Below, piece after piece: positions 1 through 64,000 of a stretch of DNA of 64,000 bases; position 1 is the stretch's first letter; the number at the start of each line of letters is the position of its first letter. The position numbers and the translations under genes were made by a program. The stretch lies in assembly GCA_965649765.1 (NCBI GenBank), contig OZ287757.1, positions 28,830,001 through 28,894,000 of the forward strand. Reading direction: 5' to 3'. The stretch comes from Bispira polyomma (Eukaryota). The notes beneath the pieces were generated by a model. It did not search any database and was not told the origin of the DNA. It saw only the letters and a program-made list of their open reading frames with translations.

Positions 1-187
1 TTAGCAGCATCTCTAACATTCTTTACATAGCCACTGTGAAGGATACCTGCAATTAACCCTAATCCATGAAGTTGCAGTGTGATATAGATTTATCGACCTG
101 GTCATATATTATTCATCATATCTTGTCACATATTTTTGTAATACAGGTCACTTGGGCAGTTTTACTATTTATCTCTTTGTTCACCAG

Positions 188-3100
188 GAATCTCTGAAAT
201 ACGAAGCCATCTTGCATGAGCAGGAGAGGGAGGTGACGGAGAAGATCAAGAAGCGAGCAGCTGCTGGGGAGTTCTGTGCGGAGGCCATCAAGGCGTCTGA
301 GAAATTTGCCGATTCAGAGGCTAAAGGTGAGATGAAAATTTAAAATTATAATGTAGAGATTTCAGAGAAACTGGGAGGCCACTTAGGTAAACAGGTGTGT
401 GTAAATGTTGTTAAAATATTCCTAGTTATAAGCTAATTTGAATCTTTTCTGTACTGCTGGACAATTTTTATGCTGAGGTCATAACATGTTAGAGAAACTG
501 GCAGCTGTAAATGTTAATATTGTATTTAAATATCTTCATATTCATAAGCTAATTAACCTTATTAAGCTCAAGGTGAGTGGAGATGTGTAAATGTTAATAT
601 TGTGTTGTAATATATTCATATTTATCAGCTAATTAACCTTTTCTTGACTTCTTGACATAGAAATGTCAGAGAAACTGGCCACTATAGAGGCTTAAAAAGA
701 TGAGATGTAAATTTTAATACTGTATTGTATTTGTGTATACACTTACTAAATTCTTAGTTGCTGCTGGAAGTTTTTGTGAAAAGTTTTCTGTCAGAAAAAC
801 TTGTAACCAAAAAGCCTTAAGGGTAAAGGTTGGTGTACAAATAAATATGGTATTGTATGGTGTTCTCCTGTGGCCTTATGGTAATTAGGGTGTTAGTCTG
901 ATGATCAGAATGTCCTCGGTTCGACATCTGGTTGGGGTAGTTGGTTCGGTGATCGGAAGGGCCCCAGTTTAAATCCTGCTTATGCTCCTGGGTTATTGGT
1001 GGGATAACATCCTTGGGCGATCATTGCCTACTGATGACGACCCAGTCTATGTTGTAAGATGTGGAGGACTTGCAATAATCTACCTGCCTCTATCTGGTAT
1101 TCAAAGAGTTAATCAACCTTTTCTTGAGCCAAACCTGCCCAAGTACAGTCAACCACCACCAGTAACTGCCGTCCACCTAATTGAAGAGGGAGGTTTAAGA
1201 ATGACACCATTTTTTAGTGTCCCCAAAGTTATTTGGGCCTGCCACACTGGGAATAGGACCGAATGACAGAAGACCGCCAAGTGGTGAGGGGTATCAGTGG
1301 TAATGTTACTGTATTAATATCAAAAAGGGGGCATTGTTGTTTCATTATAACGGTGAGAGATATGTGGTGTTCTTGTCAATAGGAGCATAGAAGTATCATC
1401 ATAAGCCTTCTACTTGTTATGATTTGCTTTACAGCCAGCATAAAGGACAAGTTGCGGATCACAAAAATGAAGCCCAAGGTTCTCAAAGACAGGTAAGAAG
1501 TTATCCAACTGTTAACAGTGTTTATGTATTCCTATAAGTGTATATAGTAGAAAGTTATTACAATCACACATACACTTAAAGGTTTCCCTATATTTTCCAT
1601 GTAAATGGTATTACATGACACATACCTTTGCCGCCGTGGGTTAGAATCTCAACCCTTGTGTGTTTGTGAAAAAAGTTGACAGTATCCTTGCCAAAAGCTA
1701 GCGAGCTTGACCAGCTACGCTTCTCTGATTTCGTCCACTTAAAAGTTTGCCTTTTATTGCCTGTAGATGGTATTAAATTACACACCCTAAGGTTTGGGTA
1801 TGTTTACTTGTAGGTGGTATTACATTGAGCGAGGGCCTGAGGTTTAGGTATGTTTACTTGTAGGTGGTATTACATCCAACGAGAGCCTGCAGTTTACCAC
1901 AGATGTTTTCCGCACGATTTTATCACACTGTATGCCCAGGCACAAGAGCTCAAGGCATATAATACAGAAATGAAGTCTGTCGAGGTAAGTTTCTAAAACA
2001 GAAAATGTTTTTACTAACATTCTTCAATGTCACTATATTGTACATGTACATTTCAACCTCTTTAAGTAGATTTTGGGTAAGCCAATAGAATAGGTCACTC
2101 ATATATATATAGGGGTGGTGAGGGGTGACTGACAGTATATGTGTCATGATGAAGGGTTTAAACATGTAAAACCCAAAGCATGCAGCTAGCTTCTGTGTTG
2201 ATGCAGGAGAGAATACTTGTCACTGCCTCTTTAATATAATTAAACATCAGTGATTCATTGCAATAAGCTTTGCAAGAACGGTGGGAACCAACTCACTTAA
2301 CTGATTATGTGATTGACTGACTATAGTAGTACATGAGATATGTGTCATAGTGACAGGGTTATCAATTGACATATGTTTATATTGTAGCAAGCCTTCAACA
2401 AACAAATTGCTGATGACTGGATTTTCTCACATTCAAAGTCTGTGATAGATGCCATACACAGCAAAGTGGAGGAAACACCCAACAACTATGTGAGTAGGAA
2501 TATATTAGGATGTCGGTGAGACGGGAACTCCAATTACCTCCTATTATTATTATTATCAAATGTTTTTTTGTATGTATTTGTTGTGTCTATAATCCATTAC
2601 GTTTTGATTTTTTTTTTCTGCATTGGGGTTCTTTGGCTGAGCTATGCGGGCTACAAAGTTCCCTTATAGATTGTTATGCAATCTGTAATTTTAACTCTGC
2701 ATATGTCACCACTAGACTCTGTGCAATTGATACAATATTTTAGGATTACCATGCCACCATGCCCCAATTTATAATTAATAACTCCCAATTAACAATCAAA
2801 CGTCTATTATCGGAACTTTCGATTATCCAAACATTCAATTTTTACCCACTCCTATGATCCCACTCTCTTAAATTTATATTTTTCTATTGTGTTGTACAGA
2901 AAAGCCTCTTCTTTTTTATGAACCTGTTATTATCTATCCTAATCTAATCTTACTTTGTTATAATCTATTTTAATCTAAGCTAACTTTTATAGAGCTTAAT
3001 CTCCGTACTAGCGGATTCTAAGGCGCATGAGACAGGAAAATAATTTTTATAATTCATACAGGCATTATATGTACAGGGGTCATGACCGTAGAGATACGCT

Positions 3101-6100
3101 CAAAATGGTAAGGGAGGCTCAGGTGGAAAAGCCTTGCTAAATAGGTAGGTTTTCCGCTTGTTTCTAAAATAGGTGAGTGAGGGGCAGTGGGAATGTCATG
3201 AGGCAGATCATTCGACAGCCTGGAAGTATCATATGAGAAATTATTGTTAAAATGTCTTTTTGACTCATAAACTCTGTTGGTACAAAGGTAGGGACACTTA
3301 AGAAAGCCTTATGAGGCCTATACTATGCCTTGTCTTGAGTTGATATTAATAGGGAGACAATTAAGGACTGAAATATAGAGAAAGACCTGGGTACCTTATT
3401 CAAGTCAAATTCCATTCCTAACTTAGATTTCAAGTATTGTGTCTATTTTTGTCACTAACTTAGATCCAAGCAGTATTCACAAAAGAACATTTACTTTATT
3501 TGGAGAAAAAACTTTCTTAGATTTGAAGTGAGCTGGTGAGGTACCTTACATTTATTGCCTAAATTGGATTCTAAGTAAATCCTAAGTATAAGTAGAATTT
3601 TTCAATTGTTTGTGAATACCACTTCTTAGAAAATATTTGGAAAAAAGTGACAAATATGTCATCAGGTCAACTCTGAACCAGAATTATCCTCAGTTTGCAA
3701 AGGAGGTAACAGTAAAACATCTATTATCTGAACTTTCACTTACTGTTCATGGATGTAGAATTATATATTAAGTGGATCTTGTCAACTCAAAAGTTATCAT
3801 CAAATCAATCAGAGTTTCCCTGATTTTCCAAAAGAAGTACAGTAATATGTATATTATCAATCTGATCTTACACTTAGTTAGCTGTAAAATTATAGGAACT
3901 TATCTTCTCAAAATGCCAGTTAAATTAATTATTGTTGCTTTAATATCACTACCCAAGCCATTTGTGTAATAAATGTATAGTGGAGCTGCACATGTCTTCA
4001 GTTTTTTCCCTGAATTTGACAAGGCAACAAGAAAAGTTTTACAAACTTTATCAATATTTATCAACATTTGACGCTTGCAAAAGAGTTATTTTAAGTTCAT
4101 GTTCATGTATCTATCCATGCTTTGTTTTGATTTGTTTATATCTGTAGAGATATTACTTTTCTTTTCAAACAGAGGCAAAATGCCAACACGTCAACTCCCT
4201 GAAACTAATATACGAAGTGTATTATCTCGATGTATCTCGATGTCTACCTTGGCTATGTTTTTGCACTTCTCTATTGGTTAACTGATTCTGTTTTTGGGCT
4301 TTAGGAGATGCCTTGCATTAATAAGGTGCCTTAAGAATCCATAATACCATGCAATACAATGTCACAAGGATCTCCAGATAATGACTATTTGTGGTGTTAT
4401 TGTTTACCTGTCTTTACAGCTGTCCTTTCCAAGTACCTCCTCCTCTAGTGGAAACAAGTACTTGACTGAGTATGCCCCTAAAAAACCTGACAATGACACC
4501 GAACGTGACATGCTCTTTCATGTTCCAAAAGAGATTTCCAGATCCTCCAAGGAAGTTTCCAGCTCATCTAAGGAAGTTTCCAGCTCATCAGCAAAGGACA
4601 CGAGCAGCTTACTTCAGAGCTTATTACAGAGCACAAGACAGAGAGCCAAGGAAATCTGGAAAAAGAAACTCAAAAAGAGTAAAGGAAAACCTGACTGTAC
4701 CGAACAAGTAAGTATTAGGCAGTCATAGTTTTAATAGCAATACCTGATAATACAAACCAAGTAAGCATTAGGAAGTTACAATTTTACCACCTGACAATAC
4801 AAAACAAATAAGCATTAGGCAGTCATAGTTTTAATACCTAACAGTACAAAACAAACAAGCATTAGGCATTCACAGTTTGATCACCTGACAATACCAAACA
4901 AGTAAGCATTAGGCAGTCATAGTTTTAATACCTGACAGTACAAAACAAGGCAGTTACAGTTTTAATAGCTGACAATACTGAATAAGTAATCTATAGGCAA
5001 TCATAGTTTTATCAGGAATACCTCACAATACCAAAACAAGTAAGCTTTTAGGATGTCATAGTTTTAATAGGAAAACCTGACATAACTGCATTCTTATTTT
5101 TAGTGAATGACTGTGAATTATCTGGTAAATACCAGATGATGTCATGATCACGAGAAATAAGTGAGACATAATTAAGTCTTGCTCACAAGAAGATGTGATA
5201 AGCACAGCAGGATAAAATATACATGGATGTCCCTTCTGAGGCTCCATAAGAAGAGCCTAAAATTCACATCAAAGTGCAAATATTTTATTACAGGAGGATT
5301 TGGCAGCACAGCATTCTGCAGAGAATGAGACTGTGGAGGAACCAGGAGTGATTCTAGTAAAACCAGCTCCTGTAACCTATGGATTTCAAGTATGTACATA
5401 GTATATAGAAAACATAAACTGTGTACATATCATTGATTGGATTACCAGTACAAAGTGATGTTCACAAACATTCTTAGAATTAGTTATGATGTCACAGTTG
5501 AACCCTTTAAGTTGAACTTCAAGGGACCATGATAAATACCTCTACTAAAGCAGGTTTTCTACTTATTGGGGTGTATTTTAACAGGAAAATAGACTTAACA
5601 TAGTTCTACATAAAGGGTTTTGACTGTAGTTTGTGATCATTGACTCAGTTTTTATGTATTCTTGTTAAGATTCTAATGATCTATTTTGATTTGTAATTTT
5701 TATAGGTCTTATGTATAATTGACAATAATAATATATATATATATATATATATTCACATTTCAATGTAAATCTCTGTGAGCCATGTAAATATTTAAACAAT
5801 GTCTTCACCATATAAGTAATGTTAAAAATTTTGTTTGCGTGTTTTCTTTTTTGAAAAATAGTTGATGTCATTGCAGGTGATCTTCTTTCCTGTGTACATT
5901 TTTTTTGGAAACTGTAGAACCCCAATTATCTATACATGTTGAGAGAGAGCAAGATCTTGTTTGGATAATAGAAGTTTCATAAAATAGAAGAGGGAGTTTA
6001 GTTTAAATTAATAGGGAAATGTCTAGTAAGAGGGTAAAAGTGTGTTCATAAAATCAAATATTTAGATAATATAAGTGCTGATAATAAAAGTTCTTCAAAG

Positions 6101-9100
6101 ATTCAATTGACCTCTCTGTTTTCTCAACCCATCCAAATACGAAAATTGGCAGGCGTTGCTTTGTTGCCGCTGCTATGTAAATGCTTCAATTATTATTTTT
6201 AATTCTAGAAATCACCAGAGAGGGTACGGTCATATTGAAAGTAGTTCTCGAAATAACAGACCAAATATTTTGGCATAATTTGATCTTATAGAATCAAGGT
6301 TGGGCTCCAATATTTACTATCACATTATTAGTCTTATCTTTAAAGTTGGAAATCCACATTCAAGTTCAATCGGCGAAATGGGCCCAATGTTGAGATCGGG
6401 GTGCTCGGGGCAAAAAAGGCGGAAAAATGAAAATGTGGGGCGACCTTGCCAATCAAACTGATTGCGTCGCGTTTTAACGGAACACCAAGCACGATCGAAC
6501 TTGAGGTCCGTACTAGAACAGCCCCGTCCTCCCCGACCTAGGTTAGGGTCGAACTTACTGGCAATAGGATCCGACGTATCACCCTAGGATCGAACGTATT
6601 GACAATAGGATCTGATAGATTCATATCCCCAACCATAACGATCGAACGTCTAAAAGTCAAAGTTGGGACTAATTATGGTAAAATAACTGACAAAATATGC
6701 TTTTTATGTTTTTTCATACATATATGCTTCCCGACCGCCCCATTCGCCCCGTTTTTGCCCCCCGATCTATACGTTTTGACGGGCCAGTGTTAGGACAGGC
6801 CTAGAGTGAGATAAGACCTATCAGACAGTACGTATTGACAATAAGATCAAACCCGAAGCGGATCTTCTGGATTTTAGCGGTCCGGGAAGCAAGTCGGGGG
6901 ACTTTTACAAAATACCCGGAAATACCCTTTCAGACCATTCTGTTTTCGCTGGACCTCAAAATCAGCAAGGTCAGAAACCAAATCGGCAATGTGGAACAAC
7001 CATTTAAGGTTTTGTGTTAATAATTTAATCTAAACATGTCCAGTGAATTTCTAGAATTGTTTTATAAACTGTGTGTGTGTCCAACCGCAGATTAAAGATA
7101 TCTTCGATGTGTCCAATCTGACATTTTGTTGCAGGAACTATTTGCCACTGAATCCGTCCCAGTCAAATCTGTACAGAATGAAGCTCTTGAGAGTGACCTC
7201 ATGCCTGGAGTGATTTGGGTGAGATCTGCTCCTGAAGCATCTGGATCGCATGTATGTGTACTATATGTTATGGTAGAAAATAAGCTACGGTGTAGGGAGT
7301 ACTACAATGTTATATAAAGTAATGCATTGCCCTTTCAGTAATAAGTGCATGGTGACCAAATGGCCATTATGTAGCTATTATATAGCTAATTTATAGCTAC
7401 TATAGCTGTAGCTATAGCTAAATAGTACATCACTTACTGCATATTTATTTCAAAATAAATATATTAAACATTTGCAGATATTAATATTCATATGCCAGCC
7501 AGACTGTATTATTGTCTCAGATGATGTGTGGGAGTAAAAATCGCACATTTGTGCAGCTTGTGCTATTTGAAGCATTTGACTAAATTGGTGAAATAATATC
7601 CTGTAAGACCTTTGATACCACAAAGAATGTATAATATAAGAACATGACATCTGTCCTTTTTTTGCCTAAGCCTGTTTTACTGCAGGAGGCAACTGTATGT
7701 TCACACCTTTGCTTAAAGGTAATTATCCCTAAGAATGACCATTGTGGCAGGAGAACAGAAGTTGGATTAGATACCCTGATAGGTCACCAGAATAAACCTC
7801 TGAAAACTACTAGCCCATAGGAGACGACCACAACATTTAACAGAATAATTTCAGTTAAATGCCTTAACCCTTACAACCCCTAGGTTGACGACTAGCAGCC
7901 AACAGCATTGGTAACCCCTAGAATCTATATGTCTCTCAATGAGCAGTCGACACCTCCCCAAAATATTATTTTATTCTTGTTCAGTTGCTCAGAATAGGAA
8001 ATTGTTAGTATGTAGACTTCCCTATCTAAAAACATTACACATGAGGCCATTATTGAATGCTGAAAGTAGTATGTGGTGCGTCTTTTAGTGACTCCAGGTA
8101 TCTGTAACCTATTGCCTAAAAATTTCCTTTAGTTTCCGGCAATTGTTTTCTCTTAGGGTTGAAAGGGTTAGTAAGTTAAATTTTCTGACATTAATTTCCC
8201 CATTTATCTTGAAGAAACTTTGTAGTGTCACTGAGGTATTTTTAAAAAGTGTCAAATTGCATCATATTTCATTGTAAACTGGTTTATTTGGTTTATTTGT
8301 TTTGCTGTCATACAAACCAAGAAACTCACTAACGTACACGACCAAAAACATGACCTTCTTGGTGGAGATATACAAAAAATCATAAAATGAGCTACTTTAT
8401 CGATATTGAGTACACAAATTAACAATTACTGTCTGGTCTTTTTTTTTTTGTTTCCACAGGAGCCAACAGTCCCTGAGACTCAACCAACCAAATCTGAAGA
8501 GAAAAATGACAGTGAAGCAATAACTCCAGAAAGAGCTGCACCTCTGACCTCTGGAGAACCTGTACGTACAAACAGTGTAGAATGTTTAATATACAGTAAA
8601 ACCCCCACATGTAGCGAACATTGAATTGACTCGGCATCCAGTATCATGGATATCTGACTCTAAATACAATACATGAATATATAGTGGTTCAGATGATCAA
8701 TTAAATAACAGTATTCTGCTACTAGGTTTCCGTTAGCAGGCCTAAGATAAATGACACATACCATTTACTTGTATTTTTTTCATTAAATTATCTGCCACCT
8801 ATCTGATGACCTGGGTTTGATCCCAGTCTGGGGCTCTTAGGTACAGGCAGGTACATAGTGGCTCATATGACCATTTACAACCCCAGTCCTTGAGTCCTAT
8901 CTCCAGTAGCAGACTGAAGATCCTTGCAGACGTTGATTAATGGTGTCATCCTCCGTCTTTTGTCTTCCGTTAGAAGAATGGCAGTTACTGGTGCTGCATG
9001 GCTGTACTGGTGCATTAAATAAAATAGTCAATTTAGCGCTTTGGATACCAGAAAAAAACTGTGCTTGAGTATCTAAAAAAAATTCTGGATCCTCTGTTCT

Positions 9101-12100
9101 ACCCAAATTCGATCCCAATAATTAACAGATTCTTTCTTGGCCGATGGCTTATCCCACCATCATATTTCATTGTAAACTGGTTTATTTGGTTTATTTGTTT
9201 TGGTGTCATACAAACCAAAAAACTCACTAGCGTACATGACCAAAAACATGACCTTCTTGGTGGAGATATACAGAAAATCAGCTACTTTATCGATATTGAG
9301 TACACAAATTAACAATTACTGTCTGGTCTTTTTTTTTTTGTTTCCACAGGAGCCAACAGTCCCTGAGACTCAACCAACCAAATCTGAAGAGAAAAATGAC
9401 AGTGAAGCAATAACTCCAGAAAGAGCTGCACCTCCGACCTCTGGAGAACCTGTACGTACAAACAGTGTAGAATGTTTAATATACAGTAAAACCCCCACAT
9501 GTAGCGAACATTGAATTGACTCGGCATCCAGTATCATGGATATCTGACTCTAAATACAATACATGAATATATAGTGGTTCAGATGATCAATTAAATAACA
9601 GTATTCTGCTACTAGGTTTCCGTTAGCAGGCCTAAGATAAATGACACATACCATTTACTTGTATTTTTTTCATTAAATTATCTGCCACCTATCTGATGAC
9701 CTGGGTTTGATCCCAGTCTGGGGCTCTTAGGTACAGGCAGGTACATAGTGGCTCATATGACCATTTAAAACCCCAGTCCTTGAGTCCTATCTCCAGTAGC
9801 AGACTGAAGATCCTTGCAGACGTTGATTAATGGTGTCATCCTCCGTCTTTTGTCTTCCGTTAGAAGAATGGCAGTTACTGGTGCTGCATGGCTGTATTGG
9901 TGCATTAAATAAAATAGTCAATTTAGCGCTTTGGATACCAGAAAAAAACTGTGCTTGAGTATCTAAAAAAAATTCTGGATCCTCTGTTCTACCCAAATTC
10001 GATCCCAATAATTAACAGATTCTTTCTTGGCCGATGGCTTATCCCACGATCATATTTCATTGTAAACTGGTTTATTTGGTTTATTTGTTTTGGTGTCATA
10101 CAAACCAAGAAACTCACTAACGTACACGACCAAAAACATGACCTTCTTGGTGGAGATATACAGAAAATCATAAAATCAGCTACTTTATCGATATTGAGTA
10201 CACAAATTAACAATTACTGTCTGGTCTTTTTTTTTTTGTTTCCACAGGAGCCAACAGTCCCTGAGACTCAACCAACCAAATCTGAAGAGAAAAATGACAG
10301 TGAAGCAATAACTCCAGAAAGAGCTGCACCTCTGACCTCTGGAGAACCTGTACGTACAAACAGTGTAGAATGTTTAATATACAGTAAAACCCCCACATGT
10401 AGCGAACATTGAATTAACTCGGCATCCAGTATCATGGATATCTGACTCTAAATACAATACATGAATATATAGTGGTTCAGATGATCAATTAAATAACAGT
10501 ATTCTGCTACTAGGTTTCCGTTAGCAGGCCTAAGATAAATGACACATACCATTTACTTGTATTTTTTTCATTAAATTATCTGCCACCTATCTGATGACCT
10601 GGGTTTGATCCCAGTCTGGGGCTCTTAGGTACAGGCAGGTACATAGTGGCTCATATGACCATTTAAAACCCCAGTCCTTGAGTCCTATCTCCAGTAGCAG
10701 ACTGAAGATCCTTGCAGACGTTGATTAATGGTGTCATCCTCTGTCTTTTGTCTTCCGTTAGAAGAATGGCAGTTACTGGTGCTGCATGGCTGTACTGGTG
10801 CATTAAATAAAATAATCAATTTAGCGCTTTGGATACCAGAAAAAAACTGTGCTTGAGTATCTATAATGTCAATATGCAAGTGAGTTTATTAATTTGGAGT
10901 TGCAGGTATTGTAGGCAAATATTTAGGTATTAATGGAAACCTTGGGCTCATGAAACAAACAAGATGACAATGTCTTTCGTTAGATATTCATATTTAGAAA
11001 TCTAAGCATTTGCCTTGATATATATATATATAGGAAAAGACCGACAGAAAGTCTAGAGAAACTGATAGTAAGGCAAAAGTTTCACCCAAGATTGAAGAAA
11101 AGTTAAAGACCGCCCAAAAGTCTAAAGTTAATCGGGAAGACAAAGGCATGGCAGAGAAAGCTGGAAAGAAGCAGCTACAGGACAAGGAGGAGGACAGAAA
11201 GGATAGTAAAGTGAGTGAATTCTTTTTACATAAATATTAGGGGCCATATTCTCACAACAACTAGAGCTCAACCCAGTATCCAGCTCCAATAGAACCTCTC
11301 CCAATCTCTAATGAGGGAAGACACTTAATATTGAAGTAAAAAACTCTAGTAAATTGAATGGTTAGAAGGGGTTACACATGACCTTCTCTTTGAGCTTGAG
11401 TTTCTTTAGAGAATATGGGCACAAATTTGTTATTTCAACAATTCTTGAGTTGGACAAGTGATGGAACAGTCAATATCTGAATTTTTTGTCCTGTATTTTG
11501 TGGCATTGTGCAATGTATGATGATTATTATCTAATCTACTGTGGAATAACCACAAAATTTGTGTCCTATAAGGGAAGTATAGTAACAATCGAACAAGTAT
11601 ATGTATATGTCAAAGTGTTTTTTGTATGTTTGAGAAATACCTAGAATTAATTTTAATGTGAAACTTTGTATGTTATAGATATTTTAGAATGACCACATAC
11701 TCATTAAAAGTAACATAAGGTTTGACTTGATTAATTAACAATGATAACAAGTAAACAAGTTACACCAAGTACCACTGATTGTCAACATTTCTCAATTTCA
11801 GAAGACACAACCAGCAGAACACAGGGAGTCTCCAAAGGAAAGGTCACAGCCACTTTCACTGTTTGATAGGCTGAAACGACTTTTCAAAAAGGGAGGCAAG
11901 AAGAAGGTAAGTTACCCTAGATACCACATCAAGATACCTGAGTTTATTGCATTCAAAGTTTCTGATTGGCAGCTGATACCTTTATTACCAAACCTTCAAA
12001 CTTCCATCTTCTCTGTAGCAAAAAGTACAATAGAAATATAAGTTAAATAGACTAACAGTACTATAGAACTCTTGTAACCGTTTCATTTGCATCTTGTGCA

Positions 12101-12244
12101 AAATGTGTACAATAAGCCGGTCTATATATATATATATATATATATATTCTAAAAGCTCTTATTTAATTAATATGACCATAAAATGTGACAGAAACCGGCT
12201 TATTGTACACATTTTGCACAAGATGCAAGATGAAACTTTGAATG

Positions 12245-12292
<48 letters not shown>

Positions 12293-15200
12293 ATATTTTG
12301 GTCAAATTCGCTGGGGGAAGAAGGTAGCGCCTAATATGTCATTATTAAACTAGGTGTCAAAGTGAAGACAAGAAAAAAAATCTGTTTTCATGACGCCATA
12401 TTGAAAATTAGAAAAAAAGAAAAATATTTATGTGATTTTATTGATGAATATACAACTGTTTATGTTTTTAAAGAGAGTTTTTAGTGTGTTATTTTATGTG
12501 CGAGAATATTAGTGTTTTAAAAAATGGGAAGGGTTAGTAAAAAGACAACTGGACTTCAGTTGGTCTCGTGTTCAAAGTGTAAGATACGACATAGTGGGGT
12601 CTAGGTGTGGCAGGCAGCCGTCGCCGAATAGCAGTTATGAAAGCGTTTCTAACGATGAGGAGGACAGTTCGACAGTATTTCAACAGACCGTGCAGAAATC
12701 ACAACAAGATGAAGTTAAAGAAATGATGACGACAATCATGAACCTACTCATAATACAGCTAGAGTTACTGATTATTCATTACCCATTTTAACACAACGCG
12801 CCCAACTAACTAGGCCCACCACGAGTAGTAGAAGACGAGTACCAGAAACACAACTTGCTCATGTAGTGACAGAAGTTACAGCACCGACAGTGCCGTCAAC
12901 AGCAATGTCTCATACACAGGTTTCTTACAACCTCCCGAACGTGCTAGAAGAACCAGACATTGTACCTACAACTGACGTGTTACGTCAATCTGCCTTACTC
13001 CAGAATGAAGTCAGTGCACGTTTACAGCAATACGAATCCTTAGCAGCCAGTGAACTCTTACAGGGTAAGTCCCTTACAAAAAGAAAATCAGGTAGATTTA
13101 ACTTGCACAGCTGATCCAATTTTTTGTTGGCCGAACGAGGGGTGTCTGACGGGTATATCAAAGAAAAGAATAGCTTATGATGATCTCAGCGTTGCACAAT
13201 TCGCGTCCGGTCAAATTCAAAATATACTAGAAGTAAAGAACAATGCCATTTCCAGAGCAATGTTAAAACAGCTCGGAGATACTTTGAGAAATGCTAGTAA
13301 TATTTTGTGGCCAGTAGCGAGAGGGTCGTACGCAACAAAAATGCACGACGTGGAAGAGGGTCGACTGACCTGGTTGGATGGGACATACTGGACGTTAAAC
13401 CGTCTATCTTATTCACAAGCGTTGATGTCCAACAACCCGACAAGCAGCACGTTCGCTATGAAATCATCGAATACCAACAGTTCAAAATCGCGTGTCCCTT
13501 GCAGGCATTATCAGAAGAGTTCATGTCACCAAGAAGGGGACCACGAAAACGCTACAACCATCTTCAAGCACATCTGTGCGAATTGTTTCAGGACGTCGAA
13601 ACGAGAGAATACACACCCAAAAACAAAATGTTTCAAGCTTCACGGGAAACCCATGACTACTCTTCAGAATGGACAATAGGACAGGGGATCGACCATAGGT
13701 AGTACTGATGTGAATACAGCTGTTAAAATGTACCAAACTATAGATGTGTGTAATTACAGTAACACCAGTAATAATGACAATAACAGTGAATTAACAGCTG
13801 TTAATAAAAGAAATGTAGGCAAAGTGTACAAAGAATGTAGAAAAAAATTTAAAAATAATTTGCATATAGAAAATGTTAGAATAATCGAGACTGAAATATT
13901 GCATGTAGATTCCAAAAATGTTAAAAATTTTGATAACAGCAGTATGTTGAGTAAAAAAGACAATCATATAGTAAAGATGAATAATGCTTTTGATGAACAG
14001 TATAATGAACAGGAAAACATTGAATGTGAACTTTATGACAGAAACAATTCTGATGAAGACGTTATGTTTCCAACAGACGTCAGTGAAAATTTAAATGTAA
14101 AAAATGCATATATTGAACCCATGTGTGACACTAATGTGCAAATTAGATACTTAGATTTGTACATTAGTGACAAACTGAATAAGGAAAGTAATAATGTGAT
14201 ATATTATGGGGTAGATAAAAATAATCCCCAATTTTCAGGGATATACACTGAAACAGAACAAAAGGATCAACTTTTGTTACATGGTAATCAGTGTAATATA
14301 GATAACTTGTGGCCAGTGATGTTTTATACATCACTAGAGGCACACGTTGTGGAAATAAAACAACAAAACATGACAAACAATAAAACAAAAAGAACAAGAA
14401 CAAAGAAAGAGAACAAAACAAAAGCAATCACACACACAAGAACAAAAGTTCAAAATACACAGTATTACATTGACATAATTGACAAAATAATAGGATCACA
14501 ATGCATTCACACAGACATGAGAGGAAATAAAATGGTGTCAGCAACCATAGACAAAAGTTCACAATGCACTCATACAGACAAGAAAGAACACGTAAAAGTA
14601 TCAGAAAAGATAGATGAAACAAAAATCAGAAAGGAACAAAACACAACAAACATACCAAAGAAAATGAAAAGTACAAAAATTCTAAATGAATACACAGATA
14701 AGCTGATAGACAGCGCTTCATCAGTGACATCTACATTGTTGCATTATGACATAGACAGATTAGATGGACAGTTGGCTGACAATACTGACAGCAAGGAAAT
14801 AAACTGTGAGTTAGAAAGGAGACAATACGGTTTCATAAGTAAGGGAAACATGAGTTTTTTATTTATAGGACCAGAGAGAGAACAAATTGAACTTAATACT
14901 ATTGACAAACTGATATCAACCTATGAAACAATAAAAAAGACGGGGACACCAAACTACATGACAGCAAGAATACCAATTAAGTCTGGACTAAATATTATTA
15001 ATTGGAAAAAACATCTCAAAAATTATGAAGATAAATTACTTTTACAATATTTAGAATATGGTTTTCCTATCTTGTTATATGACAGAACAAGACTGGACAA
15101 TAAACATACTGACAACCATTTTCCTGCAAATCAGTATCCTGAATATATTGACAAATATTTTAAGAAAGAAAAGAACAAAGGGACAATTATAGGTCCAATT

Positions 15201-18200
15201 AAAACAGACGTTCATGCGGATTTTCACTGTTCACCTCTCTTGACAAGACCAAAAGACAATGACCAAAGAAGGTTAATTTTAAATTTATCACACCCACAGG
15301 GTTTTTCAGTAAATGATTGTACTTTGAAAAATAGTTATGACAAATTAGAATTTGAACTGAAGTTACCGACAATTGACCAGATAGTACAAGAGATACAGAC
15401 AATAGGGGAAGAAGCTATGTTAGCGAAAATCGATATTGCGCATGCGTTCCGTAATTTACGTGTAGATCCGGTTGACAGTCTAAAACTTGGATATAAATGG
15501 AACAATGAATACTTTATTGATTTAGCGTGGACTTTTGGCCTCACACACGGCACGTCGGTGTTTATGCGCGTATCGGGCGCAATAACGTACATAATGCGTC
15601 AACACAACTTTACAGTATTTAACTACATCGATGATTTTATATTGGTACAAGAAAAGGCTAAGGCGACCTTAGCATATGAATTTTTGATAGATTTATTAAA
15701 CCAACTAGGTCTACCAATTAATGAGTCAAAACTTGTATCACCCAGGAAAAGGGTGACATGTATGGGGATTATAATAGATATTGATAAAAAAACCTTGAGT
15801 ATAGATGATGAGAAATTAGAAAGCATTTATGAAATATGTGTATCCTTCAGTAATTAAAAAAAAGTTAGAAAAAATAAGTATCAATCACTGTTAGGAAAAT
15901 TATTATATTGTGGCGACCTTCAGTATAGTCTCAAGTTCAAAATATAAACAGCTGCATCTCAATGTTCAACTGATCTGACTTCGCGTTGTGTTCAAAGTTA
16001 TAGTGACCAGTCACTGACCACAACTAAGGTTCCCATAGTATAACAAGAACCTCTTACGATCACGCTTGGTATGAAATGGACACTTGGCTGTATTTCGGGA
16101 TACTTAATAAAAGATTAAAAGACTAATTATAGAGTTAAAATATATCTTCTTCTATTTAAAGACTCATTTTATAACTTCATTACATGTTTTTACAATTGAG
16201 CAGAGTTCTCATAACTCACCAGTTTTAATACACTATTGGATTATATTTAAGACACAAAGAAACATTAACTGAACCCATCAAACTAGCTAGTACTGGGATG
16301 CCATTCACCTAACTTAATGGTGGCCCCTAAAAGTGCCAGTGCACTGATGCAGGTTCCACCAAACCATAGTGTGAACTGACCTCCCAGTATCTTCTGTAAG
16401 TACAGGGCTAAGTATAATTAATATTTACCATATTTTACTGCGGCAAAAAGAGCTTCCAGTATATATTTCCTGGTATACTGTTTGTTTACCAGTTATACTA
16501 GAATACACTCTAGGCCACCCTCTCCTCCTGCAAAAACCCACTTGTTTATATACACAATTACGGTGCTTCCCAGTGAATCTCCGGATATTCTTATGACGAC
16601 CTTTCACCTGTTTACTAATATAACATTTACATTTAATATGAATTTGACTGTATACATTTGCTAGCTTATAATTATAACACACTAAATATGCAAGTTTAAA
16701 GACAAATTGACCCACAGTAGAAGTCTTACATTACATTAAACATTTTAAGATGACCTTAAATTATTGACCAACTTTGCTAAGTTATGTATATTATATACAA
16801 AAGCAGTGGGCGGAGAAACCACCGCAAACACGGACAGCAGTAAAAGAAGGGAATTGATATAGCCTTTCTGTGGCGGGTCGTTTCAATATATTCACAGATG
16901 TATAAAACCTTCAAGGATTTTTATGAATAGAATGTTGCAATTACTAAGAGATTCTACAAGTCAAAACACAATAACTTTAGATGAAAATTTCCAAAAAGAC
17001 TTGAGTTGGTTCAAAAAATTTGTAATGAAATTCAATGGAACAACGACTTATGAGAAACAAAGCCTAACGGGGGCTATACGATTAAACGTGGATGCTTGCT
17101 TAAATGGAATAGGAGGCATATCACAAATGGACGTATTTACAGTACCTTTGCCGGCATGGCTTACACAGGCCTATAGTATTGTGCATTTTGAAATGATAAG
17201 TATTATAATTGCTTTTAAATTATGGACCAAAAAATGCCAGAACAGAATGATAAAAATATAGTCGGATAATTCAGCAGTGGTATCTGTGGTTCGATCATCC
17301 AAAACAAGAGACCCATATTTGAGTACTTGTTTGAGAACATTATGGCTAATATGTGCAGAACACGATATTGAGATTTATATAGAACACATAGCAGGTAAAA
17401 AGAATGTAATAGCAGACACTTTGTCAAGATGGCATGACCTAGGGGCATATACAGTAGAAGTAAAAACGTTAATTTGTACTAAATTTAATATGTATGACGT
17501 ATCTATACAACTGTTTATACTTGACAATGATATTTAATTTATTGTAGATACGACAAACAGTACAAGACAACTCCCTAGTGCAGCAATGAAACGAATAAAG
17601 ACTTCTCATAGACCAAGAACAATAAGACAATATGACAGTCAAATGAGACTGTATCTAGCATTTACCATATACTTTAACTTGCAGAACACTTTCAGTTTAA
17701 GTACTCTTTTGGCTTTTTTGGAGTTTTTACAACAAAATGGTCTCTCTTACGAAGTAGTGAATAACTACATGTACTTGGCAGCAATCAGACATTTTGCTAA
17801 ACAGAATCATATAGAGGATAAGCAATTATATGATGCTAGGATAGCATCATATCAAAAGGCCATAATGATAAATTCCTCCTATAAACCAAGGCCAAAAGGG
17901 GTGTTTGACTTACACCAATTACATACGATATCAAGACAATGTCACTTATTGGAATTTCCAGAGCTCTACAGAACAGCATTTCTATTTGCCTTCTTTGGGT
18001 TTTTGAGAATATCTAATCTCACACCACCTACAAAAGATCAGTTTGACCAAACAAGACATATAACTAGATCAGACGTAATCTTTTCACCACCTGGAATACA
18101 TCTCGTATTAAAATGGTCAAAAACAAACCAAACAAGGACACATCAGGACATTATCCAGTTAACCCATGGTTATGTCCAGTAACCACAGCAAAGTCGTTAT

Positions 18201-21200
18201 TTCAAAAATATCCATTGCCTGGTAATGCTCCACTACTAGCAGACCCACAAACAGGGGGGAAATGCTTGACAGAGTCAAAACTGAGGGCAATTTTGAAAAA
18301 AAATATTACAACAGAACAATATTTCCACAAGCGGTCATTCATTTCACTGCTTCAGGAGGTCAGGGGCTTCCTTGGCCTTCAACAGTAATGTAAAACTACA
18401 AAACATCCAAAAACATGGATGTTGGGAAAATCTGATGCTGTTTGGTCTTATTTGCAATCTACATCCCATGCAGCTTCAATCATAGCAACTACTTTCGCTG
18501 CAATCATCCCCCCCCCCCTCTTTTTGATTTTGGCTTTGGCATTTTAAATTTTTTAAATCAAAAGATTTGTTATACAGATGTAAATATTTCCAAATCTGGA
18601 ATTTGTAAATAAAACTATCCCAAACAGCATCAGACTTTCAAACTCTAACATATATAAAACTGAAACTTCTGAAACTTATAACTTGAGCTTATAATAGTTT
18701 TGAGACTGTGATAGTCACTGCACACGATAGTGGCATGGCACCTCAGTCGCCAAACTATAGGGGTTTACTGTAAGACCCTAACAACAAATAATTTACTAGT
18801 AGTCGTTAGGGTCAAATTCGCTGGGGGCAGAAGGTAGCGCCTAATATGTCATTATTAAACTAGGTGTCAAAGTGAAGACAAGAAAAAAAATCTGTTTCCG
18901 CACCCTCCCTCCCATTATTTTAAAAGTACACGGATGTTGAGTGTCCAGTTTCGATGGATGATGGGTCCGTTCACAGACCCGTGTAACTAACGGCTGGTCT
19001 GCTCCTCCATATACTTTCCCCTAGCGTGGCTGCTAGGGAATTCGGAGCTCTGCGGGGGTAGACCAGCCATTGCTAGGCCAGTTGGTGTCACAGGCTCTGT
19101 GCAACGCACTTACAGCATCGAGGCTTGATACTCAACATCCGGAAGTAAATATATGTTAACATTTTATAATTAAAGTTCTTAACAAAAGTATTTAACAAAT
19201 GTAGAAGTATAGTAAATACAGTTTTAGCTTCTAGTGGCATTTGTTTTCTAGGAGTTAGTCATAAGTCATTGTTAATTAAACAAGTCAAACTTTATATTAT
19301 TTTTAATAAGTATGTGGTCATTCTAAAATATCTATTACATACAAAGTTACACATTAAAATTAATTCTCGTTTCTTTTTTCAAATATGAATGTAACATTAG
19401 CATTGACGGTTTTTAAAACATTCACTTCCTGACTGTTCTGAAGCCACAGTGATATTTTTTATTTATGTAACAGGATGTGCCAGCCCCAAAACCTGATACA
19501 GATACAGACAGTGCAGAAACAACACCAACAAAATCATTAGTACCACAGACATTAAATGAAGAGTTGAGGGATTTAAGAAAAACGGTATGCAAAAGTATTT
19601 AACAAATGTAGTAGAATAGTAAATACAGTTTTAGTTTTTAGTGGCATCTGTTTTGTAGGAGTTAGTCATAAGTCATATCACCTTGCATAGCCATAAGTGC
19701 CTGATGCTTACCATAATTCATGGCGGGCCATGTCAAACTTATATTGCCCTATAGAATTGTGTTATTTTACTATTACATATACTAACGCATGTTCATATAT
19801 AGATATTTTGATTTTTGTACTATAGCAACTATTGGACATTTGCATATTCCTTTTCTGTGTGGTTTCCGTGCCCTAGCGTATGAGTTCTAAAATGAGTTAA
19901 TCTAAATTGCGGTCTCTGTGGCCTAGTGGTTAGAGTCCCGGTTTTTTTCGGATCTGAGTGATCTGAGAGCCCTGGTTTGATTCTCACTGCAGGCCTGAAG
20001 ATTGTACTCTGGGAAAAGGCGCTTTACACAAAGTTGTTCCTCTCTACCCAGGTGTATAAATGGGTACTTGGCCGCTTATGGGTGTTAGTCTTTGTATGCC
20101 GAAAGGTGGCACAGTGGCTAGTATGCTTCTTAAGGGAGCTAAGACTGAACAATTGGTTGACAAGTGGGAGAACCCAGGCTGGGGTGTAAACTGTAAAGTC
20201 GGCTAAGACCTCAATAGGGGTGATATCGGACTATAATCCTACACCCACACATAAATGAGTAAAATGTGGCATACAGAAAATAAGTACAACTACTGCTATA
20301 GTATATGTTTAGATCAGATATAAACCCTCTCTCTTGAGAACTTAATTGTATTGTATTTTGGATTGTTAATGCACCATATTGATGTGAGGTATCTTCTGAA
20401 GGGCCACAACATAAATAATTAACTAATGGAGAAGTCCAAAAACTGTAGCCTAGGTTATGTAAGGAAGGATGTTGGGGTGTACAGGGATAGGGTTTAAATG
20501 GGATAAACAAGTTTGAAGAGATGGGTTTTAAGTTTTTTCTGATCCCACAAATTAGTTTCTAGTGATCTAACCTCCACATGGAGACTATTCCATAACATAG
20601 GGGCAGAGAAAATATACCAGACTAAGCACTAAATCCAGCAGTGCTGGCAGGTTTTACTAAGGAAGCAAAAAAAAAAATTTTCTTTTTAATGGAAGGAGAA
20701 AATACATACATAAAATTCAAAATCTCTACACAATGTTCTCATAACAACACCCTACTCCCACCAGCCCGGGCGAAAAACTGATGTCATGAACATGTAAATT
20801 ATAACTTTGTCTGTGATAAGTACATTATGATGTTGTTGTGATAGGTACCAGTAACATAAGCTAAAGATGGAAATTTTTTTGTCAAGAAAGATGCTTATAT
20901 TTGCTAATATGAAGTCTACCTACCAGGTTTGATCCTTGCTGCTGGCCTGGAGATTGTGCCCTTGGACAAGGTACTTTACACAAAGTTGTTCCAAAGGTGT
21001 TGAGTACCTGGCCGCTAATGGGTGTTAGTCTTTGTGCGTCGTTTGTGGCAGCATGGCTAGTATGCTTCCTGAGGAAGCTGAGAGTAAACAATTGGTTGAC
21101 AAGTGTAAGATCCGAGGCTGGGTGTGTTCAATGTAAAGTCAGATGAGACCTCACTAGGGGCGATATCAGACTATCAACCAACACATTTACATTGACATAT

Positions 21201-24200
21201 GTCTTGTGTTTTTGTACTAGAGTGCAACCGATGAAGAATTTGACTTGAAGCTTGAAAATTTATGTTTGATTAAAAGGAAAAGAGAACTGATGATTAGATG
21301 CCAACGTTTAGAGAGTAAGTAGAAATACTGTACAGCTGGAAAGTTTAGCTGGCATAATATTTCATTAATTTACAATTTTGTTTAGAAATTTCACTATTTT
21401 CAGTATTGATCCTTTGTTATGCATGTTTAACTTGTCACTGGGAATTTAATTTCACTATTCAAGCTTATTTATAATTTATAAACAACTAGCTGAAAGTTAT
21501 TTCTTGGCACAAAAGCAAAAACATGTCAAATTACAGTGTTCTTAGCAAGATATCATCTTCTGATTAGTTTTATTTAACATAAGAAATGCTTGTGTAATAC
21601 TGTTAGTAAATATATTGGACTAATTAATTGTAACTGCTTGGGGTTAGTGGTGACTGTGTATATTTTATATGCTGTTCAGATATGCTTAGATTTATTACTT
21701 TTAAAGTAGAACATATTATTGAATTCATAAGTCTGCCATTGTGTATGTAAACATATACATGTATAACAAAAAGTGTTTTGGGAAAATACCTAGAAAAGGA
21801 GATGTGTATCCAGTAATCATGAATTAAATTTACTAATCTCTGTGCCATTGGGGGCAACTGCAGTGTCAAAAGGACACATTACTAATTTTATTATTTTTCT
21901 TCCATGATTTGATGCAGATTTCAACAGGTCATTGATGGCCGAAAATATGTCACTTCAGGAAGAGATACCCGAGATGAAAGACGAAGTATCTCAATTAAGG
22001 AAAAAAGTGCAGCAGTTGAAAACTAAAGTAAGCCATTTGATCTGATGTATAAATTTTTTTAATATGTATATAAACTATTATTTTATTTAATGAATTATGG
22101 TGCTGATAAAGTGGTCTCCAATAATTACCTACAAACAATACTCTTATTATTATGGTTAAAGTAAATATGATATACATATATGATAAGAATTTTGTCCAAA
22201 TCATATTATTAAAAAGAGAAAAGAAGGAAGCTGCTAGCTACATATATTTGGTTTTAAATTTGCTATACAATACAACATATGATTACAGAATGACGGCCCT
22301 TAAGCCATATTGGGCTGAACATGTGTGCATATATCCCAGTATGGCCCTCACAAACAGCTTATATTCTGTTTATTATACCGAAGCATTTTTCAGAAATGTC
22401 AGAGGGCCATAGCAAATATTCAAAGGGCCATATCAGATTTTATGTTATGTCACATGATCTTATTTTAACCAATAGGATTGCTGGATTTGCCGACGAGGTA
22501 TAATAACTATAATTAACATCAACCTCTCATTTAGTGTCAAACATGGGTTAGTTTAGTCACACAGTTGCTTCACAAATTCAATATCCTAGACTCTTACAGG
22601 TATTCATTAACCTTGGATTGTATCTGAGATCTATTATAAGCTTCTTAAAGTCACATAAGTGAAAATGTATAAACATATCTTGCATCTAATATTATTTTTT
22701 AAAAAATGTGATAGAACTTTATCATAATAATTAAGTAGAAATTACTGAATAAAATAGGGCACATAGGGATTGCTTTGTCCATCATCGGTGTCATTGTCTG
22801 TCGTCGTCACAATTTTGTTTCCGGACTCTAACTCCAAAACTGCTTGATCGATTTCATTCATATTTGGTACACAGATGTATATGGACCTGAGGACAAACCC
22901 TAAGGAACCCCATAAGGAGGAACCTTATTGTATGGTGACCTTAAACTCCTGAAAGTTAAAAATTTTATGACGACTTTAAGGTTACAGCATGTTCAGTCAT
23001 TCCGGACTCTAACTCCAAAACCGCTGCATAGATTTCATTTATATTTGGTATACAGATGTATATGGACCTGAGGAGGAACCCTATTGTATGGTGACCTTAA
23101 ACTCCTAAGAGTTAAAATTTTATGACAACTTTAAGGTTACAGCATGTTCAGTCATTCTAGACGCTAACTCCAAAACTGCTTGATGGATTTCATTCATATT
23201 TGGTACACAGATGTATATGGACCTGATGACGAACCCTATTGTATGGTGGCCTTAAACTCCTAAGAGTAAAAGTTATTATAATGAGTTTAAAGTTACGAAA
23301 TGTATGATTACTTTGACACTGTAACACAAAACCTTCCTATACACTTTTAAGTTAATATTTGAGGTTAAGAGCAATTTCTGTACGGTAGACTAACCTAACC
23401 TCACAAAAACAGATTATTTTTTCGTGAAGAACGTTTTTCGAGTCTCGTAAATTTTGAAATGCTTTGAACTAAAATATGTAGTGTATACTAGTCCCACCTG
23501 GCGAAAATCTGTTCAATTTCGTTAAATTAAAAGTGATGGTACCACTGGATGCTTGTTTTATACTTCTCTGCGTTCATACAAATTTTTTCTCTCCAACTTA
23601 CCTACGAGCAGGGGACACAGTAATGTTCATCTGATTTCTTGTTTAATTCCATAGCCATAGCCATGTTAAAAATATGAATTACTGCACACTGTGACAGTGT
23701 CTTACATTAAGTTGATAAAAAATACAAGTGAAAATAAATTGATTCTCTGTGCTCTGACAATGCACTAATATAATTGAAAGAAACATGCTAAATCTTCAAC
23801 AACTTTATCATAATCCTTAATGTACAAGTATGTATATATATATAATAATAATCTATGTTTAACACATTTGTAGACTAAAATGTTGTATGTTTGGCATATG
23901 CCCTTGTACTTTACAGAAGGAGCTACCGCAGTACAGAAATGATCCTTGCACTTCCTATTTGCAACCCATGTATCACATGGTGCCAGGACAAAGTGCTAGT
24001 GAACCTCTGCAGGCTCTTATATATGTAGGTCATGGTATGAGGACAGTAGAACCTCTCTTATACAAGCTTCCCCTTATCTGAAATTTTTCTTATTTCATAG
24101 ACTCATTACCACATATATACACAAAAAAATTTATAATTCTGACAAAATATATCTTTACACTAAAATGTGTCTTCTATTTTGCATGAGCTGTTCTAATAAG

Positions 24201-24978
24201 AGATTTTGTACAGTACATATTCCTGTAGTGTATTGAAACTACACTCAACCCCCTTTAAGTAGAACTCTGATAAGTGGAATTACCTGTTAAGTAGGAGTTA
24301 TTTTAAAGTCCCATTGCTAATTAAAATTTACCCTGTTAAACAGAATTTCAAATTTTTGTGGTCTCTTCATATTCCATTCAACAGGGTTCCAATGTATGTA
24401 CTAATACAGAAATAGGAAATGTACTCTCAAATTTGTTGCCCTTTCCTGGGGAGCTAGAGCGTAATATTATAAAATCTCCCTCCATTTCTAAAACTTATAT
24501 ATCATAAAAATCGAGAATTGAAAACGACCAAGGAATAGAGTGTCTTGAAACCTTTTAATATTTAGGAATATTTTTTTACTGTTAGTAAGTTTTTTTTTTA
24601 CTAATTAAGCCCCTAGAGATGAATTCATCGTAGTCACCATTTCATCTTCTAAAGAAAAGATTAATTTTCATAAGCTTGTCCTGTATCTTAAATATGTTCA
24701 TGCTTCTTAAATCTTAGCAAAAGTAAAATATCTTCTTTGGCAATTTGAGGACAAATAGCTTGATGTTAAATAAATTTGTATCTAAAAATAAAAACCAAAA
24801 ATTGGTTAAGAAAATGCTAAAAAATGGCACGATTATGTCTACCTGTATGTTTTCCATGTTAAATTTTCAGCAAATGCAAGCTCTGCAGAATCAGGTGATA
24901 GATCTACAACATCAGACAGAGGAACAGAAACAAATGATGTCTTCATTCCAAGGAATAAGTATACAAGGTTCCCTATGA
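188..24978 (+). CDS. Multi-exon protein-coding gene, 5' end outside the window; unidentified protein with a helical N-terminal part, a low-complexity Ser/Glu/Lys/Pro-rich middle and a C-terminal coiled coil
   Basis: AG/GT-bounded exons join in phase into one 2001-nt open frame: 188-326, 1435-1492, 1903-1984, 2388-2489, 4420-4707, 5294-5389, 7135-7251, 8460-8561, 9350-9451, 10248-10349, 11034-11210, 11802-11906, 19474-19584, 21221-21314, 21918-22027, 23917-24024 (least certain), 24871-24978 (TGA). AATAAA at ~25065. Confidence 0.8.
865..1290 (+). mobile_element. tRNA-headed SINE-like repeat (family B), decayed
   Basis: TGGCCTTATGGT...GGTTCGA A/B-box-like head and a core GGATAACATCCTTGGGC. Related sequence at ~57380-57650 (+) and ~60040-60270 (-). 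Confidence 0.55.
4690..5085 (+). repeat. ~45-bp minisatellite built from the exon end plus 5' splice site
   Basis: About 8 degenerate copies of ACCTGACAATACAAAACAA-GTAAGCATTAGGCAGTCATAGTTTTAAT; the first copy overlaps the donor at 4707/4708. Confidence 0.85.
6201..7058. mobile_element. Non-autonomous DNA transposon (MITE-like)
   Basis: Terminal inverted repeats AATTCTAGAAATCAC / GTGAATTTCTAGAATT enclose a CpG-richer interior that contrasts with the flanks. Confidence 0.6.
8261..10863 (+). repeat. Tandem triplication (~890-898 bp unit, ~2.9 copies), each with a 102-nt phase-0 exon
   Basis: Near-identical units start at ~8261, ~9159 and ~10049; the exon encodes EPTVPETQPTKSEEKNDSEAITPERAAP(L/P)TSGEP with CCACAG acceptor and GTACGT donor. 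Confidence 0.95.
12081..12235. mobile_element. Small foldback/MITE with ~41-bp TIRs around a (TA)n tract
   Basis: TTTCATTTGCATCTTGTGCAAAATGTGTACAATAAGCCGGT (12081-12121) is the near-perfect reverse complement of 12194-12235. Confidence 0.75.
12300..12387 (+). repeat. Split direct repeat A1 of the YR retrotransposon
   Basis: Identical to 18810-18897 except one base. Confidence 0.9.
12524..13679 (+). pseudogene. gag-like ORF of the YR retrotransposon (frameshifted)
   Basis: Fragments 12594-12791, 12866-13114 and 13050-13679; C-terminal Cys/His cluster CRHYQKSSCHQEGDH...HICANC...HPKTKC typical of DIRS/Ngaro Gag. Confidence 0.75.
13710..17537 (+). pseudogene. Reverse transcriptase-RNase H ORF of the YR retrotransposon, interrupted by stops and a nested insertion
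   Basis: RT motifs RLILNLS, AKIDIAHAFRNL, TFGL, NYIDDF. The frame continues past TAA 15855 (KKVRKNKYQSLLGKLLY | insertion | IHRCIKPSRIFMNRML). RNase H motifs VDAC, DNSAVV, HIAGKKNVIADTLSR. Confidence 0.92.
15909..16885. mobile_element. Solo LTR (977 bp) nested in the RT/RNase H ORF
   Basis: TG...CA ends with short imperfect inverted termini (TGTGGCGACC / GGTCGTTTCA); 4-bp TSD ATAT at 15905-15908 and 16886-16889; removing it restores the LLY-IHRC reading frame. Confidence 0.8.
17548..18520 (+). pseudogene. Tyrosine recombinase ORF (frameshifted)
   Basis: AFFGFLRISNL (catalytic Arg), WSKTNQ, CPV; after frameshifts HCFRRSGASLAF, KHGCW, SDAVWSYL (H-x-x-R, H/W, Tyr). Confidence 0.9.
18810..18897 (+). 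repeat. Split direct repeat A2 of the YR retrotransposon
   Basis: Copy of 12300-12387, followed by CCGCACCCTCCCTCCC. Confidence 0.9.
18931..19141 (+). ncRNA. Predicted multibranch structured RNA at the 3' end of the YR element
   Basis: Closing stem CGGATGTTGAGTGTC/GATACTCAACATCCG plus AGTTTCGATG/CATCGAGGCT; internal stems ATGGGTC/GACCCGT, GGCTGGTCTGCTCCT/GGGGGTAGACCAGCC, TTCCCCTAGC/GCTAGGGAA, CACAG/CTGTG; many G-U pairs specific to the + strand. Confidence 0.65.
19910..20250 (+). mobile_element. tRNA-derived SINE (family A) with conserved central domain and LINE-like tail
   Basis: TGGCCTAGTGGTTAGAG A box, GGTTTGATTC B box, CTCTACCCAGGTGTATAAATGGGTAC core, TGTAAAGTCGGC...GGACTATAA tail. Other copies at ~20925-21195, ~39023-39350, ~45830-46155 (-) and ~60590-60760. 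Confidence 0.75.
22780..23330 (+). repeat. ~158-bp tandem repeat (3 copies) after a (GTC)n seed; Helentron/HINE-like non-autonomous element
   Basis: Units CCGGACTCTAACTCCAAAACTGCTTGA...TTTGGTACACAGATGTATATGGACCTGA start at ~22821, ~23002 and ~23158. Confidence 0.6.
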
Positions 24979-25107
24979 TGTAAATGGTAAAGACTGACAA
25001 ACATGTGGGAGAAAACTGTGAATTGAGAAACATCATTCTTATACCAAAAAGGAAAAATATACACAATAAATATTGTAATATTAATTAGAAATAGCAGTTT
25101 TATTCAA

Positions 25108-25355
25108 AACTAGAAAGGCACTTAATAGATTGCATACCTCCGCTGAGGTGATACAGTGCCAACAAGTGAAAACAATTCTTGGCTCTATCAGTCTACCTGG
25201 ATCCGATCTAACAAATAATGGATTCTTTATAGGCCAATAAATCCTGGATCTACCCTTCTACCTTGATCCACTTTAATAAAATTTACTGGCTTCTTCCTAG
25301 GCCAAAAATTCTTGGATCCGCACTTCTACCTGGATCTGTTCTAACATTTAATGCG
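25108..25355 (+). mobile_element. Helentron-associated (HINE-like) repeat fragment with GGATC-containing tandem units
   Basis: Head AACTAGAAAGGCACTT...GCATACCTCCGC followed by three ~65-bp units containing CTACCTGGATC; family assignment is from recalled similarity only. Confidence 0.45.
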
Positions 25356-25427
25356 AAGCTTCCAAGAGTGGTAATATTCCACATATACCTGGTTTGGACT
25401 GGTGGGTTATTACAATTCTAACATGAC

Positions 25428-25443
25428 AATTTAAAATGTTTAT
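25428..25443 (+). repeat. Target-site duplication, copy 1 (AATTTAAAATGTTTAT)
   Basis: Exact reverse complement of 40753-40768; each copy directly abuts the 3' end of a PLE. Confidence 0.85.
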
Positions 25444-25491
25444 AGAGATAAAGTGTTATGTGTGAGAGAGGATTTGTTTCTCCAACAAAAT

Positions 25492-25557
25492 GCCTTATAT
25501 ATATCTTTTATTGTTGATATATATTTCGATAATCTTATGGATAATCTCATCAGAGGC
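25492..25557 (-). ncRNA. Type I hammerhead ribozyme (PLE copy 1)
   Basis: Minus strand: GCCT-CTGATGA-GATTATC(CATAA)GATTATC-GAAA-TATATATC(AACAATAAAA)GATATATA-TA-AGGC; intact core, AUA cleavage triplet. Confidence 0.88.
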
Positions 25558-26316
25558 TGATAAATGATTATAATTTTTCCTTGAAGTACTATAATTGACT
25601 CCGGTTGCCTCCAGCGGATCCAAGGCTTCCTCCGTTTGAGCCATGGGATCCTCCTTTGAGGTAATGTATTTAGAGGAGTCAGACCATTTTTTGACCATTT
25701 GGGATTAATAAGTAGAGTATTATGGTGTATATTCTATCAAAAATAAGCCCATGGGAATTGGTCTAATGAACATAATGAAGCAAAGGTGACAATGCGTTCA
25801 GGTTGTATATATGTTCACTGGTGGGGAGATTTATGGTTTCCCTGGTATGAATATTTATGGGGATTTCATACCGATAAATAGTATTAGGATTAAAATTTTT
25901 TGTGTTAATCAATGGGTGACATTGGTTTATGATCACCAAGAGGCCATGTTAGGTCTCAGAAGATTAGTTAGTGGGGTTTTTTATATGGAAGTAATAGATG
26001 TGAAATCGAATTTTTAATAAGATTCCAGCATCGATTACTATCTCATTCTCTGAAATTGGTATTTTCTAAATACCACAAGGAGGATTACTATTTGTGTAAT
26101 GCCAGGTGTTGATTATAAATTCTTATGATTTTATTACATCATTCAATATATATAATCATTTTGTATATAAGTGTATTAGACAAATATAAATATATATATG
26201 AATAAATACCCATAAATAACCTTAACTTTAATATTTTATGAATATTTTGCTAACTTATTAAATATTGTCCATTTAATATAAACAGTTTTTATCCGTTGAG
26301 TGATAAACTTAATTAA

Positions 26317-26613
26317 TATAGTTCCATATTAAGTTCATAGTGGTGGGGTTATGTCCCCACACACAGTTTCTAGATATTCCATGAGCTCAAAGCTGCATTT
26401 GGGTTGTACTATATTGCCCCATCTCTGTGGTGAGGGAGTGGCTAAGCGCATGGAAATTGCCGGATATAGTTCCATATTAAGTTCATAGTGGTGGGGTTAT
26501 GTCCCCACACACAGTTTCTAGATATTCCATGAGCTCAAAGCTGCATTTGGGTTGTACTATATTGCCCCATCTCTGTGGTGAGGGAGTGGCTAAGTGCATG
26601 GAAATTGCCGGAG
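26317..26613. repeat. ~146-bp tandem duplication of the 3' end of the zinc-finger ORF
   Basis: ATATAGTTCCATATTAAGTTCATAGTGG...GGAAATTGCCGGA occurs at ~26317-26464 and again at ~26464-26613. Confidence 0.9.
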
Positions 26614-26893
26614 AGTCCGAAACAAACTGGTCCAAGAAATTCTCTGCGGTTGTGGGAGAATTGTTGGGATGTGTTTGTTCTTCACTATCCACACAGTCCA
26701 AAATATTTTGAAAATCATTATGGGCTGGGTGTTTCACAGAGATATGTCTCTTGAGATAGTCTGGTCTTCTAAAACCCAATTTACAAAACCGACAATAGAT
26801 TCTAAATTCCTGATGTGAACTTCTAATGTGTCTTCTAAGATTACATTTCTTAGAATAATTTTTGTGACAGATTGCACAAGTAAACCACATCAT
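26483..26893 (-). CDS. 136-aa protein with two C2H2 zinc fingers and an acidic Ser/Pro tail, internal to the PLE unit
   Basis: F-x-CAIC-HKNYSKKCNLRRHIRSSH and Y-CRFC-KLGFRRPDYLKRHISVKH; uninterrupted ORF, co-oriented with RT, lying between the RT 3' UTR and the pLTR. Confidence 0.85.
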   Translation of the reverse strand: MMWFTCAICHKNYSKKCNLRRHIRSSHQEFRIYCRFCKLGFRRPDYLKRHISVKHPAHNDFQNILDCVDSEEQTHPNNSPTTAENFLDQFVSDSPAISMHLATPSPQRWGNIVQPKCSFELMEYLETVCGDITPPL

Positions 26894-26999
26894 AAAACTG
26901 TAGTATATTTATAATAATATAGATAACCAATTGTTGAGTGGTTACTACTATACACATAAACTAAGATATGTTTAAAATCAGCCAATTTGTTTATGTTGG

Positions 27000-27120
27000 A
27001 GATGGTGACCAGGTAACTTAGGTGAGTTAAGTGGTGATAATTACATCATAATAGACTGATCGTAGTGTGACGTCATAACGTTGCCTTACGTCAGTGGTGA
27101 CATTGTGATGTCACATTCCC
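27000..27120 (-). promoter_or_regulatory. Putative internal promoter upstream of the zinc-finger ORF (CRE cluster plus X-box-like site)
   Basis: TGACGTCA (~27068), TTACGTCA (~27086) and TGATGTCA (~27106) within 50 bp; GTGACCAGGTAAC at ~27006. Confidence 0.45.
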
Positions 27121-27217
27121 TCATTGTGGGTGTTTTGCCCATGTTTGAGTTGTCCAATATAGGTAAATATAAAAATAGGTACACCTGGGTTATGGGTGTG
27201 ATAAGAGGGCATACAAC

Positions 27218-28225
27218 TCATACAAACATATTGATGCCTGCTGGGTGTATGGTTGGGAAGGCCCAGATTAAATATAATTCCTGGCGTTTACGCCTTTCAG
27301 TGGAATCTGGTGTGTTATCCATTCCCATCCACTGGAAAATGCTGAACTCCATGTGTTTCACAGAATGATTGTTCTGTGTGAAGTGCCTGGAGACAGGAGT
27401 GGATTTGTTTGTCTGGAAGTTTTGAACACTTCTGTAGTGTTCATACATTCTTTGTCTGAATGGTCTTTTTGTTTCTCCAATATATTGGAGGCCACATTTT
27501 GCACAATTTATAATGTAAATTACATTATTTAGTTCACAAGTAATTTTGTGTTTAAGTGGGAGGTTTAAACATTTGAAGACTTTCTTGGTGTTGTAACTGG
27601 TGATATTTTCCAGTTTTTTAATCCTAGGACAATAGGTACATTTGCCCAATCTTGTGCAGACTGGGATATGTGTTTGGGTTTTGGTTGTGTCCTGTTTTGG
27701 TGGGAATAGGACTTTAGCTGAGGTGAGCTTGTCCTTTAAATTGTGTAGTTTCCTATATCCAATTAGTGGTTTTGACTGGAAGATTTTACTTAGTTCTTCA
27801 GTATTTTGGATTATATTCCAATTGCCATTAATTAGTGGATTAACGTGGGGGTTGAAGGGGTTAAACTGTGTGACCATGACTGGTGTGTCAATGGGTTTTT
27901 GTGTGTGCACTGCATTGAGTAGCTCACTTTGTGAGAATTTGTTTGCCCTTTTGTAATGTTTTTTGAGGGAACTAAATGGGTATCCTCTTTTTAAGTAGTA
28001 CCCTGTTAGTTTGTGAGCGTTTTCTTGGAAGTCACTGTCTAACGTACAAATTCTCCTGAGGCGTAAATATTGCCCATAAGGACTTTTATCCAGGACACTT
28101 CTTGGGTGAGCTGAATTAAATGCAAGATACATGTGGGTATCTGTGGGTTTATTGTAGAGAGTTGTGATCAGTTCTCTAGCGGGACTAAACTTGACAGTTG
28201 TGTCAAGAAAGTTAATTTTGTAATG
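27218..28225 (-). pseudogene. PLE RT thumb/linker plus GIY-YIG endonuclease, 5'-truncated
   Basis: Near-identical to the C-terminal ~335 aa of ORF 40817-43237. Confidence 0.92.
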
Positions 28226-31200
28226 ATGGAAAGGATAAATTATAAAGACATTCTTAGGAATATAAAGGAGGAGTCCAAAACAGCTCCTCCTGGTATTCTC
28301 CATAAGGGCAGAACCATGGACAACCTCATTGGACACACTGTCATTAATCTGTCAGATGTGACCCTGAGTGATGACCAGGTCTCGGCACTACAAAAAGGCC
28401 TAACTTTTTGCCCCACACCTGGTCCACCTAACAAATCACAGATTTGGTTAGACTTCAAAGACTTCCATAGAAGACTTTGTCTTAAGTACCACTTCTTTCA
28501 AGACAACAACCTCCTAAATCACTTGGACCAAAGTGAAAACGAGCTAGTTGAATTCTTGGCCTCTAACCTAGATGAATGTGAAAACCCATATAAGGATATT
28601 CATAACCAATTTGTTGATAAAAGCAATTGGAAACCACCAAGGACACACCAGTCACTGGAGATTTTCCATAGAATATTAAAGAAAGTAATTGCCATGTGAC
28701 AGGTTCTAGGGAGATCTGGGGGTTCATTAATACACACACCACCACAGCCTGCCGGCTTTTCATACAGACTCTCAACTGGCTTATGTGTATGTAAAATGTT
28801 AAAGTTTGAAAAGTTCAGTTTCTTGGTGAGATCTAGCTGACTTTGTTTTATTTTAATTTTTTTTTCTTTAGTTCTACTGTTGAGCGTAAAACTTCAGTAT
28901 TATTACTTTCCACTTTAAACATTGTATTTTTTTTTATATGTCATATCGTATATCATTAAACTAAGCAACATATCTATTAGTTTGCAAGTAGCAGGTGCTT
29001 CAGAGACCACATTTATCAAAGGTCTTTAACTCATTTTTAAGCTTAATAAACTAAAGTAACTAACATAATATATAAATAAGAGTTCCTTTTAAATTAAAGA
29101 TAACCTAGAGGGCTGGATTTTGAGTTTTCTCCATCGCTGCCCCTATGTTATGCAATAGACTCCCAGTTGAGCTTAGATCACTAGAAAACTAGAAAACACT
29201 TTCTGGTTAGAAGAAAATTTAAAACATATCTCTTTATATCCACACTCCATCCATACTGCATCTACACCTCACATGCTTTCTTACGACCTGGTTAAGATTT
29301 TTTGATTGGTTCGATTGGTTGATTGATTCTACTGTTGCACTTTAGAAGATGCCTCGCTTCAATAAGGTCCGTTAAAAATGCAAAATACAAGACAATTTGT
29401 CGCTTGTGATTTTAATTGCGCTTACAGCCAGGAGCTCAAATATGCAATTATCACTGTACATTTGTATGTAGAAATATACGCAGCAGATCTGCAATGCAGA
29501 AAATCATGAAGAAATACCATATAATGCTTTCCTCCACCAAATGAACTGCTTGTCAATATATCAAAAAAAGTTGTTGAAAAAAGACGTTAAGGTCCATTCA
29601 TACAGGATGCATCTGGATCGTAGATACGTATAATTTTGACACAAATAAAACAGGGTAAACATTGACACAGAATCCAGGTCCGACGATCCGGTCCATATAA
29701 TATTTACACGGATTTGATTTATAATTTTTGATGGATCCATATCCTTACCAATCACCTGCAAAGTAGCTTGAAAATTTCACATGATTTGGGCCGCATTTTC
29801 TGTCCAGTGTAAGAAGGAAACAGATAATATCTGTTTTAGGATAATTATACGGATCCTGATCCGGATGCGGTCCAGTGGGTTTCTACCTTTAAACTGAAAA
29901 GTAATCAAAGTGTATACAAAGATACACCACGGTATATTTTAAGCAATTTGTTGAGATAAAGTTGAACACCTTTGATAAACATCATTCCTGGCATGTTTAA
30001 CCTCATTGGCAATTACAGGGCAATTTATTAGGCCCAGTAAATGTCCATTGTATATTGTGATAAATAGAAAACTTATAATTGTTCGTATATCAAATTGATT
30101 TCAAGGCAAATATACTGCTTTTCAAGCTTACGTGACAGGTTAAAACACTATGTTAGTTCTGTGATGGTCACAGTTACTTTAATAATAAAACTGTTAAAAA
30201 GCAATGTATTGTGTATATCTTATATTTTAGTTTCAAAGCAATTACGTTGAATTACTTTGAAATGCTGATCAGACAAGTTATAAACATATTCATGTAGTGT
30301 GATAGAAATATTATGTATGCTATGCATACATGTGCATTATGCATAGCACATCATTATATCAAGAACTTTTTTTGTTGTCCATTGGTAAAAAAATGAACCA
30401 ATAAACTGTCATTTCTGTAATCTAGATAAATATGAATTTGTTTTATTATAGTTGTGTTTGCAAGTTAGTCCAATACATTTGAATAGTTTGTAGCAAAATT
30501 TAACCCATTTGACCGGCAATAAAACTATCGCCGGTAACTGAAGGAAGAATTTTTTCAGTAATAAGGTTACAGATAGCTGGAGTTACTAAAACATACTCCA
30601 CAGAATACTTCCAGAATTTAATAATGGCCTTGCAGATAACAGGAGATTCTGCTGTACTATTTCCTGTTGCGAGGACCTGAAGGAAAATAGAATAATATTT
30701 TGTAAGTACCAACAGGTTAAGGGAGTTATGGTATGTTCGACAACCCTTGTGAGTTTGGTAAACACCACTAGTGAGCTCGTAAACACCAACAGTAAACGTT
30801 CTTGAGTTTGTAAACACACAAGGCGTGAATTTCTCTATATCCACATGGTGTTAATATTTATAAAGTAAAAATGTGACACATATAAATAAAAAGTTCAATC
30901 TGTTTTATTTAAATAAATTATAAGGGATAATTATGTTAATAATATTTGATATAAATAATAAAATAAATAATAAAACCAAGCATATCTCTTTAACCATATT
31001 TACTGGCAGCCATTTTTCTAGTATTCTCCGTCAGGGTCACAGATTGGGAGTACTCTGGGAGCTTTCTACTCACAAGCTAAGTTTACCATATATGTGGCCG
31101 GTCTTGGCGTTATTCACACTTGGTTAGTTGGTGAGCACGACTCGTAAGTGGCTTAAGAACGGGTCATAAGAAACACTGTTGGCAACATCAGGCTGACAAC

Positions 31201-31409
31201 ATCAGGCTCAAAAGGATTAAGCAAGGATTGGTGTATAGACTAAGTCATCCATATTATTATTATTATAAATTTTTAACATGCTTTATTGATGCTAGGCATC
31301 TTCTAAACCACAACAGCATAATCATTGGTCCAATCATTAAGTCCATGGACATTGCAAAGTCGTAAGGAAGGAAGTGGGAGCATGCACGAGGGAAACTAAG
31401 GTGGGTAGG

Positions 31410-31600
31410 CAAGATTAAAAAGATAGGTTTTAAGCTTTTTCCTAAAACCGATAAGTGTGTCAACTGATCTGAGGTCGACTGGGAGACTGTTCCATAACTG
31501 TGGAGCTGCAGTAGAGAATGCGCTGAAAACCGCCTTTCTGATTGGTCTGACCGAAGTGACGGAGAGTCTCTTGCCTCTCTTGCGGTTATAATGCTAAAGT
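31410..31600 (-). mobile_element. L2/CR1-clade LINE 3' fragment (mirrored at ~53680-53865, +)
   Basis: Translates to SAFSTAAPQLWNSLPVDLRSVDTLIGFRKKLKTYLF, a typical ORF2 C-terminus. Similar remnants at ~29110-29235 and ~20520-20650. Confidence 0.7.
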
Positions 31601-32749
31601 TTGTCTGACAAACATTTTACAAAACTTGAAGGCAATTGTTCAAACATTTATGTCCAACCATCAAACTTTAAAGTTGTAAACATTCACTAAGTTGATGGCA
31701 AGTTTGGTTATATACCATATAAAGGAATGCTATAACAAAGTTATTCAACAAGCTAATTCATAGGAAAAAAACAACAACATTTGACTGAAGAAATCTAATT
31801 TATTAGACCAAAATTGTATATGACATCAAAAATAACAAACTTTTTAGGAAAATGTCACAATGTAAAAGGTCTGAACTAGTTTTTAACACATTAATTCTAT
31901 ATTCACAATGAAATTGGCACTATCACAGAAAAAAAGAGAACATATTCAGTTTACTTGCCTGGGTACTTACATGTAACATCACAAGGTCAGAGAAACGGGT
32001 AAAATGTACAAATATATACTTAGATAAATTATAAAAAATGTATATAAAAAAGGGAGAAAAATGATATAAGGAACTTAATCTATTAATGAAAAAAGTAAAG
32101 AAAAAGAAAGAAAATAACATACATTAATGCATCAAGTGACATTCAGAACATGTAAACATTCCAATACCTAAAATTTCAACACCAATAGTGCACTAGTAGT
32201 TGCACTATCTTATAGGTATGTAACTGAGTATGGAATACATTGGTTGTTAGAACAGAGGGCAACTATAAACAATTCATCAGATTTTGCACAATTACAAGAG
32301 ATGCAACTTGAATGAACTTGTATGTGTTGCTGTTACACAATTACATAACATTCAATTCCTACGAACTTGTATAATTTACTGTTACACATTTACAACATTC
32401 AACTCCAATGAACGTGCATAATTAGTTGTTACAAAATCTGAATGTTCAATATCAAAGAATGCATAATTAGTTGTCACATTCTAAAACTTCAACTAAAAAA
32501 CAACTCCACACTGCTAACATATATACATTATAAATCCATATGCATTGCACCTCCTAATCTTTTAGAGATCGGGATAATTAGTCAACTGCCGTGTATACTA
32601 TTGTCAGTACACATGCAATATTTGTGCACATGCAGTTTTTGTAGTTTTTTTATGGCCAACTAGTAAGCCATCAGTAAAAATGCACTAGAGATGTTTTATT
32701 GCATTTTTTTACTTCGGGGGTGGGGGGGGGGGGTGGGGGGGGGGGGCAT

Positions 32750-33150
32750 AAGTCACTTTTATACATGTGCATGATGTGTTTATATATTTTGTGGGTGCTC
32801 CTGCACTAGAACCCACATTGAGGCATCACACACACAGGTATCATCAGGGTTTATAAAAGTCAATTACTCGGGATAAAAGTCACTTTTATACATGTGCATG
32901 ATTGGTGTTTATATATTTTGTGGGTGCTCCTGCACTAGAGCCCACATTGAAGCATCACACACACAGGAATCATCAGGGTTTATAAAAGTCAATTACTCGG
33001 GATAATAGTCACTTTTACACATGTGCATGATGTGTTTATATGTTTTGGGGATGCTCCTGCACTAGAACCCACATTGAAGCAACACACACACAGGTATCAT
33101 CAGGGTTTATAAAGTCACTTACTCGGTTACTCAGCATAAAAGTCACTTTT
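32750..33150. repeat. ~123-bp minisatellite (about 3 units; about 4 units in the mirror at ~52000-52530)
   Basis: Repeating AAGTCACTTTTATACATGTGCATGA...GCACTAGAACCCACATTGAAGCATCACACACACAGG. Confidence 0.85.
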
Positions 33151-35458
33151 AGTCCATTCCGGGTACATTGTTCATAGGCAGAACAATGGAGTCTCTCACT
33201 GCACACATAAAATGATGCTCTCTTCTACAATTAACCTTGCTGCACCTCAAAGAATCTCTTGTAGTAAGGCACATTATCTATGTGTGCATTTATAGGTATG
33301 TCTCTTGTTGGTAGATGACTAAAGAAGATCTTATTATAAGTCACTAATAATATACTCTTTTCATATAGTCTGGTATCATCAGCATACAAAACTCCCTCAC
33401 TCGCATACAGACAGTATTTTATCATATATCTAATTGACTCCGTAGATGTATACCAGGTATATCATTCCATATATGAGTTACCACATTCTTTCATCTGAAC
33501 ACATATGTTGGTTCTAGGTAGATATATGTACATGTATATCTTTTCTGTGTTCTATGTACAGTACTTACAAAGTACCTAGATACATGCTCATTTATGTGTA
33601 AATCTGAATATAGATTTAGATTATTTCTTTACGTCACACAAGACAATAGTAATTTTACAGGCTTGTTGGTTGTCACTCATTTAACTCATGGCAATATTAC
33701 CTCAGCTGTGACTTTGGACAATTTTTTGTTTGATATTTAGTTGAGGATTTTTTTTTACTATCTGCAAAGCAACCCATAAAGCCTGTTCTCCATATTGCTG
33801 GTACACATGTATATTTCTCGGATTTATCCATCTGTACTTGTGTAACTGCTTGCAGTACCCAAATGGAGATCACGGTAACTCATGGAGTGTCGAACTTCTG
33901 AGTTCAGTCATCAACACGACCTTTATATTGCACATATCCCAGAAACTTCAAGCAATTTGTTTGTTTGGCCTTATATTCTTGGGTTTCGTTTTTTTTTAGT
34001 TTTTTTTTAATTTTTCTTTTTTTTTTTTGCAAAAATATATATTTTTTTTGCTGTGGTTGTTTAAAGCTGTGTAGTTGTCTTTATATTTAGTCGTTTTCTA
34101 TTCTTTCTTCTTTTGGTTGCGTTTCCTTAACTACTGTTTTTCTTTCTGAAAAGAAACAAATCATAAACATTAGGGTATCATTATGTATATATATATATTG
34201 TCCTGACAGAAACTCCAAATTGACAAGATTTGAAATTCTGTCGACAGAAACTCCAATTGCAATCTCTGTCAACAGAATTTCAAATCTTGTCAGATATATT
34301 TAACATAAATTCCAATTGGAATCTCTGACAGAAATTCAAATCTTCAGTAACATTAAAATAAATTAGTAATAATAATAATATTTATTTATCCAGGATAATA
34401 TTATACAAATCACTGAAGTTAAACAACTTATGGTATGACATTCCTTGCTTTTAAAAAAAGACATAGTAAAGGGTAAAAAAATAATAAGTTCGTGAAATAT
34501 GAATAACAGTTTTCTTTTTTGAAGTTGATCAAAGGTTATTTATGCATTCCAGAGTATTACAGTAGTACCTTAAAATGGCCATAATTGAGTTTTTGCAATT
34601 TACATAACAGAATGACCCTTTTTTAATGCTTTGGAAGCTGAAATGTATCATTCAAAGTTGTGTGAATATGGATCAGAAAACAGAATTTTAATGCAGACTT
34701 TTATAACCTCTTAGATATACATACAAGTAAAGTAAAGCAAACTAAAAAATTTACATTATTGACATTATTAATTTTGGTTTATATCTTTTACCATGTATTA
34801 TGTATTAAATTTTTGTTAAATGTTCATTATAATAACCTTGATCTTAATAAACATGTTTTTATTCCTTGATGTATTTTACAAAGTTTAAATTTTATTAATA
34901 ATGTTTGCATTTCTGTCGACAGAATTTCAAATCTTGTTGACAGGATTTGAAATTCTGTTGACAGAAACTCCAACTGGAACTTCTGTCAAAATTATTGACA
35001 GTATTTGAAATTCTGTCGACAGAAATTCAAATCATGATTAAACATGCACATGGTGAAGAATAAACTAGGATTGGAGTTTCTATCGACAGAGATTCCAATT
35101 GGAGTTTCTGTCGACAGAATTTCAAATCTTGTCAGATTGGAGTTTCTGTCACGACATATATATATATATATATGTATACGTTAAATGAGTCAGTAGGATT
35201 AATTTTACTCATATTCTTAAACAAGAGCACAATAAATGTTATTATCAAATAATACAATACATTAAAAGTGCATATTTTAGCTGGAAGAAATTTTCACTAT
35301 TTTATAATTTTTTAATAAATTTGCTGGAAATAATTTATAATTCAATAGATTATATAATAGAATTAGTCATGTTAAAAATATTAATTATTACACCTTTTTG
35401 GGGGATAAAAGAAATGCCCACTGCCACGAGACAACAAAAAACGACAGTAAAATGAATA

Positions 35459-35621
35459 CAGTAGAACCTCTATTACCCCAACTTCTATTTTCCGAATATT
35501 CAATTTTATGAACTTTTATGAATTTTGTTTCCCTATTGTTTAATACAGGAATGTCTCTTTTATTTTATGACCAAACATAATCATGCTCTCCAAACATGTT
35601 CAGATAATAGAGGTTCTACTG
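35459..35621. mobile_element. Tc1/mariner (pogo/Tigger-like) MITE
   Basis: TA-CAGTAGAACCTCTATT...AATAGAGGTTCTACTG-TA. Relatives at ~24044-24211, ~35895-36065, ~49556-49718, ~58463-58655 and ~58900-59235. Confidence 0.75.
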
Positions 35622-36430
35622 TATATTTACTTTTCTTTCAACAAGTCTAAATACAATGAACTTTCCTAAAGAAACAGGTGACAGTGTTTTATATGACCAA
35701 AAATTGTGACCCTCCTGTGATCAGATGACATCTGCGTAGCTTGATTTCTTATTGAAATATTATTTGATTAAATGGATTTACGGTAGAATACAATAAAGGA
35801 AATTAACATAAAAAAATGATCTCTTTTCAACAGTCTGTACCAGTTACTGTTATATACATGTATTTTGAACTCAGCTGAGCAAGAGTTAAAACTACAGTAG
35901 AACCTCAATTATAAAATTTTCTAAACACAATTTCATACTGCCAAATTTATAGTTTCCTATTGTTTAAAACTACATGTATTACATGTGTATCTATTTTATC
36001 AACCTTCTATTATCTAAACCAAATCTTAAGCTCCCAACATGTTTGGATAATAGAGATTCTTCTGTATTTGTTACAATGGTTGCCTGTTTATAACAACCCT
36101 GATGCTTTGATTGGTATAAATGTGAAAATCACACATATAAATTGCTCAAACTGAAATAAATGCATGAAAATTTGACATCACATGGCACATTATATTGATA
36201 CAACTGCTAAAGTCAAATCTAGCCCGAAAAAAGGTTTGATCGCTATGCGAAGTCGAAAGAACATTTTTTTGTTGTCCAAGTAAAAACTGATTGTAAATTT
36301 GGGCTAGTGAACAAGCAATTTATATCTAAGACTAAGTTCCAGACTAAGACCTTTAGTGAATAGTGAATAGGTTGGACTTCAATGGGTTTCCATTCTGTAC
36401 ATACATATAGATGACTTACTTGGGAGAGTA

Positions 36431-37941
36431 TTAATCAGAAGTGGCATCAGTCAGTATCACCGACTCTGACGTCGATGACACTGAGGCAGAAACCATGCTG
36501 GGTGGAAACAAGCTTTGGGCACCGATGAGTTCTCCCTTCCACCAGTTAGGAAAGTCTTTGTTGAGGACGTTGATGAGGTTTCCTTTAGTAAAGGTCAGGT
36601 CTCCCTCCTGTTCTCCCACAAAGTTACAATTGGCCACCACCTGCTCCACTGTGTGGTCAGAAAAGGGGGAAATATTTGTGTTTAACTTGTAAATATGTGG
36701 GCATAACGGGACTAAAATAGATGTAGTCCATGTCTTCTCAAGTATGATTTTTACTGTACCATCTACGATTTGCATTTACGGTTTGTTTCCTCTTTAGTAA
36801 TTATATGCAGTGGAACCCTATTTAGTCGAACCTGAAGTGACCATAAAAGATTCTTCTACTAACAGAATGTCTACTTCACAGGGTAAATTTTAATTACAAA
36901 TATAGAAATGGGACCTTGAAATAACTCCTACTTCACAGAGTAATTCCACTTATCAGAGTTCTACTTAAAGGGGGTTGACTGTATGTTAACTCGTAAATAT
37001 GTGGGCATAAAGGGAAACAAATATAATGTAGTCCATGTTTCGTCAAGTAGGATTATTTTTCTGCACCATGTAAATTTGCAATTGCAATTTGTTTCCTCTT
37101 TATAAATTACATTGTATATGCAATCGAATCTGAAGGGATCATAAAAATTTCTTCCACTCAATATGGTAATTTTTAATTAGAAATATAGCATCAAAACTTC
37201 TACTACATGTAATTCCTTTTGCGATTGCAATAAAAAATCTGTTCTTAAAGAAAAATTTTACAAAACGCACATAGAAATTGCACAGAATAATATCAAATTG
37301 TTATAATAAATAACATATATACTGGTACAGATATAAGCACACAGTAAGACAAGGCTAACCTTATTACTTGTATTTTTTCTTCTTCAATATAGACCTAATC
37401 ATTTTAGAAGTGACACATCTATGCTCACAAGTCAATTTCAATCCAGGGCAAACATTTTTCTGACTATATTGTCTATTAACTCAAAAGATATATCCCCATT
37501 TAATCATAACCTTTCATCTTAAAATAAGGGATTGAGATTCTAAGGGACAACCTAATTCATTGCTAGCAATGAAGTGGATTTAAAAGTCTTGAAATCTCAG
37601 TTAAAAATCGTATGGAGACCCGGTCTTGGTAGGGGGGGGGGTGTATCGGGAAAGTTGGCAGTAGGCATGCTGAAGGATGGTGATTTGCAAAGCAGAAAAC
37701 CTTGACCAACTACCCTGTTCTGATTTCCTCCACCAGTGAACTGTCCGTTGTGATAGGTGTTGAAAGTGACAATGCACAATAACTACATGCTACACTACAA
37801 AACATCTGTAACTAAAACAATTTGCAACAGAGTTAACAAAAATGCTAATTTAATATGAAATTTTAAAAACTACTTACCAGATCTAGCTGAGTTTGTGGTA
37901 AATAAGCTGACTGGAGTGGTGGTTCTGGCCTGTCCTGTTTC
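36431..37941 (-). pseudogene. SH3-domain gene fragment, left-arm copy (exons 37878-37941 and 36431-36648)
   Basis: Mirror of 47236-48746. Confidence 0.6.
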
Positions 37942-38729
37942 CTGTATGGATACACGACACATGGATAATTTAAATGTGACGTGAAATGTGTGCACTAATA
38001 GTTTATGTAAAATACACTGTAGCAGATTAAAATTTTAGTTATTTGACAAAATGTGACCAGTAGATAATTATATAACATTTCCTAATTTTGGGTTCAGTGC
38101 TACTTTAAGTAAGCTTCTATTTTCTAATTTATGTAAGATTCCAATTAATTGGATCAATATCATGTGGCAGATTCTAAATCAATGTTAAGATTTTTCTAAT
38201 TACTGAAAGAATATCCTACAGAAGAATATGCGAAGATTCGAACTGATGTACAATATTAAATATTATGTAAATTTTTTGATTATATCAAATTCTAAGGTGC
38301 TAGATAAAAAGGTAAATTGAAAATCCCACTGTTAGTTAGTGTCACAAAAAGTTCCAATCATGCTAAAATAAGTTAGAAAGACAGAGTAGAAATTCACTAC
38401 AACTGTCCCAAATATATATTTTCCTATTGCTTTTTATTCAAATCCTCTCTTTTATTATATGAATCTTCTAATATCAAAACAAATTTTTGCTCCCCTAATA
38501 GAGGTTGTACTATACTAAATGTTAATGTTGTTACTTCTATAGCGCCACAATCGATGACCAGGCAGCCTCTGTGGCACACATCCCAATCAGAATGCAAAAG
38601 AATAGTCCAATAGAAGGGAAAGATTTATGATTAGAGTTCAGTCCTAACAAGTAGACAAATGTTAAAATGGAAAAGTGAGTTGAAACTTATCACAAAGTAA
38701 CCAACCAATAAAAAATGTGTGTCGTTGGT

Positions 38730-39742
38730 GGGGGGGGGGGGGGGGGAACCATTAATGTACTTTAACCATAGACTTACACTGTCCGTCATTTTTTGGGGAT
38801 TAATGCAAATTTAAATATTCATATAGATTAATTTCCACTGTCTCAGTGTACAAGTGAAAATAGCTCAAATCAAAATTGTGATATAATTGTGATATAATTT
38901 CCAGTTTATTTTATTTCTCCACAGATTCACACAAAAAAACAGACAAGGGTAAAACATGCTACAGATGTAGACACAAATAAGGTAAAAATAAGACTTACAG
39001 AAAAACATTTAATCATAAAATGTTCTCTGTGGCCTAGCGGTTAGAGTGTCAGACTTTGGATCTGATTAATCTCAGAGCCCCAGTTCAATCCTCTGTAGGC
39101 CTAAAGAGATTACTGTTGGATAAAGTGCTTTACACATAGTTGTCCCTCTCTGCCCAGGTATATACCTGGCCGCTAATGGGTGTTAGTCTTTGTCTGTTGT
39201 ATATGGCAGCACGGCTAGTATGCTTCCTGAGGGAGCTGATACTGAACAATTGGTCGACAAGTAGAAGAACCCAGGCTGAGGGTGTAAACTGTAGAGTCGG
39301 CTGAGACTTCAATAGAGGTGATATCGGACTATAAACCTACACACATTTCACACGTTTACATAATCTTCCTCGGATAATATACACATACATTTCATTTTTG
39401 CTTCTTTAATAAATTCTTTCTGTTGGCTTGCACTGAGTTGGAGCAATTTCTAGTTTATCTTTAATTTGTAATGTGGTGGTGCTCTTCAATATTGACGTTT
39501 CATTCTATGTTATCATACTTACCATATATATTTATATGTCTTGTGTTTTTGTTTTGTTTCTTATTAACGTTGTAGGAGACTAAAAGTCAGAGGAGGAACG
39601 TCGGTTGGTTCCCTGCTAACTATATAAGGCGGTTAACTCACAAATCCAGTGGCAACAAAGTAGGCCCAAAGCCAGGAACCAGCGTGGACTTTTGTACCAG
39701 TGTAAGTCTATGGTTAAAGTACACTAATGGTCCCCCCTCCCC
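38730..39742. mobile_element. ~1-kb non-autonomous DNA transposon with ~45-bp G-tract-ended TIRs and a nested SINE (mirrored at ~45435-46448)
   Basis: GGGGGAACCATTAATGTACTTTAACCATAGACTTACACTG vs CAGTGTAAGTCTATGGTTAAAGTACACTAATGGTCCCCCC. Confidence 0.65.
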
Positions 39743-40752
39743 ATATTAGGGGAAAAACAAATAAATAAAAATCAAACTCAACCACTTTTGGGCCATATTT
39801 ACAAATGTTCTAAGACTGCCGTTCACAGCCACTCATTCCAGTTTGATGGTCTATTTTGATGATACTATACTGGAGCTCTGTTTTATTAGTAAGTCAACAT
39901 GTAATATCCATGACTGCATCAGTCTAACGATTGGATGTTTAAGGACAACTCATTAATGATAGGTTCACAGCATGCCTGTGTCTAAGCTTAACTCAGCTTG
40001 GTAAGAACATTAAAATTTGGTCCCCATTTTCAGCACCCAGCATGCTTCATAAATTATAAAACATGCAGGATTAGGCGATTGGTCCAAAATTGCATCTGGT
40101 GACAATGCATCTTTGTGATTGGTTTTAATCCAGCCCACATCACCCCACTTTCTGCAGACATACATCAGTGAATTACTCCTAAAGTACACAGCTGAACTTG
40201 ACGATATTATTAACACCCACATGAGCCACATGACTAAATATTAAAAAACACAGTTACAAAACAGAAACCTCCACCTACCATACATTATACAATTTAAGAA
40301 CACATATTTATTGACTGAACTTAATTGCAAGCAATAAGCCACTTTATAAATAACAAATAGGTATTGAACAGTATATGTTATCAACTGATAATAAATATTT
40401 GCATATTTCTCATATAATACACTTATGATGTAACTGATCATTTGCACATCATCGTGTTAGCCCAAACATGTATCACAAAATGAATTTAGTTGTTCTAAGC
40501 AGTTAGTTGAATAGTTTCACAATTCTTGAAATTCAATGAATTTAATGATGTTATTCATACCTGCCATTCTATAAGTCGAGGCAAAAATATCAATTATTAC
40601 ACTATTTTTGTGTAACAATAAACACATGGAATAGGAATAATTTGTGTAAAATTAAGTATATATACACAGCCTTTTCGTCCATAGTGTTCTTGATGGCCAG
40701 GAAAATAGTTCATCCGGAAACATAATATTAAAGTAAATCTAGTAGGATTCAG

Positions 40753-40768
40753 ATAAACATTTTAAATT
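40753..40768 (-). repeat. Target-site duplication, copy 2 (inverted)
   Basis: ATAAACATTTTAAATT is the reverse complement of 25428-25443. Confidence 0.85.
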
Positions 40769-40816
40769 TAAAAATAGGTACACCTGGGTTATGGGTGTGA
40801 TAAGAGGGCATACAAC

Positions 40817-43237
40817 TCATACAAACATATTGATGCCTGCTGGGTGTATGGTTGGGAAGGCCCAGATTAAATATAATTCCTGGCGTTTACGCCTTTCAGT
40901 GGAATCTGGTGTGTTATCCATTCCCATCCACTGGAAAATGCTGAACTCCATGTGTTTCACAGAATGATTGTTCTGTGTGAAGTGCCTGGAGACAGCAGTG
41001 GATTTGTTTGTCTGGAAGTTTTGAACACTTCTGCAGTGTTCATACATTCTTTGTCTGAATGGTCTTTTTGTTTCTCCAATATATTGGAGGCCACATTTTG
41101 CACAATTTATAATGTAAATTACATTATTTAGTTCACAAGTAATTTTGTGTTTAAGTGGGAGGTTTAAACATTTGAAGACTTTCTTGGTGTTGTAACTGGT
41201 GATATTTTCCAGTTTTTTAATCCTAGGACAATAGGTACATTTGCCCAATCTTGTGCAGACTGGGATATGTGTTTGGGTTTTGGTTGTGTCCTGTTTTGGT
41301 GGGAATAGGACTTTAGCTGAGGTGAGCTTGTCCTTTAAATTGGGTAGTTTCCTATATCCAATTAGTGGTTTTGACTGGAAGATTTTACTTAGTTCTTCAG
41401 TATTTTGGATTATATTCCAATTGCCATTAATTAGTGGATTAATGTGGGGGTTGAAGGGGTTAAACTGTGTGACCATGACTGGTGTGTCAATGGGTTTTTG
41501 TATGTGCACTGTATTGAGTAGCTCACTTTGTGAGAATTTGTTTGCCCTTTTGTAATGTTTTTTGAGGGAACTAAATGGGTATCCTCTTTTTAAGTAGTAC
41601 CCTGTTAGTTTGTGAGCGTTTTCTTGGAAGTCACTGTCTAACGTACAAATTCTCCTGAGGCGTAAATATTGCCCATAAGGACTTTTATCCAGGACACTTC
41701 TTGGGTGAGCTGAATTAAATGCAAGATACATGTGGGTATCTGTGGGTTTATTGTAGAGAGTTGTGATCAGTTCTCTAGCTGGACTAAACTTGACAGTTGT
41801 GTCAAGAAAGTTAATTTTGTAATGGCTGTATTCATATGTTAATTTAATTGTATCATGTAATGAATTCAGGTACTCAATAAATTTTATGAGTTGTTGTTCC
41901 CCATGTGTCCAGATCATAAATATGTCATCTATGAATCTCTTCCACACTAAGGGTTTTAGTGAGTAACCATTTAGTGCTTTTGTTTCAAATCTGTCCATGA
42001 AAATATTTGCATAGTTAGGTGCAAGGGCTGTGCCCATGGCTGTACCCCCTATCTGGAGGAAGTGATCACCATTAAATTCAAAGTTCATACTGTGTAATAC
42101 CAATTTGAGGAGGTCCAGTATGACGTTTGCTATTGGTGTTTTAGTGGGGTCACCTCTCAGTTTTTCTGCCACTGCCAATAATCCCTCTTGATTGGGGATA
42201 TTGGTATATAAGGATGAGACGTCTAAAGTACATAGGATTGCTCCTTCTGGGATGGCACCTAAGTCTTTAATCTTTTTAATAAAGTCTTGAGTGTCTCTGA
42301 TATAGGATTTTGTGGCTGGTACATATTTTTTGATATGTTCATCGACCAGTTTACTAATTCTGCTAGTGGGGTGATTTACAGAACTACATATGGGTCTACC
42401 TGGGACTCCTTTTTTATGTATTTTGGGGAGTAGGTAGAACCTGCTTTCTGTGCAGTTTTTAGGGCTCAAATGTTCTAGGTTTTTTTCTGATATGAGGCCT
42501 TTGTGTCTCATTTTAATCAGGGTGTTAGTTACTTTCTCACTGACTTCATTTGTGAGGTCATGGTCAAGTTGGGTATAGAAGTTACTATCTCCTAATTGTC
42601 TATAACCTTCTCTGAGGTAATCAGGTGTGTTCATTACTACAACTGCAGAGCCTTTGTCCGCTTTTTTAATAACTATATCTGGGTTATTACTTAATTCTCT
42701 TAGTTCTACAAATTGGCCTTTGGTCAAGTTTGGATTCTTTCTGGCCTTAGTTTTACTTTTAAGTAATCCTAATTTGAAAGCTCTATGGAAAATCTCCAGT
42801 GACTGGTGTGTCCTTGGTGGTTTCCAATTGCTTTTATCAACAAATTGGTTATGAATATCCTTATATGGGTTTTCACATTCATTTAGGTTAGAGGCCAAGA
42901 ATTCAACTAGCTCGTTCTCACTTTGGTCCAAGTGATTTAGGAGGTTGTTGTCTTGAAAGAAGTGGTACTTAAGACAAAGTCTTCTATGGAAGTCTTTGAA
43001 GTCTAACCAAATCTGTGATTTGTTAGGTGGACCAGGTGTGGGGCAAAAAGTTAGGCCTTTTTGTAGTGCAGAGACCTGGTCATCACTCAGGGTCACATCT
43101 GACAGATTAATGACAGTGTGTCCAATGAGGTTGTCCATGGTTCTGCCCTTATGGAGAATACCAGGAGGAGCTGTTTTGGACTCCTCCTTTATATTCCTAA
43201 GAATGTCTTTATAATTTATCCTTTCCATCATAAACAA
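40817..43237 (-). CDS. PLE reverse transcriptase - GIY-YIG endonuclease (806 aa; first ATG at 43231)
   Basis: IKKADKG, LPKIHK, GRPI, LDVSSLYTNIP, GTAMG, RFIDD; Cys linker CTRLGKCTYC (Neptune-like); VIYIINCAKCGLQYIGETKRPFRQRMYEH...VSRHF...RQE. Confidence 0.97.
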   Translation of the reverse strand: MFMMERINYKDILRNIKEESKTAPPGILHKGRTMDNLIGHTVINLSDVTLSDDQVSALQKGLTFCPTPGPPNKSQIWLDFKDFHRRLCLKYHFFQDNNLLNHLDQSENELVEFLASNLNECENPYKDIHNQFVDKSNWKPPRTHQSLEIFHRAFKLGLLKSKTKARKNPNLTKGQFVELRELSNNPDIVIKKADKGSAVVVMNTPDYLREGYRQLGDSNFYTQLDHDLTNEVSEKVTNTLIKMRHKGLISEKNLEHLSPKNCTESRFYLLPKIHKKGVPGRPICSSVNHPTSRISKLVDEHIKKYVPATKSYIRDTQDFIKKIKDLGAIPEGAILCTLDVSSLYTNIPNQEGLLAVAEKLRGDPTKTPIANVILDLLKLVLHSMNFEFNGDHFLQIGGTAMGTALAPNYANIFMDRFETKALNGYSLKPLVWKRFIDDIFMIWTHGEQQLIKFIEYLNSLHDTIKLTYEYSHYKINFLDTTVKFSPARELITTLYNKPTDTHMYLAFNSAHPRSVLDKSPYGQYLRLRRICTLDSDFQENAHKLTGYYLKRGYPFSSLKKHYKRANKFSQSELLNTVHIQKPIDTPVMVTQFNPFNPHINPLINGNWNIIQNTEELSKIFQSKPLIGYRKLPNLKDKLTSAKVLFPPKQDTTKTQTHIPVCTRLGKCTYCPRIKKLENITSYNTKKVFKCLNLPLKHKITCELNNVIYIINCAKCGLQYIGETKRPFRQRMYEHCRSVQNFQTNKSTAVSRHFTQNNHSVKHMEFSIFQWMGMDNTPDSTERRKRQELYLIWAFPTIHPAGINMFV

Positions 43238-43371
43238 TGTGAAATAGGATTAAGTACTGAAGTCAAGAAAGGGGAGCCGGTTGACTCCTCTTTGGTAACT
43301 AGGTAACCATAACGACATAAATAAATTTCTATAATTTTATTTAAATACAATCAATGTAATAGTTAAACATA

Positions 43372-44175
43372 TTATTTATTTTTAATGAGTTTAGTCAATC
43401 CGTTTAGGAGGGATTGTATTTGTTTGTCGTTGTTCTGAGAGTTCCTTTTATTATTTTTAGGAAGCTTGTTGCCCCTTCTTTTGTTGGGTGCTGGCGGGTT
43501 TCTGGGTCTCTTTGATGGAGGGCCAGATAGTCTCTCAGTGTTGTTCTGCTGTCTCATCATTTTTGTGGAGGCAGCTGTCTTGAATCTGTCGTTCAAGGTG
43601 TCTTTGATGTCCTTAAATTGGGTGGCATCAAGGATGGTTTCTAGTTCAGAAAGGACTGTTTGGATCTCTGACTTTACTTCACAGTACTTTTTGTTCAGGT
43701 CCTCAGTTAGCTGTAGTGTTAACACTCTTCTACAAGTGTTAACACTTTCAGTCCACTTAGTTTTGAAGACTTCATCTGTTGAAGTTGATGGTGTACACTT
43801 GAAGTTCACCTGTGCTGGGAACTTTCCACTCTTTAGGTTGTCTTTGATAAGATGGATGTTGGTTGCCAAACTTAATTTCTTTCTGTATAAGTTTTTACTC
43901 TTCAAATACAGTGGTTTAGATTGGGGGGGATATCTGTCTCTGCTGAGGCTATTTCTCTCAGTAGAGGGAGACTCAATCCTCCTTCTTTTCTGACCCTTTG
44001 GTTTATGTTCAGGCTTGGTCAGTTTAATGGACACTTCTTCCAATAGGTTAAGTGTTTCACTGCTCAGCATGGTAGCTGGGATTGGGGTGCCTGTGGCTGG
44101 AGTGTTGAACGCTGTGTTATTGTCCACTTCTAGGTGGTTCAGAGCAGTGCTCAGGGCAGTATCACTCACACTCAT
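43372..44175 (-). CDS. PLE ORF1, 267 aa: basic NLS-like patches and a helical/coiled-coil core
   Basis: Intact ORF between pLTR and RT; KRRR; FPAQVNFKCTP...FKTKWTESVNTCRRVL resembles the N-terminal helical region of Neptune-type PLE proteins; K/N/P-rich tail. Confidence 0.85.
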   Translation of the reverse strand: MSVSDTALSTALNHLEVDNNTAFNTPATGTPIPATMLSSETLNLLEEVSIKLTKPEHKPKGQKRRRIESPSTERNSLSRDRYPPQSKPLYLKSKNLYRKKLSLATNIHLIKDNLKSGKFPAQVNFKCTPSTSTDEVFKTKWTESVNTCRRVLTLQLTEDLNKKYCEVKSEIQTVLSELETILDATQFKDIKDTLNDRFKTAASTKMMRQQNNTERLSGPPSKRPRNPPAPNKRRGNKLPKNNKRNSQNNDKQIQSLLNGLTKLIKNK

Positions 44176-44240
44176 AATGACCCAGTAGATATAGAGATAA
44201 AGTGTTATGTGTGAGAGAGGATTTGTTTCTCCAACAAAAT

Positions 44241-44306
44241 GCCTTATATATATCTTTTATTGTTGATATATATTTCGATAATCTTATGGATAATCTCATC
44301 AGAGGC
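44241..44306 (-). ncRNA. Type I hammerhead ribozyme (PLE copy 2)
   Basis: Same sequence as 25492-25557; predicted cut between 44245 and 44244, ~70 nt upstream of the ORF1 ATG. Confidence 0.88.
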
Positions 44307-44978
44307 TGATAAATGATTATAATTTTTCCTTGAAGTACTATAATTGACTCCGGTTGCCTCCGGTGGATCCAAGGCTTCCTGCGTTTGAGCCATGGGATCC
44401 TCCTTGGAGGTAATGTATTTAGAGGAGTCAGACCATTTTTTGACCATTTGGGATTAATAAGTAGAGTATTATGGTGTATATTCTATCAAAAATAAGCCCA
44501 TGGGAATTGGTCTAATGAACATAATGAAGCAAAGGTGACAATGCGTTCAGGTTGTATATATGTTCACTAGTGGGGAGATTTATGGTTTCCCTGGTATGAA
44601 TATTTATGGGGATTTCATACCGATAAATAGTATTAGGATTAAAAATTTTTGTGTTAATCAATGGGTGACATTGGTTTATGATCACCAAGAGGCCATGTTA
44701 GGTCTCAGAAGATTAGTTAGTGGGTTTTTTTATATGGAAGTAATAGATGTGAAATCGAATTTTTAATAAGATTCCAGCATCGATTACTATCTCATTTTCT
44801 GAAATTGGTATTTTCTAAATACCACAAGGAGGATTACTATTTGTGTAATGCCAGGTGTTGATTATAAATTCTTATTCCCACTAACTAATCTTCTGAGACC
44901 TAACATGGCCTCTTGGTGATCATAAACCAATGTCACCCATTGATTAACACAAAATTTTTTTTTTTTTTTTTAATTTTT

Positions 44979-47900
44979 TCAAGTTCAGCTGTGTACTTTA
45001 GGAGTAATTCACTGATGTATATCTGCAGAAAGTGGGGTGATGTGGGCTGGATTAAAACCAATCACATAGATGCATTGTCACCAGATGCAATTTTGGACCA
45101 ATCGCCTAATCCTGCATGTTTTATAATTTATGAAGCATGCTGGGTGCTGAAAATGGGGACCAAATTTTAATGTTCTTACCAAGCTGAGTGAAGCTTAGAC
45201 ACAGGCATGCTGTGAACCTATCATTAATGAGTTGTCCTCAAACATCCAATCGTTAGACTGATGCAGCCATGGATATTACATGTTGACTTACTAATAAAAC
45301 AGAGCTCCAGTATAGTATCATCAAAATAGACCATCAAACTGGAATGAGTGGCTGTGAACGGCAGTCTTAGAACATTTGTAAATATGGCCCAAAAGTGGTT
45401 GAGTTTGATTTTTATTTATTTGTTTTTCCCCTAATATGGGGAGGGGGGACCATTAGTGTACTTTAACCATAGACTTACACTGGTACAAAAGTCCACGCTG
45501 GTTCCTGGCTCTGGGCCTATTTTGTTGCCACTGGATTTGTGAGTTAACCGCCTTATATAGTTAGCAGGGAACCAACCGACGTTCCTCCTCTGACTTTTAG
45601 TCTCCTACAACGTTAATAAGAAACAAAACAAAAACACAAGACATATAAATATATATGGTAAGTATGATAACATAGAATGAAACGTCAATATTGAAGAGCA
45701 CCACCACATTACAAATTAAAGATAAACTAGAAATTGCTCCAACTCAGTGCAAGCCAACAGAAAGAATTTATTAAAGAAGCAAAAATGAAATGTATGTGTA
45801 TATTATCCGAGGAAGATTATGTAAACGTGTGAAATGTGTGTAGGTTTATAGTCCGATATCACCTCTATTGAAGTCTCAGCCGACTCTACAGTTTACACCC
45901 TCAGCCTGGGTTCTTCTACTTGTCGACCAATTGTTCAGTATCAGCTCCCTCAGGAAGCATACTAGCCGTGCTGCCATATACAACAGACAAAGACTAACAC
46001 CCATTAGCGGCCAGGTATATACCTGGGCAGAGAGGGACAACTATGTGTAAAGCACTTTATCCAACAGTAATCTCTTTAGGCCTACAGAGGATTGAACTGG
46101 GGCTCTGAGATTAATCAGATCCAAAGTCTGACACTCTAACCGCTAGGCCACAGAGAACATTTTATGATTAAATGTTTTTCTGTAAGTCTTATTTTTACCT
46201 TATTTGTGTCTACATCTGTAGCATGTTTTACCCTTGTCTGTTTTTTTGTGTGAATCTGTGGAGAAATAAAATAAACTGGAAATTATATCACAATTATATC
46301 ACAATTTTGATTTGAGCTATTTTCACTTGTACACTGAGACAGTAGAAATTAATCTATATGAATATTTAAATTTGCATTAATCCCCAAAAAATGACGGACA
46401 GTGTAAGTCTATGGTTAAAGTACACTAATGGTTCCCCCCCCTCCCCCACCAACGACACACATTTTTTATTGGTTGGTTACTTTGTGATAAGTTTCAACTC
46501 ACTTTTCCATTTTAACATTTGTCTACTTGTTAGGACTGAACTCTAATCATAAATCTTTCCCTTCTATTGGACTATTCTTTTGCATTCTGATTGGGATGTG
46601 TGCCACAGAGGCTGCCTGGTCATCGATTGTGGCGCTATAGAAGTAACAACATTAACATTTAGTATGGTACAACCTCTATTAGGGGAGCAAAAATTTGTTT
46701 TGATATTAGAAGATTCATATAATAAGAGAGAGGATTTGAATAAAAAGCAATAGGAAAATATATATTTGGGACAGTTGTAGTGAATTTCTACTCTGTCTTT
46801 CTAACTTATTTTAGCATGATTGGAACTTTTTGTGACACTAACTAACAGTGGGATTTTCAATTTACCTTTTTATCTAGCACCTTAGAATTTGATATAATCA
46901 AAAAATTTACATAATATTTAATATTGTACATCAGTTCGAATCTTCGCATATTCTTCTGTAGGATATTCTTTCAGTAATTAGAAAAATCTTAACATTGATT
47001 TAGAATCTGCCACATGATATTGATCCAATTAATTGGAATCTTACATAAATTAGAAAATAGAAGCTTACTTAAAGTAGCACTGAACCCAAAATTAGGAAAT
47101 GTTATATAATTATCTACTGGTCACATTTTGTCAAATAACTAAAATTTTAATCTGCTACAGTGTATTTTACATAAACTATTAGTGCACACATTTCACGTCA
47201 CATTTAAATTATCCATGTGTCGTGTATCCATACAGGAAACAGGACAGGCCAGAACCACCACTCCAGTCAGCTTATTTACCACAAACTCAGCTAGATCTGG
47301 TAAGTAGTTTTTAAAATTTCATATTAAATTAGCATTTTTGTTAACTCTGTTGCAAATTGTTTTAGTTACAGATGTTTTGTAGTGTAGCATGTAGTTATTG
47401 TGCATTGTCACTTTCAACACCTATCACAACGGACAGTTCACTGGTGGAGGAAATCAGAACAGGGTAGTTGGTCAAGGTTTTCTGCTTTGCAAATCACCAT
47501 CCTTCAGCATGCCTACTGCCAACTTTCCCGATACACCCCCCCCCCTACCAAGACCGGGTCTCCATACGATTTTTAACTGAGATTTCAAGACTTTTAAATC
47601 CACTTCATTGCTAGCAATGAATTAGGTTGTCCCTTAGAATCTCAATCCCTTATTTTAAGATGAAAGGTTATGATTAAATGGGGATATATCTTTTGAGTTA
47701 ATAGACAATATAGTCAGAAAAATGTTTGCCCTGGATTGAAATTGACTTGTGAGCATAGATGTGTCACTTCTAAAATGATTAGGTCTATATTGAAGAAGAA
47801 AAAATACAAGTAATAAGGTTAGCCTTGTCTTACTGTGTGCTTATATCTGTACCAGTATATATGTTATTTATTATAACAATTTGATATTATTCTGTGCAAT

Positions 47901-50900
47901 TTCTATGTGCGTTTTGTAAAATTTTTCTTTAAGAACAGATTTTTTATTGCAATCGCAAAAGGAATTACATGTAGTAGAAGTTTTGATGCTATATTTCTAA
48001 TTAAAAATTACCATATTGAGTGGAAGAAATTTTTATGATCCCTTCAGATTCGATTGCATATACAATGTAATTTATAAAGAGGAAACAAATTGCAATTGCA
48101 AATTTACATGGTGCAGAAAAATAATCCTACTTGACGAAACATGGACTACATTATATTTGTTTCCCTTTATGCCCACATATTTACGAGTTAACATACAGTC
48201 AACCCCCTTTAAGTAGAACTCTGATAAGTGGAATTACTCTGTGAAGTAGGAGTTATTTCAAGGTCCCATTTCTATATTTGTAATTAAAATTTACCCTGTG
48301 AAGTAGACATTCTGTTAGTAGAAGAATCTTTTATGGTCACTTCAGGTTCGACTAAATAGGGTTCCACTGCATATAATTACTAAAGAGGAAACAAACCGTA
48401 AATGCAAATCGTAGATGGTACAGTAAAAATCATACTTGAGAAGACATGGACTACATCTATTTTAGTCCCGTTATGCCCACATATTTACAAGTTAAACACA
48501 AATATTTCCCCCTTTTCTGACCACACAGTGGAGCAGGTGGTGGCCAATTGTAACTTTGTGGGAGAACAGGAGGGAGACCTGACCTTTACTAAAGGAAACC
48601 TCATCAACGTCCTCAACAAAGACTGTCCTAACTGGTGGAAGGGAGAACTCATCGGTGCCCAAAGCTTGTTTCCACCCAGCATGGTTTCTGCCTCAGTGTC
48701 ATCGACGTCAGAGTCGGTGATACTGACTGATGCCACTTCTGATTAATACTCTCCCAAGTAAGTCATCTATATGTATGTACAGAATGGAAACCCATTGAAG
48801 TCCAACCTATTCACTATTCACTAAAGGTCTTAGTCTGGAACTTAGTCTTAGATATAAATTGCTTGTTCACTAGCCCAAATTTACAATCAGTTTTTACTTG
48901 GACAACAAAAAAATGTTCTTTCGACTTCGCATAGCGATCAAACCTTTTTTCGGGCTAGATTTGACTTTAGCAGTTGTATCAATATAATGTGCCATGTGAT
49001 GTCAAATTTTCATGCATTTATTTCAGTTTGAGCAATTTATATGTGTGATTTTCACATTTATACCAATCAAAGCATCAGGGTTGTTATAAACAGGCAACCA
49101 TTGTAACAAATACAGAAGAATCTCTATTATCCAAACATGTTGGGAGCTTAAGATTTGGTTTAGATAATAGAAGGTTGATAAAATAGATACACATGTAATA
49201 CATGTAGTTTTAAACAATAGGAAACTATAAATTTGGCAGTATGAAATTGTGTTTAGAAAATTTTATAATTGAGGTTCTACTGTAGTTTTAACTCTTGCTC
49301 AGCTGAGTTCAAAATACATGTATATAACAGTAATTGGTACAGACTGTTGAAAAGAGATCATTTTTTTATGTTAATTTCCTTTATTGTATTCTACCGTAAA
49401 TCCATTTAATCAAATAATATTTCAATAAGAAATCAAGCTACGCAGATGTCATCTGATCACAGGAGGGTCACAATTTTTGGTCATATAAAACACTGTCACC
49501 TGTTTCTTTAGGAAAGTTCATTGTATTTAGACTTGTTGAAAGAAAAGTAAATATACAGTAGAACCTCTATTATCTGAACATGTTTGGAGAGCATGATTAT
49601 GTTTGGTCATAAAATAAAAGAGACATTCCTGTATTAAACAATAGGGAAACAAAATTCATAAAAGTTCATAAAATTGAATATTCGGAAAATAGAAGTTGGG
49701 GTAATAGAGGTTCTACTGTATTCATTTTACTGTCGTTTTTTGTTGTCTCGTGGCAGTGGGCATTTCTTTTATCCCCCAAAAAGGTGTAATAATTAATATT
49801 TTTAACATGACTAATTCTATTATATAATCTATTGAATTATAAATTATTTCCAGCAAATTTATTAAAAAATTATAAAATAGTGAAAATTTCTTCCAGCTAA
49901 AATATGCACTTTTAATGTATTGTATTATTTGATAATAACATTTATTGTGCTCTTGTTTAAGAATATGAGTAAAATTAATCCTACTGACTCATTTAATGTA
50001 TACATATATATATATATATGTCGTGACAGAAACTCCAATCTGACAAGATTTGAAATTCTGTCGACAGAAACTCCAATCCTAGTTTATTCTTCACCATGTG
50101 CATGTTTAATCATGATTTGAATTTCTGTCGACAGAATTTCAAATACTGTCAATAATTTTGACAGAAGTTCCAGTTGGAGTTTCTGTCAACAGAATTTCAA
50201 ATCCTGTCAACAAGATTTGAAATTCTGTCGACAGAAATGCAAACATTATTAATAAAATTTAAACTTTGTAAAATACATCAAGGAATAAAAACATGTTTAT
50301 TAAGATCAAGGTTATTATAATGAACATTTAACAAAATTTAATACATAATACATGGTAAAAGATATAAACCAAAATTAATAATGTCAATAATGTAAATTTT
50401 TTAGTTTGCTTTACTTTACTTGTATGTATATCTAAGAGGTTATAAAAGTCTGCATTAAAATTCTGTTTTCTGATCCATATTCACACAACTTTGAATGATA
50501 CATTTCAGCTTCCAAAGCATTAAAAAAGGGTCATTCTGTTATGTAAATTGCAAAAACTCAATTATGGCCATTTTAAGGTACTACTGTAATACTCTGGAAT
50601 GCATAAATAACCTTTGATCAACTTCAAAAAAGAAAACTGTTATTCATATTTCGCGAACTTATTATTTTTTTACCCTTTACTATGTCTTTTTTTAAAAGCA
50701 AGGAATGTCATACCATAAGTTGTTTAACTTCAGTGATTTGTATAATATTATCCTGGATAAATAAATATTATTATTATTATTACTAATTTATTTTAATGTT
50801 ACTGAAGATTTGAATTTCTGTCAGAGATTCCAATTGGGATTTATGTTAAATATATCTGACAAGATTTGAAATTCTGTTGACAGAGATTGCAATTGGAGTT

Positions 50901-53900
50901 TCTGTCGACAGAATTTCAAATCTTGTCAATTTGGAGTTTCTGTCACGACAATATATATATATACATAATGATACCCTAATGTTTATGATTTGTTTCTTTT
51001 CAGAAAGAAAAACAGTAGTTAAGGAAACGCAACCAAAAGAAGAAAGAATAGAAAACGACTAAATATAAAGACAACTACACAGCTTTAAACAACCACAGCA
51101 AAAAAAATATATATTTTTGCAAAAAAAAAAAAAGAAAAATTAAAAAAAAACTAAAAAAAAACGAAACCCAAGAATATAAGGCCAAACAAACAAATTGCTT
51201 GAAGTTTCTGGGATATGTGCAATATAAAGGTCGTGTTGATGACTGAACTCAGAAGTTCGACACTCCATGAGTTACCGTGATCTCCATTTGGGTACTGCAA
51301 GCAGTTACACAAGTACAGATGGATAAATCCGAGAAATATACATGTGTACCAGCAATATGGAGAACAGGCTTTATGGGTTGCTTTGCAGATAGTAAAAAAA
51401 AATCCTCAACTAAATATCAAACAAAAAATTGTCCAAAGTCACAGCTGAGGTAATATTGCCATGAGTTAAATGAGTGACTACCAACAAGCCTGTAAAATTA
51501 CTATTGTCTTGTGTGACGTAAAGAAATAATCTAAATCTATATTCAGATTTACACATAAATGAGCATGTATCTAGGTACTTTGTAAGTACTGTACATAGAA
51601 CACAGAAAAGATATACATGTACATATATCTACCTAGAACCAACATATGTGTTCAGATGAAAGAATGTGGTAACTCATATATGGAATAATATACCTGGTAT
51701 ACATCTACGGAGTCAATTAGATATATGATAAAATACTGTCTGTATGCGAGTGAGGGAGTTTTGTATGCTGATGATACCAGACTATATGAAAAGAGTATAT
51801 TATTAGTGACTTATAATAAGATCTTCTTTAGTCATCTACCAACAAGAGACATACCTATAAATGCACACATAGATAATGTGCCTTACTACAAGAGATTCTT
51901 TGAGGTGCAGCAAGGTTAATTGTAGAAGAGAGCATCATTTTATGTGTGTAGTGAGAGACTCCATTGTTCTGCCTATGAACAATGTACCCGGAATGGACTA
52001 AAAGTGACTTTTATGCTGAGTAACCGAGTAAGTGACTTTATAAACCCTGATGATACCTGTGTGTGTGTTGCTTCAATGTGGGTTCTAGTGCAGGAGCATC
52101 CCCAAAACATATAAACACATCATGCACATGTGTAAAAGTGACTATTATCCCGAGTAATTGACTTTTATAAACCCTGATGATTCCTGTGTGTGTGATGCTT
52201 CAATGTGGGCTCTAGTGCAGGAGCACCCACAAAATATATAAACACCAATCATGCACATGTATAAAAGTGACTTTTATCCCGAGTAATTGACTTTTATAAA
52301 CCCTGATGATACCTGTGTGTGTGATGCCTCAATGTGGGTTCTAGTGCAGGAGCACCCACAAAATATATAAACACATCATGCACATGTGTAAAAGTGACTT
52401 TTATCCTGAGTAATTGACTTTATAAACCCTGATGATACATGTGTGTGTGATAGTTGAATGTGGGTTCTAGTGCAGGAGCATCCACAAAATATATACACCA
52501 ATCATGCACATGTGTTAAGGTGACTTATGCCCCCGCCCCCCCCCCCCCCCCACCCCCGAAGTAAAAAAATGCAATAAAACATCTCTAGTGCATTTTTACT
52601 GATGGCTTACTAGTTGGCCATAAAAAACTATAAAAACTGCATGTGCACAAATATTGCATGTGTACTGACAATAGTATACACGGCAGTTGACTAATTATCC
52701 CGATCTCTAAAAGATTAGGAGGTGCAATGCATATGGATTTATAATGTATATATGTTAGCAGTGTGGAGTTGTTTTTTAGTTGAAGTTTTAGAATGTGACA
52801 ACTAATTATGCATTCTTTGATATTGAACATTCAGATTTTGTAACAACTAATTATGCACGTTCATTGGAGTTGAATGTTGTAAATGTGTAACAGTAAATTA
52901 TACAAGTTCGTAGGAATTGAATGTTATGTAATTGTGTAACAGCAACACATACAAGTTCATTCAAGTTGCATCTCTTGTAATTGTGCAAAATCTGATGAAT
53001 TGTTTATAGTTGCACTCTGTTCTAACAACCAATGTATTCCATACTCAGTTACATACCTATAAGATAGTGCAACTACTAGTGCACTATTGGTGTTGAAATT
53101 TTAGGTATTGGAATGTTTACATGTTCTGAATGTCACTTGATGCATTAATGTATGTTATTTTCTTTCTTTTTCTTTACTTTTTTCATTAATAGGTTAAGTT
53201 CCTTATATCATTTTTCTCCCTTTTTTATATACATTTTTTATAATTTATCTAAGTATATATTTGTACATTTTACCCCTGTTTCTCTGACCTTGTGATGTTA
53301 CATGTAAGTACCCAGGCAAGTAAACTGAATATGTTCTCTTTTTTTCTGTGATAGTGCCAATTTCATTGTGAATATAGAATTAATGTGTTAAAAACTAGTT
53401 CAGACCTTTTACATTGTGATATTTTCCTAAAAAGTTTGTTATTTTTGATGTCATATACAATTTTGGTCTAATAAATTAGATTTCTTCAGTCAAATGTTGT
53501 TGTTTTTTTCCTATGAATTAGCTTGTTGAATAACTTTGTTATACCATTCCTTTATATGGTATATAACCAAACTTGCCATCAACTTAGTGAATGTTTACAA
53601 CTTTAAAGTTTGATGGTTGGACATAAATGTTTGAACAATTGCCTTCAAGTTTTGTAAAATGTTTGTCAGACAAACTTTAGCATTATAACCGCAAGAGAGG
53701 CAAGAGACTCTCCGTCACTTCGGTCAGACCAATCAGAAAGGCGGGTTTCAGCGCATTCTCTACTGCAGCTCCACAGTTATGGAACAGTCTCCCAGTCGAC
53801 CTCAGATCAGTTGACACACTTATCGGTTTTAGGAAAAAGCTTAAAACCTATCTTTTTAATCTTGCCTACCCACCTTAGTTTCCCTCGTGCATGCTCCCAC

Positions 53901-56606
53901 TTCCTTCCTTACGACTTTGCAATGTCCATGGACTTAATGATTGGACCAATGATTATGCTGTTGTGGTTTAGAAGATGCCTAGCATCAATAAAGCATGTTA
54001 AAAATTTATAATAATAATAATATGGATGACTTAGTCTATACACCAATCCTTGCTTAATCCTTTTGAGCCTGATGTTGTCAGCCTGATGTTGCCAACAGTG
54101 TTTCTTATGACCCGTTCTTAAGCCACTTACGAGTCGTGCTCACCAACTAACCAAGTGTGAATAACGCCAAGACCGGCCACATATATGGTAAACTTAGCTT
54201 GTGAGTAGAAAGCTCCCAGAGTACTCCCAATCTGTGACCCTGACGGAGAATACTAGAAAAATGGCTGCCAGTAAATATGGTTAAAGAGATATGCTTGGTT
54301 TTATTATTTATTTTATTATTTATATCAAATATTATTAACATAATTATCCCTTATAATTTATTTAAATAAAACAGGTTGAACTTTTTATTTATATGTGTCA
54401 CATTTTTACTTTATAAATATTAACACCATGTGGATATAGAGAAATTCACGCCTTGTGTGTTTACAAACTCAAGAACGTTTACTGTTGGTGTTTACGAGCT
54501 CACTAGTGGTGTTTACCAAACTCACAAGGGTTGTCGAACATACCATAACTCCCTTAACCTGTTGGTACTTACAAAATATTATTCTATTTTCCTTCAGGTC
54601 CTCGCAACAGGAAATAGTACAGCAGAATCTCCTGTTATCTGCAAGGCCATTATTAAATTCTGGAAGTATTCTGTGGAGTATGTTTTAGTAACTCCAGCTA
54701 TCTGTAACCTTATTACTGAAAAAATTCTTCCTTCAGTTACCGGCGATAGTTTTATTACCGGTCAAATGGGTTAAATTTTGCTACAAACTATTCAAATGTA
54801 TTGGACTAACTTGCAAACACAACTATAATAAAACAAATTCATATTTATCTAGATTACAGAAATGACAGTTTATTGGTTCATTTTTTTACCAATGTACAAC
54901 AAAAAAAGTTCTTGATATAATGATGTGCTATGCGTAATGCACATGTATGCATAGCATACATAATATTTCTATCACACTACATGAATATGTTTATAACTTG
55001 TCTGATCAGCATTTCAAAGTAATTCAACGTAATTGCTTTGAAACTAAAATATAAGATATACACAATACATTGCTTTTTAACAGTTTTATTATTAAAGTAA
55101 CTGTGACCATCACAGAACTAACATAGTGTTTTAACCTGTCACGTAAGCTTGAAAAGCAGTATATTTGCCTTGAAATCAATTTGATATACGAACAATTATA
55201 AGTTTTCTATTTATCACAATATACAATGGACATTTACTGGGCCTAATAAATTGCCCTGTAATTGCCAATGAGGTTAAACATGCCAGGAATGATGTTTATC
55301 AAAGGTGTTCAACTTTATCTCAACAAATTGCTTAAAATATACCGTGGTGTATCTTTGTATACACTTTGATTACTTTTCAGTTTAAAGGTAGAAACCCACT
55401 GGACCGCATCCGGATCAGGATCCGTATAATTATCCTAAAACAGATATTATCTGTTTCCTTCTTACACTGGACAGAAAATGCGGCCCAAATCATGTGAAAT
55501 TTTCAAGCTACTTTGCAGGTGATTGGTAAGGCTATGGATCCGTCAAAAATTATAAATCAAATCCGTGTAAATATTATATGGACCGGATCGTCGGACCTGG
55601 ATTCTGTGTCAATGTTTACCCTGTTTTATTTGTGTCAAAATTATACGTATCTACGATCCAGATGCATCCTGTATGAATGGACCTTAACGTCTTTTTTCAA
55701 CAACTTTTTTTGATATATTGACAAGCAGTTCATTTGGTGGAGGAAAGCATTATATGGTATTTCTTCATGATTTTCTGCATTGCAGATCTGCTGCGTATAT
55801 TTCTACATACAAATGTACAGTGATAATTGCATATTTGAGCTCCTGGCTGTAAGCGCAATTAAAATCACAAGCGACAAATTGTCTTGTATTTTGCATTTTT
55901 AACGGACCTTATTGAAACGAGGCATCTTCTAAAGTGCAACAGTAGAATCAATCAACCAATCGAACCAATCAAAAAATCTTAACCAGGTCGTAAGGAAGCA
56001 TGTGAGGTGTAGATGCAGTATGGATGGAGTGTGGATATAAAGAGATATGTTTTAAATTTTCTTCTAACCAGAAAGTGTTTTCTAGTTTTCTAGTGATCTA
56101 AGCTCAACTGGGAGTCTATTGCATAACATAGGGGCAGCGATGGAGAAAACTCAAAATCCAGCCCTCTAGGTTATCTTTAATTTAAAAGGAACTCTTATTT
56201 ATATATTATGTTAGTTACTTTAGTTTATTAAGCTTAAAAATGAGTTAAAGACCTTTGATAAATGTGGTCTCTGAAGCACCTGCTACTTGCAAACTAATAG
56301 ATATGTTGCTTAGTTTAATGATATACGATATGACATATGAAAAAAAATACAATGTTTAAAGTGGAAAGTAATAATACTGAAGTTTTACGCTCAACAGTAG
56401 AACTAAAGAAAAAAAAAAAAAATTAAAATAAAACAAAGTCAGCTAGATCTCACCAAGAAACTGAACTTTTCAAACTTTAACATTTTACATACACATAAGC
56501 CAGTTGAGAGTCTGTATGAAAAGCCGGCAGGCTGTGGTGGTGTGTGTATTAATGAACCCCCAGATCTCCCTAGAACCTGTCACATGGCAATTACTTTCTT
56601 TAATAT
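44979..56606 (+). repeat. Right arm of ~11.5-kb inverted duplication (continuous with the downstream host DNA)
   Basis: Reverse complement of 28673-40201. Confidence 0.97.
47236..48746 (+). pseudogene. SH3-domain gene fragment (intersectin SH3E-like, degenerate), exons 47236-47299 and 48529-48757
   Basis: Phase-1 join gives ...ARSVEQVVANCNFVGEQEGDLTFTKGNLINVLNKDCPNWWKGELIGAQSLFPPSMV; TAA 11 nt before a GTAAGT donor; ALYDY and PxxY motifs degenerate. Confidence 0.6.
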
Positions 56607-59256
56607 CAAGTGATACTGCTCCCTTGGTAGGAAACAGGTTTCACACAAACTACATGTATAAATAACGTTGATAAATCTCCATACAGGTTCATCTCACTAC
56701 TATGAGGCTATATGTAGATCTTGGGCCATATTTACAAATGGTCTTAATCTTAACTTTGTCTTAAGGTAGAGATTTTGGTCTTAGTCCCAGTGACATTGAG
56801 AAAAGATGTTTAATCTTAGTATTAATTTTGCTCTTAACAACACAGAGTAACAGTAGGCAGGCTTAAAAATTTTAGACATCAATTTTTAGCTTGAGACCTT
56901 TTTCTGAATACGGCCTCTGTACACAGTACCGCCAATTCCTTATCCATACTTCTATAGTCTGTATAGTTTCAATGTTTGACATCTAATTTCATCACTTAGT
57001 GATATGTTACGAGCCTCCCAACATGTTTGGATAATTAGGTTTCTATGTGTAGCAATGATAGGTGTCTTTTTAGTATAGAAACATAATATTCTGACCCTTT
57101 TTATTGCACAATGCCAGATATAAAGCATACATAGGACATTCATACATGTACACTGTACCTGTATTTTGTTTCAATATTGAGCTTATAATATAGCCTTTGG
57201 TTGTGCACTAAACCATCTCAAAATGTATCCCTAAACACACTTAAAGTTATTTTCTCCACATATATATAACACCACAAATATTTAAAATACATATACATAT
57301 TTAACTGATTTTATTGATTACATGTACATCCTAATTCATACAAATTTTGTGTACTTATTACCCTTATTATTAACTTATTAGATGATCAGAAGGTACTAGG
57401 TTCTATTACCTGTACCGGCCACTTGTTTCATTAATGGGATAACATCCTTGGGCAAGATGTGTACACACGTTTGCCTAGTGGCAGATGACCACTCAAAATG
57501 GCGGCCCTCTGTCACTGGGTCCTATCCCCAGTGGCAGCCTAAAGATCCCTGGGGACGTTGATAAATGGTCATCCTCAAGCCTCTCTCTTCAGTTAGGGGA
57601 ATGACAGTAACCGAGGCAGTTGACTGTTACAGTCAGGAAAGTGTTAATTAGTGCTCTAGCAGATGAAGATAGATATGTGAGCTGAGTATAAATCTGATCA
57701 TAACAATACAATAAACACTAAATGAATTAATAACAAAGAGCCCCTACTTATACAAATATTGAACCTACATAACACTTTATGAGTGGAATATATTTTCACT
57801 TTGAATTATTTGTGCATAATTTAAAACATAATTTTCAAAAAACTGCAGAACAACAAAATCAATAAAATGATTGATTCTGTTTACAGTATTTTTGAACTTG
57901 TTCAATTTCTTGATATAATACTTGTCTGAAGAGTCAAATGAATAATATTCTTAAGATTAAATGTTTTTTATTCTTAATGAGGTTCAATAGAAAATATATG
58001 AGCTTGATAAGTAAAATTAACTCCAGCCAAAACTTAACCTTTTAATGACATTTGATTGAATAACAGGGAACAAAGACAATAATAATATAACACGATCGAC
58101 AGAAATATGTAAAATAATGAAGTTTCATTAAAGGTAACATTTTACCAAAATTTAACAGATCCCGTTGAACGTGGCACTTTACAAATTATGTATGGATGTT
58201 GTTCCAGGGGATGGAACTATACAATTATTTTCTTGTTTTATATAAACACTATACACACAACTGATAATAACAAGTTTAACAATCGAGTGATGTTTTGAAA
58301 AAATAAATTAAACATAACATAAATGTAGGCCGTTATGTAGGTAAAGTAAGGATTGCCATAATTTGCCGCATGTCTCAACTCCGCCAACCCCACTACCCTG
58401 TCCGCCTGACACAAAAACCCTCAGTAGCTTCCTAAAAAATTTCCTTTAGTTATTTTGTTGCATACAATAGAACCTCTATTATCCAAACTGTTTTTTTATC
58501 CAAATAACTGATTTGATTAACTCGTTTTTACTCTCCCAAATTTGTTTTTTTCATATTGTTTCATACAGAAATGCCTCTTTTTTTGATGAACCTTCTATTA
58601 TCCAAACATAATCTTGTTTTTGTCCTGACATGTTTGGATAATGGAAGTTCCACTGTATTTCTTTTATTATTAATGTTTAGACAGACGGCAAATTTCAGCC
58701 GCCTTGCTTACTTCCTTTAAGTGTCAATTGAATAGCTCTCGCTTGGTTAACGGCAGCACCTCTTGTCTGTATTACAGTGAACGATGATCACCTGCTACTC
58801 GAAGTAGTGGTTGAGCTCTTATAGATGTGTCTAAATACATACATATGTAGGTATAAAGTTATACACATCCACAGAAGAGACACCTCTATTATCTGAACTA
58901 CAGTAGAATCTCCATTATCAGAACATGTTGCAAAGAGCCTGATTTTGTTCATCAGATCATCCGAAGGTTCATCGAATAGAAGAATTATTTTATCATATAG
59001 GAAAACCATATTATATAGGAAAACAAATTTGAGGAGAGTGGAAAAAAGTTCATTAAAAAATATATTTGGTTAACAAAAGTTCAGATAATAGAGCATTCGG
59101 CTGCATTCAATTTTACAAACTCATTTTCACCCTCAAAAATTTATGCTATTCTATATTTCACTACTTAGCTTCTATATTATCCAACCAAAAATCTTGTTCT
59201 CCAATCTTATGTTCAGATAACAGACGTTTTACTGCATACATTCTACTCTACATTTG

Positions 59257-62200
59257 CTAGAGTTGCGAATCTTGTTGTTGGTCGTCCTTTTTCACCGTGG
59301 AGTGTTCTAGCATACAGGATGCCGACTTGGACTTTTTTAACGCGAGCACTTGTTTGATCCCTTCTCTAACTCCTGTGTAATAATATTTGTCTCCACTACA
59401 CGGACTGTTGTCTTTCTCTCTCTTGTGTTTGTGGTGTTTTTTGGCCTTCTTTTTCCACCGTGTACTGTGACGACTGTCCGAGCTCGTTAGAGACAGTTTG
59501 CTGTTGCTACTGCCCATTGGAGTCGTCTGCATGATAATCTCCTTGACCGTGTTGATATCCTCCTCGAAGTTCTCCCGTTTGCTGACGATCTCGCGGTTGA
59601 TGCCGATCTTATTAAGTCTCTCGGCAGCGACGCTCTCCATGGTGCGCCTCATGACTGGGTAGTGATCCAGTACAGCGTTAAAGTGATCCACAGCCAGTGA
59701 GTAGAGATAGCAATAGGTCTCCGCCCTCACACTGGCCACACACTTAGCATTAGTGAGCAAACAGATTTCTGCAAACACAAAATGTACAGTACTTGTGTTA
59801 TTTGTGATACAATGTACTGTGGGATTATCCACATTAGCTTGGAAGCAGAGGGATCTTTTTATTTGAAAAATAGTGTTTATAAAATACGTTTTGTTTAATT
59901 TCATGTTAGGTCCAATGGTGGAAGAAATAGATGCTAAAGCACTATAAAATGAAATAAAATATATATGACATTTGTTATATATAATCTAGGGTCATTTGAA
60001 ATGCTCATGGGTAGCTACTATGGGCGCCGAGGCTTGCTTGAGGATGACCATCGTCCCCAAGTATTTTTAATCTGCCACTGGAGATAGTACTTAGTGACAG
60101 AGGACCGCCATTTAAGGTGGTCATATGATCCACTAGGAAAACTTGTCTTCACATCTTGCCCAAGGATGTTATCCCACCAAATGAAACTAGCGGTCGGTAC
60201 CGGGAATAGAATTCGGGACCTTCTGATTATCAGGCCAATTCACTAATCACTAGACCAAGGGAGATCACGTAAATCACTATAAACCACCGACCTACGGCAA
60301 CTTTCCCACAAGAAGCAACAAACGGAATTCGAACCAACAATGGTGAGAGAACAGTGATTGTGAAGCAGGGCCCTTCTAGCCACTAGTCTATAGCGGCCCC
60401 TCATAAAACATAAGTCAGTATTATCTTCAGTTAACTCAAGAAATAGTAAAATATACAAAACACTAAATACATGGAAATTTGATGAAGACACACTGGGCGA
60501 TGTTACCCATGGGCAAACCATTAGTAATTAAGCTGAGTTGGATCTTTTTGGATAAGTTTGTACCCGTTTGTACCCGTGGACAACGTACTTTATACAAACT
60601 TGTCTTCACCAATGTGTATAAATGGCAAATTGGTGTTAGCCTCTGCAGCATGGCTCCCTTGCTTATTAAGTGGAAGAACCCAACCTGGGGGTGTAAACTG
60701 TAAAGTTAGATGATACCTCACTAGGGGGTAATCTTAGACTATAGACCTACACACATTTACGTACATTTTTATATTTACATTTCAGTCGGTACATAAAGTA
60801 GTAGTAATATATGGAATACATGCCTCCAAAGTAAGATCCATCAGACAAAATAGTTGCCACTTCTCCACTTTTGGTAACAATATCTACAATGCCTTCCTGA
60901 ATAAAGAACATCTTGGTTCCTCTCGCACCTTCTTTAATGACATAGTCACCAGGTTGAAAGACCTAGAATTGATACACATCAAAAAGTCAACAGAACTATA
61001 TCTCAAGTGCCTGCATTCTCCAAGGAAACTCAAGCTCTGAATCTTAGACTCAACTTAGCTGAAGGTTATGTGGAATTGCTGTATGTGGACAGAAGCTACA
61101 AGTGACCACTCATTTTAATAGAGCTTCCAGTGCTAAATTCAAATATATAGTCAGACTTTACCTTACACCTGACTATAGCCGGTGGATATAGGGAGACCTT
61201 ATGAGTTGAGGTTGGGCCTATGTTAAGCTAAGAGATCTTTGGAGAATATGTTTAAAGTTCTACATAGTCTTGAATAAATACTATGGTCATCAAGGTCAAG
61301 TCTTAGGCAATCTTAGGTGCATCTCTCTTCTCACATTTATAAAGAATACTCATATTTGGAAATTTGTCACATAATTTGTGAATCATAAATTAATTTAGCA
61401 CAATAAAAAACAATGGTTACAAATATTTATGTATTTATATTATTCCCAGGTACTACAAGACTTCTATGATGCATTCATTTGAGTTAAATCTGAAATTTTT
61501 TAAAGGATCCTGGGTTATTTTTTTTTATTTTTTTATTATTGTTCTTCTTGGTTTGCATATGTACAGGTCAGATACTGGGTTATTGTAAACTACAAAATCT
61601 TGGTAAATGGTTTACATCTTATACTGTTCAAGTTAAAATATTCACTGGCCAATTAATTATACGTGCACATGCTCTGGCAGCAGCGACGATATTTTTGTCA
61701 ACTTAATGTGGGTTAGGGGAATGACAGGTACTGCTGGTGGTTGGCAATACTTGGGCAATCAAGATAAGATTAATTAGAGCTTTAAATACCAGAAAAAGGT
61801 GTATAAATTTGTAAATTTCAATATGAAGACAAAGTATGTTGAAAAATCAACTTTTAGTAATTTCCAGTAACAACAAAAAAATTCACTAAAACTTACATTG
61901 GATCTAACGAAGCCCCTATTAAGACATTAACATATTTTTTTTCTTATTACATGTAATAAGTCATGCTCACAAGATAATTTTGTAAGCACGACTTATTTTC
62001 TCATGATCACGAAATCATTTCGTGATCACAAGATGATTTGGTGCTCACGACCTAATTAAATTATCTGGTGAGCCTGAGATGATCTTGTGATCACCAGATG
62101 ATGTTGTGGGCAAGACCTTTTTTTTTGCGATCATGAAATAAATCCGTAATCACACGATGATTTGGTGCTTACCACCTAATTTAATTATCTGGTGAGCATA

Positions 62201-63824
62201 AGATGATTTGGTGCTCACTGCTTAATAAAATTAGCTAGTGGGCATGAGATGATGTTGTTTGCTCCAGTATGGGTTTCTGCCTCATTTAGGGTTTTCATTG
62301 TGCAAGTGTTACAGTCGTTCATACAACACTTCATTATATGTTGTGTTCACAAGATTATGTGCTGAGCATGACTTCATATTGTGATCACAACATATTAAGT
62401 GGTGAGTAAGACTTCATCTTATGATTACGACTTAATAAAATAAAAAAAATATTGATGTCCTAAAGGGGGCTCCGTAGGATCTTTACATTGAACTATTATA
62501 AAAACTTGTAAGACTAACACAGTCTCTTCTGGGGTTTGAATGCAAATAATAATACACATTTCTGGAAAAAAGAGAAGCCATTACAATTTGGAGCAAGGGA
62601 GATTTACAGAGAAAAAGAAAGATTTTTGCTGTCGATAAAAAGAACCAGTGATATTTCACAGCGCAGACAAAGCTATGCTTAGTGAATTTCAAGTATGGCA
62701 TTTTGCCCCCAAAAGGCCATATTTGATGCCAGCTAATATTCTGTAATTTAGTTTATACTCTCAGCTTTCATTATGAATATCAGGTTTTACCGTAACGGGA
62801 GAATATTATGCCTTTCGTGTAAATTTTCACAATATATTTTCGATCAACGTTTTAGAAGGAACATTTAACTAATGTAAATAGTTTAATATCCTTACATCTA
62901 TGTAATTTGTATCTGCAAATATTATAATTAAATTTGCTTTTAAAATTATTGCCACCCAAAACCTCAGATTGTTGAGAAATTAATTGAATCAAGTTATTTT
63001 AATCAAGGTATGACAATACTATAATAGATAGATCAAGATGATGTACCAGTAATTTCTATAATTGTCTTGTATATGAACTTTTTGAGTAACAAATTAACTA
63101 TTTGATTTTTTACAATTTAATTTTTGAAATAAACTAACTCTACAGTAAACATTTCTGTGAATATAAATCAAAAGGCTTAGCTTGAATTACAAATTTTATA
63201 TTTCCTAGACTTTTGTTCCAGTTTCTTTTATGTGAAATATAAACAAATAGTTCTCCTGTTAAAAGCTCATCAGCAAAACGTAACTAAAATTAATTTCTTG
63301 TGAAATACAGACATATTTTTTTTTAATTTACAAAAATCATGAAGATTTGTTTTTCTAGAATAATTATGGTTTTCATTTATCAAGACATTTTTTACAATGA
63401 CCAATTTTAGACTTTAGATCTAAAGTTTAATATTTCCTGCATCTTTTATTTTATAATAACAATAATCTTTGGGTGGTAGATTACTGTATTTGGGTGTTAC
63501 CGGATGCCATGTTGGTATTGGAAAAGTAAGTATGGAAACATTACTTAAGTCTGAAGACCTATAATAGTCTATAACCTAGTATTTCAACTATTGTTTTGGT
63601 GCCTAACATTTTGTTAATTTTTCTCTATTTGGAAAATTTTACCATTTGTTTTCAAATTCTTTGAATTTCATACTGGCAAAGATTTAGCATCTTTCAAAGT
63701 CTGACCTAAGAAGACTTACCTCATGTTGTAGTTTGGTGACAACCTCAGATACAAAGTTGGGATCTGCATGTGTGAAAAAGGGCACAGAAGCCACCAGTGC
63801 TCGGCAGTTGTAGTTCACTCTTTC
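59257..63824 (-). CDS. HCN: HCN (Ih) hyperpolarization-activated cyclic-nucleotide-gated channel, last three coding exons (63720-63824, 60824-60962, 59257-59768)
   Basis: [32 protein letters not shown]|[24 protein letters not shown]...LSDGSYFG|[20 protein letters not shown]...[20 protein letters not shown]: C-linker plus CNBD of the HCN family. Confidence 0.95.
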
Positions 63825-64000
63825 CTGCAGAAAAATACCCAAACAAAGGTACTGTAGAAATGAACATTTTGGCTGGAACAACATTTCCCTGATTAATTAT
63901 TTCAGTGATCACTGGAATAAATCCTCACTAGTGGCTATTGTTTTAGTCAAAATATGAATACATAATGTTTAAATTTTCTCTGGAAAGTAAATTTCATCTC

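What the first reader, a model, noticed from the sequence alone, without database searches (positions are those of the whole stretch)
25428..56606. Two crossed, twin-primed Penelope insertions built an 11.5-kb giant palindrome, with the target-site duplication left in inverted orientation
Seen: all four junctions of the rearrangement are PLE cDNA ends. The 3' end of PLE1 follows AATTTAAAATGTTTAT (25428-25443) and the 3' end of PLE2 follows its exact reverse complement (40753-40768), so both sides of one staggered cut were extended. The 5'-inverted piece of PLE1 joins the outer end of the left arm (28672/28673). The 5'-inverted piece of PLE2 joins, through a reiterated A/T run, the inner end of the right arm (44978/44979). 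Inferred ancestral allele: ...25443 + revcomp(40202-40752) + right arm + 56607... Inference: four target-primed RT events on two RNAs, each RNA primed once at site 1 (16-nt stagger) and once at site 2 (nicks 11.5 kb apart, perhaps on sister chromatids), giving an inversion with a large inverted duplication. Twin priming is established for L1 and Penelope is known at Drosophila inversion breakpoints, but I do not know a nucleotide-level PLE case like this.
Basis: partly seen in the sequence, partly recalled or inferred. Interest (0 to 1): 0.93.

Follow-up and report, generated by a model that had tools for sequence, protein, structure and literature searches.

The report
Penelope-bridged inversion with giant inverted duplication
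A Penelope-type jumping gene sits at both breakpoints of a recent rearrangement that flipped a short stretch and copied 11.6 kb back-to-front, an outcome so far described for human LINE-1 in tumours and here seen base by base in an inherited animal genome.

Summary
The structure is real. Two 11.5-11.6-kb inverted arms (0.37% substitutions, 10 indels) are bounded by pieces of a young Penelope-like element (RT + GIY-YIG, hammerhead), with a 16-nt target-site duplication (TSD) in inverted orientation. The predicted empty allele exists to the base in a paralogue on another contig, and the other broken adjacency is intact in nine paralogues. Both site-1 ends are this family's two fixed priming sites, and 16 nt fits its 8-18-nt TSDs. 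The two site-2 ends are non-canonical: one shows reiterated A-run synthesis, the other has no microhomology. All four pieces share one source haplotype, favouring one coupled event with crossed cDNA joins (0.52). Four public runs, apparently from other individuals, did not show the junctions laid. Crossed L1 bridges with displaced TSDs and staggered-break inversions are known; I found no PLE case. The scan had noted this family's two-armed insertions elsewhere, not this rearrangement.

The parts
25428..25443 (+). Target-site duplication, copy 1 (16 nt)
   Evidence: Single copy in the empty paralogue L032 1501-1516; family TSDs 8-18 nt, median 14
25444..28225 (-). PLE arm P1: starts at the family's fixed site S2, reads through pLTR, zinc-finger region, site S1 and the 3' kilobase of the RT-EN ORF
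25487..25563 (-). Hammerhead motif in P1 (same as 44236-44312)
26316..26612 (.). 148-bp tandem duplication, with about 430 bp of full-length copies missing, in P1's C2H2 zinc-finger ORF (ORF piece 26483-26893, -)
28223..28672 (+). Inverted 450-bp piece H' (= element 43231-42782, start of the RT ORF); joins P1 by a 3-nt overlap (ATG) and the left arm with no microhomology
28673..40201 (-). Left palindrome arm (D'), 11,529 bp
40202..40752 (-). Inverted single-copy segment C', 551 bp
40753..40768 (-). Target-site duplication, copy 2, inverted
40769..44875 (-). PLE arm P2: starts at the family's fixed site S1; holds RT-EN ORF, upstream ORF and pLTR
40817..43231 (-). Intact RT + C-terminal GIY-YIG ORF (804 aa from the ATG at 43231)
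43372..44175 (-). Upstream 267-aa ORF, no Pfam match
44236..44312 (-). Minimal hammerhead ribozyme motif (CUGAUGA...GAAA core, three stems); no Rfam hit
44877..44978 (+). Inverted 84-bp piece Q2' (= 44724-44641) plus reiterated run: read from the arm, A5-TT-A17 where all other copies have TT-A4 to A6
44979..56606 (+). Right palindrome arm (D), 11,628 bp, continuous with 56607+ as in nine paralogues

Best explanation
One coupled, PLE-driven germline event. (1) The element's endonuclease cut site 1 with a 16-nt stagger, and both 3' ends primed reverse transcription at the family's two fixed RNA sites, giving P1 and P2 [well supported]. (2) Two further free 3' ends, on opposite strands at the two ends of the 11.6-kb segment D, were extended on element template at non-canonical positions, giving H (450 nt) and Q2 (84 nt after reiterative A-run synthesis) [inferred; good for Q2, weak for H; whether the PLE endonuclease made these nicks is unknown]. 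(3) The cDNA ends joined crosswise (P1 with H, P2 with Q2) instead of P1 with P2 [inferred]. (4) Displacement fill-in across D, or replication through the nicks so that a sister chromatid gave the second D, left D as a giant inverted 'TSD' and C inverted [inferred; the two routes cannot be told apart]. Which RNA molecule made which piece is not determinable.
For: Empty allele exact. P1 and P2 start at the sites where 30 independent primed ends of the family start. 11 of 17 fully visible copies have direct TSDs of 8-18 nt. Both inner joins (3-nt overlap; 1-nt insert) look like the joins in ordinary two-armed copies. The A17 run is private and sits at the primer end, where slippage is easy. P1, P2, H' and Q2' agree at all six polymorphic sites they cover, a combination in none of the sampled copies at 98% identity or more. 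L012 is a family precedent for a canonical long arm plus a short non-canonical arm without TSD. A purified PLE cuts and extends both strands and needs no primer-RNA homology (PMC11167929).
Against: Junction 28672/3 has no microhomology and a non-canonical start. Q2 lies inside P2's span, so it is not a textbook upstream twin-primed piece. PLE pairs differ by 0.7-0.8% but the arms by 0.33-0.37% (Fisher p 0.007-0.014), which a single age does not predict unless the arms were partly converted or RT/source errors add. The target-motif test had no power. No read across a junction was seen. One case only; no second one found.
Confidence: 0.52

Rival explanations
1. Two PLE events, then ectopic recombination. 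First an ordinary 5,242-bp two-armed insertion with a direct 16-nt TSD; separately a PLE-bridged tandem duplication of D; then a crossover between their inverted 450-bp shared sequence H flipped the DNA between them and inverted the TSD.
For: Flipping 28673-42781 in silico gives exactly these two structures, with continuous element sequence across the old junction. Inversions by ectopic recombination between TE copies are established in Drosophila (PMC6278893; displaced TSDs as their mark is from my own knowledge). Insertion intermediates recombine through homology (PMC13526784). An older insertion and younger duplication would explain the twofold gap between PLE-pair and arm divergence.
Against: The second insertion would have no canonical primed end, unlike any sampled copy whose ends were visible. 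It needs the same rare source haplotype twice and a breakpoint 551 bp from the first insertion. It still needs an 11.6-kb duplication.
Confidence: 0.22
2. Only two or three RT primings. P1 annealed by ATG to P2's cDNA (the family's normal join), copied 450 nt as second strand, was released and end-joined to a replication-derived break at the far end of D. P2's end was repaired onto the near end of D, by RT priming or by polymerase-theta-like templated synthesis.
For: Both short pieces lie inside P2's span. The P1/H' join is of the usual family type. Junction 28672/3 is blunt. L1 cDNA ends captured by pre-existing breaks, and local inversions and inverted duplications at L1-induced breaks, are described (10.1101/2024.08.27.596794, 10.1101/2024.12.14.628481).
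Against: No microhomology for fold-back priming at 44876/7. A5 to A17 slippage is hard after 80 nt of anchored duplex. No private allele is shared by H and H', though few were expected.
Confidence: 0.18
3. Assembly artefact (fold-back read or merged haplotypes).
For: No contig of four public runs was listed across a junction; the region is a multi-copy repeat.
Against: The arms differ by about 37-42 substitutions and 10 indels, private to both sides. Four novel junctions with family-typical features cannot come from merging by homology. The runs lack P1's private alleles, so they are probably other individuals.
Confidence: 0.04

Closest known systems
L1-mediated reciprocal inversions by synchronous insertions (Zumalave et al., bioRxiv 10.1101/2024.08.27.596794)
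   Same: Retroelement bridges at both breakpoints, orientation change inside the bridge, TSD copies split between breakpoints (18 and 419 bp in their example), cDNA ends joined in trans.
   Different: PLE not L1; inherited not somatic; both canonical primed ends at one site; second duplication 11.6 kb; inverted unique segment only 551 bp, so the product is a palindrome.
Inversions, inverted duplications and foldbacks at L1-induced breaks (10.1101/2024.12.14.628481; PMC13526784)
   Same: Local inversion or inverted duplication at a TPRT site with a TSD-like duplication between the two ends.
   Different: There the duplication is explained by hairpin priming on 2-bp homology; here both outer ends carry element sequence and no fold-back homology is present.
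Staggered-break inversions with inverted duplications (Ranz et al. 2007, PMC1885836)
   Same: Identical topology: inversion with inverted duplicates of both breakpoint regions; isochromatid and chromatid routes indistinguishable.
   Different: Their duplicates are 46 bp to about 1.9 kb and no cutting agent was identified; here one is 11.6 kb and the cut ends are marked by PLE cDNA.
TE ectopic-recombination inversions (Galileo, DAIBAM; PMC6278893)
   Same: TE copies at both breakpoints; an inverted homology (450 bp) is available.
   Different: Simple ectopic recombination does not duplicate 11.6 kb; a prior PLE-bridged tandem duplication is needed.
Canonical EN+ Penelope-like elements with inverted pLTR (PMC3846280; PMC11167929)
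   Same: RT + C-terminal GIY-YIG, pLTR, hammerhead, tandem arrays, head-to-head arms inside one TSD, fixed internal initiation sites.
   Different: Two fixed sites far apart on the unit, extra upstream ORF and zinc-finger ORF; here the two arms are separated by a rearrangement.

Membership tests
EN+ Penelope-like element | Single ORF with RT and C-terminal GIY-YIG | tested here: met
   RVT_1 at 273-476 and GIY-YIG at 705-777, both above cut-off; many full-length relatives with the same domains
EN+ Penelope-like element | pLTR / partial-tandem organisation | tested here: met
   683-bp segment at both ends of the unit; 5.43-kb tandem array at C2:59.17-59.20 Mb
EN+ Penelope-like element | Hammerhead ribozyme in the pLTR | tested here: met
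   Core motif and stems at 44236-44312 by inspection and fold, z -2.6; no Rfam hit; cleavage not tested
EN+ Penelope-like element | Head-to-head arms inside a short TSD, fixed initiation sites | tested here: met
   8 two-armed copies with direct TSD; 30 independent ends at two sites
EN+ Penelope-like element | RT phylogeny (clade within PLEs) | not tested
   No named references among the hits; no tree built
Retrotransposon-mediated reciprocal inversion (L1 type) | Element bridges at both breakpoints with TSD copies split and inverted | tested here: met
Retrotransposon-mediated reciprocal inversion (L1 type) | Endonuclease motif at the second site | tested here: inconclusive
   Profile from 19 family ends had no discriminating power in leave-one-out
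Retrotransposon-mediated reciprocal inversion (L1 type) | Synchrony: recombination after insertion excluded | tested here: inconclusive
   Shared source haplotype favours it; the 450-bp inverted homology allows a later flip
Classical twin priming on one RNA | Inverted piece drawn from RNA upstream of where the first cDNA stops | tested here: not met
   Met for H (957 nt upstream of P1's end), not for Q2, which lies within P2's span; a 3' pLTR copy or tandem RNA would be needed
Staggered-break inversion (Ranz type) | Inverted duplicates of both breakpoint regions, single copy in the ancestral state | tested here: met
   16-mer and D single and in order in the C14 paralogue

The most novel reading that the evidence does not exclude
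A PLE dimer complex nicked four positions in one germline event, primed all four ends (one by telomerase-like reiterative synthesis), and crossed the cDNAs, so that an 11.6-kb segment became a target-site duplication. PLEs would then be a direct, recurrent cause of staggered-break inversions and gene-sized palindromes in animal genomes.
Probability: 0.25. Interest if true: 0.8.

Novelty: new variant of a known kind. Interest (0 to 1): 0.58.

Why it matters
It gives in vivo, base-level support that PLE enzymes cut and extend both strands, so far shown in vitro for one element. It extends retrotransposition-mediated inversion and duplication from somatic L1 to an inherited genome and to a different class of retroelement. 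It names a candidate agent for inversions with inverted duplications, whose cause was left open in Drosophila. It makes a test cheap: look for TSD-less PLE arms whose partner TSD lies inverted kilobases away (6 of 17 fully visible copies here lack a TSD). Limits: one case, no gene found in the arms, mechanism not unique.

Tried and rejected
Only 1.5 kb of D could therefore be polarised. Public runs X1-X4 (contigs only) on 24900-29300 showed intact element and arm continuations, no listed junction-spanning piece, and none of P1's private alleles; uninformative for the source individual. A nick-site profile had no power. Flanks of three TSD-less copies (L012, L015, L002) showed no near-identical duplicate nearby, but two are repeats and only 40 candidates are scored. 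Fold-back self-priming for Q2 rejected: no microhomology. Origin of the second arm from the C14 paralogue rejected: both arms share 16 alleles against C14 in 1.5 kb. Source polymorphism for the A17 run rejected. Paper searches found no PLE case; most subscription journals are not in the library. Rfam missed the hammerhead.
Full report
Observation. Self-alignment shows one large inverted repeat, 28673-40201 against 44979-56606. The arms differ by 42 substitutions (37 outside a minisatellite) and 10 indels in 11,494 columns, 0.33-0.37%. Element sequence lies outside the left arm and between the arms. The ORF at 40817-43237(-) has RT and C-terminal GIY-YIG domains, and a hammerhead motif lies at 44236-44312. 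The 16-mer at 25428-25443 and its reverse complement at 40753-40768 are each unique in the window.

Ancestral allele. The window lies in a large dispersed repeat with copies on C2, C8, C11 (five), C13 and C14. The C14 copy reads flank A, one 16-mer, C, then D, with the predicted junction letters (L032). The D/E adjacency is intact in nine other places. The H'/D' junction occurs once in the genome. In the 1.5 kb of D that could be compared, both arms share 16 alleles against C14 and carry 5 and 6 private changes. The duplication is therefore local and younger than the split from C14. This is a paralogue, not the orthologous allele.

The family. The element is young and abundant: 163 exact hits of one 22-mer, a 5.43-kb tandem array on C2, and many copies at 98-99%. 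In 29 fetched copies, primed ends fall at two fixed sites: just after the RT-EN stop (40769) and at the end of the pLTR (about 44190 = 25444); 30 independent ends. Eleven of 17 copies with both ends visible have a direct TSD of 8-18 nt; eight of these are two arms head to head. P1 and P2 start at these two sites. Site 1 is thus an ordinary double-primed cut whose two arms failed to join each other. The sample is biased to long copies. A purified PLE cleaves and extends both strands, is predicted to be a dimer, and initiates at fixed internal RNA sites without homology to the DNA (PMC11167929). Inverted-pLTR inserts inside one TSD are typical of PLEs (PMC3846280).

Site 2. Both short pieces have the polarity of cDNA grown from a 3' end of D. 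At 44979 the arm end shares 2 nt (GA) with the template and is followed by A5, TT, A17, where every other copy has TT and four to six A. Reiteration at the primer end fits initiation of synthesis from the arm. It fits poorly with fold-back copying, for which there is also no microhomology at 44876/7. At 28672/3 there is no microhomology. Both starts (44641, 42782) are non-canonical; among nine two-armed copies with both ends visible only L012 has such an end, and it has no TSD. A target profile could not test whether the endonuclease nicked site 2. H lies 957 nt upstream of P1's stop, as twin priming predicts. Q2 lies inside P2's span, which needs the 3' pLTR copy or a tandem RNA. P1 and P2 overlap by 1 kb, which needs two RNAs or a tandem RNA.

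One event or two. P1, P2, H' and Q2' agree at all six polymorphic sites they cover, in a combination absent from sampled copies of 98% identity or more; all other differences are private, at 0.2-0.4% per piece, as in other young copies. This favours one source at one time. However, H and H' are 450-bp inverted repeats. Flipping the DNA between them gives a normal 5,242-bp two-armed insert in a direct 16-nt TSD, followed by a tandem duplication of D with a PLE bridge. The two states are interconvertible, so sequence alone cannot say which came first. PLE pairs are about twice as diverged as the arms (p 0.007-0.014). This fits an older insertion, but the innermost 1.5 kb of the arms is as diverged as the PLE pairs and a 1.9-kb stretch has no substitution, so partial arm-to-arm conversion is also possible. 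It remains unexplained.

Reality. The arms are too different for a fold-back read, and four new junctions with family-typical features cannot arise by merging haplotypes. Reads did not settle it. Four runs, kept as contigs, show the intact element and arm continuations at 28223-28225 and 28672/3 and lack P1's private alleles. They look like other individuals without this allele, and contigs cannot show absence.

Comparison with what is known. Reciprocal inversions with two L1 bridges, crossed cDNAs and split TSDs of 18 and 419 bp are described in tumours, as is capture of twin-primed cDNA ends by pre-existing breaks (10.1101/2024.08.27.596794). So are inversions, inverted duplications and foldbacks at L1-induced breaks (10.1101/2024.12.14.628481) and recombination between insertion intermediates (PMC13526784). 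The topology is that of staggered-break inversions, whose duplicates reached about 1.9 kb (PMC1885836). TE ectopic recombination is the standard rival (PMC6278893). My searches found no nucleotide-level PLE case, within a library that lacks most subscription journals.

Verdict. Real, and well anchored by an exact empty allele. It works like an L1-mediated inversion with split TSDs; the element is a canonical EN+ PLE by the features tested. New are the class of element, the inherited setting and the 11.6-kb size of the second duplication. One coupled event with crossed joins 0.52; two events plus ectopic flip 0.22; fewer primings plus break repair 0.18; artefact 0.04.

Noticed in passing
window about 18700-64000; paralogues on G000 C2:54.38-54.40 Mb, C8:1.30-1.33 Mb, C11 (4.07-4.11, 5.87-5.91, 14.64-14.68, 15.69-15.75 Mb), C13:27.2 Mb, C14:21.83-21.85 Mb: The host DNA is a 45-kb-plus repeat in about ten copies at 94-99% identity. 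Several copies hold internal tandem arrays of a 5.7-kb unit. Its nature (segmental duplication or giant mobile element) is unresolved.
   Followed up: partly
G000:C11:15.69-15.75 Mb: Two copies of the same host repeat face each other in inverted orientation about 15 kb apart: a second large palindrome. Not checked for PLE ends.
   Followed up: no
G000:C2:54.389-54.398 Mb: This paralogue has its own inversion and deletions within D, with a breakpoint at window 25373, 55 bp from the TSD.
   Followed up: no
L012 5250-5374: PLE copy ending in a short hairpin-like inverted piece repeated twice (65-bp unit), non-canonical end, no TSD.
   Followed up: partly
window 26316-26893: P1's C2H2 zinc-finger ORF lacks about 430 bp of full-length copies and has a 148-bp tandem duplication; not seen in the other copies fetched.
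   Followed up: partly
family copies, window equivalent 44230-44305: Many inner arm ends cluster around the hammerhead (44246, 44255 x2, 44273 x2, 44291 x3, 44305), suggesting RNA 5' ends or RT stalls there.
   Followed up: no
window 13050-18900: A-rich ORFs (715 aa at 13710-15857) with a weak RT-like Atlas hit (0.88) and a 1-kb segment repeated widely, often in pairs 7-8 kb apart; other scan notes call it a tyrosine-recombinase retrotransposon.
   Followed up: partly
window 59257-59904 (-): 215-aa ORF with a weak cyclic-nucleotide-binding match, below the Pfam cut-off; possibly an exon of a channel-like gene carried by the host repeat.
   Followed up: partly
window 8260-10866: Tandem triplication of a 898-bp unit at 98-99% identity.
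   Followed up: no
window 46726-48625: 1.9 kb without a substitution between the arms, against 12 in the first 1.75 kb: possible arm-to-arm gene conversion.
   Followed up: partly
G000:C2:59.174-59.198 Mb; C2:44.92 and 44.99 Mb: A PLE tandem array of at least four 5.43-kb units; and two near-identical insertions with the same flanks 65 kb apart (segmental duplicate).
   Followed up: no
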